This document shows, in pieces, positions 1 through 64,000 of a DNA stretch of 64,000 bases (positions within the stretch are counted from its first letter, which is position 1; every line of letters begins with the position of its first letter). The notes under the pieces were generated by a model. It saw only the letters and a list, made by a program, of their open reading frames with translations. It did no database searches and had not been told where the DNA came from. A program made the position numbers and the translations under genes. The stretch is from positions 248,001 to 312,000 of IMG/VR virus record IMGVR_UViG_3300028920_000001. One strand, 5' to 3'.

Positions 1-2
1 GG

Positions 3-308
3 AGACTACGAAAAAGAATAGTTAAGAAAAATCGTAAATCTCGATTTGTACCTTCAGATGCTATTATTGTTCCCCCTGATCATGAAATTTCGCCCATTAT
101 GCCGTCTGCTTATTTAAAGAACCTCCGTATAGTTTTTCTTTCTACTAGTCATGGCATTGGGATGACTTGTATCCTTCCTGATGAGCTCACTTCGTTTACA
201 ACTCCGCCTAAATCTGTTCATTGTATTAATGTCCATACCTTAAGTTCTAAGCGACTAGCACGATTCATAACTTATGATTGGATGGTGGAAGATATTATGG
301 AATCCTAG
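3..308 (+). CDS. Hypothetical protein, 5'-partial, with C-terminal VEDIMES motif
   Basis: Frame is open from the window edge (RLRKRIVKKNRKSRFVPS...) into ORF 99..308. Confidence 0.6.
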   Translation, partial: RLRKRIVKKNRKSRFVPSDAIIVPPDHEISPIMPSAYLKNLRIVFLSTSHGIGMTCILPDELTSFTTPPKSVHCINVHTLSSKRLARFITYDWMVEDIMES

Positions 309-781
309 CTATTCATCAAATCTTGAACTAAAGATAAATCAACAGCTTCTCTAATCTTTTCTTCTGATATTCCTCGTTGTTTGGCTATAGTAACTATCTC
401 AATTATATCTTCAATCAATGCGCTTTCCGGAATAGGTTCTCTTATGGCTTTCTCAGGGGAGCTAAAATACTCAAGATCACCCTCATATTGTATTTCTTTG
501 GATGTCACTCTAAAATTACTTCGAATTTGTCGATTGGAATGGGTTAGATTTTCTAATATGTGTCCTATATAATGGTTCATTTTGTCTGATTTAATATGAT
601 CAAAATAGGCAATAGGTCGTTTTGTACGAATCGCTTCTCGAATAAATCCGATAGCCAATAAAAATGTTCGTCCTTGACCCCGGTTCTTACTATTTAAAAG
701 CCAGTTGATAGTTCGAAGGTGACTTAATTGATCATCGTTAAGTCGAGCTACTAGGTCATAATAATATTGCCAACCACTCAT
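305..781 (-). CDS. Hypothetical protein with degenerate P-loop-like motif; ends VQDLMNS
   Basis: RGQGRT motif; leaderless-type GTAAACT-N6-ATG upstream. Confidence 0.65.
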   Translation of the reverse strand: MSGWQYYYDLVARLNDDQLSHLRTINWLLNSKNRGQGRTFLLAIGFIREAIRTKRPIAYFDHIKSDKMNHYIGHILENLTHSNRQIRSNFRVTSKEIQYEGDLEYFSSPEKAIREPIPESALIEDIIEIVTIAKQRGISEEKIREAVDLSLVQDLMNS

Positions 782-810
782 GTTTAGAGTTTACATTGGT
801 ATCATAAAAT
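782..810. promoter_or_regulatory. Back-to-back leaderless -10 promoters
   Basis: 29-bp gap holds GTAAACT-N6-ATG (minus) and GTATCAT-N5-ATG (plus). Confidence 0.65.
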
Positions 811-1938
811 ATGGTAGATGCTAGTAAAATTGGTTGGGGTCATTATCGAGAGTACGAAGGACCTTTTTTCAAGGGAAATGCCCCTTTTAAGTTTCCTGAA
901 GACCCATCTGAAAATCATAAGAGATTAGCAGTTATTACTGCTACTGAAGGTGGACGTTATAACGCCTATAATGGATATGATCGGTGTATTTGTTCACTTG
1001 GTTTGATTCAGTGGTGTGAGGCTAAGTATTATCTAGTTTCAACTATGCTTGGATATGTAGCTGATTTACACCCGGAGGCTCTTCAGCCTCTTCACACTCA
1101 TTTAGCTAAAATTAGAGCTGAATTCAAAAAGAATCATCGTGATCGTTATCGTTTCTTTTTCAAGGATGAACGGGGTGAAGTTGATCAGGGTCAAGAACAA
1201 AAGCAACTTTTCTTGTTAAACTCGAGTGGACTTCGAAATTCCTGGGATGAAGAATCAAAGTATTATGCTAAGCAAATGGCTTCGGTTCTAGCTTCAGTAT
1301 TTGAAGATAATAATGCTCAAAATGCTCAAGCAGTCTACACTGCTAAAAAATTGATTGGATTTGCTACCAAGCAAGCTCAACAAATTTTATTTGGTCATGA
1401 GCCTTCTGGGAAGGCTGAAGATTGGGTAGGAGCCGCTCAAGCTGCATATTTATCATATGCGGCTAATCTACCTGCTGTGGCATCTAAGCATATTATAAAA
1501 TATCAAGAACAAGCTGGTGACTTCCAACCAAATCAAGAATGGGTGGTTGGAATGTTGAAGCAACTCACTTTCGGGCCTAGTATTTCCATTTATCCACATC
1601 GATACAACGCTATTCGTCCAGTTCTCGAGAAGCTCTACAAAATCGATTTACCTGATTTTGCTAAAGAACTGAAGGAACAAGAAGACTTTCATGCTTCAAA
1701 AGTCGATATTGATATTGATGATGATTTTGATAAGTTAAAAGAACCTAAAGCAGTTCAAGAAGCACTTATTAGTCTGGGTTTTGATTTGGGTCCGCATGGA
1801 GCTGATGGAGTAATTGGTCGCAAAACACTTGCAGCTCTTATGGCTTTCCAACAACATCGTGGACTTAAAGTTGATGGAGTTATAGGATCAGATACTCGAA
1901 AGAAATTATGGGAAGCAATAACTGGTCGGTATTGTTAG
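811..1938 (+). CDS. Endolysin / peptidoglycan hydrolase with C-terminal PG-binding domain
   Basis: C-terminal VQEAL..LGF..GADGVIGRKT..AL..FQ...GL.VDGVIG is PG_binding_1-like; N-terminal TEGG..YD..SLGLIQW is lysozyme-like. Confidence 0.8.
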   Translation: MVDASKIGWGHYREYEGPFFKGNAPFKFPEDPSENHKRLAVITATEGGRYNAYNGYDRCICSLGLIQWCEAKYYLVSTMLGYVADLHPEALQPLHTHLAKIRAEFKKNHRDRYRFFFKDERGEVDQGQEQKQLFLLNSSGLRNSWDEESKYYAKQMASVLASVFEDNNAQNAQAVYTAKKLIGFATKQAQQILFGHEPSGKAEDWVGAAQAAYLSYAANLPAVASKHIIKYQEQAGDFQPNQEWVVGMLKQLTFGPSISIYPHRYNAIRPVLEKLYKIDLPDFAKELKEQEDFHASKVDIDIDDDFDKLKEPKAVQEALISLGFDLGPHGADGVIGRKTLAALMAFQQHRGLKVDGVIGSDTRKKLWEAITGRYC

Positions 1939-1941
1939 ATT

Positions 1942-2130
1942 ATGGTATTTGATTATCCCGATAAACCATTGAAGGAATTAACTGATGTTGAACTTTTGAA
2001 TTTATTAGATAAAGTTTCGGGTGAAGTTAAGATTAGAAATAGTCTAAAGTTAGAAGCTATTGGAAGAAATCCTCAAGAGGCTATCAAAACTGCTATAAAT
2101 ACGTTCATGGAGAATATGGATAAAAAATAA
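1942..2130 (+). CDS. Small hypothetical protein
   Basis: 62-aa ORF preceded by GTATTGT-N6-ATG. Confidence 0.6.
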   Translation: MVFDYPDKPLKELTDVELLNLLDKVSGEVKIRNSLKLEAIGRNPQEAIKTAINTFMENMDKK

Positions 2131-2150
2131 AAACGAACTAATTATCCTGA

Positions 2151-2702
2151 TTAGAATAGCCTCAGAGAATTTCTAGATTCTTCTTCATCATACTTTTGCT
2201 GAAGCCAAAAACGAAGATGAATAAGAGTTTCTTCCAATGCTGCAATAGTGTTTCTTAATTGGTTTGGGTTACAACTACTATCCCAATCAGTTAAGTGGAT
2301 ATAGAGATGTTTATGACTTTCAATAACACTCAATTTGACATCTAATGGAGGAACTCTCATCACTTGAATTCCATCATCCTCCAATTGTAGGTATTCCCAT
2401 TCTTCTTTATTTGAACCATCATAAGGAAAATGACAATAAGTAACTCTTTCGAGCTTCTCAGGTTGAGATCCACGATTAATTTTATTTACCTTAGCTATAC
2501 CGGAAAACGAAATCCAATCGCCGATTTGTAAGCCTGGATTTAATAAATCCTTAAGACGGTACGCTTTTTGATTTAAAGCACATTCAACAGTAACATGGTG
2601 ATTTGGTCCTTTTTGAGTTTCGTAACAAATTCTTCCTGTATCTGTCACATTAATAATCTTAGGATCCATATTACTACAATACAATGAAGCAGTTATTTTC
2701 AC
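2151..2702 (-). CDS. Hypothetical protein
   Basis: 183-aa ORF filling the gap. Confidence 0.55.
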   Translation of the reverse strand: MKITASLYCSNMDPKIINVTDTGRICYETQKGPNHHVTVECALNQKAYRLKDLLNPGLQIGDWISFSGIAKVNKINRGSQPEKLERVTYCHFPYDGSNKEEWEYLQLEDDGIQVMRVPPLDVKLSVIESHKHLYIHLTDWDSSCNPNQLRNTIAALEETLIHLRFWLQQKYDEEESRNSLRLF

Positions 2703-2758
2703 AAAAGGTTAAGTGTTCTAAGTGGTTGCGTTCTATTCGTCTATTAAGTGTAGATCAC

Positions 2759-2995
2759 ATGGCAACTATATTATGGGAATATGAACAGGGCGTATGTAGT
2801 GAATGCGGGTCCCATTCGCATTATGTGCGCAGGTATACAGACGGAAACAAACATAAGATTTTTTGTTTTGCCTGTTGGGACGCACACCAGAACGGTTGTA
2901 TAGTAAGTAGTAGAGAATGGAGAGAATCGGTCTCTTACATTTTCCGTCAGAGGCACAACTTTGGAACCACACAAGCCGCTTCCTGCCTCCATTAA
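2759..2995 (+). CDS. Small CxxC-CxxC zinc-finger protein
   Basis: CSECG...CFAC; start moved to internal ATG 2759 to avoid overlap. Confidence 0.5.
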   Translation: MATILWEYEQGVCSECGSHSHYVRRYTDGNKHKIFCFACWDAHQNGCIVSSREWRESVSYIFRQRHNFGTTQAASCLH

Positions 2996-3641
2996 GAAAT
3001 ATCAACTGTCACTGCAAGATAGCCCCAAAGAATATTTTAAGAAAGCTTATGCTTTCGTAAAGAAGTTTCATCGACAAGAACTGGATTTTATTCAGTCTAC
3101 TAAATTTGAAAAAGTCGATGAAGATTTCTTTTTTAAAGAGTATATTTGGGTTGTATATGCTTCCGGGTTTTCTGCTAAAGTTGTTAGCAAGATGCATCCT
3201 CGATTAGTTGATGCCTTTGGATATTTTGATCAATTAGCACAGAAAGAATTTGATGAAATCTTTGAAAAAGTGAAGCCGATTTGTAGAAATAAACAAAAAG
3301 CGAAATCGGTTTATAATATGGCTGTTTGGATGAGTTCTGAATTGGAGAAATTGTTGTGGGTTGAATTGAAAGATCAAAAATTAAATTCACCCGAAAAATT
3401 AATGAAACTGCCCTATATCGGTAAAATTACTTGTTATCATTTAGCACGCAACATTGGTTTACTCGAATTTGTAAAGCCTGATCTGCATTTAGTTAGAATG
3501 GCAGAACACTGGGGTTATGAGGACTGTATCAAATTATGCGAAGCAGTTCGACCTAAAAATATGTCGTTGGGGGTTGTGGATTTAATATTATGGTATGCTG
3601 CTTCTACTTTCGGCACTCTTGAAATTAAGACCTCTCGTTAA
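2961..3641 (+). CDS. HhH-GPD superfamily DNA glycosylase-like protein
   Basis: HhH motif LMKLPYIGKITC followed by VKPDLHL (catalytic Asp position). Confidence 0.7.
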   Translation: MEPHKPLPASIKKYQLSLQDSPKEYFKKAYAFVKKFHRQELDFIQSTKFEKVDEDFFFKEYIWVVYASGFSAKVVSKMHPRLVDAFGYFDQLAQKEFDEIFEKVKPICRNKQKAKSVYNMAVWMSSELEKLLWVELKDQKLNSPEKLMKLPYIGKITCYHLARNIGLLEFVKPDLHLVRMAEHWGYEDCIKLCEAVRPKNMSLGVVDLILWYAASTFGTLEIKTSR

Positions 3642-3792
3642 AATAAAGGACCGAAGGCGAAATCGAATAAAAGGATTTCAATATTTATTCTTTGTTCTGT
3701 TTCAGATTGTCGATTTAAGTCCTTTGAAATACGTTGATCTTCTTCTTTGCAGACTGTATAATATTCAGGTGGCATGCATTTATTAGATTCAT

Positions 3793-3978
3793 TCATAGAA
3801 GTCCCATTCCCTTGGCCCCACAGCGTTTGCATTCCGCCCATATTATTAATGGTTTTCCTGCCCCATTTTTCTTTTTTATAACTAAGTTATGGCCTATAAT
3901 ACGGCAAATCCAAAGTTTAGAAGGTTTGCCTAGATGTGATTGTTTAGCTTTGAATATGAGATTGGATTCTGCTTTCAA
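3793..3978 (-). CDS. Small Cys/His phage protein
   Basis: CRIIGH...CKRCG pattern; 4-bp overlap with the upstream gene. Confidence 0.55.
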   Translation of the reverse strand: MKAESNLIFKAKQSHLGKPSKLWICRIIGHNLVIKKKNGAGKPLIIWAECKRCGAKGMGLL

Positions 3979-4331
3979 CTAGTACCACCATAGCTGTTAA
4001 TCAAGAAAGTTGACATTAACCAGAGACAGTTGTCACCGGACTCAGTATCTACTGCTATTGTCCAAAAGTTTTTGACATGTGGAATATCTGAAATCGGTGC
4101 TGGGTCTAAAATATCTGTAAAGTCTTCAATCAAATCAGTTTCTTTAAGAAATTCTAATCTAGGTCCAGTTCCAATATTAACATCATCTTTATTTCGAACT
4201 AAAAATACTACGATATCATCAGTTGGACCATCTTCAATTCCATTACGCCAGGCTTCAACTATTTCCTGTTCATTTTCTTTAACTAATTGTTCCAGGATCT
4301 CTTCGGATTTGCTTTCAATCGTTAAGACCAT
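3975..4331 (-). CDS. Acidic hypothetical protein
   Basis: 118-aa ORF; GTAATAT-N5-ATG upstream. Confidence 0.65.
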   Translation of the reverse strand: MVLTIESKSEEILEQLVKENEQEIVEAWRNGIEDGPTDDIVVFLVRNKDDVNIGTGPRLEFLKETDLIEDFTDILDPAPISDIPHVKNFWTIAVDTESGDNCLWLMSTFLINSYGGTS

Positions 4332-4348
4332 AACTAATATTACATTTG

Positions 4349-4403
4349 AAAAGCTATCGCCCCCTTAGGTTGGGGATTAGGGATACCTAAGGGGGCGAAT
4401 AGC
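4349..4403 (-). terminator. Intrinsic terminator
   Basis: Stem cgcccccttaggt/acctaagggggcg followed by TTTT on the minus strand, downstream of 4453..4953. Confidence 0.65.
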
Positions 4404-4452
4404 AAAAGGCATGCCCTCTAGTTTCTGTGAATATCAAGACTTCATCACTTCA

Positions 4453-4953
4453 TCATGAATTCATAATTTTTCTTACCATCTTTAATTTGCTTTTTTCTAT
4501 TTTCTTAGCGTAGAAATGGTAATAATGAGGAAGATGAATTTCAAATTCTGACTGTTCATCTTTAATTGCGTTTTCAATTTCAAGAAAATGTAATATATTC
4601 TCTATAAACGAATTGCAAATAGTACCATTAATTTCGCCGTGATAAAGGGCTTCCAACATTTCTGCTATATAGAGTCCGACTGAACTCTCTATTTCAATTG
4701 AACGATTGTCTTGATCATTTGAAAAGATATAATTCGATAATTTGGTTTTGTTCCAATTTAGCTTCCAATTTACTCTATAATGTTGAATCGTGATTTTCCT
4801 ATTTGATAAAGTGTCTGTTTCCTCTATTTGAAAACAAATAGAGGTTATACTATTACCCCATGCTTTAATAGTTTTATATTTCAAATTGTTGGGTTTGACC
4901 ATTTTTGGTTCTGATCTCCCAACTAGATAATATGCTGATTGTTGTTCAAACAT
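4453..4953 (-). CDS. Hypothetical protein; ends VRKIMNS
   Basis: 166-aa ORF with the shared C-terminal motif. Confidence 0.6.
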   Translation of the reverse strand: MFEQQSAYYLVGRSEPKMVKPNNLKYKTIKAWGNSITSICFQIEETDTLSNRKITIQHYRVNWKLNWNKTKLSNYIFSNDQDNRSIEIESSVGLYIAEMLEALYHGEINGTICNSFIENILHFLEIENAIKDEQSEFEIHLPHYYHFYAKKIEKSKLKMVRKIMNS

Positions 4954-5128
4954 TAGACTTTCGAGCCCAGCTTAGTATGTTTTGTAATGCTGGTAAATAA
5001 ATTATACATCCAACTAGAACAATGATTGAACCTACCCAACTGGTCCAAAATTTATAATAAGACATCCAGGTAAACCAAACAGAAAAAAGAAGAACACAAA
5101 TACTGAAAATAAATACCCGCCAAGTCAT
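4946..5128 (-). CDS. Small membrane protein with two TM segments
   Basis: Two hydrophobic stretches in 60 aa. Confidence 0.55.
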   Translation of the reverse strand: MTWRVFIFSICVLLFSVWFTWMSYYKFWTSWVGSIIVLVGCIIYLPALQNILSWARKSNV

Positions 5129-5161
5129 ATTGAAAATGGATTTTTAAAATCTTATATAAGT

Positions 5162-5395
5162 GTGACTTTCAGACTTGATTGGATTCCAATTTGTGTGTCG
5201 AAGCCTCTTCGTATCTTTACTTTATATTATGGACAACGATACCTTGGGTGTATCACACGTCGATCTGATGAGCTTTTCTGGAAGGCCATACCATATAAGA
5301 TTGGCAGGAAGTCTAAAGTATTGTGTAAAGGTAGTTATAACCAGGTTGTTCGTGAGCTCGAGAATTGGGTAAGACTAAATCTCGATTTGGAGTAA
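5162..5395 (+). CDS. Hypothetical protein
   Basis: 77-aa ORF. Confidence 0.5.
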   Translation: MTFRLDWIPICVSKPLRIFTLYYGQRYLGCITRRSDELFWKAIPYKIGRKSKVLCKGSYNQVVRELENWVRLNLDLE

Positions 5396-5404
5396 AGTTT
5401 AGGT

Positions 5405-5746
5405 ATGAATAATTTAGATATGGTTTGTAGTAAATGCAAAATAGCAGAATGTTGTCCTAAGAAGGGGTCCAGTCCATTAGTTATACCTGGCAAAAAACCA
5501 GAAATGTGCCAGTTAGTTAACGGGTATGGGCGAGATCCGATTTCAGATGATAAATTATCTGAAGAATCTAAACAACTTGTAGATAAACAAGGAAGATGTC
5601 TATCTATTGCTGAAATTCCTGTTTTAGATGAACATACTGGAAAAATCTATCGCGAAATAGTCAAGATCTTTCATCAGCCTATTCTTCATCCACGTGAAAA
5701 AACTAATTGGCAATTAGATATGATATACCCAAGAAGTCATCGATGA
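5405..5746 (+). CDS. Cys-rich hypothetical protein
   Basis: CSKCKIAECC; GTAAAGT-N6-ATG upstream. Confidence 0.6.
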   Translation: MNNLDMVCSKCKIAECCPKKGSSPLVIPGKKPEMCQLVNGYGRDPISDDKLSEESKQLVDKQGRCLSIAEIPVLDEHTGKIYREIVKIFHQPILHPREKTNWQLDMIYPRSHR

Positions 5747-7089
5747 TCACCAATAGTATCAGGTTTCACTGCTCGACACCATTGCATTAATGATGGCCAC
5801 CGGTCTTTTGCTAGTTCATACATTTGATATGCAATTTTACGATATGAAATATGTCCCTGTGGTTGAGTTCGCAATTCTACAATATAATATAATTCCTTAA
5901 GATCCACTTGAAATTGAGATCTATGGAGATAACCCAATGGTATTATATATTGTATTAAATCTGTATCATAAATAACATTTTCATCTATATATTGGGCAGC
6001 TTGAATCATGATTTCATTATATTCATTATTTAATTCAGGATTTTCTGCAATATCCACTGGAGTGCAATATCCATAATTAGTAGATAATGGTTCAATATAT
6101 TGTTCACATCTTCGGTGTCTTTGTAAATCTCTGAATGCGCCATAATCCATCATGATTTCATAAGTGATTTTAATAGTTTTGAATATATCAGGAACTTCAA
6201 ACATGGATGGTCTTTGATTCATGCAATTTTTAAATTCTTCCCAACTCATATAATGCCAAGATGCAACCAAAGATTCAAATGCAGTTTGTTCTAAATCAGG
6301 ATCAGGTAATAAATATGGTCGCGAAATTTTTACATATGGAGATGGATGATCTGCAATGAATTCATCCCCTAATGATCCGAGATTTTTGATTGGAAACTGG
6401 AATTCATTTGGTTCAACATGTTTCATGAGTACAGGGACTACATTTTGTACTGCGGTCAATAATTTTTGTCCAATATGTTGGAATTCTGGATTAGTGTGAC
6501 TTAATAATTCAACAGTTAAATTTCGAATATCCCTGAGGTTTGCGACAGCTGCTAAATTAGTACCGGTTCCAGCAGGTAAAATATATCGAACATTATCAAA
6601 AGCTCGAGCTTTAACTATAGGGTCTTTTAATGTTGCAGGATCATCAGGGTCTTTCTCCATCTTTATAGCACATTCTCTTAATACTTTAGGATATAATCTA
6701 TCATAGGCATCATAAAATCTAGATACAAATTGGAGCATAGATGCAGATGCACCTGGTGGAGTAATGAATGATTCTTTGGAAAATTTTTGATATCTAGTAC
6801 TCTTTTCTGAATATCCGGGTCTTTGGAGTTTTTCAAGAATTTTAGATGCAATAATTGATACCCCTTCAAAGCAAATGGGTAAATTAGCTAATTCTGCTAC
6901 TGAGGAATGATTGTATTTAATTACCCACTTTTCATGAAATTTATCTGCCTCTTCCTTTGATAATTTAGCTAAAATCTCACGAGCTGAAAGAGGCGATCTC
7001 GAATACTTTGCTAGTACAGTTGCTTGTACGGCTGGATCAAGTAATCTACCATCTTGATCGGCCAAACAAAAGATATCAGCTGGAATCAT
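5737..7089 (-). CDS. thyX: Flavin-dependent thymidylate synthase, tandem-domain type
   Basis: HSSVAE, EKSTRY, ARAFDNVRYILP, RDLQRHR, ELRT..QGH motifs; start moved to ATG 7089, which has a GGAG SD. Confidence 0.85.
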   Translation of the reverse strand: MIPADIFCLADQDGRLLDPAVQATVLAKYSRSPLSAREILAKLSKEEADKFHEKWVIKYNHSSVAELANLPICFEGVSIIASKILEKLQRPGYSEKSTRYQKFSKESFITPPGASASMLQFVSRFYDAYDRLYPKVLRECAIKMEKDPDDPATLKDPIVKARAFDNVRYILPAGTGTNLAAVANLRDIRNLTVELLSHTNPEFQHIGQKLLTAVQNVVPVLMKHVEPNEFQFPIKNLGSLGDEFIADHPSPYVKISRPYLLPDPDLEQTAFESLVASWHYMSWEEFKNCMNQRPSMFEVPDIFKTIKITYEIMMDYGAFRDLQRHRRCEQYIEPLSTNYGYCTPVDIAENPELNNEYNEIMIQAAQYIDENVIYDTDLIQYIIPLGYLHRSQFQVDLKELYYIVELRTQPQGHISYRKIAYQMYELAKDRWPSLMQWCRAVKPDTIGDHR

Positions 7090-7099
7090 CGGAGCTCCT

Positions 7100-7738
7100 G
7101 TGGATATGGATGCACAATCCAAACTAAACTTACAGCAAAAAGTTTCTCAAATACAGCATTACTGGTTTGAATCACTGCATAAGCAATCTGCTAGAGTAAG
7201 CCAAGTACGAAGATATGATAAGGGCAAATCTAAGTATATCTTATTTAAAAAACCAATTAAGAAGAATATGCCTGAGGATTTCAGGCCATGGCAGAGTATG
7301 TTATCTCCATCTGCTTTATATAATTGTTCACTTAAATGCCGAAAGGCAATGGGAATCTCTACTCCTGAAGTAAAATGGGTTAGTATTAAAAGATGGGTTA
7401 CTACTACCCCGAGTGGAATTGACTTACCTGAAGGAGTATATTATTCAATCAAACGACACGAAGAATTTGATGCTTCAACAGATCCACCTAAATTCATCAA
7501 AACTCAATATATCTTATTAATGTTTCCTTATGGGAATGTATGGAGTCAAATTGAAAAAAATATACCTATTACTGAGGATTGGATGTTTACTGAACATGAG
7601 AATACGTTAATGCTTGAACATTTAATGCGTAAAGATGCTGCATATCCATTGGACGGATATTTTGGTCGTGTATATGAATATTTAATTAATAATGAAGATC
7701 AAATTGGAATCCATTTAAAGCGAAAGAAAAACAAATAA
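7100..7738 (+). CDS. Hypothetical protein (start uncertain)
   Basis: 212-aa ORF divergent from thyX. Confidence 0.5.
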   Translation: MDMDAQSKLNLQQKVSQIQHYWFESLHKQSARVSQVRRYDKGKSKYILFKKPIKKNMPEDFRPWQSMLSPSALYNCSLKCRKAMGISTPEVKWVSIKRWVTTTPSGIDLPEGVYYSIKRHEEFDASTDPPKFIKTQYILLMFPYGNVWSQIEKNIPITEDWMFTEHENTLMLEHLMRKDAAYPLDGYFGRVYEYLINNEDQIGIHLKRKKNK

Positions 7739-7987
7739 TTATCTAATTTGAATCCATGAGATAGTTTTAAGAATTCTAATTTGTTCTTCTAATTTAAGTC
7801 TAATGTCTTTATCATGACTCTTAGGTAATTTAATTTTTGCCTGTGGGGCTCCATTAGATTCTATTTCAAATTCAATATTTTCAATAAACCCTATTTGTTC
7901 GGTACCAACATAGACGGTGCACCCTCGAGTGCTTATACACACTGTGAGTACACCGTCTCCGAAAACTTTAGGATTATCGAAACTCAC
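7739..7987 (-). CDS. Small hypothetical protein coupled to the purZ-like gene
   Basis: 4-bp ATGA overlap with the stop of 7984..9204. Confidence 0.6.
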   Translation of the reverse strand: MSFDNPKVFGDGVLTVCISTRGCTVYVGTEQIGFIENIEFEIESNGAPQAKIKLPKSHDKDIRLKLEEQIRILKTISWIQIR

Positions 7988-9204
7988 AGCAGGCTGATAA
8001 TATCCTCATGGTCAGCACCGGTTCCGATCAAAACAACCGGTACTTGGGCAATCTCCTCGACTTTATCGATAAATTGACGAGTTTCTGAAGAAAGCTTTTC
8101 TAAAGCCTCTTTTCCGCCACGAATTCCATGGTCTTGCCAATTGAGATACTGAACAAAATTAACTGAAATTTTAGTGACTCCGTTGGTGCGGACCGCATCT
8201 TGTAAGCCAATCCAGGAAAAAGTAGCAACACGACGAATGCGTTTAGTTACTGTCGTTCGTTCACGCTCAGCCAAAATTTTCTTTTCTTCTTCTGGCATTC
8301 CGGCTTGATCAGCTACCTGTTCCCAGGTGAGTTCTTTGCAATCAGGATAAAAATCTCCGGAGTATCCTTTTTGCTTTCCTTCTTCAATCACGTTCCCGAC
8401 TCGGATCGGCACAGTACGGAGATTCATATAGACATCTCCAATCATAGAAGGTGGTATAGCCATATGATCCATAGCTGCCTGTAAGGTGCAATTTCGAGAA
8501 GTGCAATATGGATAATGAGAACCATGATCAATGCTGAGGGCATATCCTTGGCTTCCCTCATGTAGCCAGGTATGCCCTTCGTTTATAATATTGTGAGTTA
8601 AATTACGAAATTCGAAAGCATCTACAACCTTGACTTGTTCACAAAATTCATTAGGCATCCCATCAAGCCACATACTGGTTTCTTCATCAGTATTGATCAA
8701 ATGACGGACAGCATCTAGAACAGGATCACCACCATCACTACTGCTCCTGGCTAGAATAACATCTGGCTTTCGCATGATGCGGTCAGTGATAGCTGCTGCA
8801 GTACCTTGCATAGTCGAAGCCACATGCTTGGTGGAATTGGCGCCAGATTCTTCCCTTTTCTTATGTTCATCTGTAACGATGCTAGTGCGATCATGAATGA
8901 AAATCTTTGGCCTATTTGCTTGATCCCATTCTTTGATCAATTGTTTCCAAAAGAAACCAGAACCGGGCGAGACGAAACACTTAATATCGACGCCCTTAAC
9001 CTTCTTCAAAATAGCGGCAGTAGGCAAAGCCTTGGCTACAAATTTAGTTCCATCTTGGAAAGCAGCTGTATGTCCAGCATTAGGATAGTTTGAAGAAGAA
9101 ACATTTACAATTCCAAACTTATCAGCTAACCAAGCTGAAATTTTTCCTTTTCCACTAGATCCCCATGCCTGATCGATAAGACAATTAAACTTTCCTGTTT
9201 CCAT
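7984..9204 (-). CDS. purZ: Adenylosuccinate synthetase homologue, PurZ type
   Basis: WGSSGKG (Ser where PurA has catalytic Asp), PNAGHT, STMQG, EGSQG, YPYCTSR, PIRVGN, ELTWEQ, TTVTKRIRRV, NFVQYL. Family is clear; PurZ versus PurA is inferred from residues. Confidence 0.75.
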   Translation of the reverse strand: METGKFNCLIDQAWGSSGKGKISAWLADKFGIVNVSSSNYPNAGHTAAFQDGTKFVAKALPTAAILKKVKGVDIKCFVSPGSGFFWKQLIKEWDQANRPKIFIHDRTSIVTDEHKKREESGANSTKHVASTMQGTAAAITDRIMRKPDVILARSSSDGGDPVLDAVRHLINTDEETSMWLDGMPNEFCEQVKVVDAFEFRNLTHNIINEGHTWLHEGSQGYALSIDHGSHYPYCTSRNCTLQAAMDHMAIPPSMIGDVYMNLRTVPIRVGNVIEEGKQKGYSGDFYPDCKELTWEQVADQAGMPEEEKKILAERERTTVTKRIRRVATFSWIGLQDAVRTNGVTKISVNFVQYLNWQDHGIRGGKEALEKLSSETRQFIDKVEEIAQVPVVLIGTGADHEDIISLL

Positions 9205-9250
9205 GGCGGCCCTTTCTTAATTTATTTTACACAAGAAAAAACTTTGTAGG

Positions 9251-10021
9251 TTATTTGGGCCTGAATGTCTCAGTTTCTACTGAAGAAATTCGAACTCGGT
9301 TTTGTTTTCTAAGAATATTCTTTAAGTCTCGAGCTTCAGCATACTTGGCAATTGAATATTCAGGTTGGTCGGGCTGTCCAAGAGCTACTAATCGAGCCCC
9401 GGCTAATTCTTTTGGAGTATATTTCCTACCTTCAAGTTGAAGTTCTTTACGTCGTTTGACTCGATTAGCCCATCGCATATCAAGCATTCGTCGTACTGCT
9501 TTTTCGCTCACAAATTGAATTCGAATAGTGAGATCAAAGGGAATCTTTCGATATAAGCGTAGACTCATACGGCATGCGTAATCGCATCCCAAGGCAAAAG
9601 CATGTTGATATGAATTAGCTCGGATTAAAACATGTGACAACTTGAATTTTGGTGGAAAAATAGCCCTCCAAATTTTAATTTCAGGCGAAACTTCAGCTCC
9701 TGGACCTAATAACTTTTCCAAAGTCTCGTTTCGATAACCCGGGAAAGCTAAGCTCATGGCTGCATCATAAAGCTGATCAAATCTAGTTTTATTGGCCTTA
9801 TGAGCTGGTATAGGAATTTCTTTTAAAAGATCGAGTGGAATAGTATTATTATGAATAAAATCAACAAACATTGCTCTGAAGTAATCTCGGTCCTTTGGGC
9901 TTGAGGCTCTTTGGATATACTCTTCCAGGCGTTCCTTTGGGCTTCTCTCGCGTTTCCCGGCTTTAAAGGTCTTTTGTCCCGTCTTGGACTTAGAGGCTTT
10001 TTTCATACCTTCTCGTGTCAC
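9251..10021 (-). CDS. Basic hypothetical protein
   Basis: 256-aa K/R-rich ORF. Confidence 0.65.
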   Translation of the reverse strand: MTREGMKKASKSKTGQKTFKAGKRERSPKERLEEYIQRASSPKDRDYFRAMFVDFIHNNTIPLDLLKEIPIPAHKANKTRFDQLYDAAMSLAFPGYRNETLEKLLGPGAEVSPEIKIWRAIFPPKFKLSHVLIRANSYQHAFALGCDYACRMSLRLYRKIPFDLTIRIQFVSEKAVRRMLDMRWANRVKRRKELQLEGRKYTPKELAGARLVALGQPDQPEYSIAKYAEARDLKNILRKQNRVRISSVETETFRPK

Positions 10022-10041
10022 GAACGGGTTATATTTAAATA

Positions 10042-10084
10042 ACAGCCGTGAGAGAACTTTTGTTCAGAAGATCTCTTCGGCTGT
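10042..10084. other. Imperfect stem-loop
   Basis: acagccg..agaga / tctct..cggctgt. Confidence 0.5.
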
Positions 10085-10386
10085 AGAGTTATTTCGCATT
10101 GGATGGAGCGTGGGTATAAATGACAATACGAGTCATCTCCCCAATAAGGTTTAGATTTAACAGGGGTTGGATCATAGATCCGACGAGTCTGAACCTTATC
10201 CGAAAGGCGCGGGCGTCGATCCTAAAGATCGTAAAGAATATGAAGATCTGGATTCAGAGCAACTCCTCTCTGAGCCTAGATTTATTCAGAGTAGCCGAGT
10301 TCGGTTTTACCGTTCGTCGTTGCCCCTCTGTTTAGAGATTTTCTTTTCTCTTCTATTCTTTCTTTCGATCCATTCCTAATGCTCTT

Positions 10387-10776
10387 TTGAAAAAACTCAA
10401 TACCATGTATTCAAATACAGATATAAATTCAACGAGCGAAGCGAGTAAGCAGGAAGCGGAAGCGAAGGAGCATTGGGTACTAGAGGGTGAACATAAGGCG
10501 AGTGAAGGATCAGGTTTAGTCCGGACATTTATGATATTTATAGGGCTTCCGATACATATTGAGTATCAAGTAGCTCCAATGCCGATTTTAAATCCGGGCC
10601 GAGTAATCGATCTTGACCTCTCTTTAAGGCATCCGAAGGATCCGAGAAAGGTTAGGAAGATTCAGGGCCCGCACATAGTCTCGAGTTCTAAGCTCAGATA
10701 TGAATCGGACGGAAGACCTTCAAGAAAGGGTCTTTCTCAATATCTGGAAATGAAAATCTTCGAGCTTGCCACGTAA
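10387..10776 (+). CDS. Hypothetical protein (true start probably downstream)
   Basis: C-terminal ~70 aa looks protein-like; the 5' part crosses a GAAGC-repeat tract. Confidence 0.4.
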   Translation: MKKLNTMYSNTDINSTSEASKQEAEAKEHWVLEGEHKASEGSGLVRTFMIFIGLPIHIEYQVAPMPILNPGRVIDLDLSLRHPKDPRKVRKIQGPHIVSSSKLRYESDGRPSRKGLSQYLEMKIFELAT

Positions 10777-10876
10777 GCTCGGGCATGTTATTATCCAGAT
10801 TGTCTGGTGCCGTAAATACTCGGCGCGGCTCTGTAACTCCGTTAAGTCGACGAACCGGTCGTCGCAGGGAGGAAAG

Positions 10877-12265
10877 ATGAAACGCGTAAAAGTTATTATT
10901 CCGACGAACCAGTCATTTTTAAGAGACTGGTATTCGTGGACCCATGGCCGTGTGTCTCGTCACTTCAAGCGGAACAAGGAACGGGTAATTGATACCGCAC
11001 AGAACGTGCGGTTACGTCTCCTCAGCAAAGATTTCATCGGCAGGTGGTTTTTTAAACATCTGACTGAGGACTTAATCACTCGAGAACAAGCTGAGAAAAT
11101 TCTCGGTGGTATTCGAATTGCGTTTGCTGGTTCTATCCATCCGGTGGTGGGTGATCGGTCTGATCCGGAGTCTTTATGGCGCGTATCAGATATTTTGCAG
11201 TTTGCTAAATTTGATTACGATCGTTATTATTACTCAATTCAAAATCACACGATCGATAGTGATCGGATGATCCGCCTACTCGGTTATCCGGAAAAGTCGT
11301 ATGGCTTGTTACAATCATTGTATCGCCAAGGTCGAATTCGTCCTGCTGAATTTACTGAGCATGATTGCACAGGGAAAAAAGATTGTGTATCATGTGATCG
11401 AGGCCGAGCTCGTTTGCGTGGTAAAGGGATTTCTTTAGCTCATAACTGGCTAGATCCGAAAGTTGAATGTCACGTCAGCGCTTTACGTTGGAATGATTCT
11501 CAATTATCCCCATTTTTGCGTAATTGGAAGCGGATGAACTGGATCAAGTGTACTCCCGATTTCATCATGCGTCCTGAAGGCAAAAAGACGGCAACTATTA
11601 CTGCTGGCCTACTCAAGTATGCAGCTATTATTATTGATAATGAAGTTGTCAATGATTTTAAGCGGATGGGTCGCGTTGATGATTTGTCGAACGTGATTCT
11701 GAATAATGGTATGTCTCCTGAGCTTTCTAATAATGAAACTGTTGCTTATGAAGTAGATGAAAAAACTGAGGAAACAAAAGCTGTTCTATGTGATCCTCAG
11801 GCCAATGAGACTTTTGAAGAGTCTGATCGCCGTAGTGATATTACTGCACTGATCAATAGCTCAAATTTGACTGATGAGGAGTATGAAGTCATTTTGAGAA
11901 TTGATCTGCAAAATATGTCGGTTCGTGCTTTTAGTGAGGAGTATGAAATTCAGATTCAGAAAATTCACCGAATTCGAAATTCTGCACTTCGTAAAATGCG
12001 GGGGTCGAAATTAGATGAAGAGGGGATTAAGAATCTGGTCAGATCAATTTGTTTGGGTCATTCAATGACAATTGAGCAAATTTTGTCTCCGGAGCCGTTT
12101 GGCCCGTCGGTCGTTGCTCGGACTGATTTGTTTTCTACTCTTTACGATCATGGAATGAATATTGAGGCTATTTCTGGCTATTTCTTATACCCTCAACCTA
12201 AAATTGTGGCAGCCATTAATCGTAAATGTAATCAGGAAATGCGGGTTCGTAAGCCGAAGGGCTAG
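10877..12265 (+). CDS. Sigma-70/ECF-like factor with large region-2 insertion and C-terminal DnaA-domain-IV-like HTH
   Basis: GGAGG SD before ATG 10877; region-2-like segments (VIDTAQNVRLRLL; LLKYAAIIIDNEVVNDFKR); region 4 LTDEEYEVILRIDLQNMSVRAFSEEYEIQIQKIHRIRNSALRKMR. Confidence 0.65.
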   Translation: MKRVKVIIPTNQSFLRDWYSWTHGRVSRHFKRNKERVIDTAQNVRLRLLSKDFIGRWFFKHLTEDLITREQAEKILGGIRIAFAGSIHPVVGDRSDPESLWRVSDILQFAKFDYDRYYYSIQNHTIDSDRMIRLLGYPEKSYGLLQSLYRQGRIRPAEFTEHDCTGKKDCVSCDRGRARLRGKGISLAHNWLDPKVECHVSALRWNDSQLSPFLRNWKRMNWIKCTPDFIMRPEGKKTATITAGLLKYAAIIIDNEVVNDFKRMGRVDDLSNVILNNGMSPELSNNETVAYEVDEKTEETKAVLCDPQANETFEESDRRSDITALINSSNLTDEEYEVILRIDLQNMSVRAFSEEYEIQIQKIHRIRNSALRKMRGSKLDEEGIKNLVRSICLGHSMTIEQILSPEPFGPSVVARTDLFSTLYDHGMNIEAISGYFLYPQPKIVAAINRKCNQEMRVRKPKG

Positions 12266-12280
12266 ATTTTTATTCTATGA

Positions 12281-13711
12281 GTGGTCATGATGGCCACTCA
12301 AGTACACCTTGCCTCTTCAACTCGTTTGATCCTGGCTATGTTTCAACTTATAGCTGCGATTGAAGATAATTTCGGTAGGGCCTTATTTGATATTTTATCT
12401 AAGCAATATCCGGATCAAGTTGATGATATGGTAGCCAAGTTGTCCGGTTTTCCCGCAGAACAAATTGAAGCGGAGCCGGCAACTGCTAAAAGGGCTGCTT
12501 TTCGTCGACTTGGAAATCGGATGTTAGCAATAGCCCGTCGTGAGCTTCAGCATTCGCCAGATGAGGCGATTGATGTTGTTCAAGATTTTCTTACTTATAT
12601 TGCAACTGGATCAAAGACAGTTGAGGATCCTGAAACTGGTGAAAGGACTGAACGAACTGAAGCGGAGCCATGGGATTTTACCAAGGCTGATGAAAATTGG
12701 CAGGGAGCTTTAAAAAAGATTTTCCGTAATATTAAAACTACTGGGATTAGCCGATCTCAAAAGATTACTGGGATTCGTGATTCTGATAAACGTGAATTTG
12801 GAATGCTGAAATGGAAGATGGAACAAGGTGAAGAACTTGACGCACGTGAGAAGGCTGAATATAAGAAATTAGAGAAACTATTTAAGTCTAAGAAAGTTGA
12901 TCCTGATTCAATTCCGGCGTGGGATCCTGATAAGCCTTGGGGAGCTAAGGAAAAGGGGATTGAAGAAGCCTTCGGTAAGCGTGGTGAAGAAGGTGAAGAA
13001 AAGTCTGGTGGTGAAGGAGCCATTCCGACCACTGATGAAACTGCACTTGGTAAAGCTCTCGATGACAAAGCCGCTGTTCGTGAATTTATCGATTTAATTG
13101 ATCTTCATCTCCCGGATCTTAAGTCATCATTATCTGAAGATACCAGTAAGTTATTTGATTTAATTTTTGAAGATGAAATTGGTTCATTTGGTTCTGACAT
13201 TAAAGAAAATATGGGTCAAGCTTCAGCTCTTAAAGAAAAATATCCGGAACTTTATGAAGCTAATAAGAAGCGCTGGTCTGGATTTGTTGGTGATTTGCGT
13301 AAAAAGTTATTGAAAGAAATTTTCAAATATATAGATACTGAGATGTCGAAGCGTGATTATGAGCGCCTATATGAAGAATTTTTCGCGGACACGACTCCTC
13401 GAGATGTCGAAAAGAGGGAAGAGGCTAAAGTTAAAGAGAAAGAATCCTATCAACGTGGGATTGATGAACGCAAATTAGGTCGTCTTAAGTACAAAAAGGA
13501 TCAGAGTGGTAAGCTTTCCGATCGAGAGCAAAAAGAATGGGATCGTTTGGTTAAGAAACTTAATTTGTCTGAAGAAGAAATTGGAAGAATTGAAGCTGTT
13601 TCGCCTAAATCGAAGAAAGGTCCTGCAGCTGAAGCCATGGCATCTCTTAGCCCAATGGCTCGTAGATTAGCCATTAATTGGTTAATTGACCATGGATGGT
13701 TCACTATATAA
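12281..13711 (+). CDS. Divergent sigma-factor-like protein, possibly virion-associated
   Basis: RMLAIARRELQHSPDEAIDVVQDFLTYI resembles ECF region 2; LSEDTSKLFDLIF...DLRKKLLKEI is region-4-like. Confidence 0.5.
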   Translation: MVMMATQVHLASSTRLILAMFQLIAAIEDNFGRALFDILSKQYPDQVDDMVAKLSGFPAEQIEAEPATAKRAAFRRLGNRMLAIARRELQHSPDEAIDVVQDFLTYIATGSKTVEDPETGERTERTEAEPWDFTKADENWQGALKKIFRNIKTTGISRSQKITGIRDSDKREFGMLKWKMEQGEELDAREKAEYKKLEKLFKSKKVDPDSIPAWDPDKPWGAKEKGIEEAFGKRGEEGEEKSGGEGAIPTTDETALGKALDDKAAVREFIDLIDLHLPDLKSSLSEDTSKLFDLIFEDEIGSFGSDIKENMGQASALKEKYPELYEANKKRWSGFVGDLRKKLLKEIFKYIDTEMSKRDYERLYEEFFADTTPRDVEKREEAKVKEKESYQRGIDERKLGRLKYKKDQSGKLSDREQKEWDRLVKKLNLSEEEIGRIEAVSPKSKKGPAAEAMASLSPMARRLAINWLIDHGWFTI

Positions 13712-14045
13712 TAAATTCACTGGCGAGCGTCCTAACAGACGACTTCGGCTAGTTTCATATGAGTATGCTTGTACTAAGATTCCTCGTTTGGTTTTATTAT
13801 TATTGAGGCAAGAGCAACTAAGAATCACTACCGGGAGTCATCGGGAAGGTTATGATGTAGTTACTATTTATCGGCTTACTCATCCGGAAGATTATTGGGT
13901 ATTGCTTCGGGAAGATTTTGAAAGAGTCAAAAATATAGCGTCAAATTCTACTCTTAGAATATTTGGATCCGAAACTGATCAAGATATTAAGAATCGTATT
14001 TTAGCGCTTGTAAAAGTAGAGTTTTCAGATAGGAAGGTTTTCTAG
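13686..14045 (+). CDS. Hypothetical protein
   Basis: 119-aa ORF in the operon. Confidence 0.55.
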   Translation: MTMDGSLYNKFTGERPNRRLRLVSYEYACTKIPRLVLLLLRQEQLRITTGSHREGYDVVTIYRLTHPEDYWVLLREDFERVKNIASNSTLRIFGSETDQDIKNRILALVKVEFSDRKVF

Positions 14046-14052
14046 GTATTAT

Positions 14053-14253
14053 ATGACTAAGAAGAAGGATCCGGGACCAATCGTTTTAGTTCCGTGTAAG
14101 CGTGGAAGAGATCAAAAGACTGCCGGGACCAGTTGTTCTAGTAAAAAAGCATATAAATTAAGTGAAGACGGGGCTAAGCTTGTGAGGTTTAAGTGCGTTG
14201 AATGTGGACACACTTGGACTATTCCGGTTGGTGGCCAATTCACTGCTGTTTGA
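14053..14253 (+). CDS. Zinc-ribbon protein
   Basis: C..C..FKCVECGHTW. Confidence 0.65.
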   Translation: MTKKKDPGPIVLVPCKRGRDQKTAGTSCSSKKAYKLSEDGAKLVRFKCVECGHTWTIPVGGQFTAV

Positions 14254-14440
14254 TATTAGACACCGTTGGCAGTTGAAGATCGAAAATTCTCCGGCTCACG
14301 GAGGGGATAACCTGTATCAATGTCAAAATTGTGAATATAATATTTTCGCCAAGTCTCCAATGGAAGCTCAATGGCTTTCGGATAAATATGGTCACCCTTA
14401 TTGTAATTATCGCATTATATACAATATAATGGAGTCGTAG
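14198..14440 (+). CDS. Small His/Cys protein ending IYNIMES (start uncertain)
   Basis: HRW..CQNC..C plus the shared C-terminal motif. Confidence 0.5.
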   Translation: MNVDTLGLFRLVANSLLFDIRHRWQLKIENSPAHGGDNLYQCQNCEYNIFAKSPMEAQWLSDKYGHPYCNYRIIYNIMES

Positions 14441-14454
14441 TTGTAATTTTCAAA

Positions 14455-15255
14455 ATGAATTGTGGAGTTGTAGGAAACATTAATGCAGTTCGTACTTTCC
14501 AAAATTTCTTTAGTAGAGAATTTAGAGTCCTAGTTTTAAATGGTCCTTCTTATATTGGGAAGTGGACTTTTGCTAGAAATTGGTTGATTGAACAAGTACA
14601 GGCTGCTGATTTTTTTGAGCCAGATACTTCAATTTCCGGAGCTCGTGAAGTAAAGGCGTTTTTTGAAACTGAACCGTTATTTAGTTCATGGAAAGTAGCC
14701 TTAATTAATGACGCTGATCGACTAAGTGAACCGGCGCAAGATGTTTATCTCAAGATTTTGGAAGAACCGCCATCTAAAGCTCGAATTGTCTTCATTACTG
14801 AAGATTGTGATGCTCTTTTGTCTGCGTTGAAATCTAGACTTCAGCATATTATCCGATGGCATATGCTTTATGGTGGTGAGATGGATGAATTCATTGAGTC
14901 TAGTGAATTCACTGAAGATAAAGAGGCTCGACGTCTTTGTGCAGGTCGTCCTGGTTTGTATAATTTCTTAGCTGGAAAATGTGAACCTTATTCTCAGCTT
15001 TACACAGCTGTAGAACAATCTATTGGTGGTGAATCCTCTTTATTTATGCCTATTCCTGAGATTATTTTGAATCTGAAAAATAAGCGTTCGATTGAGAAAG
15101 ATGCAGCAGCTCAAATAATAAGATCAGCAGCTAAACAAAAATTATCTAAGAATAATCGGAAAGTGTCGAAATTTTATGAATTTGCAGCTATTTTACTTAG
15201 ACAACCATCAGCTAGTGCAGAAATTCATTGGCAAAAAGCTATCTTAGATCTTTGA
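14455..15255 (+). CDS. holB: Clamp-loader delta-prime-like subunit
   Basis: GPSYIGK, INDADRLSEPAQDVYLKILEEPP, ALKSRL. Confidence 0.85.
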   Translation: MNCGVVGNINAVRTFQNFFSREFRVLVLNGPSYIGKWTFARNWLIEQVQAADFFEPDTSISGAREVKAFFETEPLFSSWKVALINDADRLSEPAQDVYLKILEEPPSKARIVFITEDCDALLSALKSRLQHIIRWHMLYGGEMDEFIESSEFTEDKEARRLCAGRPGLYNFLAGKCEPYSQLYTAVEQSIGGESSLFMPIPEIILNLKNKRSIEKDAAAQIIRSAAKQKLSKNNRKVSKFYEFAAILLRQPSASAEIHWQKAILDL

Positions 15256-15270
15256 ATGTAATTTTTTGTC

Positions 15271-16197
15271 TTGGCTAATTTAGTTATCATAAACGGGGAT
15301 GATGAATTCCTCAAAGAACGTGCTGCTTTAGATGAAGCGCATAATTTTTTAACGAATGATATAGACTGGTTTGATTATTCCAATCTTGATCGTTATCTAG
15401 ATGAATCTCAAATGGTTCCGTTGTCGGGGGAAGGTCGAATATTTATCATCCGAAATTCGAAAAAAGTACCAGAACTCCCATGTGGTGAAAATGATGTACT
15501 CATTCTAATATCGCATTCTCAGCTTACCGATGGTAGAGCTAAACGAATACATAGTATAAAGGCGCTGAAAACTTTCGATAATAACAATGAAATCATTAAA
15601 TGGATTTTAGTTGAGGGTAGACGATCTAATATCGATTTATCTAGAGTCGCTGGTGCTTTATATATCAATAATGGAAAACGCTTAAGGAAAATTCATTCTG
15701 AAATCCAAAAATTAATAGCATTAACTGAACCCGGTGATATTGTTTCTCCTGAAGTTGCTAGATCAGTGTTATGTTTTTCTGCTGATCTCACACCTAAACA
15801 AGTAGTGGATGCAATGATTGATGGTAATGCTAGATTAGCACTAGGTTATTACGATAAGCTACAAGAAAAAGCGGATGAGACTGGATGGATCATATCATAT
15901 ATGCAATTTCATGTGCTTCAACAACTAAGAATGGAAGAATTACATCGGAAAGGAGTGGAACATAACGATTCGGCAGCTAAACTTAGTGTTCACCCGTTTG
16001 TATACAAAAAGATGTTAGAAAAACGTTTGGGACTGTGGACTTCAGAGTCTTTATTAAACAGTGTTTCTGCGCTCTGTGATCTCGATCTCGAACATAAGCG
16101 TGGCAACAAAGCAGCTCGATTAGGGTTGGAAGCAGAAATTATTAGACTGTCTGAGGAGTCAGGGAATGTCCAAAGAGTCAGTGGCACGAAAAACTGA
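15271..16197 (+). CDS. holA: Clamp-loader delta-like subunit
   Basis: IINGDDEFL, IHSEIQKL, LSVHPFVYKK, LCDLDLEHKRG..RLGLE. Confidence 0.8.
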   Translation: MANLVIINGDDEFLKERAALDEAHNFLTNDIDWFDYSNLDRYLDESQMVPLSGEGRIFIIRNSKKVPELPCGENDVLILISHSQLTDGRAKRIHSIKALKTFDNNNEIIKWILVEGRRSNIDLSRVAGALYINNGKRLRKIHSEIQKLIALTEPGDIVSPEVARSVLCFSADLTPKQVVDAMIDGNARLALGYYDKLQEKADETGWIISYMQFHVLQQLRMEELHRKGVEHNDSAAKLSVHPFVYKKMLEKRLGLWTSESLLNSVSALCDLDLEHKRGNKAARLGLEAEIIRLSEESGNVQRVSGTKN

Positions 16198-18955
16198 TAT
16201 CGAATCTCCTGGTGTCGCGACCTTAGAAAAAGTAGTGGGGATGCCGAAAGCCGGCAAAGAAGCTGGTACTTGGGAGCGTGTTTTTACTGTAGAAGGTGTA
16301 CATCCATTTGATGAAATAGAATGGAAGACAATAAATGCTAAAATCGTAGCTGAAAATGGTGAAATTAAATACGAGCAAAAAGATGTTGAATTTCCAATTT
16401 GGTGGCATCAGACCAATATTAATGTAGTAGCTAGTAAATATTTTCGTATTATTGATGGAGTTAAAGAAAATTCACTTAAACAAATTATAACTCGAGTAGC
16501 TAACGTTATTACGGATTGGGCTACTGAGCAAGAATACTTTAACACAGAGAATGACGCTAATATTTACAAGCAAGAATTAATTTATGCTTTGGTTCATCAA
16601 TATGGAGCTTTCAATTCTCCAGTATGGTTTAACTTAGGAGTACCTGGTCGTCGTCAAACAGCTAGTGCTTGTTTTATTCAAGGAATTTATGACTCATTAG
16701 ACTCAATACAGACTTTTCAACGTTCTGAACTTAGTATTTTTGCTAGTGGTTCTGGATCAGGTGCTAATTTTAGTGATCTTCGTTCTTCATATGAGAAGCT
16801 TTCATCTGGTGCATATGTGTCTGGTCCAATTGCATGGATGCGTCCTTTAGATCAGGCAGCTGGTGCTATGAAGTCAGGAGGATCCACCCGAAATGCGGCT
16901 AAAATGGTCGTTATGGATATGGATCATCCTGATATCATGGAAACGTTAGACGGTCGTCCAGGTTTCATTCGATGCAAGGCCGTTGAAGAGCAGCGAGCTC
17001 ATGACCTAATTGAGATGGGATATGGAACAGCTTATGATGATCCAAATTCTGCGTACAAGAATGTGATGTATCAGAATGCGAATCATTCGGTGAGTGTGCC
17101 TGATAATTTTATGAAGTCTGTTGAGTCCGATGGACAATGGGAGACTAAAGAACGATTAACTAATGAAACGGTTCATACTTATAAAGCTCGTGATTTATGG
17201 GATGAAATTGCTAAAGCAGCTTGGAAATGTGGAGACCCTGGAGTTCAATTTACTGATACTATCAATAACTGGCATACTACGCCGAAATCTGGGAAAATTC
17301 GTTCGAGTAATCCATGTAGTGAATTCTTACATGTTGACAATACGGCATGTAATTTATGTGGTCTAAATCTTAGCAAGTTTTTTCTTAATGGAGCTCCACT
17401 CGATGTTAAAGCTTTTGAACATGCAGTTCGTATTTTCGTGACTGCACAAAATGCTTTTGTGAATAAGGCTGAATATCCTACACCTGAGATTACTAAGAAC
17501 TCCCATATGCTGAGGCCAATTGGTCTTAATTATGGTGATTTGGGCGCCGTTATCATGAAGCTTGGGTACGCCTATGATTCAGATGAAGGACGTGCAGTAG
17601 CAGCACGTTTAGCTAGTTTGATGACAGGCTATGCTTATCTGTATTCATCTAAATTGGCCGCCCGTACTCAGGTATTTCCTGAGTATGAACGTAATAAGCA
17701 AGATATGTTGCGAGTCATGCGCATGCATCAGAAAGCTGATGCTGACATTTTGAATCGTTGGAACTTATCAGAAGATCCATTATCTGTTAGTGATAAATCA
17801 CAATCAGTTTGGGAACGAGTTAATGCTATTGGCGAGCGTCACGGATTCGCTAATTCTCAGACTACACTTCAAGCTCCGCTTGGCACGATTTCATTTCTCA
17901 TGGGAATGGATACTACCGGTATTGAACCAGCATTTTCGTTGGTATCATATAAATCACTTGTCGGTGGTGGCTTTGAAAAATTAGTTAATCACGCGGTAGA
18001 ACAAGCACTGCTGATGCTTGAGTATTCTGATGATCAAATCACGGAAATTAGGGATTATATTAATCAAAATGATTATATAGAAAAAGCTCCACATCTAAAA
18101 GAAGATCATTTATCAGTATTTGATTGTGCAGCTAACACAGGTCCATCAAAACGTCACATTTCAGCGATGGGTCATCTTAAGATGATGGCTGCCATTCAGC
18201 CACTCATTACCTGTGCTATGAGTAAGACAGTTAATTTACCAGAAGAAACAACTCCGGAGCAAATTGCTGAAACGTATATGGATAGTTGGAAGCTCGGTCT
18301 CAAGTGTGTGGCTCTTTATCGCAATGGGTCAAAGAAATCACAACCTTTGTCGAGTAAAAAAAATAATTTCAAAGAAGAAAGACCTTCAGGAATTCAAGAA
18401 GTAATTAAAGAGATTATTAAAGAGGTCCCTGCACCACGTCGAAAGCTGCCGGAGAATATCTCTGCTAAGCGGCATAAGTTTGTGATTGATGGTTCTAAGG
18501 GTTATTTAATTATGGGTGAATATGAGGATGGAACCTTAGGTGAAATCTTCATCCGATTCGGTAAGAACGGTTCTACGTTAAATGGTCTTATGGATGCGAA
18601 TACGCAATTAGCTAGTATTGCATTACAGCATGGTGTTCCACTTGAGAAGTTGATTCGTGCATTTATTAATACTAAGTTTGAGCCGGCTGGGTTTACTCAG
18701 AATCCCGACATCAGGTTTGCTACAAGTTTACTTGATTATGTTTTCAAATATCTTGATATCAGATACTGTGGTGGTCGAGTTTCAGGTTTAGATGCTCGTC
18801 TCTCCGATCAAGATCATGATATTTCTCATCCGAGTTCTGATCGTCCTAGTATGACGCCAGATGCTCCACCTTGTGTTCATTGCGGTTCTATTACTCGCCG
18901 GAATGGTTCTTGCTATTTATGTGAGACTTGTGGTAACACTTCGGGTTGTAGTTGA
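16166..18955 (+). CDS. nrdJ: Class II (B12-dependent) ribonucleotide reductase with C-terminal TSCPD/Zn domain
   Basis: FNSPVWFN, SACFI, TRNAAKM, SNPCSE, APLGTIS, SKTVNLP, CETCGNTSGCS. Confidence 0.95.
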   Translation: MSKESVARKTDIESPGVATLEKVVGMPKAGKEAGTWERVFTVEGVHPFDEIEWKTINAKIVAENGEIKYEQKDVEFPIWWHQTNINVVASKYFRIIDGVKENSLKQIITRVANVITDWATEQEYFNTENDANIYKQELIYALVHQYGAFNSPVWFNLGVPGRRQTASACFIQGIYDSLDSIQTFQRSELSIFASGSGSGANFSDLRSSYEKLSSGAYVSGPIAWMRPLDQAAGAMKSGGSTRNAAKMVVMDMDHPDIMETLDGRPGFIRCKAVEEQRAHDLIEMGYGTAYDDPNSAYKNVMYQNANHSVSVPDNFMKSVESDGQWETKERLTNETVHTYKARDLWDEIAKAAWKCGDPGVQFTDTINNWHTTPKSGKIRSSNPCSEFLHVDNTACNLCGLNLSKFFLNGAPLDVKAFEHAVRIFVTAQNAFVNKAEYPTPEITKNSHMLRPIGLNYGDLGAVIMKLGYAYDSDEGRAVAARLASLMTGYAYLYSSKLAARTQVFPEYERNKQDMLRVMRMHQKADADILNRWNLSEDPLSVSDKSQSVWERVNAIGERHGFANSQTTLQAPLGTISFLMGMDTTGIEPAFSLVSYKSLVGGGFEKLVNHAVEQALLMLEYSDDQITEIRDYINQNDYIEKAPHLKEDHLSVFDCAANTGPSKRHISAMGHLKMMAAIQPLITCAMSKTVNLPEETTPEQIAETYMDSWKLGLKCVALYRNGSKKSQPLSSKKNNFKEERPSGIQEVIKEIIKEVPAPRRKLPENISAKRHKFVIDGSKGYLIMGEYEDGTLGEIFIRFGKNGSTLNGLMDANTQLASIALQHGVPLEKLIRAFINTKFEPAGFTQNPDIRFATSLLDYVFKYLDIRYCGGRVSGLDARLSDQDHDISHPSSDRPSMTPDAPPCVHCGSITRRNGSCYLCETCGNTSGCS

Positions 18956-18967
18956 GTAAAATAAAAT

Positions 18968-19219
18968 ATGAAATTTGATAATGAACGGGATCGGAATGCC
19001 TACGGATATGATGCTGGAACAATTGTAGAAGGTGAGGTTCGTTGGAGTGAGTCTCTTAATCGATATGTAATTGTAGATGACGAAGACGTTGGATTTGATC
19101 CGAACGCTGTGCTTCAGAAATTAGATGGGATGAAAGTTCGATTTACATTGGTGAGTTTCGAAGCCATCGAAAATATAGAAAAAATGTTAGCGGTTGCTCA
19201 AACAGATGGCACTAACTAA
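18968..19219 (+). CDS. Hypothetical protein
   Basis: 83 aa; GTAAAAT-N5-ATG upstream. Confidence 0.65.
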   Translation: MKFDNERDRNAYGYDAGTIVEGEVRWSESLNRYVIVDDEDVGFDPNAVLQKLDGMKVRFTLVSFEAIENIEKMLAVAQTDGTN

Positions 19220-19248
19220 TATATGGAATAAAATCTTAATTCCCTATA

Positions 19249-20049
19249 TTGAATATGGGTAAAGAGAATTACTCCAGAATTCTTGAATTATATAAATCTG
19301 GATTATCTAAAAGAGAAATAAGAGAACAAGGATTTGGTTGGAATGAAGTAAAGAAAGCTTTGATTGGGAATACTAGGAGTCTCAAAGAAGTTGGCCGAAT
19401 TTATTCTGATAGGTATTTAGAAAAGAACACCCATGAATTGAATAAAAATCAACTTGATTTGATTTACGGGTCCTTACTCGGTGATTCAAGTTTGAGCAGG
19501 TATTCATATACTTTAATGTTTTCAAATACCCATTGTGACGCTCAATATGATTATTCTTTACATATGAAGAAAATATTACCTAGTGGGAATATTTATTCTA
19601 GGATTCAAAAGAGCGGATATAAAATCGGTGTACCAGTTCATTTCTTTTCATATCGAAATAAAGGAGCATTGATAAAAATATGGGATGTTGTGATGATTAA
19701 TAATAAGAAGACAGTGAATAAAAATTGGGTGGAGAGGATCAATAAAGAAGCTCTAGCTTATTGGTTTATGGATGATGGAACATCTTGTTATACTAAGCGT
19801 GAAACTGGCGTGTCTGTCACAATTCAATTTTCTACCTATTCTTTTTCATATTGTGAAAATTGTTTATTGAAGGAAAAACTGGAAGATTTTGGTATACGAT
19901 CTAATGTAAGGAATACTAAAAATGGTCATGTACTGGGGGTATCTAAACTGGATTCTGATAAACTGATTGAATTAATAAAGCCTACAATTGAAAAAGTTCC
20001 ATGCATGCAGTACAAACTCAAATTTACTAAACGTAAACCCCTTTTGTAA
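19249..20049 (+). mobile_element. Free-standing double-motif LAGLIDADG homing endonuclease with N-terminal HTH
   Basis: LIYGSLLGDSS and ALAYWFMDDG motifs; no intein ends. Confidence 0.85.
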
Positions 20050-21154
20050 GATTTCCTTCGCAGTACGGTATTACGTCATTCTTACGAGAAATGAGAACTT
20101 CGTCTCCTCTCGAGAGTTGAAGTTGGTTGAATATTTTAATATTATGGAGTGACACGTGAGTGATAGTTACTCCGCCAATGTGAACTGGTTCTAAGACAGC
20201 TACACCTGTGATACGTCCTGTAGGTCCAACCTGCCATTTAATATCTTTAATATTGGTGGTTCCCATTGCCGGATCAAATTTCCAAGCAATTTGTCCTCGA
20301 GGGCGCATATTGAGCTCACCGATTTCTTCTTGAGCCGGAATATTGTTGAGTCTGATTACGGTGCCGTCGATTTCGTATGGAATTTGATCTCTATTTTCAT
20401 GAATTCGGTGATGCCATTCAATCACTTTGTCTTGATCACCAACTAAATAAGGTGGGATCTCAAATTTCATTTTCTTTAAGACTTTAAATCGCTTTTCTTC
20501 TGAATCGGGTGCAGTTTCAGATATTAAGGTAAAGGCTACGAAGATTAGGTTTTTACAATCAGCTCCTTTATTTTTCTTATCCCTAACTTTGCCGGCTGCT
20601 GTATTTCGTGGATTTGCGTATTGATTCGAATAATATTGTTCAAAAGTTTTTTTGAGCATCATAATTTCACCGCGTACATGGATCCGTTCGCTAGTGATTG
20701 GGACAGACTTAGGGAGATTGGGAATTTGAATAATATTATATGTAACGTCTTCTCCTATTTTTCCATCTCCTCTAGTAACACCGCGAACTAAATTTCCTTT
20801 ATCATAAATTACTTCTAAGCTTGAACCATCTAATTTATAGGTAATTAACAATTCTTCAGGCTTAGTTTCACCATTTACTTCATTTTCAAGATCTACCACC
20901 CATTCAACGAAATCTTCTACTTCGTTGACCTTATTGAGGGATCCCATCGGGATTTCGTGTTGGATCTTCTCCCAAATTGAATGGGCTGAGGGAGTTGCCC
21001 CGATAGTAGTGACTTCAAAATCCTGTGGGGCTAATTGTCTGAGTTTATCAATTTTAGCATCATATTCTTGATCGGATAAAGTTGGAGTGAGATTATAATA
21101 GGCTTCTCGAGCTTCTTTCAGTTCTTTCTGGAGTTTTTTAATTTCTGAATCCAT
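20027..21154 (-). CDS. ligA: NAD-dependent DNA ligase, N-terminal part (Ia, adenylation, OB domains)
   Basis: YYN..P..SDQEYD, KLDG, TRGDG..GEDVT, VRGE, NPRNTAAG, EIDG, AWKF, NDVIP; start moved to ATG 21154 (GTATCTT-N5-ATG). Confidence 0.92.
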   Translation of the reverse strand: MDSEIKKLQKELKEAREAYYNLTPTLSDQEYDAKIDKLRQLAPQDFEVTTIGATPSAHSIWEKIQHEIPMGSLNKVNEVEDFVEWVVDLENEVNGETKPEELLITYKLDGSSLEVIYDKGNLVRGVTRGDGKIGEDVTYNIIQIPNLPKSVPITSERIHVRGEIMMLKKTFEQYYSNQYANPRNTAAGKVRDKKNKGADCKNLIFVAFTLISETAPDSEEKRFKVLKKMKFEIPPYLVGDQDKVIEWHHRIHENRDQIPYEIDGTVIRLNNIPAQEEIGELNMRPRGQIAWKFDPAMGTTNIKDIKWQVGPTGRITGVAVLEPVHIGGVTITHVSLHNIKIFNQLQLSRGDEVLISRKNDVIPYCEGNLTKGVYV

Positions 21155-21187
21155 ATCTAAAGATACATTGGTCAATAGGCCTTTGGT

Positions 21188-21814
21188 ATGGATGTGGATC
21201 TGAATATGACTCACTACAATATTGCCAAAGTTGCCTCTGAAATTGCCAATGACCCTAAACTAGAGGTGGTTTCTAAGCCAACTCATCTAGCAAAGGTGGC
21301 TACAGAGGTTCAGCAGAATCTTAAAATAGCTGCATCTAAGGACCAAGATGCTGAATGGCATCGGGTAAATTCCTATATTGCTGATATTTTAAAGGATGCT
21401 CATGTTCTTTATGCCAAGTTAGCTCGTCTTCAGAGTGATTTTTCGGATGTAGAACTGGCTAAGTTAGAAAAGATTTCTGAGCGGGTTTTAGAATTAGGTG
21501 AGCAGCTATCACAATTCTCGAAAGGATTTTATGAGGGCAAAATTGAAATGGTGAAGGAATTTTCTTATTCTGGCCCTGGTGGTTCAGCTCAATTGGAAGT
21601 ATCTAAAGAAGAACCTGAATCTGCTGAAGAACCCACTGAAGCAGATCTGGATATCGAATTAGACTTAGAAGGTGAATCTGATTTCTCCGATTATGAGGAA
21701 GAAGAGTCTGAAGGAGAGCCTAAAGAAGCCAGCTCTTCTGGTGAAGGCCGTGGTGAAGGTGGAGAAGGCGGCGTAGAAGAAGAAGACGGGAAGAAGGAAG
21801 AGGAAGAAGACTGA
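21188..21814 (+). CDS. Acidic-tailed protein with leader-like IAKVASEIA motif; possible virion internal protein
   Basis: N-terminal motif resembles the KIASRIAA family; E-rich tail. Confidence 0.6.
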   Translation: MDVDLNMTHYNIAKVASEIANDPKLEVVSKPTHLAKVATEVQQNLKIAASKDQDAEWHRVNSYIADILKDAHVLYAKLARLQSDFSDVELAKLEKISERVLELGEQLSQFSKGFYEGKIEMVKEFSYSGPGGSAQLEVSKEEPESAEEPTEADLDIELDLEGESDFSDYEEEESEGEPKEASSSGEGRGEGGEGGVEEEDGKKEEEED

Positions 21815-21833
21815 TACATTGTAAATTCAATGT

Positions 21834-22628
21834 ATGTCAGAGTTTTTTCGTATTCCTGAGTCGTGTCCTGTATGTGGCCGTCCGACGTCTTTAGAAGGCG
21901 ATTTTCTTTTTTGTAGAAATAGGTCTTGCCCAGCCAAATTAACGGGTTCTATTCAAGTTTGGGTAAAACAATTAGGATTACTTCATTGGGGGGATGCCTT
22001 AATCGAGGCTTTAACCAATCCGGATGATCCTAAAATTGAATCTGTAGCAGATTTATATAGATTGTCTGTTGAAGATATTGCTACTTGTTGTTCTGGGATG
22101 AAGGTAGCTCAAAAATGTTATGATGTTCTGCATGCAAATAAAGAAATAGCATTGGAATTATTGCTTGCCTCTCTTAATATTCCTAATTTTGGTTTAGCTA
22201 CCGCTACTGATGTAGTTCAGGCTGGATTTAATACTGTCGACAAGATAATATCTATGACTTATAGTGATTTGCTTAAAGTACCTAATGTTGGTGAAAAGAC
22301 TGCTGAGCAAGTCATTCAGGGTCTCATGTTGAGATTGGAATTAATTAAGGATCTCGAACAGGTTTTAAATATTAAAGAACCTCAGTCGGGTGGTTCTCTT
22401 CAGGGCAAGTCATTTTGTATTACTGGTGAGCTTTCGAAGCCTCGGAAAGCTGTGGAAAAAATGATATTGGATGCAGGTGGCCTGGCTAAGAGTTCGGTTA
22501 CTAAAACATTATCATACTTGGTAACAAATGACTCTGCCACTACATCAGGTAAGATGAAGAAAGCGCAAAAATATGGAGTATCGATTATCAATGAACAGGA
22601 TTTATATAATTTATTAAATGCAAATTAA
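21834..22628 (+). CDS. ligA: NAD-dependent DNA ligase, C-terminal part (Zn finger, HhH, BRCT)
   Basis: CPVCG..C.N..CPA, ADLYRL, LNIPNFG, VPNVGEKTA, BRCT GKSFCITGEL..SVTK..YLV..K.KKA.KYGV.IINE. Confidence 0.92.
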   Translation: MSEFFRIPESCPVCGRPTSLEGDFLFCRNRSCPAKLTGSIQVWVKQLGLLHWGDALIEALTNPDDPKIESVADLYRLSVEDIATCCSGMKVAQKCYDVLHANKEIALELLLASLNIPNFGLATATDVVQAGFNTVDKIISMTYSDLLKVPNVGEKTAEQVIQGLMLRLELIKDLEQVLNIKEPQSGGSLQGKSFCITGELSKPRKAVEKMILDAGGLAKSSVTKTLSYLVTNDSATTSGKMKKAQKYGVSIINEQDLYNLLNAN

Positions 22629-22652
22629 TTTGTTAATGTAATTTAGTATAAC

Positions 22653-24911
22653 GTGGATGAATTAGTATGCAAGATCGATGGGGTGGTATTTTCTAATCGT
22701 GGTACTGGGTTTTTCATACTTAAAGCCAAAGATGGTTCTGGTTCAAAAGTTTCCATAAAAGGAACTTTTCCTGGATTAAATTTAAATATTGGTGTTAAAG
22801 CTAAATTTTGTGGTAATTATGAGATTCATCCTACTTATGGTAAGCAATTAATTGCTCAATCTTGTGAGCTTCTTCCTGAAAAGGGAAGAAATGGAACTAT
22901 TACTTATTTAATTAATAATGTTCCTTCAATCGGGCCTATTACTGCAGCCAAGCTTTATAGTGTCTTTGGTGATGAACTTTTGAATGTTTTAGAAAATGAA
23001 TCAGATAAAATTTTAGAGCTAGATTTTCTTACTCGAGCTCAATCCAATGCTATTTTAACAGAATGGAAGAAATCTTCTGAATTACGAACAGTTGCTATTT
23101 TTCTTACTGATTTGGGTCTTAATGCAGCTCAAGTAAGGTCGGTTTATTCTAAATTTGGGATTGATACTACTCAAAGGGTTAAGGACAATCCATATATTTT
23201 ATATGAGTGTTCTAACATTGGGTTTATGACTGCTGATTCTGCTGCCCGTACTTTAGGTATTGGCGTTGATGATATCAGACGAGTTCGGGCTATGATTCTT
23301 TATATCATGTCTGAATTGTCTTTATCAGAAGGACACATATATGTTACTTCTAAGCAAATCAACGATTATGTAAAGAAAATTTTTAATCGTACTTCACTTG
23401 ATTCTTTTTCTCATGGTGAATATATTGCTGAGTCCCATTATTATGAAGCTCTAACTGATTTAATTAAACAAGGTGATGTTGTATCTAAACAGAATCGTCT
23501 ATACCTTGCTCCTCATTGGGTTTATGAAAGTATGTCTGCTGAGTATCTTAGTGGTATGATAACCAAAACTCCTCGAGTATTTGGAAATTTTCAGAAATTT
23601 TTATCAGATTTCGAAAAGAATCGAAATTTGACTTTATCGGATGAGCAAAAAGAAGCTTTCTTTGCTTTAGAACACTCCCAGGTTTGTGTTGTTTCTGGTT
23701 TTCCTGGTACCGGAAAGACTCTTCTTACTTCTGCTTTTGTTCACTTATTTGAGGAAGCGCGATTACATTATGTATTAATGTCACCTACCGGTATCGCTGC
23801 TAAGCGGCTGTCACAGGTTACAGGTAAGCCTGCTTTTACCATTCACCGTGCTTTAGGATATGGTCGTGATGGGACTTGGGAATTTTCAGCTTCTAACCGA
23901 TTTTATTCAGATGCGATTATTGTTGATGAGATGTCGATGGTAGATAGTTCTACTTTTTACCATTTAATTTCTGCTTTAGATCCGTCTACTATTCTTGTTT
24001 TAATCGGTGATGTTGCTCAGTTGCCATCAGTTGGCGCAGGCTATGTTTTAAATAATCTTATGAATTGTGAAGACGTACCCTGTGTTTCATTAACTAAAAT
24101 CTTTAGACAAGAGAAACAATCTGACATTGTCACTGTTGCTCATTCTATTCTAGCTGGTGAGCCTGTTGATACAACTTTTAAGCCTGAATCAGAGTTTCTT
24201 TTCTTGCCATTTGAACAAGATAAAATTTTAGGTGAAGTTTGTAAAATCACCTCTAGAATGAAGGAAAAAAGCACAAATTTCCAGGTGATTGCTCCTACTT
24301 ACAATGGAGACTTGGGAGTTGATAATTTGAATAAGGAGCTTCGTACAGTCCTGAATTCAAGATTCGCAAAAAGTAAAGCTAATAAATTAAAGTTACGTTT
24401 AGGTGAAAATTCCTCGAAGGAAATATACGAGGGCGATCGTGTGATGGTAGTGAGAAATGACTATGATCGAATGATATTTAATGGGGACGTAGGAAAAGTT
24501 GAGCGGATTTCTCTTAGAGACGACGAAGTTCAGGTCAGGATTTTTGAATGGTTTAATCAAGATATTATCAATCCGACTTATGAAGATAAGATTTTCAAAT
24601 TCACAGTTGAAGAAGCGATGCATGTTTTAAGAGTGGCTTTTGCCTGCACTACTCATAAAGTTCAAGGTCAGGAATTTGATTATGTAATCATGCCTATGAC
24701 TATGAAGTACGGCATCATGCTGTATCGAAATCTAATTTATACTGCTCTTACTCGAGCCAAGAAAAAGGCATTTATATTTGGTGATCCATCAGCATTCCAA
24801 TTTGCAATTGGTAATAATAGAGAAACTATTCGAAATTCAGCATTGTCTGAATTAATCCATTCCCATATTGAATCTCAGGATGAGAGTATGAATAAATGTT
24901 CTTCAATGTAA
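22653..24911 (+). CDS. recD2: RecD2-like SF1B helicase
   Basis: HPTYGKQ, IGPITA, GFPGTGKT, SPTGIAAKRL, VDEMSM, GDVAQLPSVG, THKVQGQE, YTALTRAK. Confidence 0.93.
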   Translation: MDELVCKIDGVVFSNRGTGFFILKAKDGSGSKVSIKGTFPGLNLNIGVKAKFCGNYEIHPTYGKQLIAQSCELLPEKGRNGTITYLINNVPSIGPITAAKLYSVFGDELLNVLENESDKILELDFLTRAQSNAILTEWKKSSELRTVAIFLTDLGLNAAQVRSVYSKFGIDTTQRVKDNPYILYECSNIGFMTADSAARTLGIGVDDIRRVRAMILYIMSELSLSEGHIYVTSKQINDYVKKIFNRTSLDSFSHGEYIAESHYYEALTDLIKQGDVVSKQNRLYLAPHWVYESMSAEYLSGMITKTPRVFGNFQKFLSDFEKNRNLTLSDEQKEAFFALEHSQVCVVSGFPGTGKTLLTSAFVHLFEEARLHYVLMSPTGIAAKRLSQVTGKPAFTIHRALGYGRDGTWEFSASNRFYSDAIIVDEMSMVDSSTFYHLISALDPSTILVLIGDVAQLPSVGAGYVLNNLMNCEDVPCVSLTKIFRQEKQSDIVTVAHSILAGEPVDTTFKPESEFLFLPFEQDKILGEVCKITSRMKEKSTNFQVIAPTYNGDLGVDNLNKELRTVLNSRFAKSKANKLKLRLGENSSKEIYEGDRVMVVRNDYDRMIFNGDVGKVERISLRDDEVQVRIFEWFNQDIINPTYEDKIFKFTVEEAMHVLRVAFACTTHKVQGQEFDYVIMPMTMKYGIMLYRNLIYTALTRAKKKAFIFGDPSAFQFAIGNNRETIRNSALSELIHSHIESQDESMNKCSSM

Positions 24912-24930
24912 AAATATATAGGAGAACATA

Positions 24931-25929
24931 TTGTCTGAGTTTAGATTTGTTACTTCATCCGATGAACATCTTGCTGATCTAAGTCCTGGATTCAGGAAGG
25001 ATGGATATCGGAATGCCATATTTCGAAAATTAGAGTGGCAAGGTAAGTTCGCTAAAAAATTCGGGGCTGATGCTCTTTTACGAGGTGGGGACTTTTTCCA
25101 CGTTCGGGCGGCTAATAAGACCACTATGGCCACCTTGGCCGAAGCTGCTAGAATACATCGTCGATACCCCTGTCGCACTTATGCTTTGGCTGGTAACCAT
25201 GATATGTGTTATGGTGACCCTGATACTATAGCGAAGCAACCACTTGGAGTGATGATTGAATCTAAATCTTTCTGGCCTCTTCGAGATGAATATTTTATCC
25301 ATGGATCAATGAGGGTCAGAGTTATCGGTGTTGAATACACTCCTGATTTGGATTATGATGGATTAGCTAGTATGATCCGAAAGAAGGATGGGGATACTTA
25401 TACTATTGCTGTTGTTCACGCTTTAGCTGCTAATTCACCTGAGAAGAAAATGGAGGCATTTTTCGGTGAGAGAATATTTGATTATCGGGATTTAGTATTT
25501 CAGGGGTGTCCTGATGTCTATATCTTTGGTCATTATCACAAAGACCAAGGAATTCAAGAACATTTAGGTGTTCAGTTTGTGAATTTAGGTGCTATTTCAC
25601 GTGGTGCTTTGACTTTTGAAAATTTGAGTCGCGTTCCCAAGATATCATCGATTATATGTAGTTCTCAAGGAATTTCAATTGAGGAGCACATAGTTCCTCA
25701 TGATGACGCCTCGGAAGTTTTTGACTTAGAGCGAAAACAACAATTGGATAAAGAAAGGCGGTCTTTTGATAGTTTCTTAGAGAAATTAAAGACGAATGCT
25801 CAGTTGTCTTCTGATGGAGGTGTTAAGGAGTATTTAGCTAAATTTCAAGAATCTGATTATCCTGCCGACTTGAAACGTGTTGTGGTTGAAACCTTAGAAG
25901 CTGCTGAAGCTGGTGTCTTAGAAGAATGA
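24931..25929 (+). CDS. sbcD: SbcD/Mre11-like metallophosphoesterase nuclease
   Basis: SDEH, GGDFFH, GNHD, VVH, GHYH motifs. Confidence 0.85.
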   Translation: MSEFRFVTSSDEHLADLSPGFRKDGYRNAIFRKLEWQGKFAKKFGADALLRGGDFFHVRAANKTTMATLAEAARIHRRYPCRTYALAGNHDMCYGDPDTIAKQPLGVMIESKSFWPLRDEYFIHGSMRVRVIGVEYTPDLDYDGLASMIRKKDGDTYTIAVVHALAANSPEKKMEAFFGERIFDYRDLVFQGCPDVYIFGHYHKDQGIQEHLGVQFVNLGAISRGALTFENLSRVPKISSIICSSQGISIEEHIVPHDDASEVFDLERKQQLDKERRSFDSFLEKLKTNAQLSSDGGVKEYLAKFQESDYPADLKRVVVETLEAAEAGVLEE

Positions 25930-26774
25930 TGTCTGGATACGATCTTTATCTTAGTTACTCCGGGCGTCGGGCTTATTTAATTTGTCCGAAGAAGTATTAT
26001 AATCAATACGTAAAGAAAATTCCTCCAGAATATGACCCTCGTACTCATATGTTCGGATCTGCTATAGGGAAAGTGTTTGAATGGTTTTATAATAATAGAG
26101 TTTGGTCTCATCCTAATCCTGAACGAGAAACACTTAATTTAATAGTTCCTGCTATCAATCAAATTTTCAAGGAAGAAAAATTTAGTAAAGATACTGATAA
26201 GGGGTATACAGCTCAGCTTCTTGATGACATGAAACAATATGTTTCAGCCGGTATTGAAGTAATCAGGGATTATAAACTTGTCACTCCACGCAGTATAGCG
26301 GAGCAAGATTTAACTTTAAATTGTACTAATAGTGATTTTGGAATTACAATTCGGATTGGTGGGAAGGCTGATTTTTTACACGGGTATGATGATAAAATTT
26401 GGTTAATCGATGGTAAGGGTTCTAAATATAGAGATCAATACACTGATCCTGAACAATTAATCTGGTATGCTTTACAGCATTATTTAAAATATCATATAGC
26501 TCCATCTAGGATCGGATTTTTATTTTGGAGGTTTCCAGACGATCCTTTACAGTGGATTGAATATAATGAACAATCATTAAAGAATAGTCTGAATCTTACT
26601 TTTGAAGTAGCTCAAAACATCAGGTCTGGTTCGTTTAATACTAAGCCTTCCAAAAATTGTAATCTTTGCGATTATAAGAAGACTTGCACAGATGGCCAAG
26701 AATATTTGGAGGCAATGAATGTCGATAGTAAGGATACTGTTGATGATTCAGTATTCGATATCGAATTTGTTTAA
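25926..26774 (+). CDS. PD-(D/E)XK nuclease (RecB/AddB/Cas4-like)
   Basis: LSYS..CPKKY, GKADF..LIDGK, QLIWY, C-terminal CNLCDYKKTC. Confidence 0.85.
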   Translation: MMSGYDLYLSYSGRRAYLICPKKYYNQYVKKIPPEYDPRTHMFGSAIGKVFEWFYNNRVWSHPNPERETLNLIVPAINQIFKEEKFSKDTDKGYTAQLLDDMKQYVSAGIEVIRDYKLVTPRSIAEQDLTLNCTNSDFGITIRIGGKADFLHGYDDKIWLIDGKGSKYRDQYTDPEQLIWYALQHYLKYHIAPSRIGFLFWRFPDDPLQWIEYNEQSLKNSLNLTFEVAQNIRSGSFNTKPSKNCNLCDYKKTCTDGQEYLEAMNVDSKDTVDDSVFDIEFV

Positions 26775-27094
26775 TGGCGGAGGTTGTGATGGACCAAGAA
26801 TCTATATCTAACCAAATTGATGATTTGGTTAAGTTACATAGAGAATTAACCGAGAGAAAAGATAAACTAGTTCAAGATAAGAACAAGATCGAAGCAGAAC
26901 TTAAAGTGAATAAACGAGCGTTAGAACAAACTATGAATGAAGCTCGAGAAGAAGGATTTAATCCAAACAATTTAAAAGAAGAATTACAAAAGGAAGCTGA
27001 AGCTGTTCAAATTAAACTCAATGTTTTGAAGGGTGATATTGAAGCTGGGGAAAAGATTGTTGAGCCCATTTTGAGGGAAATCGATAATGCCTAA
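26774..27094 (+). CDS. Coiled-coil protein
   Basis: Heptad-rich 106 aa, coupled to both neighbours. Confidence 0.7.
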   Translation: MAEVVMDQESISNQIDDLVKLHRELTERKDKLVQDKNKIEAELKVNKRALEQTMNEAREEGFNPNNLKEELQKEAEAVQIKLNVLKGDIEAGEKIVEPILREIDNA

Positions 27095-28217
27095 GTTTCA
27101 CTTCAAATCTGATGTTTTGAAGATGGGATTAGCTTTGGCTAGGTTAGTAAAGCCAGAATCTGGAAGTGGTATAAAAGGAGATTATTGTTTTAAATTTTTA
27201 CCGAATTCTTTGGTTATTTTTTCTTATGATAAACGTCGGTTTGTAAGAGCTTCTATTGCATGTGAAGCAGAGATCGATGAGCAATTTGAATCTGATGAAT
27301 TTTATTTATTACCAGATCGAACGGCATTATTTGATGTTGACCTGGAGAATATAACGGCTACATTAAATGCTAAATCTCTTTCAATTAAAGTATATGGCGA
27401 TGGTAAATCACGTCAAGCTAATCTCAAGAGACGTTCTGCGCAGTCTCGTCGTCCATCAGTTCCGGGATTTCCTGATTCTGAATATATTTCTGTTAATCGG
27501 ATAAACTTAGAATCAGCTTTACACCAAGTATCATGTTCTGCTTTGGTAAAAGAAACCAAAACTGAAGAAGATATGAGGATTAATCAGGTTCATTTCTATC
27601 CGGAACATAATTGTATTGTTTCTAGTACTAGATATTATGGTTCTGTTGTTCAACTTAATGAGCCTATTGGATTGGATGTTTCTATTGTAAGTGCTGACAT
27701 TCCTGCTATTCGTGGATTCTTGAACAAGATAAAATCTGATTGTGTGCAAATTTGTCAGGATGACAGGAATTTTAGCGTAATTGATCCTAATACTGAATCT
27801 TATTTATCAGTTGGGAAAGTTGCAACCAATAAGCCTAAATTTGATGTTTTAGATAAGGATAGATTTCAAACTTGTCTTCAGTTAGATTTAAAAACTCTAT
27901 CAAAGAATCTTGAATGGGCTTCTTTAGCAATTGAGGGTACTCAAAGGTTGGGGTTTCAGGCAGAACGAGAATCGGTTAAATTATTCAATGCTAAAGAAGA
28001 ATTAGCTGAAATTCCTGTTCAGTTTGTGCGTGGAGATAAACTAATTGCTGATTTTCCGGTTAGGTATTTACATATGATGGTGAAGCATCTCAGCAAAGAT
28101 CCTATACTTTATTATGATCATGAACGGGCCCCTAATATTCTTGGAGTTTCTCAGATTGATGATGAGGATCAACAAATTGATTTCATACATTTCTTACCAA
28201 GTATGAGGATGAGATGA
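27087..28217 (+). CDS. dnaN: Probable DNA sliding clamp (DnaN-like)
   Basis: 376 aa; INQVHF..IVSSTRYY like clamp domain II; C-terminal HFLPSMR; DnaX/HolA/HolB in the window. Divergent. Confidence 0.6.
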   Translation: MPKFHFKSDVLKMGLALARLVKPESGSGIKGDYCFKFLPNSLVIFSYDKRRFVRASIACEAEIDEQFESDEFYLLPDRTALFDVDLENITATLNAKSLSIKVYGDGKSRQANLKRRSAQSRRPSVPGFPDSEYISVNRINLESALHQVSCSALVKETKTEEDMRINQVHFYPEHNCIVSSTRYYGSVVQLNEPIGLDVSIVSADIPAIRGFLNKIKSDCVQICQDDRNFSVIDPNTESYLSVGKVATNKPKFDVLDKDRFQTCLQLDLKTLSKNLEWASLAIEGTQRLGFQAERESVKLFNAKEELAEIPVQFVRGDKLIADFPVRYLHMMVKHLSKDPILYYDHERAPNILGVSQIDDEDQQIDFIHFLPSMRMR

Positions 28218-28870
28218 CTGACTTAGGAACTCTTCCTAATCAATTAGCATCTTTTAAACAGAAAATACTCAAGGTTAAAGCCTACCGTAGTTTAATTCGT
28301 ACACAAATTAAATCTGAAGAGGAAAAGGTATTAAAATTAAAATACGATGCTGATCTAAATCAAAGGAGTTCAGAAATAATTAAATCGTGGCTAGAGGAAC
28401 TATTGAAGGCTAATATTGATTCAGTGGCAGATTTAGTAACTAATGGATTTAATCACATAATTGATGATCAGAATTTGCAGTTTCGTATCAAACAGGATAT
28501 CAAATATAATCGTCTATCTATTAGTTTTGCAATTTCTGAAGATGGTATTGAAGGTGATCCACTAACTTCATTTGGTGGTGGTGCTGTCTTAGTGGCTTCA
28601 CTGATTTTGAGATTAAGCGTAATGGCTCGTATGAATATGGCTAATTTATTGTTGTTAGACGAATCGATGTCAGCATTAGCCAATAGATATGTACCAGCAG
28701 CTGCAGAATTTATGAAACAAATTTCTGAAAAAACTGGTGTGAATATTTTGATGGTAACACATAACGAAGAATTTATGTCTAATGCTCATATTGCATATGA
28801 AGGTATTTTAATCCCTGCCGGGAAAGATAGGCCAAAGGCTCTCCAACTTAAACGCAGATTCGTACAGTAG
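28214..28870 (+). CDS. SbcC/Rad50 C-terminal ATPase half
   Basis: Signature SFGGG, Walker B LLLLDES, H-loop MVTHN; no Walker A. Confidence 0.8.
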   Translation: MTDLGTLPNQLASFKQKILKVKAYRSLIRTQIKSEEEKVLKLKYDADLNQRSSEIIKSWLEELLKANIDSVADLVTNGFNHIIDDQNLQFRIKQDIKYNRLSISFAISEDGIEGDPLTSFGGGAVLVASLILRLSVMARMNMANLLLLDESMSALANRYVPAAAEFMKQISEKTGVNILMVTHNEEFMSNAHIAYEGILIPAGKDRPKALQLKRRFVQ

Positions 28871-28874
28871 ACTT

Positions 28875-29453
28875 GTGAAATCTAAAAGGCAAATTTACTT
28901 GAGGCTGAAGAAGCTTTATTTCCGCTATCTGAAGAAGTATGTTAAAAGTACTCAAAAAAGGGCTTGTGCTAATTGTAGATATTGTGAAAATCATGTTATC
29001 AGGTCATTATCTTATGATCGTAAGCCGATTGCGCAGTACGAACTTTATCCGACTCATGTGTCAACGACTTTATTAATTGAACCTGAGCCAGGACCAATTT
29101 CACTTTGTATGTATGGAGCGGAGAATCCTGCAAAGTGGAATGGTAACACGTGTAATGATGAGATAGCTAAAGGTTGTAATCTTTTCATTCCGTCCGTTTC
29201 GAGACAAGAAGCGCAAAATAATTTCGATGAATTAATGAATGACGATGATTGGGTGCTTGAACATTATAATGATATAGCTGTACTACAGTGGATATTAGAC
29301 GATCGCATTGTTAGTCATTTATCTTGGTGGGATCGTTTGTTAATTTGGATTAGGTCTAAATTAACAAAGCCTGATCCACTTGTTCCTCAGTTACCGCCAC
29401 CTGACATTCCAGAGGATTTTTGGGATGATTTTACTTCGAATTCTGGAACATGA
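28875..29453 (+). CDS. Cys-rich hypothetical protein
   Basis: CANCRYC..C..C..C. Confidence 0.6.
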   Translation: MKSKRQIYLRLKKLYFRYLKKYVKSTQKRACANCRYCENHVIRSLSYDRKPIAQYELYPTHVSTTLLIEPEPGPISLCMYGAENPAKWNGNTCNDEIAKGCNLFIPSVSRQEAQNNFDELMNDDDWVLEHYNDIAVLQWILDDRIVSHLSWWDRLLIWIRSKLTKPDPLVPQLPPPDIPEDFWDDFTSNSGT

Positions 29454-30024
29454 TTTACATCGATCTCGAGATGCAAATTCTGTTCCATTAATGATTTCTA
29501 CCCCTGTTCCTCCTAAATCAGTGCCTGCTATCGTTAGTGATACTCGAGGGCGGTTCATTGCAATTAGAAAAATGAGGCAAGAAGGGAATTTTATTGCTTC
29601 TGGTGTATTTGAATATGATTCAGATAGAGTAGATGATGTAGTATCTGATTTGTTTGATGCAGCTTATGTTTTATCCTGCGAAGATAAACTAGGTAACACA
29701 TTTTCGGGCAAAGATGCTCCTAAGCGTGCTTTCAATTACATAAAGAGAAGTTCTGGGATCCCAGGTCAGCCTCATGTTTGTTTAGTTCCTGAATCCTGGA
29801 AAGAAACAAAGATTAAACAATTTTTTGGGGTTAAGAATCTTGAAAATGTAAGAAAGTATCAAAAATTCTGTCGAATTGTTTCGACTAAGGTTTCAATCCC
29901 GGTTTTTTGTTCTAGACCTGACATGGTTGGGATGTATACTCAATTTTTAGGCGGCAAAACTAGTATAATTCTACATAATGTAAAATTAGGGTTGGCTTTT
30001 GTGGTCCCGACTGGCGGATCCTAA
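29425..30024 (+). CDS. Hypothetical protein, possible capsid-fold paralogue
   Basis: C-terminus resembles the MCP C-terminus; start moved to ATG 29425. Confidence 0.5.
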   Translation: MILLRILEHDLHRSRDANSVPLMISTPVPPKSVPAIVSDTRGRFIAIRKMRQEGNFIASGVFEYDSDRVDDVVSDLFDAAYVLSCEDKLGNTFSGKDAPKRAFNYIKRSSGIPGQPHVCLVPESWKETKIKQFFGVKNLENVRKYQKFCRIVSTKVSIPVFCSRPDMVGMYTQFLGGKTSIILHNVKLGLAFVVPTGGS

Positions 30025-30812
30025 TGTCATTTTTGAACCCGTTTTTAGATTGGGCTAATAGTTGCCTGGATGAAGAAGAGGATGCTCAAGAATATTTACT
30101 AAGTCGTGGTATTTCTGAAGAACAATGGAAACGACATCGGATTGGTTATATTAACGGTGCATATGAAGTTGATCCGTCTGTTGATCCAGCTCATAATGAA
30201 AATTGTGGGGATAAACATCAAAAACATTTATGGTGTGATATTTGTCGTTATCAGTGGTGGTCTTCAACTTGGGAAGGAGAAGAGGATAGACCTAAACAAC
30301 GATTTATCGGGAAGAGGCTGATTGGAAATATAGTGTTTCCATTAACTGCTTACACTGGTGCAGTGATAGGATTTCAGGTTAGATCAATAATAGAGAAATC
30401 ATATGATACATTTGCCATAAAACGCAGACCTGAGGGTTATTTTTTCGGTACTCAGGCTGCTATTAATTCAATTTGGTCTACTAAAGAAGTTACTTTAGTG
30501 GAGGGAGGGCCTGATCATTTGGTGTGGGAGCGTTTAATTTCTCCTAATGTATTGGCTTTAACTACTAGTGCTGTCGGCAAGGCTCAATTTCGATTTTTGA
30601 GGAGATTTGTAAAGACTGTAAATATGTGTCTTGATATGGATGGTCCTGGTCGTCAAGGTGTATTATCTTTTATCGAATATAATGCAGATTATTTTAATAT
30701 TCGGAACATCAAATATCCATCTCTTAGAAAGGGAGATAAGGATCTTGGTGATCTGTGGAAACGGTGGGGAGACGAAAAATTCAGGAGATACTTCTTGAAT
30801 AATTGGAGATAA
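30024..30812 (+). CDS. dnaG: DnaG-type primase catalytic core
   Basis: YLLSRGI..IGY, IVFPL..IGFQVR, TOPRIM LVEGGPD, LDMD, KDLGD. Confidence 0.85.
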   Translation: MSFLNPFLDWANSCLDEEEDAQEYLLSRGISEEQWKRHRIGYINGAYEVDPSVDPAHNENCGDKHQKHLWCDICRYQWWSSTWEGEEDRPKQRFIGKRLIGNIVFPLTAYTGAVIGFQVRSIIEKSYDTFAIKRRPEGYFFGTQAAINSIWSTKEVTLVEGGPDHLVWERLISPNVLALTTSAVGKAQFRFLRRFVKTVNMCLDMDGPGRQGVLSFIEYNADYFNIRNIKYPSLRKGDKDLGDLWKRWGDEKFRRYFLNNWR

Positions 30813-31276
30813 TTATGGCTGGAAAAGAAAAAAAGCCAAACCTTGCGCAAATGCCACTTATATTTAGCGGTTTTGAAGCCGCCGAGGAAATAGCTATTAA
30901 ATTAATCAGGAAACATCATCCTGATTTAGCTTCTGCGAGAATTAAGTATATTTGTCGAAATAAAGCAAAGAAACGTAGTGGTAATCCTGTTCCTGGTCAT
31001 GTTTACAAAATGTCTCCAATGTATTCGTTTTTAACTGATTTTGACTATGTTGTAGAAATTGCTCTTGATGTATGGAATTATTTTAATCCTCATCAACGGA
31101 ATGCTGTTATTGATCATCTTCTTACTCGTTGCTATGGAGAAGAAAATGAACATACCGGAGATATGAGATGGAAGATTCGTCCTCCAGAAATACAAGAATT
31201 TACTGAAGTAGCCGAACGTTATGGTCAGTGGCACGAAGGATTAGTGGAGATGGAGAAGTGTCTCCGGAAGAGGTAA
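30803..31276 (+). CDS. Phage metallopeptidase-like protein with degenerate HExxH
   Basis: W......AVIDHLLTRC, IRPPEIQEF.EVAERYG.W. Confidence 0.6.
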   Translation: MEIIMAGKEKKPNLAQMPLIFSGFEAAEEIAIKLIRKHHPDLASARIKYICRNKAKKRSGNPVPGHVYKMSPMYSFLTDFDYVVEIALDVWNYFNPHQRNAVIDHLLTRCYGEENEHTGDMRWKIRPPEIQEFTEVAERYGQWHEGLVEMEKCLRKR

Positions 31277-31277
31277 A

Positions 31278-32738
31278 GTGTCAGCTAAGCTTGACCTGAA
31301 ATATCGTCCTCAAAAGTTCGCTGAAGTTTTAGGTAATGAAGGAGTTAAGCAACTTCTTCTAGTTCGAAGTAAAAAAGGCGAATTTACTAACCAATCAATG
31401 ATGTTTAGTGGCCCAAAAGGCTGTGGGAAAACATCATTAGCCAGATTAGTAGCTCGTTCGATTGTATGCACTGCGCGGGTGGAAGGCGAACCGTGTAATG
31501 AATGCATGGCTTGTAAGTCTGTACTGGAAGAGACTTCAACTAGTGTGGAGGAGCTTGATGCTGCATCTCAAGGAACAGTAGACAAAATTCGATCTATGGT
31601 AAGAGATATTGAATACGAGCCTTTGGATGGAGCTGAAACTAGTATTTATATAGTAGACGAAGCTCAGCGATTATCTAAAGCTGCACAGGACGCTTTTCTT
31701 AGAGCCATTGAGAATCGACAATTTATAGTCATATTTTGTACCACTGAACCGCATAAAATTCAAGGTCCGATTAGAGACAGACTCGAGGAGTACCCGATTC
31801 GTCCTCCAACTGAAGACGAATTAGTTCACCGAATGACTGAGATTTGTCAAAAGGAACAAATTCAAGCTTCAGATGAGGTTTTACACTTAATAGCTCAAAT
31901 TCATGGTAATACTCCGCGTTCGAGTTTTTTAGCTATTGACTCTCTTTCAGATCTTGGTGAAATTACTGTCGAAAATGCCAAAAAGCTGTTCAGATTTGAC
32001 AGTTACAAATTAACGGATTTAGTGCTTACTTTAGTAGATTCCGATCCAGTTAAAGCATTTGAGTATCTCGATATGTTATCTAATCTTGAAAGTTCTACTT
32101 GGATTCGTGACGCTATCGTATTGGCAGTTTCTAGTGCATTTCGTGAGAGTATTGGAGCTAAATCTACGTATTTAGTCCCTACTCATTTTTTCTCTATTCG
32201 ACAACGAAATTGGATTAAATTAGCTCAGAAGATTGGTGGGATAGATCGACCTTCCATAGCTGACATCGAAGCAGCGTTATTGGTGGATAGTCAGGCTGTT
32301 CCTGAATCTGAGTTTAATACTGAACTTTTTTCAAATCCTAAAATGTCGTCGGCCAAATCTGTTGACGGTCAGGCGTTGGAAGTCGAAATGACAACAGTGT
32401 CTGAGTCTGCTGATCATCCTTTACGAAATTCTCTTTCTGAACTTCAAGAAGCACGTACTGAAAACTTGTCAAATTATATGAACAAGCCTGTTCTGAATTT
32501 GCCTCCGATAGAATCAACATCAACCGAACCGAAGTCTAAGGAAGCTAAACCTGTAAAATCGATAGAAGTGGAGGGAGTTAGATTTTCATCTACTGAGAGT
32601 TTAACTTCTTTGGATGATAAAATAGAAAAGTCGGAATTGAAGAAAGATATTAAACGTGATTTACTTGAGGTAGAGTTAGATAAATCACGTGTCCCAGTTA
32701 CCTCCAAAGAGTTCTCCAAACTCCTCAAAGATATTTAA
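31278..32738 (+). CDS. dnaX: DNA polymerase III gamma/tau subunit
   Basis: KYRPQKFAEVLG, GPKGCGKTSLAR, PCNECMAC, ELDAAS, IVDEAQRLS, CTTEPHKI. Confidence 0.93.
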   Translation: MSAKLDLKYRPQKFAEVLGNEGVKQLLLVRSKKGEFTNQSMMFSGPKGCGKTSLARLVARSIVCTARVEGEPCNECMACKSVLEETSTSVEELDAASQGTVDKIRSMVRDIEYEPLDGAETSIYIVDEAQRLSKAAQDAFLRAIENRQFIVIFCTTEPHKIQGPIRDRLEEYPIRPPTEDELVHRMTEICQKEQIQASDEVLHLIAQIHGNTPRSSFLAIDSLSDLGEITVENAKKLFRFDSYKLTDLVLTLVDSDPVKAFEYLDMLSNLESSTWIRDAIVLAVSSAFRESIGAKSTYLVPTHFFSIRQRNWIKLAQKIGGIDRPSIADIEAALLVDSQAVPESEFNTELFSNPKMSSAKSVDGQALEVEMTTVSESADHPLRNSLSELQEARTENLSNYMNKPVLNLPPIESTSTEPKSKEAKPVKSIEVEGVRFSSTESLTSLDDKIEKSELKKDIKRDLLEVELDKSRVPVTSKEFSKLLKDI

Positions 32739-33243
32739 GTGGGTAATAGTAGAATTAACTTCAACTGGAGAAAAGGAAGAAAATATTCAAAGTATTATTC
32801 AATCTGCTCATAAATTATTGAAAAAACCTGACTTGGCAGTATTTGTTCCTGCTATTTCCCAGACAGTTCGTGATGATTCTCAAACAATGTTTTATATGAA
32901 TGGATATGTATTTATAGAATACATGCTAGGTGTGAATTATCTAAGATTGAGAGAGACTACTTATTTTAGGGATGTTCTTTGTTCTTCTTATAATAATAAC
33001 GAACCTCAATATTCTTTGCTTGATGATTCGGAATTAGATTCTATTCGAAGGGGAATGGATGATCTTAAAGTAGGGGAGTATAAGGAGGGGGACGCAGTTT
33101 TAGTAAAAGAGGGATGTTATCGTAATCTTCCTGGTGTAGTTTCTTTAGTATATGAAGATAAACAAAATATCCAAGTAGCGGTGAATCTCTTGTCTAAGAG
33201 GATGCTGATCGATTTTCCAGTTACTTACGTAGAGAAGGTATGA
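32689..33243 (+). CDS. nusG: NusG-family transcription factor
   Basis: NGN domain (WVIV..VFVP..YMNGYVFI) and KOW (GDAVLVKEGCYRNLPGVV). Confidence 0.8.
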   Translation: MSQLPPKSSPNSSKIFKWVIVELTSTGEKEENIQSIIQSAHKLLKKPDLAVFVPAISQTVRDDSQTMFYMNGYVFIEYMLGVNYLRLRETTYFRDVLCSSYNNNEPQYSLLDDSELDSIRRGMDDLKVGEYKEGDAVLVKEGCYRNLPGVVSLVYEDKQNIQVAVNLLSKRMLIDFPVTYVEKV

Positions 33244-34220
33244 TAAATAGGAATATTTTGATTGACGGCAACAATTTATTGCATCGCATTTATTATGCTT
33301 TGGTCAAAGATAAAGAACCACTTACTTCTCATTCCGGTTATCCCACTGGTCTCATTTTTGGTGTTTTTCATACTATTTCTGACTGGATCGGGGATATATC
33401 AGATCCAACTCGGATGGAATTCTTTTTAGATGGTGTTCCAAAACGCCGATTGGATATCGATCCTCAGTATAAATTCAAAGAAGATTCCATTCAACCTGGT
33501 AAAGATCCATGTCCTATTAAGTTATCTGATGGATTTGAAGCAAAAAATGAAGTCGAAGTTATTGCTCATTTGTTTCAATTATTAGGAGCTGATCTTTACT
33601 ATCATAAAGAGGAAGAAGCGGATGATTTAATTGCATCTTACATTAAACGACATGAGAATGATGTTAATATCATAATATCTAATGATAAAGATTTTTATCA
33701 GCTATTAGCTGATAATCCAAGAGTTATTATTTATAAACCAGGTGTTAGTGGGGATCGATTTTTTGATGCTGAGCGGGCGGAAGAAGATCTGTTTAAAAAA
33801 TTCAAAGTGAGAATACCTCCGGCTAATGTCAGAATGTTTAAGGCTTTGACTGGAGACCCGTCTGATAATATTACAGGAATTCCTAGGCTTAGGAAAAGGG
33901 TAGCTGCTCCATTATGCGAATGTAAAAGCGTAGATGAACTGTATGAGACTGGCCTTCCAGGGCTGTCTAAAGCTGAACGTGAAAAGGCTATTTCACTTAA
34001 GGAAAAAATTGCAACTAATTTTGAATTAGTTGCATTGCATGATGATCTAGATATTGAAATTATACGTAATCGAATTGAGTCTGATTTTGAAATGGCATCT
34101 AAGATTTTCAAGGAAGATTTAAATATTAATTCCGTTTATCCTTATACATTTGAATTTAAATCGAAGGGAACATTCCGAACGTCTTTTTGTGGCGTTGCTG
34201 ATTTCCTTCAGGATATTTAA
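33240..34220 (+). CDS. 5'-3' exonuclease / flap endonuclease (PolA N-terminal-like)
   Basis: LIDGNNLLHR, EADDLIAS, ISNDKDFYQL, ALTGDPSDNITGI. Confidence 0.92.
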   Translation: MINRNILIDGNNLLHRIYYALVKDKEPLTSHSGYPTGLIFGVFHTISDWIGDISDPTRMEFFLDGVPKRRLDIDPQYKFKEDSIQPGKDPCPIKLSDGFEAKNEVEVIAHLFQLLGADLYYHKEEEADDLIASYIKRHENDVNIIISNDKDFYQLLADNPRVIIYKPGVSGDRFFDAERAEEDLFKKFKVRIPPANVRMFKALTGDPSDNITGIPRLRKRVAAPLCECKSVDELYETGLPGLSKAEREKAISLKEKIATNFELVALHDDLDIEIIRNRIESDFEMASKIFKEDLNINSVYPYTFEFKSKGTFRTSFCGVADFLQDI

Positions 34221-34245
34221 AAACTTTCAACATTGCTATTATCGG

Positions 34246-34366
34246 TAAAGTATTTATGGTTGCTTATGCAACCTCGGTCGATATCATACCTAATATAAAA
34301 CAGACCTCGATATTATAATGATACCTACACAACCACGACACATATTGTGTCCGACCGAGGTTGCCA
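34246..34366 (+). promoter_or_regulatory. Structured 5' leader with SD-occluding stem
   Basis: -10 TAAAGT at 34246; perfect 13-bp inverted repeat 34268-34280 / 34352-34364 covers the GAGG SD. Confidence 0.6.
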
Positions 34367-35146
34367 ATGACGTCTTCTCATGTTTTGATCCAAGATCCGA
34401 ATGATATTTCTGCACGATATAGTAATGATGATAGATTAGGTTTTGATGGGGAAGATGATTTTGATGATTTTGATGGTTTAGATGAACATATTGAAGATCA
34501 GTTAGCTCCAGCAATCCCTGATGAAGTTTCTACTAAGAAATTAGCTTTTGAGGCGATTGAGCGATTTTTATACAGGATTCCGCCTCGAGAAGCGGATTTA
34601 ATTACTTTATATTATAAGAATCATTTAAAGCAAGAACAAATAGCTAAATTATTCAATATTACTCAGGCTGCAGTTTCCTATCGTCTTCATCGTGGAATTA
34701 AGAGAATTCAATTCCTTCGAACAATTCCTGAATTAGAGCGTGATACTTTTGAGCTCGAGCTCGGACCTAAGTTTTCTGATCAAGATCGGGAAATTTTGTG
34801 GCGGATGTATAAAACGACATGTCAGTCTGCAATAGCTAAGCAGATGGGACTAACCCAAGGTCGCGTTCGTCATCGTTTCTTTAGGTCATTGAGTCGAATT
34901 AAGGAATTGATTGCTGATGAAGCCAAAGAAACTCAGATTGGTCTTAGAATGGAACAAAGAAAGGGAGTTAACATTACAGATGAAGAGATTCAAATAGAGG
35001 TGAATGAAACTATTAATAATTGTAAATATTCTAAATATTGGACTGTTTTTTTTGCAATTTCAGACAAATACTTCAATATCTTACATGAAGTTAGCCTACC
35101 GCAATTTCAAAATAGGGGCGACGCTCAGATTTTATCGGGTGGATAG
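34367..35146 (+). CDS. Regulator with tandem sigma-70 region-4 HTHs
   Basis: IPPREADLITLYY..LKQEQIAKLFNITQAAVSYRLHRG and FSDQDREIL..QSAIAKQMGLTQGRVRHRFFR; no region 2. Confidence 0.75.
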   Translation: MTSSHVLIQDPNDISARYSNDDRLGFDGEDDFDDFDGLDEHIEDQLAPAIPDEVSTKKLAFEAIERFLYRIPPREADLITLYYKNHLKQEQIAKLFNITQAAVSYRLHRGIKRIQFLRTIPELERDTFELELGPKFSDQDREILWRMYKTTCQSAIAKQMGLTQGRVRHRFFRSLSRIKELIADEAKETQIGLRMEQRKGVNITDEEIQIEVNETINNCKYSKYWTVFFAISDKYFNILHEVSLPQFQNRGDAQILSGG

Positions 35147-35180
35147 GTGTTAAGGTATTTATCAAATGTAATGTGTAATT

Positions 35181-36827
35181 GTGGATATCTTACAAAATTT
35201 GTTGGATCGAGGTATTGAGTCTAGTAATCTTAATACTGAAAAGACTTTAAAACATTTAGTCAAATTCGGACTAAACTCTAAGTCCGAAGTATATGCTGTT
35301 TGTAAATGTGGTAACGAAAGATTAATTAAATTAGCTTCTATTTTGAGAGTTATTAAACGAACTGGTTCATATCAATGTAATTCATGTGCTGTCAAAAATA
35401 AATGGGATGACCCATCTTATGCTCAGAGGCATAAGGACGGTGTTTCCAATTCATGGACAAAATCTAAAAGACAGAAACAATCTGTTATTTCCAGAGATTT
35501 ATGGTCCGATAGTAAATTTCGGGAGAAACAGCGGACTCTATCTATTGAATTATGGGACGATAAAGATAAAAGAGAAGAAGCTTCGAAATTTGCTAAGAAT
35601 TTATGGAGGAATTTAGAATATAGAAAACGTCATGAAGAAGTATGGGCTGATTCTAAATATAAAGCTGATAATTCTGAAAGAATAAAGAAAGTCTGGCAAA
35701 GGTCTGATTACAAAGAAAAATTTGAAAAACTGTGGGCTGATTCAGATTTCAAAAAGAAATTGTCTAAATGTGCTAAGCTTCTTTGGGAAAGTGAGGAGTA
35801 TAGACAGAAAGTAGTTATTGCACAGCGTAGACTTTGGGAGAATCAAAAATATAGAGAAAGGATGGCTAATATTAGAGCATCTCATTCTGGGAAAGATTCG
35901 ATTCTAGAACGAGTTACTCAGCAATTACTTAATCTTTTGAATGTGGAATATAATAAACATTATGTGATTGGTCCTTATGAATTTGATCTATTTGTTCAGT
36001 CTTATGATTTGCTGATTGAGTGTCAAGGAGAGTATTGGCATTCTCTAGATAAAGCAAAGAAAAATGATGCTGTAAAATCTACATATATAGATGAATATTT
36101 TCCTCAATTACAATTACTTTATCTATATGAAAGGGATTTTCTTAATCCTGAGATTGTTAAACAAAAGTTAGCTAAGGCTATTTATGGAGAAAATACTGAG
36201 GTTACTGAAATTGATTTCTTATTTTCCGATATTCAGATTCAAAAATTAGATATGAAGAAAAAGTTAAAGGATTCTTTTTATTCAGAGCCTGAAGAATTTC
36301 TTCAATCATTTCATTATGCGGGCTTTGGAAGATCAGCTAAAGTAATTTACGGGGCTTATTTAGGTGATAAGTTAACTGCGATTTGCAAGTTTGCAGGAGT
36401 GGTAAGAAAAGAAGTAGCTACGTCTATGAAATTAAAGCCATCAGAGGTCTTAGAATTAGATAGGTTTTGCATTCATCCCGAATATCAAAAGAAGAATTTC
36501 GCCTCTTGGTTTATTTCTCGTTGTTCTAAATTAGTATTTGAGGAATTTTCGAAGTTAAAGTATTTAGTTTCTTTTGCTGATACTACCTACGAACATTTTG
36601 GAACGATTTATAAAGCTGCTAATTGGCAAGAATTCCATAGAACTAGACCTAGTTATCATTATATGTCTGATGATGGTTTCATCATGCATAAGAAGACATT
36701 ATATGGACATGCTCGTTCAATGAAAAAGACTGAAAGAGAATACGCCAAAGAATTTGGATATACCAGGATCTATGGGAAGGAAAAAATTAAATTTATTTAT
36801 CCTAAGCTAATTTCAGCTTCTTGTTAA
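35181..36827 (+). CDS. Vsr/DUF559-like endonuclease fused to a Mom-like GNAT domain
   Basis: Trp-periodic helical repeats; YEFDLF..LIECQGEYWH; LELDRFC, LVSFADT, GTIYKAANW. Confidence 0.75.
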   Translation: MDILQNLLDRGIESSNLNTEKTLKHLVKFGLNSKSEVYAVCKCGNERLIKLASILRVIKRTGSYQCNSCAVKNKWDDPSYAQRHKDGVSNSWTKSKRQKQSVISRDLWSDSKFREKQRTLSIELWDDKDKREEASKFAKNLWRNLEYRKRHEEVWADSKYKADNSERIKKVWQRSDYKEKFEKLWADSDFKKKLSKCAKLLWESEEYRQKVVIAQRRLWENQKYRERMANIRASHSGKDSILERVTQQLLNLLNVEYNKHYVIGPYEFDLFVQSYDLLIECQGEYWHSLDKAKKNDAVKSTYIDEYFPQLQLLYLYERDFLNPEIVKQKLAKAIYGENTEVTEIDFLFSDIQIQKLDMKKKLKDSFYSEPEEFLQSFHYAGFGRSAKVIYGAYLGDKLTAICKFAGVVRKEVATSMKLKPSEVLELDRFCIHPEYQKKNFASWFISRCSKLVFEEFSKLKYLVSFADTTYEHFGTIYKAANWQEFHRTRPSYHYMSDDGFIMHKKTLYGHARSMKKTEREYAKEFGYTRIYGKEKIKFIYPKLISASC

Positions 36828-36842
36828 CTTTCAAAATCGAAT

Positions 36843-37754
36843 ATGGCTAATCCTGTTGTTGCCGGCGGCTGCTATGGGTTCAATATTGAATCTATAGGCG
36901 GAACTTGGAGTTGGAATGTTCATGCTGATAACACTCAGGGTCTAGGTCAGTTATTTAAGGTTCAGGATATCAATACCCCATATGGATCTCTTTATACTGC
37001 CATGATCCCTATTCCTGGGGACGTTGTTTTAGCAATGGCAGATTCGTTATCCGATGTTCAAGATCAGTTAGCTCCAATGTTGTCTTTAACGCAAGGAAGC
37101 GTTTCGTCTTTCAATATTGTAATTACTGAAGGCGATTCAAATGTTGACATCGGAACTATCGGTATTCAAAATGTGGGTGCTTTCGGTTCATTTATGGTAG
37201 CCACGGCTACTCCTACAGTTTCCTGGCTTCAGACCAATCCTAGTTACATAAGCGATTTAGGTAAGAATGGTACTGGCAATTTTGGTTTTACGTTATTGAC
37301 TGGTGCACTTTTAAATGCTAATTCTCCTTATACGGGAATAGTGAATTTGCAGGACAATCGAAATGTCCCAACTACTATTCCAATTAGTTTTACGGTTACT
37401 GTAAATCCGCGTCCGGTAATTTCAGCAGTGCCGTTGTCATTGGCCTTTACCCATAGTTTATCACTGAACACTTCGAGTGGTGCTCAGCAAGTTGAAATTG
37501 AGAATGTAGGACCGGCATCTTCTGTATTAAATGTTAGTTTGGTCCGAGTAAATAACAACTCGAGTTGGATTGATTTCACTCCGACTGCTGCTGGACCTTT
37601 AAATTCTGGAGATTCTACTCTTATTACTTTTAGTGTTGTTAAAGCTAATGTTCCATTATCTCCTGGAGTTTATCAAGATACTATTCGGATTTCTTCTCCT
37701 AATGCCGCTAACTCGCCAGTTGATGTCACAGTAACATTGACCGTTAGTGCATAA
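36843..37754 (+). CDS. Virion protein with Ig/BACON-like beta domains
   Basis: S/T/V/N-rich; WL/WI..P..G.L..G, G.Y...I.I...NA.NSP..V.VTLTV. Confidence 0.7.
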   Translation: MANPVVAGGCYGFNIESIGGTWSWNVHADNTQGLGQLFKVQDINTPYGSLYTAMIPIPGDVVLAMADSLSDVQDQLAPMLSLTQGSVSSFNIVITEGDSNVDIGTIGIQNVGAFGSFMVATATPTVSWLQTNPSYISDLGKNGTGNFGFTLLTGALLNANSPYTGIVNLQDNRNVPTTIPISFTVTVNPRPVISAVPLSLAFTHSLSLNTSSGAQQVEIENVGPASSVLNVSLVRVNNNSSWIDFTPTAAGPLNSGDSTLITFSVVKANVPLSPGVYQDTIRISSPNAANSPVDVTVTLTVSA

Positions 37755-37787
37755 ACTTGTTGTTAAATTTTCTCAGGGAGGACAAAT

Positions 37788-38060
37788 ATGAGTAAATTTA
37801 ATATCGAGGATCTTCGGTTTTCTTCCAGTTCAATTGATGATTTTTTCAAGAGTCCTGAACCCAGGGTTCATACTTCTTCGACGGTTGGGAAGGTCCGGGT
37901 TTCAGGACTTCATGAATTAGCCGGATTTAGTTTTATAGCTGAAGATAAACTGGTTAGGACTAGTAAACAAGACTTTTGGCAATTAGGTCAAGATGATGAT
38001 GGGTATTTCATCGAACGTTTGGTCAGTGACGATGATGGGCCGATCAAGGAAGAAGAATAA
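37788..38060 (+). CDS. Head-cluster hypothetical protein
   Basis: GGAGG SD; 90 aa. Confidence 0.7.
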   Translation: MSKFNIEDLRFSSSSIDDFFKSPEPRVHTSSTVGKVRVSGLHELAGFSFIAEDKLVRTSKQDFWQLGQDDDGYFIERLVSDDDGPIKEEE

Positions 38061-39184
38061 TGGACCTAGATAAGATTGCCCGTCGGATTAGTTCTTCTGG
38101 TCGCATTCGTACGGCTGGACGAATTGAATTCGTCCGTGATCAAGGTCCTCTTCGTCGTGATTTGCGTGCCAAGGGGTTTTCATTTAGCTCCGATACCTTA
38201 AAGGATTTAGCTAAAGTATTATGGGCTGCTGAACGAGCTCATAGTTATGGAATGGCTGCTCTAAGATTATTTTCTAAGACCCCTGCCTCTGAGATCAGTC
38301 CTGATGGATTATTGGGTGGCCGTGGGTATATTCAGCAAATTAAAGAGATGCGTTCTAATCTTTCTCAAGCTGTTGAAGTTCTATCTGCATTTTCAGATAC
38401 TATGCATGATGAAGTAAATGCAGATCATTGGGCTGGTGCTAGTGAATCAGAACCTGAAATTGAAGAGATTGTAGAACAAGCTGATGCTGTGAAAGCTGCC
38501 CCCGAGCAGTACGTTGAGGAGCAATTTGAACAGCAAGTTCCGGAAGCATCTGAAGATTTTAATCAGTTAACAAATCCTTCTCCGGAAGAAATGAATCCGG
38601 TAGTAGAAAATTCTGGCCCTCCGGATTGGGATTGGGGTCAAGAAGAGACTCAGATTCAGTCTTCGGAGAAAGCAATCCACCGCCCAAAAGATCCAAAGGA
38701 CTCTGATTTAAGAGTCCTGAAGGGCCAAATATCGAGCTCATCAATTCCAGTAGAGACTTTGCCTGGTCCCAGAGTGAAGCATATTGGGCCGGGTGAGGGT
38801 GATCAGGAATTCGGATATTATGCCGATGATGATGAGCGGCCAAGTGATGATCCTATCGGAGAAGGATTTCGTTTTCTAGAAGAAGTATATCAGGATTGGG
38901 ACATTGGAAAGGGTGGGGTGACTGGTTATGATAATCCCACCGATGGTGATACATCAAAATTTAAGCAATCTGCTCTTAAATTGGCAAATTATTCATGGCT
39001 TCCTGGTTCTCGAAATGAAAAATTAATGCCATACTATGATCCTAATGCTACTGATGAAGATGTTGAATGGATGAGAGCTCATGATCAGCCTGAGCCTCCG
39101 AAAAGCTTAGCGCCTCCTCCTGAAAATATGTTGCCTGATAAATTATGGGAGGCTCGACGTAATGCCGACATCTCTTCCGACTGA
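38060..39184 (+). CDS. Acidic putative internal head protein with MDLDKIARRISS leader
   Basis: Shared N-terminal motif; TAATG coupling. Confidence 0.65.
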   Translation: MDLDKIARRISSSGRIRTAGRIEFVRDQGPLRRDLRAKGFSFSSDTLKDLAKVLWAAERAHSYGMAALRLFSKTPASEISPDGLLGGRGYIQQIKEMRSNLSQAVEVLSAFSDTMHDEVNADHWAGASESEPEIEEIVEQADAVKAAPEQYVEEQFEQQVPEASEDFNQLTNPSPEEMNPVVENSGPPDWDWGQEETQIQSSEKAIHRPKDPKDSDLRVLKGQISSSSIPVETLPGPRVKHIGPGEGDQEFGYYADDDERPSDDPIGEGFRFLEEVYQDWDIGKGGVTGYDNPTDGDTSKFKQSALKLANYSWLPGSRNEKLMPYYDPNATDEDVEWMRAHDQPEPPKSLAPPPENMLPDKLWEARRNADISSD

Positions 39185-40289
39185 AGATGCGGCTGATAAG
39201 GCTGTTAAAGATTTTGGAATTGGAACATATGATTCCGAATCAGATGATACTAGTGTAAAAGGCGAAGATACTGAAGGTAAAACTAAAAAAGGGAAGTCTC
39301 TTCCGGATGGAGGCGGATCTTTAGCTCCGGATCCAGAGGAGTGGCTTAGTTATCCTTATCCGGTATTAGATTATAGTAAATCATATTCTGCAAATACTCT
39401 TCCCGGGGATCTAGATCGTCCTCCGCGTGGACGGAGGCCAGCGGATGATACTAAAAATGTAGTTGCTGATGAATGGGATATTGAAGATTATGATGAGCCG
39501 GAAGAAGCTCTCCCAGAGGGAGATACTGGGAATAGGCATTCTGAATTACCAAGTGATAAGAGTAATCCATCATCCCGTGCTGACTATTATGATAAATTAA
39601 CCATCGGAAAGGCTATTAAGGATATTTGGCCAAGTGAAGATTCTGGGGCCTATGTAAGTCAAGATAAGGATGAATCTGAAACTGAAAAAGATGAAGAATC
39701 CCTTCCTACACCAGCTAAAAATGAAGTTTGTATGGATGATTTTTTAGGAGCCTTAGGAAATATTTGGTCTGGATTTGTAATGGATGATTTATCCAATCCT
39801 ACAGGGTTCCCATCAGAAGATTTTAGTGAAGAAGTGGATTATATGGATACTGATTCCGGCGGAAGTCTTCAACCATTTGGATATGGACCAATGGCTAGCA
39901 ATAATTTAAATGTGAGAATATCAACTGATTTGGAGTTAGTTGGAGAATTGACTAAAGAATTCTTGAGCAAACATGGGAAGAAGAACATTACGCGTCGTAA
40001 TGTTCTTGCTTTTTTGCAAGAAAAATCTCTACCTCAATATTTGGCATCTGATATTGTTCGGTGTATGAAGCTACGTCATAAAGTTCATATCCCTGATGTC
40101 ATGGACACTTTTCCGGTTAAGACTGCATCATCGGAAGAAATGAGTTTATATCGAATTCGTGATCAACTTGTTGGATATGAGATTCAAAATATGACCGATC
40201 CAACAACGGCCGCTAAATTTCGTCGATGTGCTGCCGATTTATCTCAAATCATAGCGCATCTAGAGAAGCTCGAGGATAGAAATGGCTGA
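39162..40289 (+). CDS. Acidic low-complexity putative head protein
   Basis: D/E/P-rich; repeated xLP motifs; VKTAS site. Confidence 0.65.
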   Translation: MPTSLPTEDAADKAVKDFGIGTYDSESDDTSVKGEDTEGKTKKGKSLPDGGGSLAPDPEEWLSYPYPVLDYSKSYSANTLPGDLDRPPRGRRPADDTKNVVADEWDIEDYDEPEEALPEGDTGNRHSELPSDKSNPSSRADYYDKLTIGKAIKDIWPSEDSGAYVSQDKDESETEKDEESLPTPAKNEVCMDDFLGALGNIWSGFVMDDLSNPTGFPSEDFSEEVDYMDTDSGGSLQPFGYGPMASNNLNVRISTDLELVGELTKEFLSKHGKKNITRRNVLAFLQEKSLPQYLASDIVRCMKLRHKVHIPDVMDTFPVKTASSEEMSLYRIRDQLVGYEIQNMTDPTTAAKFRRCAADLSQIIAHLEKLEDRNG

Positions 40290-42210
40290 TAAGAAGCTTC
40301 CGGATCTTCAGGATAGAGGTTTGGGTGACCTCACCCATCTTATGCACAATCAGAGTGTATCTGATCTCTCTTGGCTTGATATTGATCCTGAAGAATACCG
40401 TAGACAAGAGGCCCTGCCGAAGCAAAATCTGGATATGATTCCGGAGTTGGCACAGGCTTTAAGTCAAGAAGAAGATGGAGTCCCTCAAATGATTCCTCTT
40501 CGTCCTCAGACTATTGTAAATACGAATCCGCTTGAATACACAGATCCGGTTTCGCCCAGGAGTGGTCTTGGTGTAGATCCGAGAAAAGTTGAAATTCAAC
40601 TTGCTCATCACATTATGGCTGGCCTTTCAGATTCTTTAATTGAGAAGAATCTGAAATCTGAGTTTAGTTCTTCTCAAATTCGATCTGCATCAGTTAATGC
40701 ACGTCAACTTCTTGGTGAGCGTCATTTGTTAGGGAAAGTGTATATTAATGCTTCTCATTTTCCTCGATGCGCTCAGCGTGGTTCTCATAAGGATTTTGTA
40801 CGAAAGCACGCTAGCAAGGCTCTTTACGTTTTAGCTAAAGATGAATGTAATGGATGCGTCCATAATAATTGTGGGAATTGTTCGGTATTCAAGAAGCGAA
40901 TTGTTAGTTCTGTTCCTTATGATGAGTATACTTTTGCTCATTACTTAACTGGATTAGTTGCTGAAAAGCGTCTTATTCCGGAGGAAACTGCTAATATTCC
41001 GACCGATTCTGAGGGACGTAAGAAGCTGTTGGAATTAGGATTTAGTCGCTCTCCTGCGTTTGCTCGTAGCGTTCAGACCATTCAATACCAAAATACTGAA
41101 AAAAAGACAGATGCTGTAACTATGGATGACATTCGTGGTTACATGGCTAGGCAAGCATCTCGGGGTCCAGACCCTATGCCTAGTTCTATATATTTAGTAG
41201 CAGCTAAAAAACTTCAACATGGTGTTATTAGCTCAGACTCATTAGCTGCATCCTCTAATCCTGAAATTCGGAAATTAGCATCTGAATACGGGATTATTGG
41301 TCATACTTATCTAGATGCAGATGCATTGGGTGGATGTGCTGCAGCTTTAGATTTTATTAACAAAAAAAGGGTTCGTCCAAGTTTTGTGCTTTTGCGTTCG
41401 ACGGATGCGGAAGTATCTAGCAAGCCTTTTACGGAATTGGCTCAAATCACTAAGGTAACTGCTAATTATCCCAAATTAGGGAAAGAGCATTTAATTAATG
41501 CATTGGAATTGGCAGTGACTCAAAATCGAATTAGTGCTAAAAATGCTCAAAGTGTTTTGAAGAAGGCTTCTGACGATATTGATTGGCCTAGCTTAATTGC
41601 TCAAGTTAACTTATTTACTCCGGAGCCAAGAACAAAAACGCCTCAGTATCAGGGTCCGAAGATTAGAGGATATCATGGTGGCACTGTCATAGCTGAACAT
41701 GATGCTGAGTCGGTTCGGTTAGATATTGCTCGAATGATGAATGCTGGTCTTTCCGGTAAGGATTTGAAGAAGGCCATTCTGAGTCGATATAGCGTTGAGA
41801 GTCTTCGTCCTCTTCGTTCAATTATTGAACGGGCTGCTGCTGATGATGGAGTTCAGGGTCACTATTTTGTTGATCCTTCTGTTTACCCGGACTATGGTAA
41901 AGGTTGTAGGAATGGATCTAAGTCTTCTAATAGACGTGCATCTTATATTCTAGCTGGATCATCTTGTACTGGATGTACGCTTCAGACTTATCCGGGATAT
42001 TGTTCTAAATATTGTAAGCAGATGATTAGATCTGTGCCACAGGCGGTTCGAATTGCGGCGGCAGAACGAAGATCTGCCCGGGTGGCTAATAATGCTCCAA
42101 TTAATGATCCTGCCGAACAGTTTGGACTCGAGAAGCCTGAAATTGAAATTGAACCCGATCCTAAAGTCAAATCAGTTGATATTTCGATTTCCGGGCCGAC
42201 TATTGATTAA
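40282..42210 (+). CDS. Putative virion protein with internally repeated Cys-rich modules
   Basis: Three G-[KH]-x-[YF] modules, two of them with CxGC...C clusters. Confidence 0.7.
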   Translation: MADKKLPDLQDRGLGDLTHLMHNQSVSDLSWLDIDPEEYRRQEALPKQNLDMIPELAQALSQEEDGVPQMIPLRPQTIVNTNPLEYTDPVSPRSGLGVDPRKVEIQLAHHIMAGLSDSLIEKNLKSEFSSSQIRSASVNARQLLGERHLLGKVYINASHFPRCAQRGSHKDFVRKHASKALYVLAKDECNGCVHNNCGNCSVFKKRIVSSVPYDEYTFAHYLTGLVAEKRLIPEETANIPTDSEGRKKLLELGFSRSPAFARSVQTIQYQNTEKKTDAVTMDDIRGYMARQASRGPDPMPSSIYLVAAKKLQHGVISSDSLAASSNPEIRKLASEYGIIGHTYLDADALGGCAAALDFINKKRVRPSFVLLRSTDAEVSSKPFTELAQITKVTANYPKLGKEHLINALELAVTQNRISAKNAQSVLKKASDDIDWPSLIAQVNLFTPEPRTKTPQYQGPKIRGYHGGTVIAEHDAESVRLDIARMMNAGLSGKDLKKAILSRYSVESLRPLRSIIERAAADDGVQGHYFVDPSVYPDYGKGCRNGSKSSNRRASYILAGSSCTGCTLQTYPGYCSKYCKQMIRSVPQAVRIAAAERRSARVANNAPINDPAEQFGLEKPEIEIEPDPKVKSVDISISGPTID

Positions 42211-42247
42211 TTAAATATTAATTAAATATTTTAGGTAGGGTTAGAGT

Positions 42248-42853
42248 ATGGATGATGGCCCTACCGATGATCAGGATAAGGGTAACGGCGACGGCAAAGG
42301 GAAATTAATAACTTTCCCTGGTGGTAAGAAAGTTGACCCTGAAGAAGTTGGCCTGGATAGTATAGTAGGCCAAACTGGGGATATTCCTACTCCAGATATT
42401 TTAGATCCAGTGTACTTAGATAAAGAATTGCGGGAGCGAGTTGAATATGTAAAGAAACAGGCTCTAGTTCAGGCTATCACTGAAAAAAAGAGTACTATTG
42501 ACACTATCGATGCTGTTTTGGTTGAAATAGCGGAAGAATTAGCTCATCTTAAATTTGAAAGAAGAAAAGCTGCTAAAGAAGGTAAAAATACTGCGAGCTA
42601 TACCATTGGTAGAATAGGTTCTCTGACTAAATTAGCTGATTTATTATTGAAGAAGAAAGAATCTATGATGCAAGAGGAACTGGACCTGAAATCGTCCAGA
42701 TTCCAGGCAGTTTTTAGAGTTTGGATGGAATTTTTCCATGATTCGATGGAAAAATCTGGTATTTCTCCAGAAGTAATTGATGTTATATTTCAACAGATGA
42801 AAGCTGATATGGTTGATTGGGAAAGAAAAATGTCTACTGCCGGTATTGAATAA
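42248..42853 (+). CDS. Candidate terminase small subunit
   Basis: Helical 201-aa protein coupled (TAATG) to terL; positional inference only. Confidence 0.4.
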   Translation: MDDGPTDDQDKGNGDGKGKLITFPGGKKVDPEEVGLDSIVGQTGDIPTPDILDPVYLDKELRERVEYVKKQALVQAITEKKSTIDTIDAVLVEIAEELAHLKFERRKAAKEGKNTASYTIGRIGSLTKLADLLLKKKESMMQEELDLKSSRFQAVFRVWMEFFHDSMEKSGISPEVIDVIFQQMKADMVDWERKMSTAGIE

Positions 42854-44799
42854 TGCCTAGTATTGAGAAACAAGAAAAAAGTAAATTAACTGGACTTGTT
42901 GACGATTTTCTAATTAAAAGAAAGAAAATTAGTTCTGGAAATGATAGTGATGATAGTACTACATTTCTTACTATTATTGATTTTATCGAACGATTTAAAT
43001 TACTTCCATATGGTTTATTTCCAGTTCAAAAGTTCATATTGAAATTATATTATAATATTCCATTAGATGATAAGTTACCTGGAGACGAGCGGGATAGAAT
43101 CTATGTAACTCCGAATTTTAGATCCAATAAACGGGTCTATATGACGGAAGTTAAATACCTCGAATATTTATATAGTCAAGGTCGCTGCAATATAAAAGAG
43201 CAGGGTGATATTCGATATGAATTAATTTTAGTATTGGGACGACGAAGTGGGAAAAGTGCACTAGCTTCTTTAATCGCAGCTTATGAACTTTATAAATTAT
43301 TAGCTCGTGATTGTCCTCAGAAATTCTATGGGATGCCAGTTTCCAGTGAAATTCGAGTATTAGATGTTGCAAATGACAAAGACCAAGCTGAGATTGTTTA
43401 CCAAGATATTGCTGGATACGTAGAAAGTGTTGATTATTTTAGAACGTCGTTGGCTAATCATACGACACAATTTATGAAATTCAAAACTCCCCATGATAAA
43501 AGAAAATTTGGTGACGAAGGGCGCTCAACATTAACAGCTACATTCAAGAGCTCAATTGCTAAAGGTCTTCGTGGTCGTGGTGTTATTTGTTTTATTCTGG
43601 ATGAATTTGCATTCTTCTTAAATGAAAGCGGTAAGTCTAATGCGCGTGAAGTTTACCGAGCTATTACTCCATCGCTTAAGCAATTTACTCCAAAAGATTC
43701 TAAAGACAAACGAAAAGCTATCGCAAAATCTGAAGGTAGAACTGTTGTTATTTCTTCCCCTGATGCAAAAGATGGATTCTTTTATCATCTTTACCAACTT
43801 TCTTTGACTAAGGATGTTGCTGCGTCGAATATGCTAATGATTCAGGCTCCGACGTGGGAAGTTAATCCTACATTGAGCCAGCAAGATTATGAAATTGAAT
43901 ATGCTAAAGATCCTCGGGCATTTATTACCGAGTATGGAGCTCAATTTTCTGATCGAGTTCGTGGTTGGATAGAAGATGCGAAGGACTTACAAGATTGCAT
44001 TATTGATGATTTAAAGCCATTGGTACGTGGTAATCCTCGAGAGCCCTTCTGGGCCGGGTTGGACTTCGGAATTTCGAAGGATGGTACTGCTGTTGCTCTA
44101 ACTCATTTGTTGAATGGAAGGATTACTCTTGGTTATCATGAAGCTTGGTATGCTGGAAAAAACTGGAAAGAGACTAATCCTCATCTTACTAATCCCTTAG
44201 TTCCGTATGCGCGAACTCTTCAAGACGTTAAACGACTCGATATTGATGAGATAGCTAACTGGTTATTTGTCTTATCTAAACGATTTTATATTTTGAAAGG
44301 AGTATTTGACCAATGGGCCGGTCCAGTATTTGAACAAAAATTACATAAAACTGGACTTCAGCAATTTGAAATGCGTCATTTCAGTACTGCCGATAGTTCT
44401 AAAGTATACCAAAACGCCAAGATGTTCATGTACACCACTCAGTTGGCATTTTATGATTATCCGATTCCTAAGCAAGTTATTCAGGAAGATGGCCTAGTTC
44501 TACACTCTCCTTTAATTGCTGAAATGTTAGAACTTCAAGCTACTTCAGCGGGGAAAAATTTAATCTCTGTAGAGGCTCCAAACATTCCAGGAAAGCATGA
44601 TGATAATTCCGATGCTGTGATGAGAAGTATTTATCTAGCTGCTGAGTATATTTCTGAAAATCCTGGAATTTTGGATATTAGTCATATTGAAGTAATGCCG
44701 ATGGCTCGCAAAAATTATGGTTATCGGCATTTCCATCGGGCTCGAACCAGGCTCCATGGCCCTCCTCCGCCTGAAAGGCGTGTCTTTAGGCGGGGATAA
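42853..44799 (+). CDS. terL: Terminase large subunit
   Basis: Walker A GRRSGKS, Walker B FILDEFAFF, ISSP, nuclease GLDFG..D, FDQW, HDDNSDA. Confidence 0.92.
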   Translation: MPSIEKQEKSKLTGLVDDFLIKRKKISSGNDSDDSTTFLTIIDFIERFKLLPYGLFPVQKFILKLYYNIPLDDKLPGDERDRIYVTPNFRSNKRVYMTEVKYLEYLYSQGRCNIKEQGDIRYELILVLGRRSGKSALASLIAAYELYKLLARDCPQKFYGMPVSSEIRVLDVANDKDQAEIVYQDIAGYVESVDYFRTSLANHTTQFMKFKTPHDKRKFGDEGRSTLTATFKSSIAKGLRGRGVICFILDEFAFFLNESGKSNAREVYRAITPSLKQFTPKDSKDKRKAIAKSEGRTVVISSPDAKDGFFYHLYQLSLTKDVAASNMLMIQAPTWEVNPTLSQQDYEIEYAKDPRAFITEYGAQFSDRVRGWIEDAKDLQDCIIDDLKPLVRGNPREPFWAGLDFGISKDGTAVALTHLLNGRITLGYHEAWYAGKNWKETNPHLTNPLVPYARTLQDVKRLDIDEIANWLFVLSKRFYILKGVFDQWAGPVFEQKLHKTGLQQFEMRHFSTADSSKVYQNAKMFMYTTQLAFYDYPIPKQVIQEDGLVLHSPLIAEMLELQATSAGKNLISVEAPNIPGKHDDNSDAVMRSIYLAAEYISENPGILDISHIEVMPMARKNYGYRHFHRARTRLHGPPPPERRVFRRG

Positions 44800-44824
44800 G
44801 CCTGTTATATTGTCATCAATTTAA

Positions 44825-45088
44825 ATGCCCACGAAAGCCGGTATTACTAATACTGCTGCCTATCGAGTTATTAGGGAAGTTATGGATCATGTGTTTGATC
44901 CGGATACTGAACTTGAAGAAGATGATGTAATTGGGATCTGTGATATTTTTAGGGATTTGAATGGATCTTGGGAGTCGGTCATGAGTGGGGATATGGATGA
45001 ATATCAGAAATTGGAGAATGCTATTGAATCTAGATTAAGTCTAAATCAAATGGCCAGACAGCTCGCCTCACAGTCTTTTAAAAGGTAA
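44825..45088 (+). CDS. Hypothetical protein; C-terminal LNQMARQLAS
   Basis: 87-aa ORF. Confidence 0.65.
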   Translation: MPTKAGITNTAAYRVIREVMDHVFDPDTELEEDDVIGICDIFRDLNGSWESVMSGDMDEYQKLENAIESRLSLNQMARQLASQSFKR

Positions 45089-45097
45089 GGTTTAACA

Positions 45098-45490
45098 GTG
45101 GAGAACCAAGTCGAATCCAACTTTGAAGCTCAGGAGCGGGAGCGGGAAGTTAAGAGGAGAAAGGCTCGGTTGGCTCGAGCTCGGGAGGATCGAATTCGGA
45201 ATCTGGATTCTTTCTTTGCTATTTATAACCAAATCCAAACTAAAACTGATAAAATCGTTATTTCACTTAAGGAGGTTATGAATTTAACATTATCCTTAAA
45301 TCAAAAGATGACTTCCGGTAATTATAGGGAAATGAATTTGGTGAGGCGGTTAAAGATGCAATTGATGCTGCAAACTTTTAGTGCAGCCATTAATCAGTTA
45401 TCTAGAGTAAGTAAGCTTTCTAAAATATTGTCTCCAGCGGTGAAGGAGGAAGCTATTCACCAAATTGAATCTCCTCCTACATTTGAGTAA
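45098..45490 (+). CDS. Helical hypothetical protein
   Basis: 130-aa ORF between terL and portal. Confidence 0.6.
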   Translation: MENQVESNFEAQEREREVKRRKARLARAREDRIRNLDSFFAIYNQIQTKTDKIVISLKEVMNLTLSLNQKMTSGNYREMNLVRRLKMQLMLQTFSAAINQLSRVSKLSKILSPAVKEEAIHQIESPPTFE

Positions 45491-45495
45491 AAACC

Positions 45496-47319
45496 ATGGC
45501 AGCTAAGAAGAACGGGAATGGACGAGTTAGAACCGGTCAAATTCCGGTTCAGCACGTTAATATCCAGAAGGTTCCTTCCAAAAAGCTAACTAAATTAGAA
45601 AGGCAAGCCCGGAGAGAAGCTGCTCAATCTATTCGTGTGGCTGCTACCTGTGGTCCAATTGGTGGATCTGGATTAGGAAGCGGGGGTTTTGGTGGTTATG
45701 GGAATGCCGATATTGGATTAGCTAATTCCAATTTTTACAGTCCTCAGTTATCAACTGACTTTTTAGAGTTACCTCAATCTGAGCGTGAAAAACGCGAGTT
45801 ATTTAGATTTTGGTATACAACTCATCCAATCGTTGGGGCATCAATTGATTTTCATACTGATGTCCCGATGTCAAAAATTCGGTTGTCTCTGCCGAAGGGG
45901 AAAGATCACAAAAGAAATAAGCAGATCTTGCATTACTATCAAGAAATGTGCAGGCGACTGCGGCTTTTCCAAGTTCTCTACGATGCCACTCATGAATATT
46001 GGTTACATGGAAATGTGTTTATTTTCTGTGAAGACCAAGATATGGCACCAGAACTTCCTGATTCTATCTTCGTGAAAGAAGTGGAAGAAGAAATTGGTGA
46101 AGTTGATGCATTAGGAAACCCGACGGTTCGTAAAGAAAAGAAACAAGTAGAGAAATCTGAAAAAGAAAGAATGGATGCCATTCACGAATATGTGGCTGAT
46201 AAATATCAGGGATGGCAGCGTCTTCAAATTTTGCCGCCAGAGCAAGTTAAACTAGAAGTTTTTCAGTATACTAATAAAGTTAATATGGAACTTATCCCGA
46301 GCGAAAAAGATCGTTTGGTGGTATTGAGAGCTGAAGATCAAGGGGATCCGGAAGCTAGAAGAATTGCTGATGATATTCCAGAACAAATTAAAGAGAATTT
46401 ACTTAACGGTCAGCCTATTCCATTAAATACTAGTCCTTACGAAGATTATATTTGTTCTTCGTTTTGTTATCATTTATCGCACAAAAAATCATCTTATGAT
46501 GATCGTGGAATTTCAATTTTAGAGCGTTGTCTTCGTACTCTTCTCTATCAAGATAAACTTCGTCAAGCCCAGACTTCGATTGCCTCCCGTGCAATGACAC
46601 CAAAGCGCATTGTGTGGGCAGACAAAATGTCTCAAACAGATGTGGAAGATCTGCGAGATCAGGTTGATCAAGCTCTGATTGATCCGGATTTCACTATTAT
46701 TACTAATTTTGAGCTTCATTGGGATGAGATTGGAGCTCGAGATCGTCTTTTAGATTTAGGTACTGAATACGAGATTACAAATAAATTATTGTTTATCGGC
46801 CTTCGAATTACTGAGGCTATGTTAACAGGAGAAAGTACCTATTCCGGGGAGCGTATTCATCTGGACGTGATGAATACAATGTATTTGCTTTACCGTGAGA
46901 CAATAGCGGAATTCGTTGAGGAGCAGATTTTTGCACCGGTAGCCGAAAAGAAAGGTTTTTGGGAAATTGATGAATATGGGAATCGGGTTCTTCTTTATCC
47001 GAAGCTTCAGTTTACCCGACTGGCTCTTCGAGATAATGCTGAACTTCAGGATTTCATGTTTAATTTATATCAAAAAGGCTCATTGCCTATTTCATATATT
47101 TATGAACTTTTGAACATTGATGTTGATGACGCCCATTCGGAACTTCAGAAGGATGTATTTACTCTGAAGGATTCTCAGATGAATGAATTGGTCAGGAACC
47201 TTCTAGGTGCGGCCGGGGAAAAGCTTTTGGATGAGACCGATGTGATTGATAAGATAGTAAAAAGTCTTGGTCTTAAACATGAAAAGAAAGAAGGAGATCG
47301 TTTTGGTAAGGAAGAATAA
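45496..47319 (+). CDS. Portal protein
   Basis: Position after terL; HPIVGASIDFH, EYWLHGNVF, RGISILERC, LTGESTYS; 607 aa. Confidence 0.8.
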   Translation: MAAKKNGNGRVRTGQIPVQHVNIQKVPSKKLTKLERQARREAAQSIRVAATCGPIGGSGLGSGGFGGYGNADIGLANSNFYSPQLSTDFLELPQSEREKRELFRFWYTTHPIVGASIDFHTDVPMSKIRLSLPKGKDHKRNKQILHYYQEMCRRLRLFQVLYDATHEYWLHGNVFIFCEDQDMAPELPDSIFVKEVEEEIGEVDALGNPTVRKEKKQVEKSEKERMDAIHEYVADKYQGWQRLQILPPEQVKLEVFQYTNKVNMELIPSEKDRLVVLRAEDQGDPEARRIADDIPEQIKENLLNGQPIPLNTSPYEDYICSSFCYHLSHKKSSYDDRGISILERCLRTLLYQDKLRQAQTSIASRAMTPKRIVWADKMSQTDVEDLRDQVDQALIDPDFTIITNFELHWDEIGARDRLLDLGTEYEITNKLLFIGLRITEAMLTGESTYSGERIHLDVMNTMYLLYRETIAEFVEEQIFAPVAEKKGFWEIDEYGNRVLLYPKLQFTRLALRDNAELQDFMFNLYQKGSLPISYIYELLNIDVDDAHSELQKDVFTLKDSQMNELVRNLLGAAGEKLLDETDVIDKIVKSLGLKHEKKEGDRFGKEE

Positions 47320-47347
47320 TAAACCTTAATTTAAATATCTAAATCGA

Positions 47348-49582
47348 ATGTTGCATCAAGGTGACAGCTCTTTGAGTCCTGCTGAAAAGGAGGATCAAGA
47401 GATTGAACATCGAATGAAGAGTATTAAGGAACGTCCTCATTCTAGAAAGTACAGATCTCGGCGTCCTGATCGTAGTAAACGTAGACAAAGGATGAAAATT
47501 GAAGATTCAGATATCCAAGCTCCTGTAAAGGCGGATCCAGATTTGTCAAAGATGGCTGCACGTATAGCAGTTGAACCCTTTGAAGATATTAGAGAACTCT
47601 TTAATAAGCGTGCTCAGTCGATTTTCAGGGCTTTATCTGAACTTTCTACTCCTTTAGCTGATGCATTTCATTCTGAAATGCATGAAAAATTCATAGATGT
47701 TTGGGATAATACTAAGAAACAACAACTACTATTACAGGAAATGGGAGAATTTAAAGATAAAATTAAGGGTGAAGTAAAAAAATACGGTAGGATATTAGGA
47801 AAAGCTGAACCGGCAGCTGTGGCAAGAATTATTGCTGATAATTGGCCTGATAAATCAGATTGGCAAACTCGAGCGGCCATAATTGGTGGAATAAGAAAAG
47901 CAGCAGACGATTCTAAGCTTCCTGAAGCTATTAAAGTCCCTTTTCTACGTCAAGACATTCCTAATGTATTAGCAGACAATAAAGCAATAAAGGCAATTCT
48001 TAAATCTAATGTGAAAAAATCCGGGGCTGATGAAAATGATTTATTCAGATTTGCTCAGTTAGTGGCTGCTTATCAAGTTTTATCTAAAAATCCGGATAAA
48101 ATTTCTACTGATCAATTAATGGCAGATGTTAAAAAATTGGCAGGATCATTAGACGAGCAGGTTTCTGAAGTTGTTGATCTTAATAACATTATGAATATTT
48201 GGACTAGTGCTTTAGGTCAGATTAAAGCCAAAGATACGAATATAGATTATAAACCAAATGATTATGATAAATTGTTGAAAAATCTGAGCAGTTTTTTTGA
48301 TCAAAGTAAATATGTGAATCCTGAACCTACCATGAAGGAGATGGAAAAACTATTGAAAGAAGAATTTAAAGATATTCCACCTGAAATGGAAGCAATGTTT
48401 AAGGGGTTCAAACGTGCAGCAACTTCTAATGAAACTCCAAGGATTAGGATAATGGCTAAAAAAGTCGTTGACTATGCTAAAGTGGCCGGTCGGGTTGCTA
48501 CCTATCATGGAATAATTGATCAAAGGGGCAATCCTACAGATCCTATTAATACCGGGTGGAAATCGTACGATAAAAGATATTTCGGTGAAGATAATTATAA
48601 ATCAATTGTTAAATATGCCAAAGAATTGCTAACTCAAGATTGGTTTAAATATGGATGGGGAGAGAAAAAGAGCGATGCTAGCCTTAGAGCCGCTCTTGAT
48701 GTAGCTATCTATGTGGGAGATTCCACACTTCATCAATCTAAGATTGATTCAGAGACATATAATATGCTCTTGAATCGATTGGCGGGTTGGGGATATGATT
48801 CATTTTCGGAGACTATTGTCTTTGAATCCGGAAAAGGCACCAAGAGGAGCGCTTCAATGAAGGCAGAAATCCAAAATTTAGTTCGGATTGCTAATGATAT
48901 CCGTCAGACTAATCCTACGGTGGCCTTTGAGATGTTAAAGAACATCAGAGGACTTACTGCTGGGCTTGGTATTGAGCCTGAGCTTGAGCCTGAGCCCCCT
49001 ACTACTTCTGGTGCTAAAGAAGATATTTCTAAGGCAATTGAAGAAACCATTTCTGAAATGTCCGGAGAGGAACCTGACAAGGTAGCTCAGGCTATTGCTG
49101 ATATTCTCGAAAAAGGCTTCGAGAAGATGCGTCCCAAGTCCCCTGAAGACCTTCAAACAGGCCTGGAAGAGCTCGTTGAAGCTGCTGGAGAGGTTATGGG
49201 CGGTCAGGCAGCAGTCGGATCTACTCTTGGGTACTTGGTTAGGGTGGCCTATAAAGCCCCTTCTCTTCGTCCCTTAATTCTGCCGGTGGTCGCGGCAGCT
49301 AAAAAAGGTAAGGGTAAAGGTAAAGCCCAGCCTAAGGGTAAAGGTAAAGCCCAGCCTAAGGGTAAAGGTAAGGCCCAGCCTAAGGGTAAAGGTAAAGCCC
49401 AGCCTAAGGGTAAAGGTAAAGCCCCACCATTTGGTGGTAAGAAGGCCCCACCATTTGGTGGTAAGAAGGCCCCACCATTTGGTAAGAAGGACGAAGAGGA
49501 AAAGAAGACCGCTAAAGGTAAAAAGACTTCTAAAGGTAAGAAGCGTCGGTCTTCTATTACCGCCACAGATCTGGAATGGTGA
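47348..49582 (+). CDS. Large putative internal head protein with Lys/Gly/Pro repeat tail
   Basis: Internal DLSKMAARIA; (KGKGKAQP)4 and GGKKAPPF repeats. Confidence 0.7.
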   Translation: MLHQGDSSLSPAEKEDQEIEHRMKSIKERPHSRKYRSRRPDRSKRRQRMKIEDSDIQAPVKADPDLSKMAARIAVEPFEDIRELFNKRAQSIFRALSELSTPLADAFHSEMHEKFIDVWDNTKKQQLLLQEMGEFKDKIKGEVKKYGRILGKAEPAAVARIIADNWPDKSDWQTRAAIIGGIRKAADDSKLPEAIKVPFLRQDIPNVLADNKAIKAILKSNVKKSGADENDLFRFAQLVAAYQVLSKNPDKISTDQLMADVKKLAGSLDEQVSEVVDLNNIMNIWTSALGQIKAKDTNIDYKPNDYDKLLKNLSSFFDQSKYVNPEPTMKEMEKLLKEEFKDIPPEMEAMFKGFKRAATSNETPRIRIMAKKVVDYAKVAGRVATYHGIIDQRGNPTDPINTGWKSYDKRYFGEDNYKSIVKYAKELLTQDWFKYGWGEKKSDASLRAALDVAIYVGDSTLHQSKIDSETYNMLLNRLAGWGYDSFSETIVFESGKGTKRSASMKAEIQNLVRIANDIRQTNPTVAFEMLKNIRGLTAGLGIEPELEPEPPTTSGAKEDISKAIEETISEMSGEEPDKVAQAIADILEKGFEKMRPKSPEDLQTGLEELVEAAGEVMGGQAAVGSTLGYLVRVAYKAPSLRPLILPVVAAAKKGKGKGKAQPKGKGKAQPKGKGKAQPKGKGKAQPKGKGKAPPFGGKKAPPFGGKKAPPFGKKDEEEKKTAKGKKTSKGKKRRSSITATDLEW
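49310..49490 (+). repeat. Coding 24-bp tandem repeats of two unit types
   Basis: aagggtaaaggtaaagcccagcct x4 (one substitution), a hybrid unit, then ggtggtaagaaggccccaccattt x2. Confidence 0.95.
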
Positions 49583-49624
49583 TACGATTTCTATATCGTT
49601 GATCTAGTCAGGAGACTCCACACC

Positions 49625-50110
49625 ATGAAGAAGCAAGTTGCCAATTTAGTTCTTTCCAAGCTTGACAGTACTGCCAGCACAATTGAGACCCTTGCCAAAG
49701 AGGGTAAAATTGAGCGACAGGCGGCGAGTCAGCTAATTAAGAATCTGGACTCGTTTGCTGATAAGTTTGAAGTAGCAGCATTCGGAGAAAAGAATCTTAA
49801 GGCCCGTCAAGCTAAGGTTATTCAGCAGGATAATGATGAGCCGTATATGAAGACCTTTGACAATGTCAATGAGGTTCATCAGTCTGATGCTGACGAGCCT
49901 TATATGCATAAGTCTCCTCCGTCGTTCAATTCCAAGGGAATTGATAACTACGACCAGGATGCTAGCTCGACGGTTTCTACTCGTGATGAATATCAGGTTC
50001 GCGATTTGAGCGAGCATGCTGACGGCACCAAGCCGCAGCCGTCCTGGCCGAATGGCTCGGCCGGTAAGAGCACTCGTCAGGGTACTGCAAAGCCGAAGTC
50101 TTGGGCCTAA
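49625..50110 (+). CDS. Putative head protein
   Basis: AGGAG SD; duplicated DEPYM; GC-richer codons. Confidence 0.7.
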   Translation: MKKQVANLVLSKLDSTASTIETLAKEGKIERQAASQLIKNLDSFADKFEVAAFGEKNLKARQAKVIQQDNDEPYMKTFDNVNEVHQSDADEPYMHKSPPSFNSKGIDNYDQDASSTVSTRDEYQVRDLSEHADGTKPQPSWPNGSAGKSTRQGTAKPKSWA

Positions 50111-50148
50111 TCTTCAACTAGGCTTTTAACCCTAGATTGGAGTAAGGC

Positions 50149-50901
50149 ATGCGGAGCAGAGTTGCGTTTGTAGACGATCAAGTTATGGCGAAGGACTATG
50201 CCACGGGTGACATCGTGCGCAAAGTCAATTTCCGTGACTATTTTCAAACTCCGTATGCCGGTCGTGTCATTTATTCTAACCCGAAGACTGGAAAAGTCCA
50301 GGTTCAATGGCCTTGGGGAGCTGAACAGGAGTCTCCAACCGAATTGATTCGGGAAATCAATCCGAAGTTTGTTCCTCCGATCGCCTTGAATCAATGGTAT
50401 TCTACTTGGGAGGGTTCTCGTCTAATCAATGACAAGGACCTTCTCAAGGAAGAAGATAAATGGCGTAAGTCCCTTACTGCTTCTACCGTTCAAATTATTA
50501 CCAAGCATGAACAAAATACCATGCCGGTGTGGCGGCATGCTTGTAAGGCTTGGCATAATGGTTTAGATGAGGTTGAAGCTTTCCGGATTCTTTCTTTCCA
50601 ATTTGGAGAGGAATTCGGTGACGAAACAATCAGATTAACTATTTCTAATCTCTATAATCTCGGACGTCGAACTAAACTAGCGATTTATTGGAAAGATAAT
50701 ACTCGTCGATATAAAGTTACGAAGAAAGAAAAAGAAACTGGGAAATTAAAGTGTCCGCGTTGCAGTGGAACTCGGATGAAGCCGCGAGTTTATCGACAAG
50801 GCAAAAAATTGATTCAGTGTCGTGATTGTGGTTTTTCAATTTCTCCGAAAGATTTGATTTGGCCCTCTGAGACAATTACTGATATTGAAGATGATGAATA
50901 A
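50149..50901 (+). CDS. Head-cluster protein with C-terminal zinc ribbon
   Basis: CPRC...CRDCG. Confidence 0.7.
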   Translation: MRSRVAFVDDQVMAKDYATGDIVRKVNFRDYFQTPYAGRVIYSNPKTGKVQVQWPWGAEQESPTELIREINPKFVPPIALNQWYSTWEGSRLINDKDLLKEEDKWRKSLTASTVQIITKHEQNTMPVWRHACKAWHNGLDEVEAFRILSFQFGEEFGDETIRLTISNLYNLGRRTKLAIYWKDNTRRYKVTKKEKETGKLKCPRCSGTRMKPRVYRQGKKLIQCRDCGFSISPKDLIWPSETITDIEDDE

Positions 50902-50903
50902 AT

Positions 50904-51413
50904 TTAAGATTCCATAATCATTTGGACATCCATCAGTTCCTGAGCTGCACAAATCACTCCATCCCATTCCCATTGATTATGCCAATGGGTAGTGATTTTT
51001 CTTGAGATCGGCCTATTTTCTATAGGTCCTTTATCAATATTATGCTGTCCAAACTGTCGACAGGCAAATTGAGTAGCCGCAGCTATAATTATACGAGTTC
51101 TGAACATTTCGAATGACCAGTGTTGGTTATAATTTTTGAGATTAAAATACATAGTATTTTTATCTTCGGATTTGAGATCCATACTGAAGACTAATACTAT
51201 TTGATTATAATAACCCATCCGATCTAAGGTCTCAAACTGTTTTTCTTCAAATTTATGAACTTTTAACTGAATGTTTTCTAAATTTGGAACTGGTTGAATT
51301 TGTCCTTTGCTATCTTGGATTTCAATATATTTCTTCACTTTCTTTTTAGACCGTTCCCATCTTCCTCCGATGGTACTTCGGCGGTCTGGATGAGCTCCTC
51401 GGATTCGAGGCAT
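50904..51413 (-). CDS. Hypothetical protein ending VQMIMES, antisense within the head operon
   Basis: GTAATAT-N5-ATG upstream; shared C-terminal motif. Confidence 0.65.
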   Translation of the reverse strand: MPRIRGAHPDRRSTIGGRWERSKKKVKKYIEIQDSKGQIQPVPNLENIQLKVHKFEEKQFETLDRMGYYNQIVLVFSMDLKSEDKNTMYFNLKNYNQHWSFEMFRTRIIIAAATQFACRQFGQHNIDKGPIENRPISRKITTHWHNQWEWDGVICAAQELMDVQMIMES

Positions 51414-51464
51414 GGATAATATTACATCTCAGAATTTTGATAATGAATCATATGCAGGGAATTT

Positions 51465-54224
51465 ATGGCCTTCAAGCGTAAAGCAAATGCTATAGTTTCA
51501 AAATCTGACATCCATTTCGAAGAATGGATGGATGAAATTCGTAAAAATAATGAAGGGGCCGTTCCTAAGGATTACGTAGGACGAGTTGCTAAAGACGTTC
51601 TTCGTAAATGTGACCCGAATAAATATTTACTGTCTCATGCCACTATAGTCGCATCAGTTGATGTGTATGCCCCTCAGGGCGTCAAGACTGGCAAGATGAC
51701 AGATAATCGGGGAATGGAAATTGAGGTTAAGTGGCCTGAATATCGAATTAAGCCTGAATGTCAAGAATTGATCAATAATAATGGAGATGCTTGGGAAAGA
51801 TCTTTACTGTTATCGACATATCGGACCTTTATTGGGGCTCCGAACTATTTAGAGCATATACAAATCCCAGAATTATCCAAGGGATTTATTGTTGATGCGA
51901 TTGCTCGAGACCTTGGTAATACTTGTTATATTGATATTCTGGTTGGTACTGATCGCAAACATAATGTACTTATTCAGGATATTTTATCTAACAAGTTAAA
52001 TGCGATGAGTATGGGGTGCTTTGTTGCTGGTACTAAAGTTACTTTAGCAGATGGCTCCATGATTTCTATTGAAGATATTAGACCTGACATGCATGTTTTC
52101 TCTCAAAAGGGGAATGCTTGTCGAGTAAAGAATTTACAAATCCGAGAAAATCGATGGGGGATGTGTGAAATTAAGACAACTGGTCATTTTAAGTTGTCTT
52201 GCACTGATAATCATAAATGGTATGCAGTTCCTAGAGAAGAGGTTGAATATCGATCTACTTATAGGAAGAATCAAGTTCCGATAAATAAAGACTATGGATT
52301 TGAATATCGTGAAGCTGGTGATTTGAAAGTTGGTGATATAGTCGCTTTCCCGATTCCTCAAAAGGTTGTTGAGACTGATATATCAGAATCTGATGCTAGG
52401 TTAATCGGTATTTTTGCTGCTGATGGGTGGAAGTTTGAAAATACTCATGATTCTACTATTGGTTTAGGTTTTTGTTTGAATAGATTTGAATCTCAAACGA
52501 TTAATGACGTTGTTAATAAGATAGAACAAATCATGTGGTTGTCTGGGGAAAACCGGATGACTGCAAATGGGCATTCTTGTAATCGTTCGGTTAATTCTTC
52601 GATTCGGAGAAATGCTTGTTATTTAACATCAACTAGTCGTAAAGCTAGAAATCTGATTGATGAATTTGTGCATGGCAGAACAGCCAAGACTAAGATTTTT
52701 GATGAAGCGGTTTTGTGCTGGCCTAAGAATTTACAAAAGGCTCTTTTATCAGGTTATGTTGATGGGGATGGATCGGTTTCAACGGCTAAAAGGAAAACTA
52801 AGAATCTTCATATTAGTAGCAGAAATCCTGATTTGATTAATCAACTGAGGTTAATTGCAGCCCGTTGTGGATTGATTACTACTATAAGCAAAGCGAAAAG
52901 AAAAGGTACTAAATTAGTTCCCGGTGGAGCTGGGGTTGACTATCAGCTTCGATTTATGAATAATGGTGTTAATCAAATCAATGCTAATAAACTAAATGAT
53001 ATTGAAATTAAAGAAAGTCTAGTTGGTTTAAATAAACGATGGATCACTGATAAATATATTTATACTACTGTTGAATCAATTCGAAGATTTGATTATGATG
53101 GATTTGTATATGATATGGAGGTTGAGGGAGACCATTCATATACAGTGAATGGTATCGGGGTGTCTAATTGTGTGTCGTTATTTACGATTTGCACCCATTG
53201 TGGCAATGTAGCTATTGATGATACTCAATTTTGTAGTCATGTTGCATATGATGGAAAGAACTCTGAATTTATCGATGAGAATGGCCAGAAGCATCGACTA
53301 GCAGAATTGATTGGTCACACTACAGTTCCTAATAGTAATCAATTTATCGAGGCTTCTTGGGTTCGAGCTCCAGCATTTTCTGGTGCCCAGCGTAGGAATG
53401 TGTTAAACGCTGAGATGCCAACTATCGCTACTAAGATTGAAGCTGCCGGTAAGATTTATGAAATTAAGTGCAGCCAGGATGAATTGGAAGGTATTTTAAG
53501 AGCCGCGTCGATTGATCCGAAGTTAAATGTGTTGCATACAGCCCAAGATGAAGAGGATGATGCAGCCGGATCTGCTTTAGATGAGCTTATGGGTGGTGGG
53601 GACGAAGAAGCAAAGCCGGAAGATAAAGATGAAGAGGTTAAAGCTGAGGCTGAAAAAGATAAAGCTGAAGCTGAAACTGAAGGTGGGGAAGAAACTCCGG
53701 CAGAACCGGCTAAGCCCAAGATTGATAAATTGGTAGAAAAAGCTCAGGAACAGCTATTACAGACGATTGTTAATGATTTGAGTGAACGTTTAGCTCCTAA
53801 ACCTGAAGATGTTGGGGTTGCAATTCCCGGTATTGAGGAAGCTAGTTATAATGATAATCTAGTTCGAGCATCTCAATTTGATAAGAGGCTCCAATCTATA
53901 TTTAAGGATTATCCCAAGATTGTCAAATGGGCATCTCGGGTTAATAGATTGATTCATCTCGGTGGTCGAGATGCTATCAAGAGAGCAGGATATACTCCTT
54001 CAGATCTGATAGTTTTTTCATGGATAAATGATACTGTTAGATCTAAGGTTTATCCACCGGGTCTATATAAACTTGCCATGAAGATTGGTCCAATCAATTC
54101 TTTCCCTAGCGAAACTTCTTATTTCGCTGCGTGTCAAATTGATTTGAACCGTCCTCTGGTCCCTGGCGAGAAGAGATTCCTTCGGCAGAAGGGTCGAATC
54201 GCGTCGCTGTCCACCAAATTTTAA
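51465..54224 (+). CDS. Probable prohead maturation protease containing an intein
   Basis: NNNGDAW, YRTFIGAPNYLEH, SKGFIVDA, SMG|C, FIEASWV..PAF; lies before scaffold and MCP. Confidence 0.7.
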   Translation: MAFKRKANAIVSKSDIHFEEWMDEIRKNNEGAVPKDYVGRVAKDVLRKCDPNKYLLSHATIVASVDVYAPQGVKTGKMTDNRGMEIEVKWPEYRIKPECQELINNNGDAWERSLLLSTYRTFIGAPNYLEHIQIPELSKGFIVDAIARDLGNTCYIDILVGTDRKHNVLIQDILSNKLNAMSMGCFVAGTKVTLADGSMISIEDIRPDMHVFSQKGNACRVKNLQIRENRWGMCEIKTTGHFKLSCTDNHKWYAVPREEVEYRSTYRKNQVPINKDYGFEYREAGDLKVGDIVAFPIPQKVVETDISESDARLIGIFAADGWKFENTHDSTIGLGFCLNRFESQTINDVVNKIEQIMWLSGENRMTANGHSCNRSVNSSIRRNACYLTSTSRKARNLIDEFVHGRTAKTKIFDEAVLCWPKNLQKALLSGYVDGDGSVSTAKRKTKNLHISSRNPDLINQLRLIAARCGLITTISKAKRKGTKLVPGGAGVDYQLRFMNNGVNQINANKLNDIEIKESLVGLNKRWITDKYIYTTVESIRRFDYDGFVYDMEVEGDHSYTVNGIGVSNCVSLFTICTHCGNVAIDDTQFCSHVAYDGKNSEFIDENGQKHRLAELIGHTTVPNSNQFIEASWVRAPAFSGAQRRNVLNAEMPTIATKIEAAGKIYEIKCSQDELEGILRAASIDPKLNVLHTAQDEEDDAAGSALDELMGGGDEEAKPEDKDEEVKAEAEKDKAEAETEGGEETPAEPAKPKIDKLVEKAQEQLLQTIVNDLSERLAPKPEDVGVAIPGIEEASYNDNLVRASQFDKRLQSIFKDYPKIVKWASRVNRLIHLGGRDAIKRAGYTPSDLIVFSWINDTVRSKVYPPGLYKLAMKIGPINSFPSETSYFAACQIDLNRPLVPGEKRFLRQKGRIASLSTKF
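52017..53168 (+). mobile_element. Intein (384 aa) with LAGLIDADG endonuclease
   Basis: Starts CFVAGT; block B TDNHKW; LIGIFAADG and LLSGYVDGDG; ends VYDMEVEGDHSY..NGIGVSN, followed by Cys+1. Confidence 0.93.
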
Positions 54225-54266
54225 GGCATTGATAAGCGGATATCCTAATAGGAGGCATTTGTAACA

Positions 54267-55535
54267 ATGACTCGTCGTCGAAGCACTTGGCAGCAGCCGA
54301 AACCCACTTCTCATCAGGCAGCCACAAGTCGTAAAGCAGAAGATATTTACGACATGAATCAGGAGCATCCGCAACCCTCCGCAACGGAGTATGAGAGCGG
54401 AAGCCCCGATAGTTGGGCTGAAACTCCTACCACCAATAAGAACGTGGAAGGTGATTACGATGGTGATCACGTGAAGCGTAATGAGGTTGGCTTAGGTGAA
54501 CTCCGGGATGATACCTGGAGTCACAAAGATGCCGATCGGTGGAATGGTGGCGGCAAATATGACAATCAGGGTAAGTTAGCGGCCAAAAAGGCTTCGTTAG
54601 CTGAGCGGATTGCTCATGCCACGCTTCGAACCGATAATAAGGATCTGGTCACTCAGCAGGCGGCAGATTTAATGAATCTGCCAATTAAGGTCCTGGCTGC
54701 TACCGCTGAGCGGATGAATAAGGTATCCCCGGATGCCTTGGACAAAGAGCGGAAGTATCGTCGGGCTTTGGCTTGCTGCAAGCTGAGCGCCAACATTCTC
54801 GGTGAGACGGCCACTGAGGAGCAAGTTGAGCGGTTAGCACAGACCATCATGACGATCGATGATCCTACTCTCAAGTCGATTTTGAAGATATCGGCTGAGG
54901 TTCGGACAGCCGAGTGCAATTGTCCTCCTGGTGAGTGCACTTGTGACGACAAGACTGCTGGTGAGTTAAAGCCTCCGATGGGAGAAGGTGAAGAAGAATC
55001 CGAAGAGGAGACTGCAGCTGCTAAGTGCATGGGTGCTGACGACGAGAAGAAGCTCGAGGAAATGCTTCCTGAGCAAAGAGAAGAGACAGGATGTCTGGTT
55101 CCGGTCGCACCTGCTCCAGCACCTGCTTTGACCGAGATGTTTGAAGAGGCTCCGGCCCCAGCCGCACCGGTCATGTCTCCTCCAGTTCCGGCGGGACCTG
55201 TTGCCCCCGCGACTGCTACTGATTCTCCGGAAATCACTTTCGATGATGAATCGGACATCACCTTTGATGAGCCGGAGGAGCCTTCCGCCATGACTGCTAC
55301 TGATCAGCAGGAATTGTCGGCTCTCTTTGATGATGACGAAGAGGTTCAGGCCCAGCGTCAAATTCAGGCATCTGAGCAAGAGCAGAAAGCTCGTGAGCTC
55401 GGTAACTATGGTCCACACCCGGCTGCACGTACTGCCTCTGATGGTGCCAAGAAGCTTGGTGCTGTGACTCGCACTGCGTCCAATAAGGATGAAGACGAAC
55501 TTGCGGCTCTTTGGGCCGGAAACGAACTCGCATAA
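54267..55535 (+). CDS. Probable capsid scaffolding protein
   Basis: Acidic, Pro/Ala-rich, many R/K-T-A sites; GGAGG SD; between protease and capsid genes. Confidence 0.65.
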   Translation: MTRRRSTWQQPKPTSHQAATSRKAEDIYDMNQEHPQPSATEYESGSPDSWAETPTTNKNVEGDYDGDHVKRNEVGLGELRDDTWSHKDADRWNGGGKYDNQGKLAAKKASLAERIAHATLRTDNKDLVTQQAADLMNLPIKVLAATAERMNKVSPDALDKERKYRRALACCKLSANILGETATEEQVERLAQTIMTIDDPTLKSILKISAEVRTAECNCPPGECTCDDKTAGELKPPMGEGEEESEEETAAAKCMGADDEKKLEEMLPEQREETGCLVPVAPAPAPALTEMFEEAPAPAAPVMSPPVPAGPVAPATATDSPEITFDDESDITFDEPEEPSAMTATDQQELSALFDDDEEVQAQRQIQASEQEQKARELGNYGPHPAARTASDGAKKLGAVTRTASNKDEDELAALWAGNELA

Positions 55536-55748
55536 TGACTACGGTTCTACCTAACGGGGAACCACCACAAATACCAGAGCAAATATATAAACTGGGTTCA
55601 GTAACCGGAGGTTTTGGGTCAGATTTGATTTGATGATATTGGAAGGAGAGACGATTTCGCGGTTCGCCGGACTTGAAATTATCTCCTGAAGAGATTCGAA
55701 GAATACAGATTTGATTCTAAACTCAACGAAACTGGAGAATTATTAATC

Positions 55749-56423
55749 ATGGGATCCATCGGCGGACAGAGCTCGGGTGACTTTACGCTCACCCAGGGTG
55801 CGCTGCGTATCCTGTACTCGGTCATTAAGGGAGACACCATTCCCGATTTGGCTGAGGACGCGTTCACGCAGAACAACCCAAATGTCATAACGACCGCCAT
55901 TGCTGTCTCAACCACTCTTCCCACGAATGTGAAGAAGGGCGTGTTGGGTGGCTCGGTGGCGTTTGTTCGCCCGGACATCGGTGAGAATACCGTCGGTGGC
56001 GCGGTCCAAGTTGCTGCGGCTTATGTCGCAAAGACCCGCCCTCTCGGTTTGTTCCTCAATGATGCTCTGGGTAACGCAAATGAAAACACCCCCGGTGTGG
56101 GGTCTGGCAAGGGACCGTTCCTTCGCGGTGGCGCAGCTGGCGTGAAGATCTACGAGACCCAACTGCAAACCACGGTCAGTGGTGGTGCGGTTGGTGATCC
56201 GATCACTTACGCGGTGGGCGATCGCCTTTATGCCAGTGTCAACGGCCTGCTTACGAACGTGTGGCAGGATTCGTACGAGACGCAGTGGATTACGACAGCT
56301 ACCACCGGTTCCGGTGTTGCTGGCGCCGCCATTGAGCCGGACGTCACCTGCATGGGTGTGGTCCTTTCACCTCCAGATTCTGCTTCGGCAGAGATCTTCT
56401 TCGAAGTTGCTTTCCTCCCGTGA
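55749..56423 (+). CDS. Capsid decoration / minor capsid protein
   Basis: Immediately upstream of MCP; PLGLF.ND, YET, YAVGD.LYAS.NGLLT. Confidence 0.7.
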   Translation: MGSIGGQSSGDFTLTQGALRILYSVIKGDTIPDLAEDAFTQNNPNVITTAIAVSTTLPTNVKKGVLGGSVAFVRPDIGENTVGGAVQVAAAYVAKTRPLGLFLNDALGNANENTPGVGSGKGPFLRGGAAGVKIYETQLQTTVSGGAVGDPITYAVGDRLYASVNGLLTNVWQDSYETQWITTATTGSGVAGAAIEPDVTCMGVVLSPPDSASAEIFFEVAFLP

Positions 56424-56456
56424 GGGCGCTAGAAGGAATGAAAGGGCAAATTAGTC

Positions 56457-57350
56457 ATGGCTAACCCTTACGGCGTTCAGGTTGTTGACAACACGATCAA
56501 GGAGAGGATCGCTGAGAAGTGGATCAGCACGTCTCCTGGTCGCAAGCGCATTGCCGCTTCAATGATCCAACCGCTCCGCGAGCGGAGGGATTACTCATCT
56601 GTTGGACGTAAGACCTTCTTGGTCGAGCAGATTCCTGATGGAGCTCTCGCGATTTACGACAAGGATCCGGACGTTACGGCGTACGTGATCGGTGAAGAGG
56701 GTAACAGCATCACGGCCGTAATGAAGCCGCGTCGCGTTATCTTCCCGTTGTTCGAGATTGCGGCTCTCCCCAAGGCTCCTCTGACTCAGATCAAGGAGCG
56801 TCGGTACGACCTGCTCAAGCGTATGCAGGACCTCGGTAAGGCTCAGGTCCAGGCTGCTGAGGACGATCGCGTTTTCAGCATCATGGATGCGATTGCCATT
56901 AACGGGTTCGATTCGCTTGCGGGTCAGACCAACCCGGATATTCCGGTGGTGGCGCCGATTTCGCCGGCCATCCTTGCGGATGCGTTCGCCGAGATCGAGT
57001 TCCACGATCTGCGTGTTGCTCGCGTTTACATGAACGCGAAGGATTACGCAGACATCCGGAAGTTCGGCCGCGACGTGCTCGACATCGAGAGTCAGGCCGT
57101 CCTGTGGAAGACTGGAATGATGGCTACTGGTTGGAACGCCCAGTTCATCGTTTCCCGTCTCGTGCCGCAGGGTGTGGTCTACTGTTGCTGTGAGCCCGAG
57201 ATGTTCGGACGGATTCCGGTTCGTACCGAGCTCACGGTTCTGAGCGCGGATAACCCTGAGGAACGTACCATTGGTTTCTCGATGTTCGAGAATCTGGGCA
57301 TCGGCGCCTATAATCCTAGGGGTCTGGTGCGCCTCATTGTGACGCGGTAA
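56457..57350 (+). CDS. Major capsid protein (HK97-like fold)
   Basis: 297 aa; QAAEDDRVF, VYMNAKDYADIRKF, VSRLVPQG, ENLGIGAYNPRG; strong codon bias; position. Confidence 0.85.
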   Translation: MANPYGVQVVDNTIKERIAEKWISTSPGRKRIAASMIQPLRERRDYSSVGRKTFLVEQIPDGALAIYDKDPDVTAYVIGEEGNSITAVMKPRRVIFPLFEIAALPKAPLTQIKERRYDLLKRMQDLGKAQVQAAEDDRVFSIMDAIAINGFDSLAGQTNPDIPVVAPISPAILADAFAEIEFHDLRVARVYMNAKDYADIRKFGRDVLDIESQAVLWKTGMMATGWNAQFIVSRLVPQGVVYCCCEPEMFGRIPVRTELTVLSADNPEERTIGFSMFENLGIGAYNPRGLVRLIVTR

Positions 57351-57355
57351 CGCAC

Positions 57356-57419
57356 TTCCAACGTCCTTTTCGGCCCGGTTGGCTATTTCAGGCCTTCCGG
57401 GCCGAAGAGTGTTTGGGAA
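57356..57419 (+). terminator. Long GC-rich hairpin ending the capsid operon
   Basis: ttcggcccgg / ccgggccgaa core stem with imperfect extension; weak U-tract. Confidence 0.6.
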
Positions 57420-57445
57420 TGTAAAGAAAAGCCGTAAGAAAATAC

Positions 57446-57475
57446 TTGACTTTTGTTATTAATGTTTGTTATACT
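57446..57475 (+). promoter_or_regulatory. Near-consensus sigma-70 promoter, leaderless
   Basis: TTGACT-N18-TATACT with extended TG, 5 nt before ATG 57481. Confidence 0.75.
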
Positions 57476-57480
57476 TATTA

Positions 57481-57630
57481 ATGTTTGTGATTGAAGAAAC
57501 TAAAATATGCTATCAATGCGGAGGTGAATTTCCGATATCTGTAGATGAGATTGATCCGGAAACTCAGACATCTACGGCTGAGCATATGGAACAAGGTGAT
57601 GACATTTTATCTATGATTCAAGAAGCCTAA
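57481..57630 (+). CDS. 49-aa protein with CxxC, absent from the ORF track
   Basis: MFVIEETKICYQCGGEF...ILSMIQEA; directly behind the promoter. Confidence 0.55.
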   Translation: MFVIEETKICYQCGGEFPISVDEIDPETQTSTAEHMEQGDDILSMIQEA

Positions 57631-57756
57631 CTTTGGAATTTTTTCATATTGTATAATTCGTTGTGTATACCCCTGGGTAAAATTAGTCCCTCAAGATGCT
57701 TGGTCGAAGCACTAGGCTTTGAATCCTCCATTTAATTAGATTTCGGAGGATCTATC

Positions 57757-58302
57757 ATGAAAGTTGGGGAATTAATTTCTGAGCTTCAAAAATTTGATTC
57801 TGAAGCTGAAGTAGGTTGTGGTCTTTCCAAGCTTTCAGGATGGGCTCAGAAAATTGATGATGTTTTAATGTCTGAAGAGGGCATTGTTTTTATTAATATG
57901 GGGCGTGAAACTATTGGTGAAAATGAATTAACGCTTGCGTCTACCAAAGTAAATCTTTCTAAAATTGCTTCGAGAATTGCCGCTGTTGAAGGATTGGAAG
58001 ATCCTTGGACTGATATTTCAGAAGAAGTTAAGCGGATTCTTGAAAGTAAAGGCGCAGATCTTGAAGAAGATCAACGTGCTGCAGAACAATTTGTTGATCT
58101 AATTTTGAATTATGCTGATATGAGTCTTGGTCCTCATTCTTCAGAGGATATGGCCCCCATTGAAGCATTTGAGGCCGGGCTGCGTATGAAGCAGCCTGTG
58201 TATCATACAGTAGATCCATTTAATCCTGAAGATGAGCATTATTATTTTGAGGAAGCTTCCAAGGATGCATTTTTAAGGGCTCTTCAGGGAGAAGCTGAGT
58301 GA
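57757..58302 (+). CDS. Leader-array protein 1 (internal VNLSKIASRIAA)
   Basis: GGAGG SD; motif at 57949-57984. Confidence 0.75.
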   Translation: MKVGELISELQKFDSEAEVGCGLSKLSGWAQKIDDVLMSEEGIVFINMGRETIGENELTLASTKVNLSKIASRIAAVEGLEDPWTDISEEVKRILESKGADLEEDQRAAEQFVDLILNYADMSLGPHSSEDMAPIEAFEAGLRMKQPVYHTVDPFNPEDEHYYFEEASKDAFLRALQGEAE

Positions 58303-58619
58303 TGAATCTCTCCAAGATTGCCTCGAGAATCGCTGCGGCTAATACTGCATACCGAGTTATTACTGATGAGCCGGTAGGCATTACTATCGGATTTGAACCT
58401 AAAGGTTTTGAATATGATGAATTTCAAATTCAATCTGATGATGGTGGAGATAATGTTTATATTCAAGAAGATGGAGAAACTTTAATCATTTCTAAGGACC
58501 CTAATCTTAATGGTGAATTTCCTGAACCTGATTTATTAATCTGGCGCACTCCAGATGAATTTAAGAGTTGGATTGCAGAGATGGATGAAGAGGAAGAGAT
58601 GGATGAAAAGGAAGAATAA
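58302..58619 (+). CDS. Leader-array protein 2 (MNLSKIASRIAA)
   Basis: TGATG coupling; acidic. Confidence 0.75.
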   Translation: MNLSKIASRIAAANTAYRVITDEPVGITIGFEPKGFEYDEFQIQSDDGGDNVYIQEDGETLIISKDPNLNGEFPEPDLLIWRTPDEFKSWIAEMDEEEEMDEKEE

Positions 58620-59305
58620 TGAATCTTTTTAGGATTGCCTCTCGAATAGCCAATATTACTAATTTTAAATCATTTAAATATGATATTGGTGATGAACGAG
58701 CTTTTGGACGGTTAGAATTTGAAGCTGATACCCCTAAGGGTGCTCTTAAGTATGAAGCTAACATAAATACTGATGGTGAGATGGAAGACGAAAAAGCAAT
58801 TTTAGACGGCGAACCTGTTGAATTGGATTTGGGTATTAATCTTCCTCATTATTATAAAATTGACCCTGAGTTTTGGACTTACACGGAGGAAGAGGCGGAA
58901 GAACATAGGGAAGAACAGCCTTCGGATGAAGAAGCTAAACAAATTGTGACCGAAGCTATAGATTATTGGATTAGCTCAGGGGCTGAGACTGGTAAGCCCT
59001 ATCAAGAAGGGGATGAACCTAGGTTGCCTCATAAAGTTTCTGAATCACAAATGAATGCTTGGAATGAGATGAGGAGTCAAATCAATAAAGCTCTTAGATC
59101 TGTTCAAAAGGATGATATCGAAAGTGGAATTGAGTCGCTGGAGGCGGCTAAAGAAAAAGCTTCATCGAATATGATTAAAAAAATTGATCAAGCGATTGAG
59201 ATGGTAAAATCAGATTCTGAAAAATCAAAAGCAGTGATATATAATTTATGGAATCGAGGAGTTGGTGGTTCCATTACAGATTGGATTTCTGAATCTATCG
59301 TATAA
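58619..59305 (+). CDS. Leader-array protein 3 (MNLFRIASRIAN)
   Basis: TAATG coupling; acidic. Confidence 0.75.
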   Translation: MNLFRIASRIANITNFKSFKYDIGDERAFGRLEFEADTPKGALKYEANINTDGEMEDEKAILDGEPVELDLGINLPHYYKIDPEFWTYTEEEAEEHREEQPSDEEAKQIVTEAIDYWISSGAETGKPYQEGDEPRLPHKVSESQMNAWNEMRSQINKALRSVQKDDIESGIESLEAAKEKASSNMIKKIDQAIEMVKSDSEKSKAVIYNLWNRGVGGSITDWISESIV

Positions 59306-59313
59306 TTGGAGGA

Positions 59314-59559
59314 ATGATGGACTTTAATAGAATCGCTTCTCGAGTTGCTGCCAATACCAATCAATGGCTTTGGATTAGTGAGTCATGGGAAGGTGGTAGA
59401 ATAATTCAAGCTGCTGATGATGGGGCAGCTTATGAAATCGCTATTCAAAGTAGAATGGATGATTCAAATCAATCTCGGGAAGAAGCGGAAGAATGGTTTG
59501 AAAAGAATGATCAATTGGTTCCAATCCTAAATTTACCTCCATTAACTGGAGCTGAGTAA
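59314..59559 (+). CDS. Leader-array protein 4 (MDFNRIASRVAA)
   Basis: GGAGG SD; acidic. Confidence 0.75.
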   Translation: MMDFNRIASRVAANTNQWLWISESWEGGRIIQAADDGAAYEIAIQSRMDDSNQSREEAEEWFEKNDQLVPILNLPPLTGAE

Positions 59560-59912
59560 TGAATTTTTCTAAGATTGCTTCCCGAATTGCAGCTGATAAA
59601 TCTCAACATACTATTATGTTTGAATTTGCAGAGCCGGATGAAGAAACAATAGTCTATACTGCTGATTTATCAAATGAAGAATTAAATCAACTTAAACAAT
59701 TATTTACGGAGTTACAAGAAAAAGCTGGTGATAATTGGGGAGACACTTTAGCTGCTTGGTCAATTGATTCTGCTGATTCTGCTGAAGCTGTTGAGCATTT
59801 CACTAATTTTCCAGATTTATTAAATGATATCGCTTTAAATTCTCGTTATAATGAAACTGACACTCCTGGTGAATTTTATGGTGGTTCAATCGCTTTATTG
59901 GAAGGAAGATGA
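59559..59912 (+). CDS. Leader-array protein 5 (MNFSKIASRIAA)
   Basis: TAATG coupling. Confidence 0.75.
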   Translation: MNFSKIASRIAADKSQHTIMFEFAEPDEETIVYTADLSNEELNQLKQLFTELQEKAGDNWGDTLAAWSIDSADSAEAVEHFTNFPDLLNDIALNSRYNETDTPGEFYGGSIALLEGR

Positions 59913-60229
59913 TGAATTTTTCTAGAATCGCCTCCCGTATTGCTGCCACTGAAGATGAGATAACTCTCCTCAGTAAGCAAGATGTGATTAATCTAGTATC
60001 TCGGACTTTAGAAGTGGAGCCAGCCTCCATCGAATTTAAGACTTTTGAATTTACGGTTCATGGCGGTTCCTATGGCGGCCCAACTTCAATTGGGGCTCGA
60101 GGCGGTGGTGAAGTTGACGGCCGCGATTTTTATTTCTCAATTCAGGGTCATGTTTGGGCCGATAAAGAAGGCGTGAAATACGATCCGAATCCTGACAATA
60201 ATCCTATGGAAATTATGTGGGAGGATTGA
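59909..60229 (+). CDS. Leader-array protein 6 (MNFSRIASRIAA)
   Basis: ATGATG overlap with the previous stop. Confidence 0.75.
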   Translation: MMNFSRIASRIAATEDEITLLSKQDVINLVSRTLEVEPASIEFKTFEFTVHGGSYGGPTSIGARGGGEVDGRDFYFSIQGHVWADKEGVKYDPNPDNNPMEIMWED

Positions 60230-60591
60230 TGGACTTTAATAAAATTGCTTCCCGGATTGCTGCAAGGGAGGTAAATATCCAATATGATCTTGATTTTGAT
60301 TGGGATGAAGAGTTATCTTCTGCTCGTCAAAGTGGAACAGTTAGTATTTCTCTTGGTCCAACTGATGAAGAAATTATAGATTACTTAGAAAGTGATGAAG
60401 GTGATTCTATTTTGAATAATCTATCTTCTGATCCAAATGGATATGTTTCATTAGTTCCTCAGACTATCAATGGTCAGTCTGCTGATATTTCCGGTAATGA
60501 TTATTTATCATTCACTAGCAGGGCTATTATAAATTATCTTCAGTCTAATCCTGGAGTTCGGGAATTTAAAGTTACGGGTCTGATTGAGTAG
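60229..60591 (+). CDS. Leader-array protein 7 (MDFNKIASRIAA)
   Basis: TGATG coupling; start moved to 60229. Confidence 0.75.
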   Translation: MDFNKIASRIAAREVNIQYDLDFDWDEELSSARQSGTVSISLGPTDEEIIDYLESDEGDSILNNLSSDPNGYVSLVPQTINGQSADISGNDYLSFTSRAIINYLQSNPGVREFKVTGLIE

Positions 60592-60600
60592 CAAGCATGA

Positions 60601-61257
60601 TTAACGATATCGGCGCATAGTGATTCGGGCTGAAGGTTTATTTATTGCTACTTCTCCGTAAGTAAATTTACGATCTAAAAATTCTTTAAAAATTTCTTTC
60701 ATGCTATGATGTTTAAAGAAGGACATATCAAATCCTTCGCCTAATTTATACTGAACATGACCTACTTGGTTACCTAAGTATCCGGCGACTTCTACAAATC
60801 TATCCCCATCTTCTTTATAGGTGGTGAATTTCCAGCGGGGATACATGAAATTGTTGAATACTAACCGGGCGCCTGGAGGCATGATTGCCTCCATAGTGGC
60901 CGCCAATTTAGCCATATCCAAATAGCCAAGTGCTTGTCGAATGACGCAAAGTGAAGGTTTTGGGGATGGTGGGTAAATTTCAGGATTTTGAACATCTCCG
61001 GTAATACAAACTATTTCCGGATTTGGACAACGTGGATTGAGGTCGATTAGTACAGGCTGATGTTCAGCTCCTCTTTTCAGCGCTTCTAAAGCTACAACTC
61101 CAGTTCCACCACAGAGATCATATAGAACATCGGTTTTGGGATTGTAGCGACCAAAATCAAGTAGGGAGCCGGGATTTTTTAACCATCGGATATAAAGACG
61201 GTCATACTTGTCGGTGGTACATTTAAACATAGACATTATGAATGTGTCCGTTTTCAT
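60601..61257 (-). CDS. Class I SAM-dependent methyltransferase
   Basis: Motif I YDLCGGTG; LIDLN; GDV; RQALGYL..PPGARLVF. Confidence 0.75.
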   Translation of the reverse strand: MKTDTFIMSMFKCTTDKYDRLYIRWLKNPGSLLDFGRYNPKTDVLYDLCGGTGVVALEALKRGAEHQPVLIDLNPRCPNPEIVCITGDVQNPEIYPPSPKPSLCVIRQALGYLDMAKLAATMEAIMPPGARLVFNNFMYPRWKFTTYKEDGDRFVEVAGYLGNQVGHVQYKLGEGFDMSFFKHHSMKEIFKEFLDRKFTYGEVAINKPSARITMRRYR

Positions 61258-62287
61258 TCACGCCTGCTACAAATCCATGACTTTCAATATTGAAAGCAGG
61301 TTGTAGAATAGCGCGTTGACTATCACGCACAGTTCCAGGAGGGGCATATGGGAATTCTGGGACTCCTATATCTAAGAATTGATGTAAATGTACAACTCCA
61401 GGATACTTAGGATGTGCATCGAAAAATTGATGAAGCAATGGGGCATTCATTGTCGCTTTGACTCCATCCGTTTCGACTAATAATTTTTGATGGTTAACTC
61501 TCACCATCACACATTCTCGAACTCGAATATAGGGATGCTTGTGGCGGGGAGTCACTAGCATGGTTCCATCGTTACCACGTACAGCCAGACACCCGAATTG
61601 TTTGTCTTCACCAGCATAAGTGCTATGAAAACTATCACGATATCGGTCTAACAATTTCTGCATTAAGGGTTCGCATTGTGCGCGATAGGCAGCAAGCTTT
61701 AGATTTTGGACACTGTGATAATGCTTATCTTCAATAATCTGTCGGATTTCTTCATTCAGGGCTCTGAATTCATTATTATAATAGAGGACAGCTCCGTCAG
61801 GGAAACAGAGCATTTTCTTTTTTAAATTGGTTTTATCGTTAGCAACCACGGCGTGGCAGCGAGCTCGAGCCATGAGTTGTTGAGCTTTGACAATAGTATC
61901 TTCAGGTTGTTCTCGGGAAGTAAGTTTGCAACCGATGAGGGTAAGATTTGGATTTTGTTTCCTCATTTCATCGATAACATATGGGGCTCGAGTGAGAATA
62001 AGATTAATCTCATCGAGGTTGGTGGGCATCTTTCCTTCATAGGGATCGGTGCAGATATAGTTAATGACGGCCGCCGTCATCACAGCGGCATTTACTTTAG
62101 GAGCGGCTTCAATACAATAATCTCGATAGTGTTTATATTCTGAATTGATTACCATGGTAATGGAATGACCATGATTTTGAAGATGCTCTCCTAGGCGAGT
62201 AGCCCAGGTCCCTCGAGCATGATTGGTCAAGATCTTATTGTCGTCGATATGGGTATAAACGGGACCGCCAGTAATCAGAATATCCAT
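61223..62287 (-). CDS. CoaB/DFP-like ligase domain fused to class II aldolase-like domain
   Basis: ILITGGP..ID..LTNHARG, MTAAVINY, GKMP, LIGCKL, VVAND; then GCLAVR..LVTPR, H..F....VVHLH, HGFV. Confidence 0.7.
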   Translation of the reverse strand: MDILITGGPVYTHIDDNKILTNHARGTWATRLGEHLQNHGHSITMVINSEYKHYRDYCIEAAPKVNAAVMTAAVINYICTDPYEGKMPTNLDEINLILTRAPYVIDEMRKQNPNLTLIGCKLTSREQPEDTIVKAQQLMARARCHAVVANDKTNLKKKMLCFPDGAVLYYNNEFRALNEEIRQIIEDKHYHSVQNLKLAAYRAQCEPLMQKLLDRYRDSFHSTYAGEDKQFGCLAVRGNDGTMLVTPRHKHPYIRVRECVMVRVNHQKLLVETDGVKATMNAPLLHQFFDAHPKYPGVVHLHQFLDIGVPEFPYAPPGTVRDSQRAILQPAFNIESHGFVAGVNENGHIHNVYV

Positions 62288-62316
62288 ATTTAGATATACA
62301 ACGGATATCTAAATAT

Positions 62317-62877
62317 TTACGCGGCTTCCATTAAGGTTACTACTCTTTGAATTGAGTTCTGAAGCTCACCGGCTTTGCTAGCTGCTTCTTCCAAAGCTTT
62401 GACTATTTCCTTTCGGTTGTTACTTTTATCCCTTGGAAGTCTATATTCAAAAGGTTTTAGTTCGGGAGCTCGTTCCAGTTCTTGATGCTCATAAAGATGA
62501 GTAAGACGACGTCGAACGTTGTCTTTATCAATTTTATTCTTTGCTTTGAGTTTTTTACAAATTTCGATTGAGGATAATTGGGTGCTGGGTCCGAAGAGTC
62601 CCTTTATTTTGGTATCTAGATCTTGGCTACTTAGGCCAACTTGGCCGTTTTTATACCACCAATAACGACCTTTTCGATCTAAGTGTCCTTTATCTCTGGC
62701 ATACATTAGTGATCTTCGGGTTGAGTTAATGGAGAGGGGTCTTCCTTGACTGTTAATCCATTTTTGGCATTCTTCAGTGGTTTTTTTCTGGTCGTTGCCT
62801 AACAACTTCTTTAGCCAATGAACCAACATCATGGCGTCATTAATTAGTTGCTTAGTGGTACGGAGCTTATTGGCCAT
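62317..62877 (-). CDS. Probable winged-HTH DNA-binding protein
   Basis: AAGGAG SD; two wHTH-like segments (STRRSL..ARDKGHL; VRRRLTHLYEHQEL). Confidence 0.55.
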   Translation of the reverse strand: MANKLRTTKQLINDAMMLVHWLKKLLGNDQKKTTEECQKWINSQGRPLSINSTRRSLMYARDKGHLDRKGRYWWYKNGQVGLSSQDLDTKIKGLFGPSTQLSSIEICKKLKAKNKIDKDNVRRRLTHLYEHQELERAPELKPFEYRLPRDKSNNRKEIVKALEEAASKAGELQNSIQRVVTLMEAA

Positions 62878-63052
62878 TGTGATCTCCTTCAGGATACATT
62901 ACACTCTGGAGGATCGAGTTTGCTACTGAGGATCTCGGTTCTCTTGATGAGCTCGCTTCTCTTCATAACCTTACCGCTCTGAATCGGCGATTAAAACTCC
63001 AAAAGAGCGCCGCTATTCAGGACCATTGATTGAAACTGTAATTTAAATAATA

Positions 63053-63274
63053 ATGCAGATATTCAGCTTCACGATTGTTTTGGATGAAATTAATATTTCT
63101 GATGAGATGGCTAATGATCTATACGGTGGGGGGTGTGATGATGCTCTCTTAGCACGTCAAGGAGGAGAGGTTACCCTGGATTTTGATCGTGAAGCTGAAG
63201 ACGAGCAGTCAGCTATTGATTCGGCGATTGAGGATGTCCGCAAGGCAGGATATAAAGTCAGATTTGTTCGTTAG
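63053..63274 (+). CDS. Small ferredoxin/ACT-like hypothetical protein
   Basis: LYGGGCDDALL..VTLDFDREA..AI.SAI.DV..AG. Confidence 0.65.
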   Translation: MQIFSFTIVLDEINISDEMANDLYGGGCDDALLARQGGEVTLDFDREAEDEQSAIDSAIEDVRKAGYKVRFVR

Positions 63275-63326
63275 GCTTTCAATCTGACTTCACAATTAGG
63301 TTTCCAAGACCTCAAGGAGTTGATTC

Positions 63327-63512
63327 ATGGTTAAGCCTAGTGATGTTGCAAATCGTCTTCGTCAGATCGCAGCCGCGATTGATAATTCGAAATCTCCGAA
63401 ACGGGAACTAGTTGCTGAGGATTTGCAGGAAGTTCTTAGCGTTCTTGAGAATGCGGAGCCCCCGGCAGCAGAGCCCCCGGCAGCAGAGCCCCCGGCACCC
63501 CCGGCCGAATAA
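63327..63512 (+). CDS. Small protein with VANRLRQIAAA motif and EPPAA repeats
   Basis: AGGAG SD; 15-bp repeats. Confidence 0.7.
   Translation: MVKPSDVANRLRQIAAAIDNSKSPKRELVAEDLQEVLSVLENAEPPAAEPPAAEPPAPPAE
63456..63497 (+). repeat. Coding 15-bp tandem repeat
   Basis: gagcccccggcagca x2 plus a partial third copy. Confidence 0.9.
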
Positions 63513-63519
63513 GTCCTGC

Positions 63520-63843
63520 ATGGACTTGGCCAGGATTGCCAGGCGATTGGTCATCGCCAGGCAAATCGCGTATGGCGATGAAGGGACTGGTCTAACTTGG
63601 CAGGCGGATTTCCCTGCGACAACTCCTTGTGAGCACTGCGGGGCAGATGCTCGTCTTGCTTTCACCCTATTGGAAGAGGGTGAGGATGACGAATATATTT
63701 GTAATTTACATGATAATGATCACGAAGAAGGTGGGGAAGGTTTTTGGCTTCATGATGCCGGAGCTTTTGCCTTGTATATTTGTACTGATATAGATTGTGT
63801 AACTAAAACGGGTGGCACTACTACACTTTGGAATCAAGCCTGA
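63520..63843 (+). CDS. Leader-family protein (MDLARIARRLV) with Cys/His cluster
   Basis: Start moved to ATG 63520; CEHC..C..H..HD..C..C. Confidence 0.7.
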   Translation: MDLARIARRLVIARQIAYGDEGTGLTWQADFPATTPCEHCGADARLAFTLLEEGEDDEYICNLHDNDHEEGGEGFWLHDAGAFALYICTDIDCVTKTGGTTTLWNQA

Positions 63844-64000
63844 TGGATTTTATTAAGATGGCCGCTCGAATTTCAGGGTTAGCTCCTGAATGGTACTCGA
63901 GCGGACGTGAATTTTTAAATAATCAAACACCAATAGATTCTGGTAAAACTCCGGCTGAGGAAAAAGCTGGTACTTCTCTTCCCGGGGATAATCCTGAAGG
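63843..64000 (+). CDS. Leader-family protein (MDFIKMAARISG), 3'-partial
   Basis: TGATG coupling; runs off the window. Confidence 0.65.
   Translation, partial: MDFIKMAARISGLAPEWYSSGREFLNNQTPIDSGKTPAEEKAGTSLPGDNPE

Follow-up and report, generated by a model that had tools for sequence, protein, structure and literature searches.

An earlier note on a 64,000-nt stretch of phage DNA (hereafter the window) pointed out that five ORFs located on both strands end in VEDIMES, VQDLMNS, VRKIMNS, IYNIMES and VQMIMES, and proposed that they carry a C-terminal tag not described before, which might serve for docking to a hub protein, degradation or localisation and would mark non-virion accessory proteins. 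The questions raised by this locus are whether such a tail is a real signal, at which level it is read, and what it might do to the proteins that bear it. The window is part of a phage contig of 426,960 bp, for which two co-binned MAGs disagree on the host, one being Lentisphaeria and the other Methylobacter. In agreement with the earlier note, a search turned up no described tag of this consensus.

Occurrence of the tail in the window and in the contig

All five tails were found at the ends where they had been reported (Table 1), and a comparison of the five proteins rendered no similarity beyond the tail. In the six-frame translation of the window the pattern [VI]xx[IL]M[EN]S occurs exactly five times, always immediately 5' of a stop codon. 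In 300 block shuffles of the window it occurred on average 0.38 times anywhere and 0.023 times before a stop (maximum 1), so that a terminal frequency equal to chance, a possibility considered earlier, does not hold.

Table 1. ORFs of the window ending in the tail (A to E) or in endings formerly taken as variants of it (F and G)
ORF	Coordinates	Strand	Length (aa)	C-terminal residues	Stop	Remarks
A	3..308	+		MVEDIMES	TAG (306-308)	No Pfam/PHROG match
B	305..781	-	158	LVQDLMNS	TAG (305-307)	No Pfam/PHROG match
C	4453..4953	-	166	MVRKIMNS	TGA	No Pfam/PHROG match
D	14198..14440	+	80	IIYNIMES	TAG	TTG start
E	50904..51413	-	169	DVQMIMES	TAA	Inside head-gene module, opposite strand
F	62317..62877	-	186	VVTLMEAA		Met at -4, not counted
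G	57466..57630	+	54	LSMIQEA		Met at -5, not counted

The tail of ORF A had been placed correctly but not its extent, since the window includes only the last 101 codons of an ORF of 124 aa, whose start lies 66 nt to the left of the window; ORFs A and B overlap at their stops by the four bases CTAG. ORF B rendered no tblastn match in GenBank phages and only its own contig in IMG/VR, while for ORF E, which is identical in a strain variant (L019), a search of 5.8 billion proteins gave no homologue outside its 90% cluster. ORF D shows a CxxC...C zinc-ribbon-like pattern, which two further tagged ORFs with weak similarity to it (E 0.002-0.008) resemble; of the five, it is the one least secure as a gene. 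The endings VVTLMEAA and LSMIQEA, formerly regarded as weaker variants, have their Met outside the strict register and are not retained here, and the latter, which had been assigned to coordinate 57481, ends at 57630.

In ca. 113 kb of the contig, 50 of 183 ORFs have a Met exactly three residues from the end with Ile/Val before it, a number biased upward by the loci L015, L020 and L034, which were fetched by the motif itself; in an unbiased stretch of 92.9 kb, 30 of 141 ORFs are tagged. The tag is real, but its scale had been greatly underestimated, as it marks roughly one in four ORFs of the sampled DNA and extends to a whole huge-phage clade. The strict DNA pattern has eight matches on this contig, compared with ca. 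50 single matches across the other 2.9 million IMG/VR contigs.

Register of the motif and the level at which it is read

The core consensus over ca. 113 kb is [VI]-x-x-[IV]-M-[E/D/Q]-S-COOH, corresponding to the last seven residues before the stop. The Met is located at -3 in 49 cases, at -4 in three and at -2 in none, and two variants with Leu at -3 were spotted by eye in the ORF listings, against Met in the 50 tagged ORFs. Of 183 ORFs, 34 have the motif at their end, and internally it has four matches in 33,871 positions, as expected from composition. This fixed register, together with the virtual absence of internal copies, bears out a protein-level signal bound to the free C-terminus. Aromatic residues are absent from the tail core, Asp and Glu are enriched at -10 and -11, and an [S/T]-x-x-E N-cap often lies upstream of the tail helix. 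At position -2, Glu, Asp and Gln prevail, and many tails have Q, N, K, R or D there.

Of the 50 tails, 33 end in Ser and four in Thr. This preference, together with the presence of a dual-specificity-phosphatase-like ORF and a NADAR-domain ORF in or next to the tagged region, could be explained if the terminal Ser/Thr or the carboxylate were the target of a modifying enzyme (phosphorylation, nucleotidylation or ligation). We consider this very unlikely, since the final residue of the other 13 tails would not accept any such modification and the Met is fixed in them all the same, and no such kinase or ligase was recognised in the sampled DNA.

The five tails of the window use the Ser codons TCC, AGC, TCA, TCG and TCT and the stops TAG, TAG, TGA, TAG and TAA, in this order, and over all tails Ser is written with six codons and Ile with three, while each of the three stops occurs. 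Because tail codons and stops vary synonymously, the signal is one of protein and not of DNA. Gene-end elements in DNA or RNA (a terminator, an opposite-strand promoter, a start-stop overlap or a recombination handle), or an effect of the nascent peptide on termination, could be invoked for the 10 of 30 tails of the stitched region that read TCA-TGA, generating an ATGA stop-start overlap with the next gene, and for the three convergent pairs that abut or overlap at their stops. However, every position of the motif varies synonymously, including AGY versus TCN for Ser, no conserved sequence follows the stop, and the three stops are used both with and without a downstream gene. In addition, the tail is retained in genomes of 37%, 43.5%, 52% and 55% GC, and thus survives a shift in composition from 37% to 55%. 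An explanation of this type is disfavoured by these data and appears extremely improbable.

In one ORF (L020:6806-7231) a decayed internal copy of the motif (VITFSEAKFRYRL) is followed by a hydrophobic segment and then by a fresh terminal KIMDS, and two other members of the family have insertions ahead of the tail with the motif still at the end. Judging from these sequences, the tail appears to be needed at the very end of the protein.

Carriers, conservation and gene context

The tail is found in 30 of 90 ORFs of up to 200 aa and in none of 51 longer ones. Tagged ORFs have no Pfam or PHROG match, and none of ca. 45 Pfam-annotated proteins is tagged, in accordance with the proposal that the tag marks small accessory ORFans. 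When the last 14 residues were removed, an all-against-all BLAST of the 50 tagged ORFs rendered two weak pairs only, and the carriers include zinc-ribbon-like, membrane-spanning, all-helical and alpha/beta architectures. A profile built here links ca. 11 of the 50 into one DUF2849-like family, whose fold closes with the tail as its final helix, so that the carriers are unrelated for the most part but not in this group. A tail-less HMM of that family matches its own family alone and, with the BLAST result, speaks against a single paralogous family of all carriers. The tentative assignment to DUF2849 comes from a structure match to a DUF2849 cluster in the ESM Atlas (TM 0.70/0.77) and from a sub-threshold Pfam match of a large repeat protein to PF11011/DUF2849 (E 0.0024, below the cut-off), the small proteins themselves having no Pfam match.

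In AlphaFold models the tail forms the end of an alpha-helix. The sole confident AF2 model is that of a DUF2849-like family member (pLDDT 86.8), in which a strand precedes the tail helix, the latter being modelled at pLDDT 80-95; that of ORF B, from a single sequence, is poor (pLDDT 43), with the tail modelled as helix 149-156. According to the confident model the tail would be an integral part of the fold and not a floppy appendage, so a structural role in cis fits at least the DUF2849-like family. It could be the case that a terminal amphipathic helix packs on the core of its own protein and stabilises small, fast-evolving or newborn proteins, the consensus representing an especially good capping helix or the descent from an ancestral strand-helix unit. 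The frequent N-cap is in line with this idea, as are fold-level look-alikes in other phages that align through residue 66 of 69. Nevertheless, a packing helix would accept Leu, Ile or Phe at -3, where Met is practically the only residue observed, and would require neither an exact carboxyl register nor a preference for Ser/Thr at the end. The near absence of the motif from internal positions, its recurrence at the new end after C-terminal extensions and its presence on clearly different architectures also weigh against a cap, which seems to us decidedly unlikely.

Homologues less than 50% identical retain the tail, contrary to the possibility, raised earlier, that they might lack it. Among 12 homologues with identities of 21-38%, four columns alone are invariant, occupied by the initiator Met, one Trp and one Ala of the core and the Met of the tail, while conservation of the tail Ser reaches at least 90%; the invariance of the tail Met also speaks against the capping helix. 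In a strain variant (L069), one gene has been swapped for a non-homologous gene that likewise ends in VKRIMES, and an extra gene ends in AAQIMLS. Near the terminase, the tail is present in huge-phage relatives with 55-63% terminase identity and absent from those with 41-45%; in a relative with 44% terminase identity (LR745208) it was not found in the first 250 kb (407 ORFs). The comparison of these sequences indicates that the tail is under purifying selection across the huge-phage clade.

A second terminal motif, the N-terminal leader M[D/N][F/L]xxIAxRIA, is borne by a gene array that adjoins the head genes and is confined to the same sub-clade as the tail. None of the 13 leader-bearing ORFs is tagged, which supports the previous observation that tagged proteins lack the leader. 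Regarding the leaderless promoters ascribed to two of the five ORFs, the starts of ORF E (TGTAATAT, 5 nt, ATG) and ORF B (TGTAAACT, 6 nt, ATG) fit this arrangement, but so do untagged genes. Tagged genes, including ORF E, have in common with a dNMP-kinase-like gene a promoter-like motif, TGTAnnAT, and are dispersed over at least 100 kb among genes of nucleotide metabolism. The phage encodes clamp-loader subunits, and the clamp loader, ligase, RecD2 and RNR are all untagged; no replication protein here carries the tail. The phosphatase-like ORF mentioned above lies within the tagged region (about positions -4830 to -4405 with respect to the window) and the NADAR-domain ORF at its edge.

It has to be considered whether the tail loads proteins into the virion, binding to the interior of the prohead or to a core protein so that small effectors would be packaged and injected with the DNA. 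Jumbo-phage virions contain many proteins, the size limit of 200 aa would suit passage through portal and tail, the carriers resemble effectors in being ORFans that are hypervariable and strain-specific, and six relatives conserve a tagged gene family within the head module, ca. 8 kb away from the terminase. On the other hand, ORF E runs against the head operon, which together with the motif of the dNMP-kinase-like gene argues against late, virion-linked expression, and tagged genes lie scattered among those of nucleotide metabolism. The tail is contiguous with the fold, without a flexible linker, and the leader is a more obvious candidate for capsid targeting. Hydrophobic segments in three carriers are a weaker objection, since ejection proteins can also have them. 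Virion loading is in our opinion unlikely. The T4 capsid-targeting sequence is also a phage address peptide on unrelated small proteins, and I-M-E|S superficially resembles its L/I-x-E site, but it is N-terminal and removed after that site, and the residues often found at -2 of the tail (Q, N, K, R or D) would be unacceptable to a glutamyl protease; the leader of this phage is the closer analogue. Encapsulin cargo peptides, the C-terminal segment of the HK97 protease and the C-terminal helices of scaffolding proteins dock diverse cargo on an HK97-fold shell, for which a phage setting would be plausible; nevertheless, such peptides are LxIGSLK-like, have a flexible linker and belong to cargo genes placed beside the shell gene, whereas the tail has another consensus, is a helix straight after a strand and belongs to dispersed genes.

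Possible readers and fates of tagged proteins

Taken together, the tail looks like a new address or handling label for proteins, and we lean, by a small measure, towards a short free-C-terminus signal read in trans by a single reader, cytoplasmic and specific to the clade. The invariant Met at -3 and the side chains at -7 and -4 would share one face of a helix and, with the carboxylate of the terminal Ser, would plug into one pocket of the reader, which would be a product of this phage clade and not a universal host hub. In the three tagged proteins with hydrophobic segments the tail would be cytoplasmic according to our own reading of Lys/Arg counts by the positive-inside rule. With more than 100 different clients in each genome competing for a single site, a machine that holds every client for a short time would be a more probable reader than a static scaffold. 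A Pfam scan of 117 untagged ORFs (113 kb, about a quarter of the genome) found no TPR, PDZ or AAA+ protease, and since no reader was found we infer the function from the properties of the tail.

The outcome that we favour is controlled turnover rather than recruitment or virion loading, which would use the same recognition step: clients would be passed to a protease or unfoldase, the tail acting as a C-degron, and the phage would dispose of its fast-evolving accessory proteins as one class, whereas untagged enzymes and structural proteins would persist. Taken by itself, this hand-over is a guess of ours and a tentative one. Known bacterial C-degrons are unstructured and non-polar at the end, which counts against it. 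The ssrA-type degrons read by ClpX, ClpA and FtsH (LAA-COOH), in which the last three residues and the alpha-carboxylate are recognised, also mark a class of proteins for one machine, are cytoplasmic and can act on membrane proteins. In contrast to them, the tail is encoded in the genes and not added by tmRNA (the sampled DNA yielded no tmRNA), forms a helix where they are disordered and mostly has a polar Ser/Thr end instead of the non-polar LAA or VAA; of that ending, only the dependence on a free carboxylate is shared.

Recruitment would imply that the pocket belongs to a scaffold or to a site built by the phage (for example a factory for replication or assembly, a condensate or a membrane patch), where accessory proteins are gathered, and tail and leader would then make up a two-address sorting code. 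In favour of this, the proteome has two terminal motifs that exclude each other and are both restricted to the same sub-clade, and the h-h-x-x-h-h pattern may recall the encapsulation peptides of microcompartments. The strict C-terminal register likens the tail to sorting signals of the PTS1 (SKL-COOH) and KDEL types, which are short, have a fixed carboxylate register on unrelated carriers, are not functional internally and are read by TPR or other carboxylate-binding receptors, one receptor serving all clients. The present tail exhibits the same fixed register, unrelated carriers and lack of internal copies, but has Met at -3 and Ser at the end, is helical and reaches to -7; moreover, those signals are eukaryotic and target organelles, whereas the tail comes from a bacterial virus. 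It would be awkward for more than 100 clients to depend on one static site, the 113 kb contained no recognisable gene for a scaffold, shell or compartment, and some carriers have membrane segments. Recruitment seems rather doubtful to us.

Other C-terminal peptides resemble the tail in part. Clamp-binding tails, such as those of the partners of T4/RB69 gp45 and the bacterial QL[SD]LF, and the SSB tail dock several proteins on a hub, but those motifs are rich in aromatics and serve a few replication or transcription proteins, not a quarter of a proteome. The tail corresponds to none of the sliding-clamp types (QL[SD]LF, QxxLxxFF or LDFLF), as it lacks core aromatics and replication proteins do not carry it. 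PDZ ligands and substrates of tail-specific proteases have a hydrophobic last residue, at variance with the predominant Ser and Thr. A further lead is the Dot/Icm (type IVB) system of Legionella, in which hundreds of unrelated, fast-evolving effectors of small or medium size have a common C-terminal signal, hydrophobic near -3 and with acidic residues ca. 10-17 from the end, to be compared with the Met at -3 and the Asp/Glu enrichment upstream of the tail. That signal is nonetheless loose and statistical, while the tail is a sharp motif, and no secretion system or coupling protein is evident.

It is possible, although we hold it with considerable doubt, that this huge-phage clade runs a proteome-wide sorting code, with two mutually exclusive address peptides, each having its own phage-encoded receptor. 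If so, leader and tail would split more than a third of the phage proteins between destinations or fates in the infected bacterium, and a newly acquired or newborn small gene would plug into the system by means of a seven-residue ending alone.

Extent and anatomy of the C-terminal tail

The window corresponds to bases 248,001-312,000 of a 426,960-bp IMG/VR contig (IMGVR_UViG_3300028920_000001) of a huge phage, in which PurZ-like, ThyX-like, class II RNR, NAD-ligase, RecD2, clamp-loader and Mom-like genes are recognisable. Translation of the five ORFs (A to E) that the earlier note had described as sharing a C-terminal tail gave exactly the reported endings. In a six-frame translation of the 64 kb, [VI]xx[IL]M[EN]S matched five times, on each occasion with a stop codon directly after it, while 300 block shuffles rendered a mean of 0.38 matches anywhere and 0.023 before a stop, and never more than one. 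The Ser codons of the five tails are all different (TCC, AGC, TCA, TCG and TCT), their Ile/Leu codons also differ, and TAA, TAG and TGA are all used as stops, so that the conserved object is the peptide and not the DNA; that the tail precedes the three codons alike also indicates that all of them act as stops in this phage. The ORFs are as dissimilar as had been stated, having only their last residues in common by pairwise BLAST, and none of the five matched Pfam or PHROG. Some particulars needed correction. ORF A is the end of a 124-aa ORF whose start precedes the window by 66 nt, the coordinate 57481 belongs to an ORF that actually spans 57466..57630, and the two endings proposed as weaker variants (VVTLMEAA and LSMIQEA) lie outside the tag register, since their Met is found at -4 and -5 as counted back from the C-terminus.

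The observation is confirmed, and its scale had been greatly understated. When flanking DNA was stitched to the window to give a 92.9-kb stretch, 30 of 141 ORFs were found to have Met exactly at the third residue from the end (background Met frequency, 2.6%), 23 of them with an [ILVM]-M-x-[ST] ending. From window position -18769 to -9082 (10 kb), 17 of ca. 31 genes are tagged, on both strands. A scan of all 2.9 million IMG/VR contigs with a DNA pattern that encodes the tail in one choice of codons (GTN6-ATT ATG GAR TCN TAR) rendered eight matches in this contig, one in a fragment of the same phage and one in each of about 50 other contigs, and the three new contig pieces that it returned (L015, L020 and L034) added 20 tagged ORFs. 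The total amounts to 50 of 183 ORFs in ca. 113 kb, a proportion that is biased upward because the last pieces were chosen by the motif itself. The convergent genes A and B share CTAG at their stops (305-308), the stop codons of other convergent tagged pairs in the left flank are adjacent or overlapping (-17131/-17129 and -15731/-15730), and TCA-TGA in 10 of the 30 tails of the stitched region creates an ATGA overlap with the start of the next gene.

The information content of the 50 tails peaks at five positions, namely -7 (V in 31, I in 10), -4 (I in 32, V in 13), -3 (M, by definition), -2 (E in 22, D in seven, Q in six) and -1 (S in 33, T in four). Acidic residues are enriched less strongly at -10 and -11, and these are often preceded by an [S/T]-x-x-E cap. 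Spacing to the C-terminus is exact, the Met of [ILV]M being located at -3 in 49 ORFs, at -4 in three and at -2 in none. With relaxed criteria, 34 of 183 ORFs end in the motif, which is found internally at four of 33,871 positions, in line with the 4.8 predicted from composition. Both structure predictions, a confident one made with an alignment (pLDDT 86.8) and a poor one made from a single sequence (pLDDT 43), modelled the tail as a helix up to the penultimate residue; by geometry and not as tool output, positions -8, -7, -4 and -3 would lie on the same side of such a helix. A fold search of the PDB with the one good model found nothing (best E, 3.9). A prohead-protease site (I-x-E|S) was considered and rejected, as Q, N, K, R or D often occupies position -2.

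Carriers and conservation of the tail

The tail was present in 30 of the 90 ORFs of up to 200 aa and in none of the 51 longer ones, and none of the ca. 45 ORFs with a Pfam domain carries it. No significant Pfam match was obtained among 55 tagged proteins of this phage and its relatives, and no PHROG match among the 30 of them that were also scanned. With the last 14 residues removed, the 50 carriers showed only two weak mutual similarities. A small alpha/beta domain, with a fold resembling DUF2849-type phage proteins, is common to about 11 of them, and the core of this family is also found as tail-less repeats within large proteins; other architectures are zinc-ribbon-like, all-helical and membrane-spanning. 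The description of the carriers as unrelated thus holds for most of them, for which a single paralogous family was rejected, but not for the ca. 11 DUF2849-like members. In the three carriers with hydrophobic segments, our reading of the Lys/Arg distribution places the tail in the cytoplasm. No homologue of ORF E was found outside its own cluster; its identification as an orthologue of a tagged family located near the terminase in relatives was rejected, the member of that family in this phage being L034:509-1078.

An exhaustive profile search of 1.84 billion representatives retrieved small homologues from other metagenomes that are less than 50% identical to one another. Homologues without the tail would have counted as a refutation in the earlier note; the nine new homologues from other samples all end in [VI]xx[IV]M[E/D/S/Q/K]S. 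In a 12-sequence alignment that includes these nine (21-38% identity), the initiator Met, a core Trp, a core Ala and the tail Met are the only invariant residues, and the tail Ser is at least 90% conserved. In the contigs of the homologues, which have GC contents of 43.5%, 52% and 55%, small genes arranged in arrays share these endings. A cause of the tail at the level of DNA, RNA or the nascent chain is disfavoured by the synonymous variation and by the survival of the tail through a shift in GC from 37% to 55%. A DNA-level repeat or terminator was rejected, since each position varies synonymously and nothing is conserved 3' of the stop. No tmRNA from which such a tag might derive was detected in the DNA sampled.

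The tail also follows the C-terminus when this is displaced. In a DUF2849-like member that has gained a hydrophobic segment at its end, the former tail is now decayed (VITFSEAKFRYRL) and KIMDS again closes the lengthened protein; two members with insertions before the tail still end in EVMTS and EIMES. A purely structural cap acting in cis is supported by the confident in-fold helix of the better model, but it would not explain why the Met is invariant and the register exact, why internal copies are lacking, or why the tail is re-created after extensions, and we consider it quite improbable. Strain variant L069 has flanks 97.5% identical to those of L015 (a further piece of the same contig) and a reshuffled middle, in which an orthologue at ca. 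70% nucleotide identity keeps EIME followed by V instead of S, a gene without counterpart in the reference ends in AAQIMLS, and a non-homologous replacement gene ends in VKRIMES. The accessory-gene islands of these two strains are mosaic, with genes diverged, replaced or added, and the tail is found on all. Some tail-less array members stop just before the motif: L020:8061-8258 (-; ...VISLEEA), which is a natural truncation, and L148:186-380 (+; ...LTVVSIK). Such genes may be decaying. Selection maintains the tail. It is a protein-level, strictly terminal, helix-ending motif, limited to one phage clade and one protein class, and is borne by many small accessory proteins that are unrelated in other respects.

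Phylogenetic range and accompanying features

More than 1,000 terminase relatives were found, many on contigs of 240-445 kb. Among 78 loci examined around related terminases, the tail is present in the group with 55-63% terminase identity, in six members of which the head module contains a tagged gene family that is conserved, and none was seen in the group with 41-45% identity. For LR745208.1 (485 kb, terminase 44% identical), the 407 ORFs of the first 250 kb showed no enrichment whatsoever at their C-termini. This distribution implies that the tag system has long existed in a single sub-clade of uncultured huge phages and is confined to it. Host assignments from two co-binned (mis-binned) MAG contigs conflict.

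The N-terminal leader M[D/N][F/L]xxIAxRIA occurs on 13 of 183 ORFs and never together with the C-terminal tag, as had been noted for the first tagged ORFs. It is kept in orthologues of the gene at 38060 in three near-clade relatives (L086, L088 and L104) and is absent from the far clade and LR745208, so that its clade limits are those of the tag. TGTAnnAT is found 5-6 nt before the ATG of ca. 11 genes, tagged and untagged alike, the latter including a dNMP-kinase-like gene; it looks like an extended -10 element placed for leaderless transcripts.

Other features of this phage are included in the table. The PurZ-like, ThyX-like and Mom-like genes suggest modified DNA, possibly with 2-aminoadenine. 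The intein of the head-module ORF is polymorphic, since exactly 1,150 bp (52019-53168) are missing from strain variant L019 (IMGVR_UViG_3300030616_000491), which is otherwise 99.4-99.6% identical; inteins are also found in several terminase relatives. In L015 and L020, genes for an EF-Tu homologue (399 aa), RtcB and tRNAs Arg, His, Pro and Met adjoin tagged small genes. At ca. 57.4 kb (4429-4578 of L002, the right-flank locus), this contig has a 49-aa ORF only, in place of which a 428,825-bp ENA version of the phage carries an HNH endonuclease, a methyltransferase-like gene and a 151-aa gene.

Location of features in window coordinates (negative or larger values lie in the flanks)
Feature	Position	Remarks
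Tagged ORF A	3-308 (+)	
Tagged ORF B	305-781 (-)	
Tagged ORF C	4453-4953 (-)	
Tagged ORF D	14198-14440 (+)	
Tagged ORF E	50904-51413 (-)	
PurZ-like adenylosuccinate-synthetase homologue, ThyX-like gene, Mom-like domain protein	5737-9204 and 35181-36827	
Free-standing LAGLIDADG homing-endonuclease gene	19249-20049	Between RNR and ligase genes
Terminase	42853-44799	
Portal	45496-47319	
Head-module ORF with LAGLIDADG intein	51465-54224	919 aa
Leader-bearing ORF	38060-39184	
Leader-bearing ORFs	58299-60591	Six, in tandem
Leader-bearing ORF	63828-64214	
Leader-bearing ORFs	69243-69689 and 72364-72609	Right flank (L002)
Leader-bearing ORFs	-8765 and -7817	Left flank (L001/L006)
TGTAnnAT sites	51413 (E), 4331, 781 (B)	
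TGTAnnAT sites	-91, -2277, -18472 and others	Left flank

Possible reading of the tail

The suggestion of a free-C-terminus signal on accessory proteins is supported as the kind of thing that the tail is. It would be read in trans through its Met(-3) face and the free carboxylate, presumably by one reader for all carriers. Given the clade restriction of the tag, this reader would more likely be phage-encoded than a universal host hub. Clients probably number more than 100 per genome, and such a number would favour a machine that binds each of them briefly over a static dock. With a weak preference, we tentatively favour a C-degron for class-wide turnover control, since the tag is found on accessory ORFans that a phage might want removed, enzymes and virion proteins are spared, and the tag faces the cytoplasm and is found on membrane proteins too. 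It can also be the case that the tail recruits its carriers to a phage-made site, a possible though rather doubtful reading that shares its first step with the degron. Loading into the virion would share this step as well, but it appears unlikely, since the promoter-like motif of tagged genes is common to a nucleotide-metabolism gene, ORF E is transcribed against the head operon, and the N-terminal leader, found on an array beside head genes, would be a more natural capsid signal.

Short C-terminal address or degradation signals, such as PTS1, KDEL, ssrA and encapsulin cargo peptides, are known in cells. PTS1, KDEL and ssrA are the nearest in logic, as each is a short motif in fixed register to the carboxylate, with many unrelated clients and one reader. 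The tag does not belong, however, with ssrA or PDZ ligands, which need a non-polar end; with clamp-binding tails, which are aromatic and found on replication proteins; with encapsulin/HK97 cargo peptides, which have another consensus, flexible linkers and a location beside the shell gene; or with the T4 capsid-targeting sequence, which is N-terminal and cleaved. The Legionella Dot/Icm effector signal, with a hydrophobic residue near -3 and an acidic block upstream on hundreds of unrelated effectors, is, as generally described, an interesting parallel. No description of such a tag was found in the literature searched, and we know of no bacteriophage reported to put one such C-terminal label on a quarter of its genes.

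We place the tag with C-terminal address and handling tags, and regard it as notable that a bacterial virus uses such a tag throughout its proteome and alongside an N-terminal motif with which it never coincides. If the reader exists, the ending would help to recognise real genes among the shortest ORFs, and a portable tag of seven residues, together with its own receptor, could serve to target proteins or to make their stability conditional. Such a reader would also give one point of access to the most opaque part of huge-phage genomes, their hundreds of small ORFans that vary between strains, since one partner would tell the destination or the control of all those that are tagged.

What the first reader, a model, noticed from the sequence alone, without database searches (positions are those of the whole stretch)
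7739..9204. PurZ-type enzyme in a large phage with a Pol III-type replisome: possible Z-DNA jumbo phage
Seen: GSSGKG in place of PurA GDEGKG, PIRVG in place of TRVG, and NFVQY in place of the GTP-specifying K-x-D. Known: these substitutions characterise PurZ, which makes the 2-aminoadenine (Z) precursor from dGMP. Characterised Z phages are small-genome phages, typically with DatZ/MazZ and often a family A polymerase. Here the neighbours are thyX and nrdJ plus clamp-loader genes, in AT-rich DNA that appears to use TANNNT promoters. No datZ or mazZ is recognisable in the window. An unknown 82-aa ORF is coupled to purZ. Inference: full or partial A-to-Z substitution by a different route, or a new substrate.
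Basis: partly seen in the sequence, partly recalled or inferred. Interest (0 to 1): 0.82.

Follow-up and report, generated by a model that had tools for sequence, protein, structure and literature searches.

The report
PurZ gene in a 429-kb phage
A gene in a ~429-kb marine-sediment phage belongs by sequence, fold and phylogeny to the PurZ family, the enzyme that starts synthesis of the DNA base 2-aminoadenine (Z), and it sits on a large unstudied branch carried mostly by very large phages; whether this phage's DNA contains Z is still untested.

Summary
ORF 7984-9204 (-) encodes a 406-aa adenylosuccinate-synthetase homologue. It carries every residue that separates PurZ from PurA: Ser for the catalytic Asp, the TTVTK loop Thr, and N-F-x-Q-Y in place of the guanine-specifying TKLD.

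Its best sequence and structure matches are the solved PurZ enzymes of phiVC8 and S-2L. A rooted tree places it inside PurZ (100/97), apart from PurZ0 and from bacterial and archaeal PurA.

The window is part of a 428,825-bp phage contig. Relatives at 55-80% identity sit in the same thyX / nrdJ / clamp-loader neighbourhood on contigs of 180-445 kb.

No DatZ, MazZ, DUF550/DUF5664 or dUTPase-like gene was found in the 85 kb (20%) of the genome I could read. Canonical DatZ was found only on contigs of 66 kb or less.

The query is nevertheless bracketed in the tree by purZ genes that sit next to DatZ+MazZ, DUF5664, dUTPase-like or MazZ-like genes. One of these is in a 436-kb sister phage.

Best reading: a working PurZ that makes the dZ precursor, so Z-DNA probably reaches huge phages. 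How dATP is excluded, and how much A is replaced, are unknown. The 82-aa ORF is real, but its linkage to purZ is not conserved.

The parts
7984..9204 (-). purZ-type gene (406 aa), predicted N6-succino-2-amino-2'-deoxyadenylate synthase
   Evidence: PF00709 at E 3.6e-34. Best PDB sequence hits are phiVC8 PurZ 6fko (4.5e-37) and S-2L PurZ 7odx (1e-31). Best NCBIfam model is NF038379 PurZ; PHROG 1211. PurZ-state residues are S16, T317, N349, F350, Q352, Y353. AF2 pLDDT is 97 and the Foldseek top hits are PurZ structures. It lies inside the PurZ clade at 100/97.
7739..7987 (-). 82-aa ORF of unknown function; its GTG start overlaps the purZ stop (GTGA)
   Evidence: Homologues at 32-38% identity occur in 13 related huge-phage loci, always beside the 212-aa gene but not always beside purZ. 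No Pfam, NCBIfam, PHROG or Atlas lead. No similarity to the small ORFs that follow purZ in phiVC8 or BCSR129.
7106..7738 (+). 210/212-aa conserved gene of unknown function, convergent with the 82-aa ORF at zero spacing
   Evidence: About 50% identity in relatives at E 1e-67 to 1e-70. Found in the 16 closest loci only. No family or Atlas lead.
9251..10021 (-). 251/256-aa conserved gene directly upstream of purZ on the same strand (47-nt gap), function unknown
   Evidence: 55-57% identity in relatives, in the 16 closest loci. AF2 pLDDT is 74, with no Foldseek match in PDB or AFDB clusters. Atlas gave nothing.
5737..7122 (-). thyX, a long form (450-461 aa) of flavin-dependent thymidylate synthase
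   Evidence: PF02511 at 1.5e-34 in two stretches; TIGR02170. It keeps this position in the 437-445 kb relatives.
14455..16197 (+). clamp-loader delta' -like (14455-15255) and delta-like (15271-16197) genes
   Evidence: PF13177 at 9.4e-16 and PF21694 at 1.5e-12.
16166..18955 (+). nrdJ, class II B12-dependent ribonucleotide reductase
   Evidence: PF02867 at 3e-120, plus PF08471 and TSCPD.
31278..32738 (+). clamp-loader ATPase (tau/gamma-like)
   Evidence: PF13177 at 9e-22 plus AAA.
35181..36827 (+). REase-like N-terminal part fused to a Mom-family acyltransferase domain (aa 372-523); a second, adenine-directed DNA-modification gene
   Evidence: PF25680 Mom at 1.9e-20, weak REase_MTES_1575. PDB 8bv8 Mom at E 0.02. 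The architecture is described for jumbo phages in PMC7824862.

Best explanation
Window 7984-9204 (-) encodes a functional PurZ. SHOWN by sequence, predicted structure and phylogeny: it belongs to the PurZ family, on a deep and previously uncharacterised branch carried mainly by large and huge phages. [quoted passage not shown] INFERRED from the known pathway: host adenylosuccinate lyase converts dSMP to dZMP, and kinases then make dZTP (host Gmk/Ndk, or possibly the phage dNMP-kinase-like gene just upstream of the window). The phage replisome then incorporates Z opposite T, so at least part of the adenine in this 429-kb genome is replaced by 2-aminoadenine. NOT RESOLVED: how dATP is kept out. 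No DatZ, MazZ, DUF550/5664 or DutZ was found in the 20% of the genome I could read. The extent of replacement is therefore unknown.
For: (1) Residues. Every experimentally or structurally assigned PurZ determinant is in the PurZ state and invariant in the clade. S16 corresponds to phiVC8 S14 / S-2L S23 and replaces PurA Asp13. T317 corresponds to T262/T273. N349-F350-x-Q352-Y353 corresponds to S-2L N305/F306/Q308 and phiVC8 F295/N297/Y298 (adenine stacking and 6-NH2 bonding) and replaces TKLD. P266, Y286 and W294 are also in the PurZ state. The roles come from PMC8342488 and bioRxiv 10.1101/2025.10.22.683976.
(2) Scores. PurZ models and structures rank first in PDB sequence search, NCBIfam (195.5 bits for PurZ, 169 for archaeal PurA, 130 for TIGR00184), PHROG 1211 and Foldseek on a pLDDT-97 model.
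(3) Phylogeny (IQ-TREE LG+C20, UFBoot/SH-aLRT). E. coli plus Nitrososphaera PurA form the outgroup. PurZ0 is supported at 100/99. All PurZ including the query form one clade at 100/97.
(4) Bracketing. The smallest well-supported set that holds the query (17 rows, 98/95) also holds three kinds of purZ locus. The first is followed directly by a dUTPase-domain gene (L045, L071, Chondromyces L107). The second carries a PF18909 dATP/dGTP diphosphohydrolase domain (L037/L039). The third is the 436-kb sister phage L029, which has a MazZ-like NTP pyrophosphatase 4.7 kb from purZ. Its homologues lie on contigs whose lengths equal those of two further purZ contigs. The next brackets hold loci with DatZ+MazZ (L067, L042, L060).
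(5) Constraint. The gene keeps its place in conserved synteny across 180-445 kb phages. In 12 of 150 representative clusters it carries inteins in the NAGH|T and YPx|CTSR catalytic loops, as is typical of indispensable nucleotide-metabolism and replication genes.
(6) Context. thyX, nrdJ and a dNMP-kinase-like gene surround it.
Against: No biochemical or nucleoside data exist for any member of this branch. The protein is only 33-35% identical to characterised PurZ. It misses the curated NCBIfam PurZ cut-off (195.5 against 300 bits). Foldseek rates Pyrococcus PurA almost as high as PurZ. No dATP-removing enzyme was found in 85 kb around the gene. A DatZ profile search found hits only on contigs of 66 kb or less. 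About 35 large-contig loci show no partner within 10 kb of purZ; L029 is the only exception. A REase-Mom fusion in the window implies that N6 of adenine is a modification target. Palindrome statistics give no signal either way. Partner genes were sought by homology only, and 80% of the genome was not read.
Confidence: 0.65

Rival explanations
1. It is a PurZ-fold enzyme whose product is not used for wholesale A-to-Z replacement. Options: Z goes in only partially or locally; dZ nucleotides are a precursor for a further modification; the enzyme mainly reshapes the dGMP/dGTP pool; or specificity has shifted (for example GMP or dIMP, or a different donor) on this deep branch.
For: No dATP-clearing enzyme was found in the 85 kb read, and none lies within 10 kb of purZ in about 35 large-contig relatives. 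Canonical DatZ appears only on contigs of 66 kb or less. The REase-Mom fusion suggests adenine is still present in the DNA. The branch is long, at 33-35% identity to assayed enzymes. It has clade-specific insertions (query residues ~155-212, 270-280, 297-315) and differs at phiVC8 I34 (S36 here) and G256 (A298 here).
Against: All residues known to set dGMP and ATP specificity are conserved. Several members of the same clade sit in complete Z-clusters. In E. coli, PurZ, MazZ and DatZ alone already give substantial Z incorporation with non-selective polymerases (PMC8342488).
Confidence: 0.2
2. It is an ordinary auxiliary purine-synthesis gene: a PurA that turns IMP into adenylosuccinate to raise AMP/dATP supply for an AT-rich (about 62% A+T) genome, placed beside thyX and nrdJ for that reason.
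For: Public annotation of all relatives reads 'adenylosuccinate synthase'. The genome is AT-rich. The gene neighbours dTMP and dNDP supply genes. Huge phages are reported to carry purine-synthesis genes (PMC7162821).
Against: The catalytic Asp13 is Ser; Asp is 99% conserved in true PurA (PMC12884076). The TKLD guanine-specificity motif is replaced by NFVQY. PurA HMMs score far below their cut-offs (130 against 395.55 bits). The tree separates it from bacterial and archaeal PurA at 100/99.
Confidence: 0.08
3. It is an inactive or decaying remnant with no present function.
For: None beyond the lack of recognised partner genes nearby.
Against: The reading frame is intact and has a ribosome-binding site. 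There are 84 invariant columns among 16 relatives. Synteny is conserved. The AF2 model has pLDDT 97. Inteins persist in the active-site loops of relatives.
Confidence: 0.02

Closest known systems
PurZ of Vibrio phage phiVC8 (PDB 6FKO/6FM1/6TNH) and cyanophage S-2L (7ODX)
   Same: Same short archaeal-type fold (Foldseek E about 1e-29, TM by target 0.84-0.85). Same Ser-for-Asp P-loop, the same TTVTK(R/K)xRR loop, and the same N-F-x-(N/Q)-Y adenine pocket. Same clade in the tree.
   Different: Only 33-35% identical. It is 40-60 residues longer because of three insertions. It lies in a different major subclade, supported at 96/90. It is carried by a 429-kb phage with Pol III-type clamp-loader genes, not by a 39-45 kb phage with PolA or PrimPol. 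datZ and mazZ are not adjacent, whereas both phiVC8 and S-2L have them within 1 kb.
PurZ0 (Arthrobacter phage Wayne, Gordonia phage Ghobes; PDB 7VF6)
   Same: Ser at the Asp13 position and a TTVT loop. The partner enzymes known from PurZ0 phages (dUTPase-like DutZ, DUF5664) reappear beside purZ in the query's near relatives.
   Different: PurZ0 has a GSEAKG P-loop and keeps an Asp in the donor-base motif (TMLDQ / SFADQ). The query has GSSGKG and NFVQY. PurZ0 forms a separate clade at 100/99.
Archaeal short PurA (Pyrococcus horikoshii 2D7U/5K7X; Nitrososphaera L108)
   Same: Compact architecture; structural match TM 0.90 by target, rmsd 2.5 Å.
   Different: Archaeal PurA keeps GDEGKG, YPYVTSS, TRVG and TKLD. 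It groups with E. coli PurA outside the PurZ clade.
Flavobacterium phage MaF61 ORF141 (168-kb isolated myophage, PQ858689)
   Same: PurZ-state motifs (GSSGKG, TTLTKLPRR, NFVNY). It is sister to the query's subclade (93/82). It is a large phage, and its genome has a MazG-domain gene, ORF62.
   Different: 34% identity and a long branch. It has a T4-like genome with class I RNR and its own DNA polymerase. Its paper makes no mention of Z.

Membership tests
PurZ (succino-amino-deoxyadenylate synthase) | Ser replaces the catalytic Asp13 of PurA in the P-loop (phiVC8 S14, S-2L S23) | tested here: met
   The query has S16 in GSSGKG. It is invariant in 12/12 clade members and in 122/125 representative clusters.
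PurZ (succino-amino-deoxyadenylate synthase) | [quoted passage not shown] | tested here: met
   The query has T317 in TTVTKRIRR; 12/12 clade members keep it. E. coli PurA has Gly here.
PurZ (succino-amino-deoxyadenylate synthase) | Adenine-specific donor pocket N-F-x-(N/Q)-Y in place of the (N/T)KxD guanine motif | tested here: met
   The query has N349, F350, Q352 and Y353 (NFVQY), against E. coli TKLDV and PurZ0 TMLDQ.
PurZ (succino-amino-deoxyadenylate synthase) | Falls inside the PurZ clade, separate from PurZ0 and PurA, in a rooted tree | tested here: met
   The PurZ clade of 65 rows including the query has 100/97 support. The outgroup is E. coli plus archaeal PurA (quick trees agree).
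PurZ (succino-amino-deoxyadenylate synthase) | Nearest solved structures are PurZ | tested here: met
   Foldseek ranks 7odx, 6tnh and 6fm1 first. P. horikoshii PurA follows closely.
PurZ (succino-amino-deoxyadenylate synthase) | Reaches the curated score of the NCBIfam PurZ model NF038379 (300 bits) | tested here: not met
   It scores 195.5 bits. This is the best of all models but below the cut-off. That model is of the narrow 'exception' type and covers 293 positions. I take the miss as a sign of a divergent branch, not of another family.
PurZ (succino-amino-deoxyadenylate synthase) | Activity: dGMP + Asp + ATP -> dSMP, with no use of IMP/GTP | not testable with these tools
   Needs an enzyme assay.
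Z-genome cluster (PurZ + dATP/dGTP-pool enzymes + Z in DNA) | A dATP-removing enzyme (DatZ HD hydrolase, DUF550/DUF5664 or DutZ) in the same genome | tested here: inconclusive
   None was found in record positions 226,508-311,985 (20% of the genome) by Pfam, phmmer or jackhmmer. No DatZ homologue lies on any contig above 66 kb. Relatives within the query's clade do have such enzymes.
Z-genome cluster (PurZ + dATP/dGTP-pool enzymes + Z in DNA) | MazZ-type (d)GTP pyrophosphatase that supplies dGMP | tested here: inconclusive
   Not found in the 85 kb read. It is present 4.7 kb from purZ in the 436-kb sister phage L029. No homologue was recorded on the 428,825-bp contig (that search is limited by its word filter).
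Z-genome cluster (PurZ + dATP/dGTP-pool enzymes + Z in DNA) | Z-selective family A polymerase DpoZ | tested here: inconclusive
   There is no PolA domain in the window, only Pol III-type clamp-loader genes. S-2L shows that DpoZ is not obligatory (PMC8065100 abstract).
Z-genome cluster (PurZ + dATP/dGTP-pool enzymes + Z in DNA) | 2-aminoadenine present in virion DNA | not testable with these tools
   The only runs that hold the sequence are kept as assembled contigs. Base identity cannot be read from them.
PurA (canonical adenylosuccinate synthetase) | Catalytic Asp13 and the (N/T)KxD guanine-specificity motif | tested here: not met
   The query has Ser16 and NFVQY.
PurA (canonical adenylosuccinate synthetase) | Reaches the TIGR00184 or NF003295 equivalog cut-offs | tested here: not met
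   130 against 395.55 bits, and 169 against 368 bits.
PurZ0 | GSEAKG-type P-loop, an Asp kept in the donor motif, and membership of the PurZ0 clade | tested here: not met
   The query has GSSGKG and NFVQY. PurZ0 is a separate clade at 100/99.

The most novel reading that the evidence does not exclude
A whole radiation of large and huge phages carries 2-aminoadenine in its DNA. IMG/VR alone holds 17 contigs above 200 kb and 26 above 150 kb among the 80 best loci. In the two lineages whose neighbourhoods I read (this one and its 437-445 kb relatives), purZ sits among Pol III-type clamp-loader genes. In lineages such as this one, dATP would be excluded by an enzyme of a kind not yet known, or replacement would be deliberately partial. 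Z could also be combined with Mom-type N6-acylation to give a doubly modified purine.
Probability: 0.3. Interest if true: 0.8.

Novelty: new variant of a known kind. Interest (0 to 1): 0.62.

Why it matters
Z-DNA is the only natural case in which a canonical base is replaced by one that changes Watson-Crick hydrogen bonding. So far it is documented only in small phages (about 36-82 kb) of a few host phyla. The 2021 and 2026 jumbo-phage reviews I checked list dU, deazaguanine and momylation, but not Z.

This finding shows that the PurZ family is much larger than its characterised part. There are 582 confirmed relatives in IMG/VR and 237 clusters below 1e-30 among the 50%-identity representatives. 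A major branch lives in phages of 150-445 kb.

If these genomes contain Z, three things follow. First, Z synthesis would be compatible with very large phage genomes; in this lineage the replication genes seen are Pol III-type clamp-loader genes. Second, there would be further solutions to the dATP-exclusion problem, which are of interest for making Z-DNA enzymatically. Third, metagenomic surveys that annotate these genes as 'adenylosuccinate synthase' auxiliary metabolic genes would be misreading a DNA-modification system.

Two cultured handles came up that make the question testable at the bench: Flavobacterium phage MaF61, and an integrase-bearing element in Chondromyces apiculatus DSM 436.

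Tried and rejected
- Megablast of 8 kb around the gene against GenBank phages: no match.
- tblastn against the same collection: only small Z phages, at 34% identity or less.
- tRNA and Rfam scans of the window: nothing.
- Sigma-70 promoter and terminator scans around the operon: not above shuffled background.
- 82-aa ORF against the small ORFs downstream of purZ in phiVC8 and BCSR129: no similarity.
- Pfam, NCBIfam, PHROG and ESM-Atlas searches of the three conserved neighbours (82, 212 and 256 aa): nothing.
- AF2 of the 256-aa protein (pLDDT 74) followed by Foldseek on PDB and AFDB clusters: no match.
- Walking the contig with the look-up of encoding contigs: it added about 21 kb upstream, containing only small unknown genes plus DNMK-like, DHH/DHHA1, DSPc-like and NADAR. 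The downstream attempt returned only a short contig. I abandoned this as too slow to cover 429 kb.
- Look-ups of representative proteins P0125 and P0126: only 2-4 kb contigs.
- Palindrome and restriction-site avoidance in the window: all 4-mers have O/E 0.85-1.24, and there is no contrast between A/T-containing and GC-only sites that the counts can support. Inconclusive.
- Sequencing runs: only Logan contigs of a marine-sediment metagenome hold the sequence. There are no raw or long reads, so I did not use read laying for base-modification signals.
A narrower alignment worked.
- The PurA-type auxiliary-gene reading and the pseudogene reading were considered and rejected on residues, HMM scores, phylogeny and conservation.
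Full report
**What is at the coordinates**

The ORF listing gives a 406-aa ORF at 7984..9204 on the - strand. It has an ATG start and a GAAAGG element 7 nt upstream. An 82-aa ORF follows at 7739..7987 on the same strand. Its GTG start overlaps the TGA stop as GTGA.

The 406-aa protein matches Pfam Adenylsucc_synt (PF00709) at E 3.6e-34. Against all PDB sequences, the best hits are the PurZ of Vibrio phage phiVC8 (6fko and related entries, 4.5e-37) and of cyanophage S-2L (7odx, 1e-31). Pyrococcus horikoshii PurA follows at 2.9e-25, PurZ0 (7vf6) at 3.8e-15, and bacterial or eukaryotic PurA at 1e-11 to 1e-18.

| Query | E. coli PurA | phiVC8 PurZ | S-2L PurZ |
|---|---|---|---|
| GSSGKG | GDEGKG | GSTGKG | GSTGKG |
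| PIRVG | STRVG | PIRVG | PIRVA |
| NFVQY | TKLDV | NFCNY | NFAQY |

**Is it PurZ, PurZ0 or PurA?**

I took the defining residues from the literature.
- S-2L S23 / phiVC8 S14 replaces the PurA catalytic Asp13.
- T273/T262 contacts the substrate.
- N305, F306 and Q308 (phiVC8 F295, N297, Y298) bind the adenine of ATP or dATP and clash with a guanine 2-amino group (PMC8342488).
- A metagenomic association study picked the same positions independently and adds P233, Y244 and W252. It reports that changing S14 to D abolishes selectivity (bioRxiv 10.1101/2025.10.22.683976).

Mapped through an alignment of 147 sequences, the query has S16, T317, N349, F350, Q352, Y353, P266, Y286 and W294. All of these are identical in 12 of 12 close relatives. 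It departs from phiVC8 at I34 (S36 here) and G256 (A298 here), positions whose role is unknown.

NCBIfam ranks the PurZ model NF038379 first at 195.5 bits. Archaeal PurA NF003295 scores 169 bits and TIGR00184 scores 130 bits. None reaches its curated cut-off. PHROG 1211, '2-aminooxy adenylosuccinate synthetase', hits at 7.6e-58.

An AlphaFold2 model built on 68 homologues has mean pLDDT 97.2. Foldseek ranks S-2L and phiVC8 PurZ first (E 7e-30 to 5e-29). P. horikoshii PurA follows closely (2e-28), then PurZ0 (7e-25).

I built a careful maximum-likelihood tree of 70 sequences (LG+C20+F+G4, ultrafast bootstrap / SH-aLRT). It is rooted on E. coli PurA plus an archaeal PurA from a Nitrososphaera genome that has GDEGKG and TKLD. 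The tree gives PurZ0 as one clade at 100/99. All other PurZ, including the query, form a second clade at 100/97. Two quicker trees agree.

The gene is therefore a PurZ and not a PurZ0 or a PurA. It sits on a deep branch distinct from the one that holds phiVC8, S-2L, Acinetobacter and Burkholderia phage PurZ. Identity to those characterised enzymes is only 33-35%.

**Where the gene lives**

The protein is recorded on a 428,825-bp contig of a marine-sediment metagenome. The window is positions 247,986-311,985 of that contig. IMG/VR holds the same genome as a 426,960-bp viral contig.

The window contains these genes:
- nucleotide supply: thyX, nrdJ;
- replication and repair: three clamp-loader genes, NAD-ligase pieces, a RecD2-type helicase, an Mre11-like nuclease, a Cas4-like nuclease, a primase, a flap endonuclease;
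- transcription: a sigma factor, a NusG-like protein;
- DNA modification: a REase-Mom fusion;
- a block of unannotated, probably structural, genes.

The family is very large. More than 3,500 proteins passed E 1e-5 in the word-indexed search. Among the 50%-identity representatives, 237 clusters score below 1e-30. IMG/VR holds 582 confirmed loci. Of the 80 best IMG/VR loci, 17 are on contigs above 200 kb and 26 on contigs above 150 kb.

In the 437-445 kb relatives the order is conserved: nrdJ, clamp loader, several genes, the 256-aa gene, purZ, (82-aa gene), the 212-aa gene on the other strand, then thyX.

In 12 of the 150 representative clusters, purZ is interrupted by one or two LAGLIDADG inteins. 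These are inserted exactly at NAGH|T and at YPx|CTSR, the two catalytic loops. This fits a gene these phages cannot lose.

**The rest of the Z pathway**

In the window, and in about 21 kb upstream reached by walking the contig, I found no HD/YfbR, MazG, DUF550, DUF5664, dUTPase or NDT gene. I used Pfam, phmmer and jackhmmer seeded with S-2L, phiVC8, BCSR129 and Acinetobacter proteins. This covers 85 kb, or 20% of the genome.

A DatZ profile search of the 5.8-billion-protein collection gave 164 hits. All 120 listed hits are on contigs of 66 kb or less. Canonical DatZ therefore seems absent from huge phages.

The same jackhmmer searches on the 80 IMG/VR loci show a clear pattern.
- Classical small-phage purZ loci nearly always have mazZ and datZ immediately downstream.
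- Large-contig loci almost never show a partner within 10 kb.
- The exceptions fall inside the query's own part of the tree.
  - L042, L053 and L060 have YfbR-type HD and/or MazG genes.
  - L067, a 118-kb contig, has MazZ and DatZ directly after purZ.
  - L037 and L039 carry a PF18909 dATP/dGTP diphosphohydrolase domain.
  - L045, L071 and a Chondromyces apiculatus DSM 436 contig have a 255-aa dUTPase-domain gene overlapping the purZ stop.
  - The 436-kb sister phage L029 has a 203-aa MazZ-like pyrophosphatase 4.7 kb from purZ. Reciprocal jackhmmer gives 1e-17 and the EXXE / EXXD helices are visible.

Homologues of that last protein lie on contigs of 73,776 and 22,756 bp. These are exactly the lengths of contigs that carry two other purZ proteins of this clade. 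None is recorded on the 428,825-bp contig.

In the careful tree, the smallest well-supported set that holds the query (17 rows, 98/95) includes the dUTPase-linked, DUF5664-linked and MazZ-like-linked genes. This bracketing is the strongest indirect argument that the branch still makes Z precursors. It matches the 'functional convergence' of pool-editing enzymes described for known Z phages (PMC12884076).

**The neighbours**

The 82-aa, 212-aa and 256-aa genes are conserved only in the 16 closest huge-phage loci. The 82-aa gene always lies tail-to-tail with the 212-aa gene. In L025 and L040 the pair is about 5 kb from purZ. The overlap with purZ seen here is therefore not a conserved functional coupling. 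None of the three has any family, Atlas or fold match.

Just upstream of the window lie a dNMP-kinase-like gene (PF21448, 6e-7) and a DHH/DHHA1 phosphoesterase. A phage dNMP kinase could phosphorylate dZMP, but that is speculation.

**Points against a fully Z-substituted genome**

- No dATP-clearing enzyme has been found so far.
- The 548-aa protein at 35181-36827 joins a weak REase-like region to a Mom domain (1.9e-20). Iyer et al. describe this architecture for jumbo phages as adenine N6-acylation paired with a restriction module (PMC7824862). It implies that adenine, or at least a purine N6, is a modification target in this genome.
- Palindrome statistics are uninformative.

**Comparison with what is known, and novelty**

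The papers I could search describe Z genomes in seven groups of small phages infecting Pseudomonadota, Cyanobacteriota and Actinomycetota (PMC12884076). No paper in the library links PurZ or 2-aminoadenine with jumbo, huge or mega-phages. The 2021 comparative study and the 2026 review of jumbo phages do not mention it. The huge-phage paper mentions purine-synthesis genes only in general terms. Public annotation of all relatives reads 'adenylosuccinate synthase'.

The enzyme family and the chemistry are known. What is new is the branch, its size, its home in 150-445 kb genomes (with Pol III-type clamp-loader genes beside it in this lineage), and the missing or unconventional dATP-exclusion partners. 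I therefore rate it a new variant of a known kind.

**Verdict**

- About 0.65: the gene is a working PurZ that feeds Z into this phage's DNA to some extent.
- About 0.2: it is a PurZ-fold enzyme with a different or more limited role.
- Under 0.1: it is an ordinary PurA.

The decisive tests are a full-genome profile scan, an enzyme assay, and nucleoside LC-MS on a cultured member of the branch (MaF61, or the Chondromyces element).

Noticed in passing
relatives P0121, P0123, P0124, P0130, P0131, P0138, P0142, P0146, P0147, P0149, P0235, P0250 (homologous to window 7984-9204): In 12 of 150 representative clusters, purZ carries one or two LAGLIDADG inteins. They are inserted at exactly two sites, NAGH|T and YPx|CTSR, which are the catalytic loops. 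P0124 has both.
   Followed up: partly
L107 (Chondromyces apiculatus DSM 436 contig18, NZ_ASRX01000018.1) 6387-13774: A cultured myxobacterium carries a phage integrase, a PurZ-state gene (41% identical to the query; GSSGKG, NFAQY), an overlapping 255-aa dUTPase-domain gene and an AAA_25 helicase-like gene. This looks like an integrated element with a purZ-dutZ-like pair. An IMG/VR contig (L045) is nearly identical.
   Followed up: partly
L012:7983-9326 and L020:36416-37003 (Flavobacterium phage MaF61, PQ858689, 167,814 bp): An isolated 168-kb myophage encodes a PurZ-state protein, annotated 'putative adenosuccinate synthetase', and a MazG-domain ORF62. Its paper does not discuss base modification. 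It is a cultured candidate for a large Z phage.
   Followed up: partly
window 35181-36827 (+): A 548-aa protein has a weak REase-like region and a C-terminal Mom-family acyltransferase domain. This is the REase-Mom fusion described for jumbo phages, so the genome probably has a second, adenine-directed modification.
   Followed up: partly
window 19249-22628: The NAD-dependent DNA ligase is in two pieces on opposite strands: adenylation plus OB domains at 20027-21214 (-), and HhH plus BRCT at 21834-22628 (+). A free-standing LAGLIDADG endonuclease (19249-20049) lies beside them, and a 208-aa ORF lies between them.
   Followed up: no
window 51465-54224 (+): A 919-aa ORF contains a Hint/intein with a LAGLIDADG domain (about aa 185-565). 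The host protein was not identified; it lies at the start of the presumed structural block.
   Followed up: no
window 54001-58000: G+C rises to 0.51 against about 0.34-0.44 elsewhere. The region covers ORFs 54267-55535, 55749-56423 and 56457-57350; the last has a weak Phage_capsid hit.
   Followed up: no
L016:19296-21127 (record positions ~246,060-247,890, just upstream of window position 1): A dNMP-kinase-like gene (PF21448, 6e-7; 303 aa) overlaps a DHH/DHHA1 phosphoesterase (315 aa). They may serve nucleotide salvage and phosphorylation for the modified pool.
   Followed up: partly
window 5737-7122 (-): ThyX is about twice the usual length (450-461 aa) and matches the Thy1 domain in two stretches. 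It is conserved at 57-59% identity in relatives.
   Followed up: no
window 7736-7741: The 82-aa ORF (-) and the 212-aa ORF (+) end tail-to-tail with zero intergenic bases. The pair stays together in 13 related loci even when it is displaced about 5 kb from purZ.
   Followed up: partly
window 14053-14253, 32689-33243, 34361-35146: The phage has its own transcription factors: a 66-aa TFIIS-type zinc ribbon, a NusG-like protein and a sigma-70 region-4 protein. The 499-aa protein at 10766-12265 has relatives with a faint Sigma70_r4 hit.
   Followed up: no
window 5700-10100: Two hot-spring metagenome runs hold about 10% of the sampled 31-mers of this region, so near-identical segments occur in a very different habitat from the marine-sediment source.
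   Followed up: no

What the first reader, a model, noticed from the sequence alone, without database searches (positions are those of the whole stretch)
10877..12265. Sigma factor with ~200-aa insertion in region 2 and a fused DnaA-like DNA-binding domain
Seen: region 2.1-2.2-like and 2.3-2.4-like segments are separated by about 200 aa that include HDC..KDCVSC. A clear region 4 is followed by MTIEQILS..SVVARTDLFSTLYDHGMNIEAISGYF..KIVAAINR, which resembles DnaA domain IV. Inference: a sigma with its own sequence-specific binding module, possibly linking transcription to the adjacent candidate origin.
Basis: inference. Interest (0 to 1): 0.65.

Follow-up and report, generated by a model that had tools for sequence, protein, structure and literature searches.

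The report
Huge-phage sigma factor with inserted domains
A 427-kb phage from marine sediment encodes a transcription initiation (sigma) factor whose promoter-melting loop is replaced by a 190-residue zinc-binding DNA-binding-type module and which carries an extra DnaA-like tail; it is an unusual variant of a known kind of protein, not a link to a replication origin.

Summary
ORF 10877-12265 (462 aa, GGAGG before the ATG) belongs to a full-length-conserved family found only on huge-phage contigs.

AlphaFold models (pLDDT 88 and 93) and structure searches give this layout:
- a sigma-2 core split into aa 1-53 and 244-266;
- a ~190-aa basic insert (aa 54-243) with an invariant H-C-C-C motif and MerR/HTH_17-like winged helices;
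- an acidic linker;
- a clear sigma-4 (aa 306-378);
- a C-terminal domain (aa 382-458) whose best structural match is DnaA domain IV (Z 10.2).

A co-fold of the N-domain with E. coli beta' clamp helices passed its controls (0.74 against 0.42) and uses the invariant D39 and Q42. By my manual alignment, the insert sits where ECF sigmas have the 8-residue "specificity loop" that reads the -10 element.

An exhaustive profile search found the insert only in this family. The DnaA-like tail keeps none of the six DnaA-box-reading residues and was lost several times within the family.

There is no DnaA-box cluster or iteron set next door. The "candidate origin" holds a conserved small ORF and a covarying hairpin instead.

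Verdict: a phage sigma factor and a new variant of a known kind. SigmaHetZ is a precedent for promoter-reading inserts. The origin link is unsupported.

The parts
10877..12265 (+). Whole gene: 462-aa sigma-like protein (P0001)
   Evidence: ORF and translation; GGAGG at 10868-10872; 194 full-length homologues; AF2 model with pLDDT 87.9
10877..11035 (+). Sigma-2 N-part (aa 1-53): region 2.1/2.2-like helices with invariant D39, Q42, R47, K51; strongly basic
   Evidence: VIA matches to sigma-2 domains. Predicted contact of residues 12-19 and 38-50 with beta' 274-298. Conservation; charge
11036..11605 (+). Insert (aa 54-243) at the position of the ECF specificity loop: invariant GRWF motif, degenerate plus complete MerR/HTH_17-like winged-helix units, net basic
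   Evidence: About 185 residues are skipped in the sigma-2 structural alignments. Matches to TniQ, BldC and a 55-residue chain of a viral DNA-packaging entry (7lxs_A) over aa 120-222. ESM Atlas nearest shapes are MerR/HTH_17 proteins. The insert profile finds only this family among 1.84 billion representatives
11360..11395 (+). Probable zinc site H162-x-C164-x5-C170-x2-C173
   Evidence: H and C conserved in 137-138 of 138 complete members. About 40 members carry a second nested Cys/His finger between C164 and C170. Metal binding is inferred, not shown
11606..11674 (+). Sigma-2 C-part (aa 244-266): long region 2.3/2.4-like helix, GLLKYA...N..VVNDFK, with invariant Y248, N259, F261, K262
   Evidence: Closes the sigma-2 bundle in the model; conservation; my manual alignment to E. 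coli sigmaE (sequence)
11675..11791 (+). Acidic, partly disordered sigma-2/sigma-4 linker (aa 267-305)
   Evidence: pLDDT below 50 at aa 269-284; median net charge -7
11792..12010 (+). Sigma-4 domain (aa 306-378)
   Evidence: VIA Z 8-9.3 to many sigma-4 structures. Pfam Sigma70_r4 in 44 of 52 members, best E 3.4e-9; weak in P0001 itself, E 0.088
12020..12250 (+). C-terminal DnaA-domain-IV-like helix-turn-helix domain (aa 382-458)
   Evidence: 1j1v_A Z 10.2, 3pvp_A Z 9.7, 8btg_A Z 9.4, 1l8q_A Z 9.2. Phage 'DnaA C-terminal' proteins in BFVD, TM by target up to 0.84. Pfam Bac_DnaA_C in 3 of 52 members, best E 5.5e-4
10766..10794 (+). Sigma-70-type promoter-like site TTGCCA-17-TATTAT with TG, 83 nt before the ATG
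   Evidence: Consensus scan, 10 of 12 matches; the total number of sites in the region is not above shuffles
10812..10836 (+). Variant (GTAAAT-N14-TGTAA) of a genome-wide promoter-like motif, 40 nt before the ATG
   Evidence: Regex scan of the genome; not conserved upstream of the gene in relatives
12281..13711 (+). Conserved downstream 476-aa highly charged protein, always the next gene; possible partner
   Evidence: Homologue directly downstream in 18 of 19 related loci; no family match

Best explanation
The gene encodes a phage alternative sigma factor of the sigma-70 superfamily with the two-domain, ECF-like plan (sigma-2, linker, sigma-4). The phage has no recognisable RNA polymerase of its own, so the protein most likely docks on the host core enzyme. 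Its region 2.2 helix would bind the beta' clamp helices and its sigma-4 the beta flap, redirecting the host enzyme to a class of phage promoters. Two features are unusual. First, the short specificity loop that ordinary sigmas use to capture the flipped -10 base is replaced by a ~190-aa basic module with a zinc knuckle and MerR/Xis-type winged helices. I infer that this module takes over recognition or opening of the -10 region, as the inserted domains of sigmaHetZ do. Second, most members carry a C-terminal DnaA-domain-IV-like helix-turn-helix after sigma-4. I infer that it adds a DNA contact upstream of -35, or a contact with another protein, and that it is dispensable. Predicted, not measured: domain folds, family conservation, the beta' contact and synteny. 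Inferred: host-polymerase use, the promoter-reading role of the insert and the role of the tail.
For: Folds: the top VIA hits of the N-domain are almost all sigma-2 domains (5uxx_C and 8z6g_B Z 5.5; seven of the top eight rows are sigma-2 domains, the other being TniQ on the insert). Sigma-4 reaches Z up to 9.3. Whole-model Foldseek hits are sigma factors and DnaA DNA-binding domains. Sequence: Sigma70_r4 in 44 of 52 members; language-model neighbours are ECF/sigma-70 clusters; some members are labelled sigma24 by JGI. Core binding: the co-fold with E. coli beta' 250-320 scored ipSAE 0.74 against a best control of 0.42. That mark was reached by 58 of 80 solved complexes and 2 of 110 mismatched pairs. 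The three runs agree in at least 95% of contacts and the partner pLDDT is at least 72. The interface uses residues 12-19 and 38-50, including invariant D39 and Q42, against beta' 274-298. No RNAP beta or beta' Pfam domains were found in the 427-kb genome, which carries three other sigma-like genes. Insert position: F53 and Y248 align by hand with the residues flanking the specificity loop of sigmaH/sigmaE (PMC6411747). Precedent: sigmaHetZ is an ECF sigma whose inserted domains recognise and unwind the -10 region (PMC13342950).
Against: Sigma-2 is not detectable by sequence. Pfam Sigma70_r2 hit only 2 of 52 members, at E 0.057 or worse. hhalign against sigmaE and an HMM of the joined core against the phage's own sigmas found nothing. 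Foldseek gave no significant hit for the N-domain. VIA Z of about 5.5 is in the range where helical bundles can match by arrangement alone. The co-fold used E. coli beta', not the unknown host's. One control scored 0.42, and a pass for a family with solved complexes may reflect likeness only. No promoter class could be tied to this protein, and no RNA data exist. Highly divergent phiKZ-type polymerases might escape the two Pfam models.
Confidence: 0.72

Rival explanations
1. Origin-linked factor. The DnaA-like tail binds repeated sites in the neighbouring intergenic region, and the sigma part brings RNA polymerase there, so that transcription activates or primes phage replication.
For: The gene heads a conserved replication and nucleotide-metabolism block: clamp-loader subunits, class II RNR, ligase, RecD2-like helicase. 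The steep rise of cumulative GC skew starts at this gene. A conserved structured non-coding element lies 500-800 nt upstream.
Against: No DnaA boxes or iterons in 10022-10876. All six DnaA-box-reading residues are replaced. The tail is missing in 14 of 138 members and was lost at least 5 times, while the synteny stays the same in loci without it (L024, L029). The global skew minimum lies about 68 kb away, at about 190 kb. In most relatives another ~1-kb gene separates the element from the sigma gene.
Confidence: 0.08
2. Sigma mimic used for host takeover. The protein occupies the sigma-binding sites of host RNA polymerase, or binds DNA, without itself directing initiation, shutting off host transcription or tethering the polymerase.
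For: The predicted beta' clamp-helix contact says nothing about initiation. The canonical specificity loop is gone. The sigma-4 domain is mildly acidic.
Against: Both sigma domains, their order and the acidic linker are kept across the whole family. So are the region 2.3/2.4-like residues Y248, N259, F261 and K262, which a mere blocker would not need. Phages without their own polymerase commonly use their own sigma factors (PMC7824862).
Confidence: 0.1
3. Stand-alone multi-HTH DNA-binding regulator (repressor or activator) that only resembles sigma in fold and does not bind core polymerase.
For: The protein has up to four helix-turn-helix-type modules. Sigma-2 is invisible to sequence methods.
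Against: The top structural neighbours are consistently sigma-2, not generic helical bundles. The co-fold with beta' passed its controls through invariant residues.
Confidence: 0.07

Closest known systems
ECF (group 4) sigma factors such as E. coli sigmaE and M. tuberculosis sigmaH
   Same: Two-domain plan (sigma-2, linker, sigma-4). A D..Q motif in the region 2.2 helix is predicted to sit on the beta' clamp helices. The sigma-4 helix-turn-helix is present. These are the best structural neighbours.
   Different: The 8-residue specificity loop (sigmaH 72-79, PMC6411747) is replaced by about 190 residues. There is an extra C-terminal domain. No Pfam Sigma70_r2 signal. The protein is 462 aa, against roughly 190 aa for an ordinary ECF sigma.
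SigmaHetZ of Anabaena (PMC13342950)
   Same: An ECF-type sigma with added domains. In HetZ these recognise and unwind the -10 region instead of the specificity loop, and a domain after sigma-4 touches DNA and the beta subunit. This is the working analogy for mechanism.
   Different: HetZ's additions lie before sigma-2, between sigma-2 and region 3.2, and after sigma-4. Here the addition is inside sigma-2. Homology of the inserts was not tested because no HetZ sequence was at hand. HetZ is cellular, not viral.
DnaA domain IV and the small phage proteins annotated 'DnaA C-terminal'
   Same: The fold of aa 382-458 (Z 10.2 to 1j1v_A; TM by target up to 0.84 to phage proteins of 76-200 aa). The A-R pair at the start of the third helix and an Arg at the end of the recognition helix align with DnaA A404-R405 and R442.
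   Different: No AAA+ domain. None of the six DnaA-box-reading residues is kept. The basic loop is replaced by a P/E/G-rich stretch. Only 3 of 52 members reach E below 1 with Pfam Bac_DnaA_C.
MerR / HTH_17 (Xis-like) winged-helix DNA-binding domains, including BldC and TniQ's C-terminal part
   Same: Shape of the insert, aa ~120-222. By eye, the sequence pattern T-I-D-x-D-x-h-x-x-L-L-G-Y...RQGR-h-x-P resembles HTH_17.
   Different: No Pfam hit. A zinc knuckle is inserted in the wing. The module is embedded inside another domain.
T4 late transcription set gp55/gp33/gp45
   Same: A phage sigma-like protein used with host polymerase. T4 gp55 appears among the structural neighbours (7d7d_F, Z 4.4). 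The gene here sits beside clamp-loader genes.
   Different: gp55 lacks sigma-4. No gp33 or clamp link was tested here. The resemblance is a lead only.

Membership tests
Sigma-70 superfamily, ECF-like | Sigma-2 helical bundle | tested here: met
   The N-domain model (pLDDT 93.4, pTM 0.84) has sigma-2 domains as nearly all its top VIA hits (Z 5.0-5.5, 69-84 residues, rmsd 2.0-3.9). The Z values are moderate and Foldseek was blank.
Sigma-70 superfamily, ECF-like | Region 2.2 contact with the beta' clamp helices | tested here: met
   Co-fold score 0.74 against a best control of 0.42. The interface is residues 38-50 (D39, Q42) with beta' 274-298. This is a prediction only, made with E. coli beta'.
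Sigma-70 superfamily, ECF-like | Sequence signature of region 2 (Pfam Sigma70_r2) | tested here: not met
   Only 2 of 52 members match, best E 0.057. hhalign and HMM tests were blank.
Sigma-70 superfamily, ECF-like | Sigma-4 helix-turn-helix domain | tested here: met
   VIA Z up to 9.3. Sigma70_r4 in 44 of 52 members, best E 3.4e-9.
Sigma-70 superfamily, ECF-like | Short specificity loop that reads the flipped -10 base | tested here: not met
   About 190 residues lie between the residues that flank the loop (F53 and G244-Y248, by manual alignment).
Sigma-70 superfamily, ECF-like | Forms a holoenzyme and directs promoter-specific initiation | not testable with these tools
   Needs biochemistry. 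No RNA runs hold this DNA.
DnaA | AAA+ ATPase domain III | tested here: not met
   No such domain in the model or in the Pfam scans.
DnaA | Domain IV fold | tested here: met
   1j1v_A Z 10.2, rmsd 2.1, 77 of 94 residues.
DnaA | DnaA-box-reading residues R399, P423, D433, H434, T435, H439 | tested here: not met
   In the hhalign register, extended ungapped by hand past D433, they correspond to P407, E430, Q440, P441, K442 and A446. The residue list is from PMC7561715.
DnaA | Pfam Bac_DnaA_C above its cut-off | tested here: not met
   No hit for P0001 and none in the genome. Three of 52 members hit at E 5.5e-4 or weaker.
MerR/HTH_17 winged helix (for the insert) | Fold and sequence profile | tested here: inconclusive
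   Shape neighbours have TM by target of 0.36-0.55 and VIA Z of 3.5-5.0. No Pfam hit.
SigmaHetZ-type sigma | Homologous insertion domains i1, i2, i3 | not tested
Judging from the paper's text, the domain order differs.

The most novel reading that the evidence does not exclude
The zinc/winged-helix module that replaces the specificity loop is a new way of reading or opening the -10 region. One possibility is that it is adapted to the phage's own DNA: a PurZ-like gene two genes away hints at 2-aminoadenine DNA, which is harder to melt and would not fit the adenine pocket of ordinary sigmas. Another is that, together with the neighbouring clamp loader, it couples late transcription to replication. 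Either way the family would be a sigma class with a different promoter-opening mechanism.
Probability: 0.12. Interest if true: 0.8.

Novelty: new variant of a known kind. Interest (0 to 1): 0.55.

Why it matters
All well-studied sigma-70-type factors, except the recently described sigmaHetZ, open promoters with the sigma-2 domain and its short specificity loop. This family appears to have that loop replaced by a conserved 190-residue DNA-binding-type module. That would be a second, independent case of added domains replacing the core promoter-reading device, this time in viruses. It could show how huge phages without their own polymerase reprogram the host enzyme. The family is compact (about 30 clusters at 50% identity) and predicted with high confidence. 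The domains are separable, so binding, transcription and structural tests are straightforward.

Tried and rejected
- Phage database searches by DNA and protein found nothing.
- The sequence profile against PDB gave only weak region 4 hits.
- The TALE-repeat "hits" of the C-terminal profile are a repeat artefact: each repeat scores about 3 bits with i-Evalue above 400.
- The N-domain profile against PDB found nothing.
- hhalign of the family against E. coli sigmaE did not align sigma-2. It aligned the C-terminal HTH with sigmaE region 4.2, at probability 4%.
- An HMM of the sigma-2 core with the insert columns removed found no other sigma in the genome.
- Foldseek on the N-domain found nothing significant.
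- A word search with the C-terminal domain alone found one fragment of a close relative.
- There are no paralogues in the genome.
- The conserved ATGACAATA is not a gene start: the ORFs behind it run from 5 to 99 aa and are unrelated.
- K-mer enrichment in intergenic regions mostly recovered tRNA T-arms.
- The downstream 476-aa protein shows no relation to the sigma family, and its Atlas neighbours are uninformative.
- Rfam found no match in 9900-11000.
- No RNA sequencing run holds this DNA.
- A first maximum-likelihood tree did not finish, so FastTree was used instead.
Full report
**Setting.** The window is bases 248001-312000 of a 426,960-bp virus record with direct terminal repeats. The only run that holds it fully is a marine sediment metagenome.

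The genes around the finding are phage replication and nucleotide-metabolism genes:
- a ThyX-like gene at 5737-7122 (-);
- a PurZ-type adenylosuccinate synthetase at 7984-9204 (-), phrog_1211, E 7.6e-58;
- two DNA polymerase III clamp-loader-type subunits at 14455-16197;
- a class II ribonucleotide reductase at 16166-18955;
- a ligase and a RecD2-like helicase.

Table 11 was used throughout. Nothing suggested another code.

**The observation.** ORF 10877-12265 starts at an ATG preceded by GGAGG at 10868-10872 and gives 462 aa (P0001). A word search found 194 relatives, nearly all full-length at 38-96% identity, on contigs of up to 436 kb. Some are labelled sigma24 by JGI or carry Pfam Sigma70_r4. 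A 52-sequence alignment has 47 invariant columns spread over the N-terminal 335 residues plus A414. The gene is real and under selection along its whole length.

**Domain anatomy.** AlphaFold2 with this alignment gave mean pLDDT 87.9 for the whole protein, and pLDDT 93.4 with pTM 0.84 for residues 1-272 alone.

An alignment of the full model to about 48,000 PDB representatives gave two clear results:
- DnaA domain IV was the best match, on residues 382-458: 1j1v_A Z 10.2, rmsd 2.1, 77 residues. 3pvp_A, 8btg_A and 1l8q_A also matched, at Z 9.2-9.7.
- A long list of sigma region 4 structures matched residues 306-378, at Z 8-9.3.

For the N-domain model, seven of the top eight rows, and most of the top 30, are sigma-2 domains of ECF and other sigma factors (Z 5.0-5.5). 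Each aligns only 69-84 residues spread over model positions 6 to about 270. The sigma-2 bundle is therefore built from the two ends of the N-domain, and about 185 residues are looped out.

These Z values are moderate, and Foldseek found nothing significant for this domain. The assignment rests on the consistency of the list, on the sigma-4 that follows in the right order after an acidic, partly disordered linker, and on the co-fold below.

Sequence methods see only region 4. Pfam Sigma70_r4 hits 44 of 52 members (best E 3.4e-9), whereas Sigma70_r2 hits only 2 of 52, at E 0.057 or worse. Profile tests against E. coli sigmaE and the phage's own sigmas were blank for sigma-2. Language-model neighbours of the protein are ECF/sigma-70 clusters.

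**Core binding.** I co-folded residues 1-272 with E. coli beta' 250-320, the clamp helices:
- The score was 0.74 against a best control of 0.42.
- That mark was reached by 58 of 80 solved complexes and 2 of 110 mismatched pairs. These counts hold only roughly here, because my own alignment was used.
- The three runs agree in at least 95% of contacts, and the partner pLDDT is at least 72.
- The interface is residues 12-19 and 38-50 of the phage protein against beta' 274-298.

The interface includes D39 and Q42, which are D or E in all 138, and Q in all 138, complete family members. This matches the D..Q motif of region 2.2, through which sigma factors sit on the beta' coiled coil (PMC6411747).

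A pass here may partly reflect the model's memory of solved sigma-beta' complexes. It supports likeness, not binding in a cell. The host is unknown.

**Where the insert sits.** I aligned P0001 by hand to sigmaE (sequence). DTAQNVRLRLLSKDF (aa 39-53) pairs with DVVQEAFIKAYRALDSF, and GLLKYAAIIIDNEVVNDF (aa 244-261) pairs with AFYTWLYRIAVNTAKNYL.

F53 and Y248 then correspond to the residues that flank the specificity loop. In sigmaH this loop is residues 72-79, between F72 and W81, and it forms the pocket for the flipped -10 base (PMC6411747). The insert (aa 54-243) therefore replaces that loop. This register is my inference. The tools gave ranges, not residue pairs.

**What the insert is.** It opens with an invariant R56-W57-F58. 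It is basic in its second half (median net charge +9). It holds H162, C164, C170 and C173, conserved in 137-138 of 138 members. About 40 members have a second Cys/His finger nested between C164 and C170.

Structural neighbours of aa ~120-222 are TniQ (7u5d_I, Z 5.0), a 55-residue chain of a viral DNA-packaging entry (7lxs_A) and BldC. The nearest ESM Atlas shapes are MerR and HTH_17 proteins, with TM by target up to 0.55. By eye, aa 124-160 follow the HTH_17 pattern and aa 65-112 look like a degenerate copy.

An exhaustive HMMER search of 1.84 billion representatives with the insert profile found 37 proteins. Every one has the same order: sigma-2 N-part, insert, sigma-2 C-part, sigma-4, or is a fragment of that. 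The insert therefore has no detectable relative outside this family.

**The C-terminal domain.** Besides the PDB matches, many small phage proteins annotated "DnaA C-terminal" match it in BFVD, with TM by target up to 0.84 and rmsd 1.5-2.5. The fold is common in phages as a stand-alone protein. Three of 52 members hit Pfam Bac_DnaA_C (best E 5.5e-4).

hhalign against E. coli DnaA 370-467 gives the expected register at low probability (21%, P 0.0011). It covers DnaA up to D433, so I extended it ungapped by hand for the rest. In that register the six residues that read the DnaA box (PMC7561715) map as follows:

| E. coli DnaA | P0001 |
|---|---|
| R399 | P407 |
| P423 | E430 |
| D433 | Q440 |
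| H434 | P441 |
| T435 | K442 |
| H439 | A446 |

None is kept. The conserved positions are G409, V412, A414, R415, F419, L422, G426, R/K442 and R449. This fits a helix-turn-helix with some other specificity, or a protein-binding role.

The domain is absent from 14 of 138 complete members and from 3 of 19 IMG/VR loci, with no separate copy nearby. On a FastTree of the core region its absence needs 9 changes, at least 5 of them forced by well-supported branches (midpoint root for drawing only; all 138 rows kept). Some absences may be assembly artefacts. Even so, the domain is modular and dispensable.

**Context and the origin idea.** Across 16-19 related huge-phage loci, and in two more distant contigs, the gene order is conserved:
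1. PurZ-like (-)
2. a 256-aa protein (-)
3. a 300-450-bp divergent spacer
4. a small ORF (window 10387-10776; its last ~85 aa are conserved)
5. the sigma gene
6. a highly charged protein (476 aa in the window)
7. a ~119-aa protein
8. a 66-aa TFIIS-type zinc ribbon
9. the clamp-loader subunits

In most relatives an extra ~1-kb stretch separates the small ORF from the sigma gene.

The spacer has no iterons. DnaA boxes occur at chance frequency in the window (7 found, 6.7 expected), and none lies in 10022-10876. Cumulative GC skew has its minimum near 190 kb, is flat to about 258 kb, and rises steeply from the sigma gene onward. That also marks the start of a long block of rightward genes.

What the spacer does contain is a conserved structured element. 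It has the motifs CTGTAGAGT and ATGACAATA. It also has a hairpin at 10288-10330 whose outer and inner stems covary: 7 of 10 pairs show double changes, 87% of cells are paired against 68% in shuffles, and the covariation score is 0.583 against 0.225, matched by 0 of 500 shuffles. The alignment was fitted to the structure, which favours it. The hairpin is followed by a second small hairpin and a pyrimidine tract. The element is single-copy in the genome, is found at the same place in 11 related loci, and has no Rfam match.

This looks more like an RNA leader, small RNA or terminator than an origin, though a DNA-level role cannot be excluded.

**How the gene may be expressed.** A sigma-70-like site (TTGCCA-17-TATTAT with TG) lies at 10766-10794. 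A variant of a genome-wide motif, GTAAAT-N14-TGTAT, lies at 10812-10836. That motif has at least 9 intergenic copies just before genes; from base composition alone I estimate about 0.2 by chance. The genes behind the motif are mostly of unknown function, and the motif is not kept before the sigma gene in relatives. The sigma gene is packed head-to-tail with the replication genes downstream, so it is probably co-transcribed with them.

**Does the phage need it?** No Pfam core domains of multisubunit RNA polymerase were found in the genome. The genome has three other sigma-like genes: a 396-aa RpoD-like one, a 219-aa ECF-like one, and a 261-aa protein with two region 4 domains. Jumbo phages without their own polymerase typically carry sigma factors to redirect the host enzyme (PMC7824862).

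**Comparison with known systems.** The closest kind is the ECF sigma factor. The closest precedent for the oddity is sigmaHetZ. It is an ECF-type sigma with three added domains that recognise and unwind the -10 region in place of the specificity loop, plus a post-sigma-4 domain that touches DNA and beta (PMC13342950). The placement differs here, because the insert lies inside sigma-2, and homology was not tested. I found no paper in the held library describing a sigma fused to a DnaA-domain-IV-like domain. That is a limited search, not proof of absence.

**Verdict.** The functional link to an origin is not supported. The protein is best read as a phage sigma factor of a new architectural variant. 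I put the sigma role at about 0.7 and the specific role of the insert lower.

Noticed in passing
window 10083-10375 (+), hairpin 10288-10330: Conserved structured non-coding element in the divergent spacer upstream of the small ORF and sigma gene. It has motifs CTGTAGAGT and ATGACAATA, a hairpin with covarying stems around conserved GTAGCC...GTTGCCCC, a second small hairpin and a pyrimidine tract. Present in the window and 11 related loci, single-copy in the genome, no Rfam match.
   Followed up: partly
window 7984-9204 (-): PurZ-type adenylosuccinate synthetase (phrog_1211, E 7.6e-58; GSSGKG instead of PurA's GDEGKG). It hints at 2-aminoadenine DNA in a 427-kb phage. The genome has no MazG-family gene and only one weak HD-domain hit far away, so the usual Z-cluster is incomplete.
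   Followed up: partly
window 34361-35146 (+): A 261-aa protein with two tandem sigma region 4 domains and no region 2 (Pfam Sigma70_r4 E 2.6e-14, two stretches). Possibly a minimal or gp33-like factor.
   Followed up: no
window 14053-14253 (+): A 66-aa protein matching the TFIIS zinc ribbon (E 1.6e-4, just above the Pfam cut-off). It is conserved in all 19 related loci between the sigma gene and the clamp loader.
   Followed up: no
window 12281-13711 (+): A 476-aa highly charged protein with no family match. It is the gene immediately after the sigma gene in 18 of 19 loci, so it is a candidate partner or regulator.
   Followed up: partly
window 10387-10776 (+): Small ORF whose last ~85 aa are conserved in 15 related loci.
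   Followed up: partly
G000:C1 sites ending at 130143, 149688, 163059, 169660, 175031, 184956 and 310296 (all - strand; the last is window 62296), among others; window 10812-10836 (+): Promoter-like motif GTAAAT-N14-TGTAT, 9-22 nt (some up to about 100 nt) before start codons, at 9 or more intergenic sites; I estimate about 0.2 by chance. The genes behind it are mostly of unknown function.
   Followed up: partly
G000:C1 near 12877 (+), 45967 (-), 67898 (-), 195125 (+), 376390 (+): A ~32-nt repeat, AATGCYATTCAGACGGCACAAAGATCTGAAC, with an internal TTCAGA/TCTGAA palindrome, at five intergenic sites, plus a degenerate copy in a coding region.
   Followed up: no
window 19249-22628: The NAD-dependent DNA ligase appears to be in pieces. 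The adenylation and OB domains lie on the - strand (20027-21214), the HhH and BRCT domains on the + strand (21834-22628), and a LAGLIDADG endonuclease gene sits beside them (19249-20049).
   Followed up: no
Family members P0045, P0074, P0081, P0090, P0121 and others: About 40 of 138 family members carry a second Cys/His finger (C..C..KHYxxGYCxxHY) nested inside the zinc loop of the insert. Two members have it twice.
   Followed up: no
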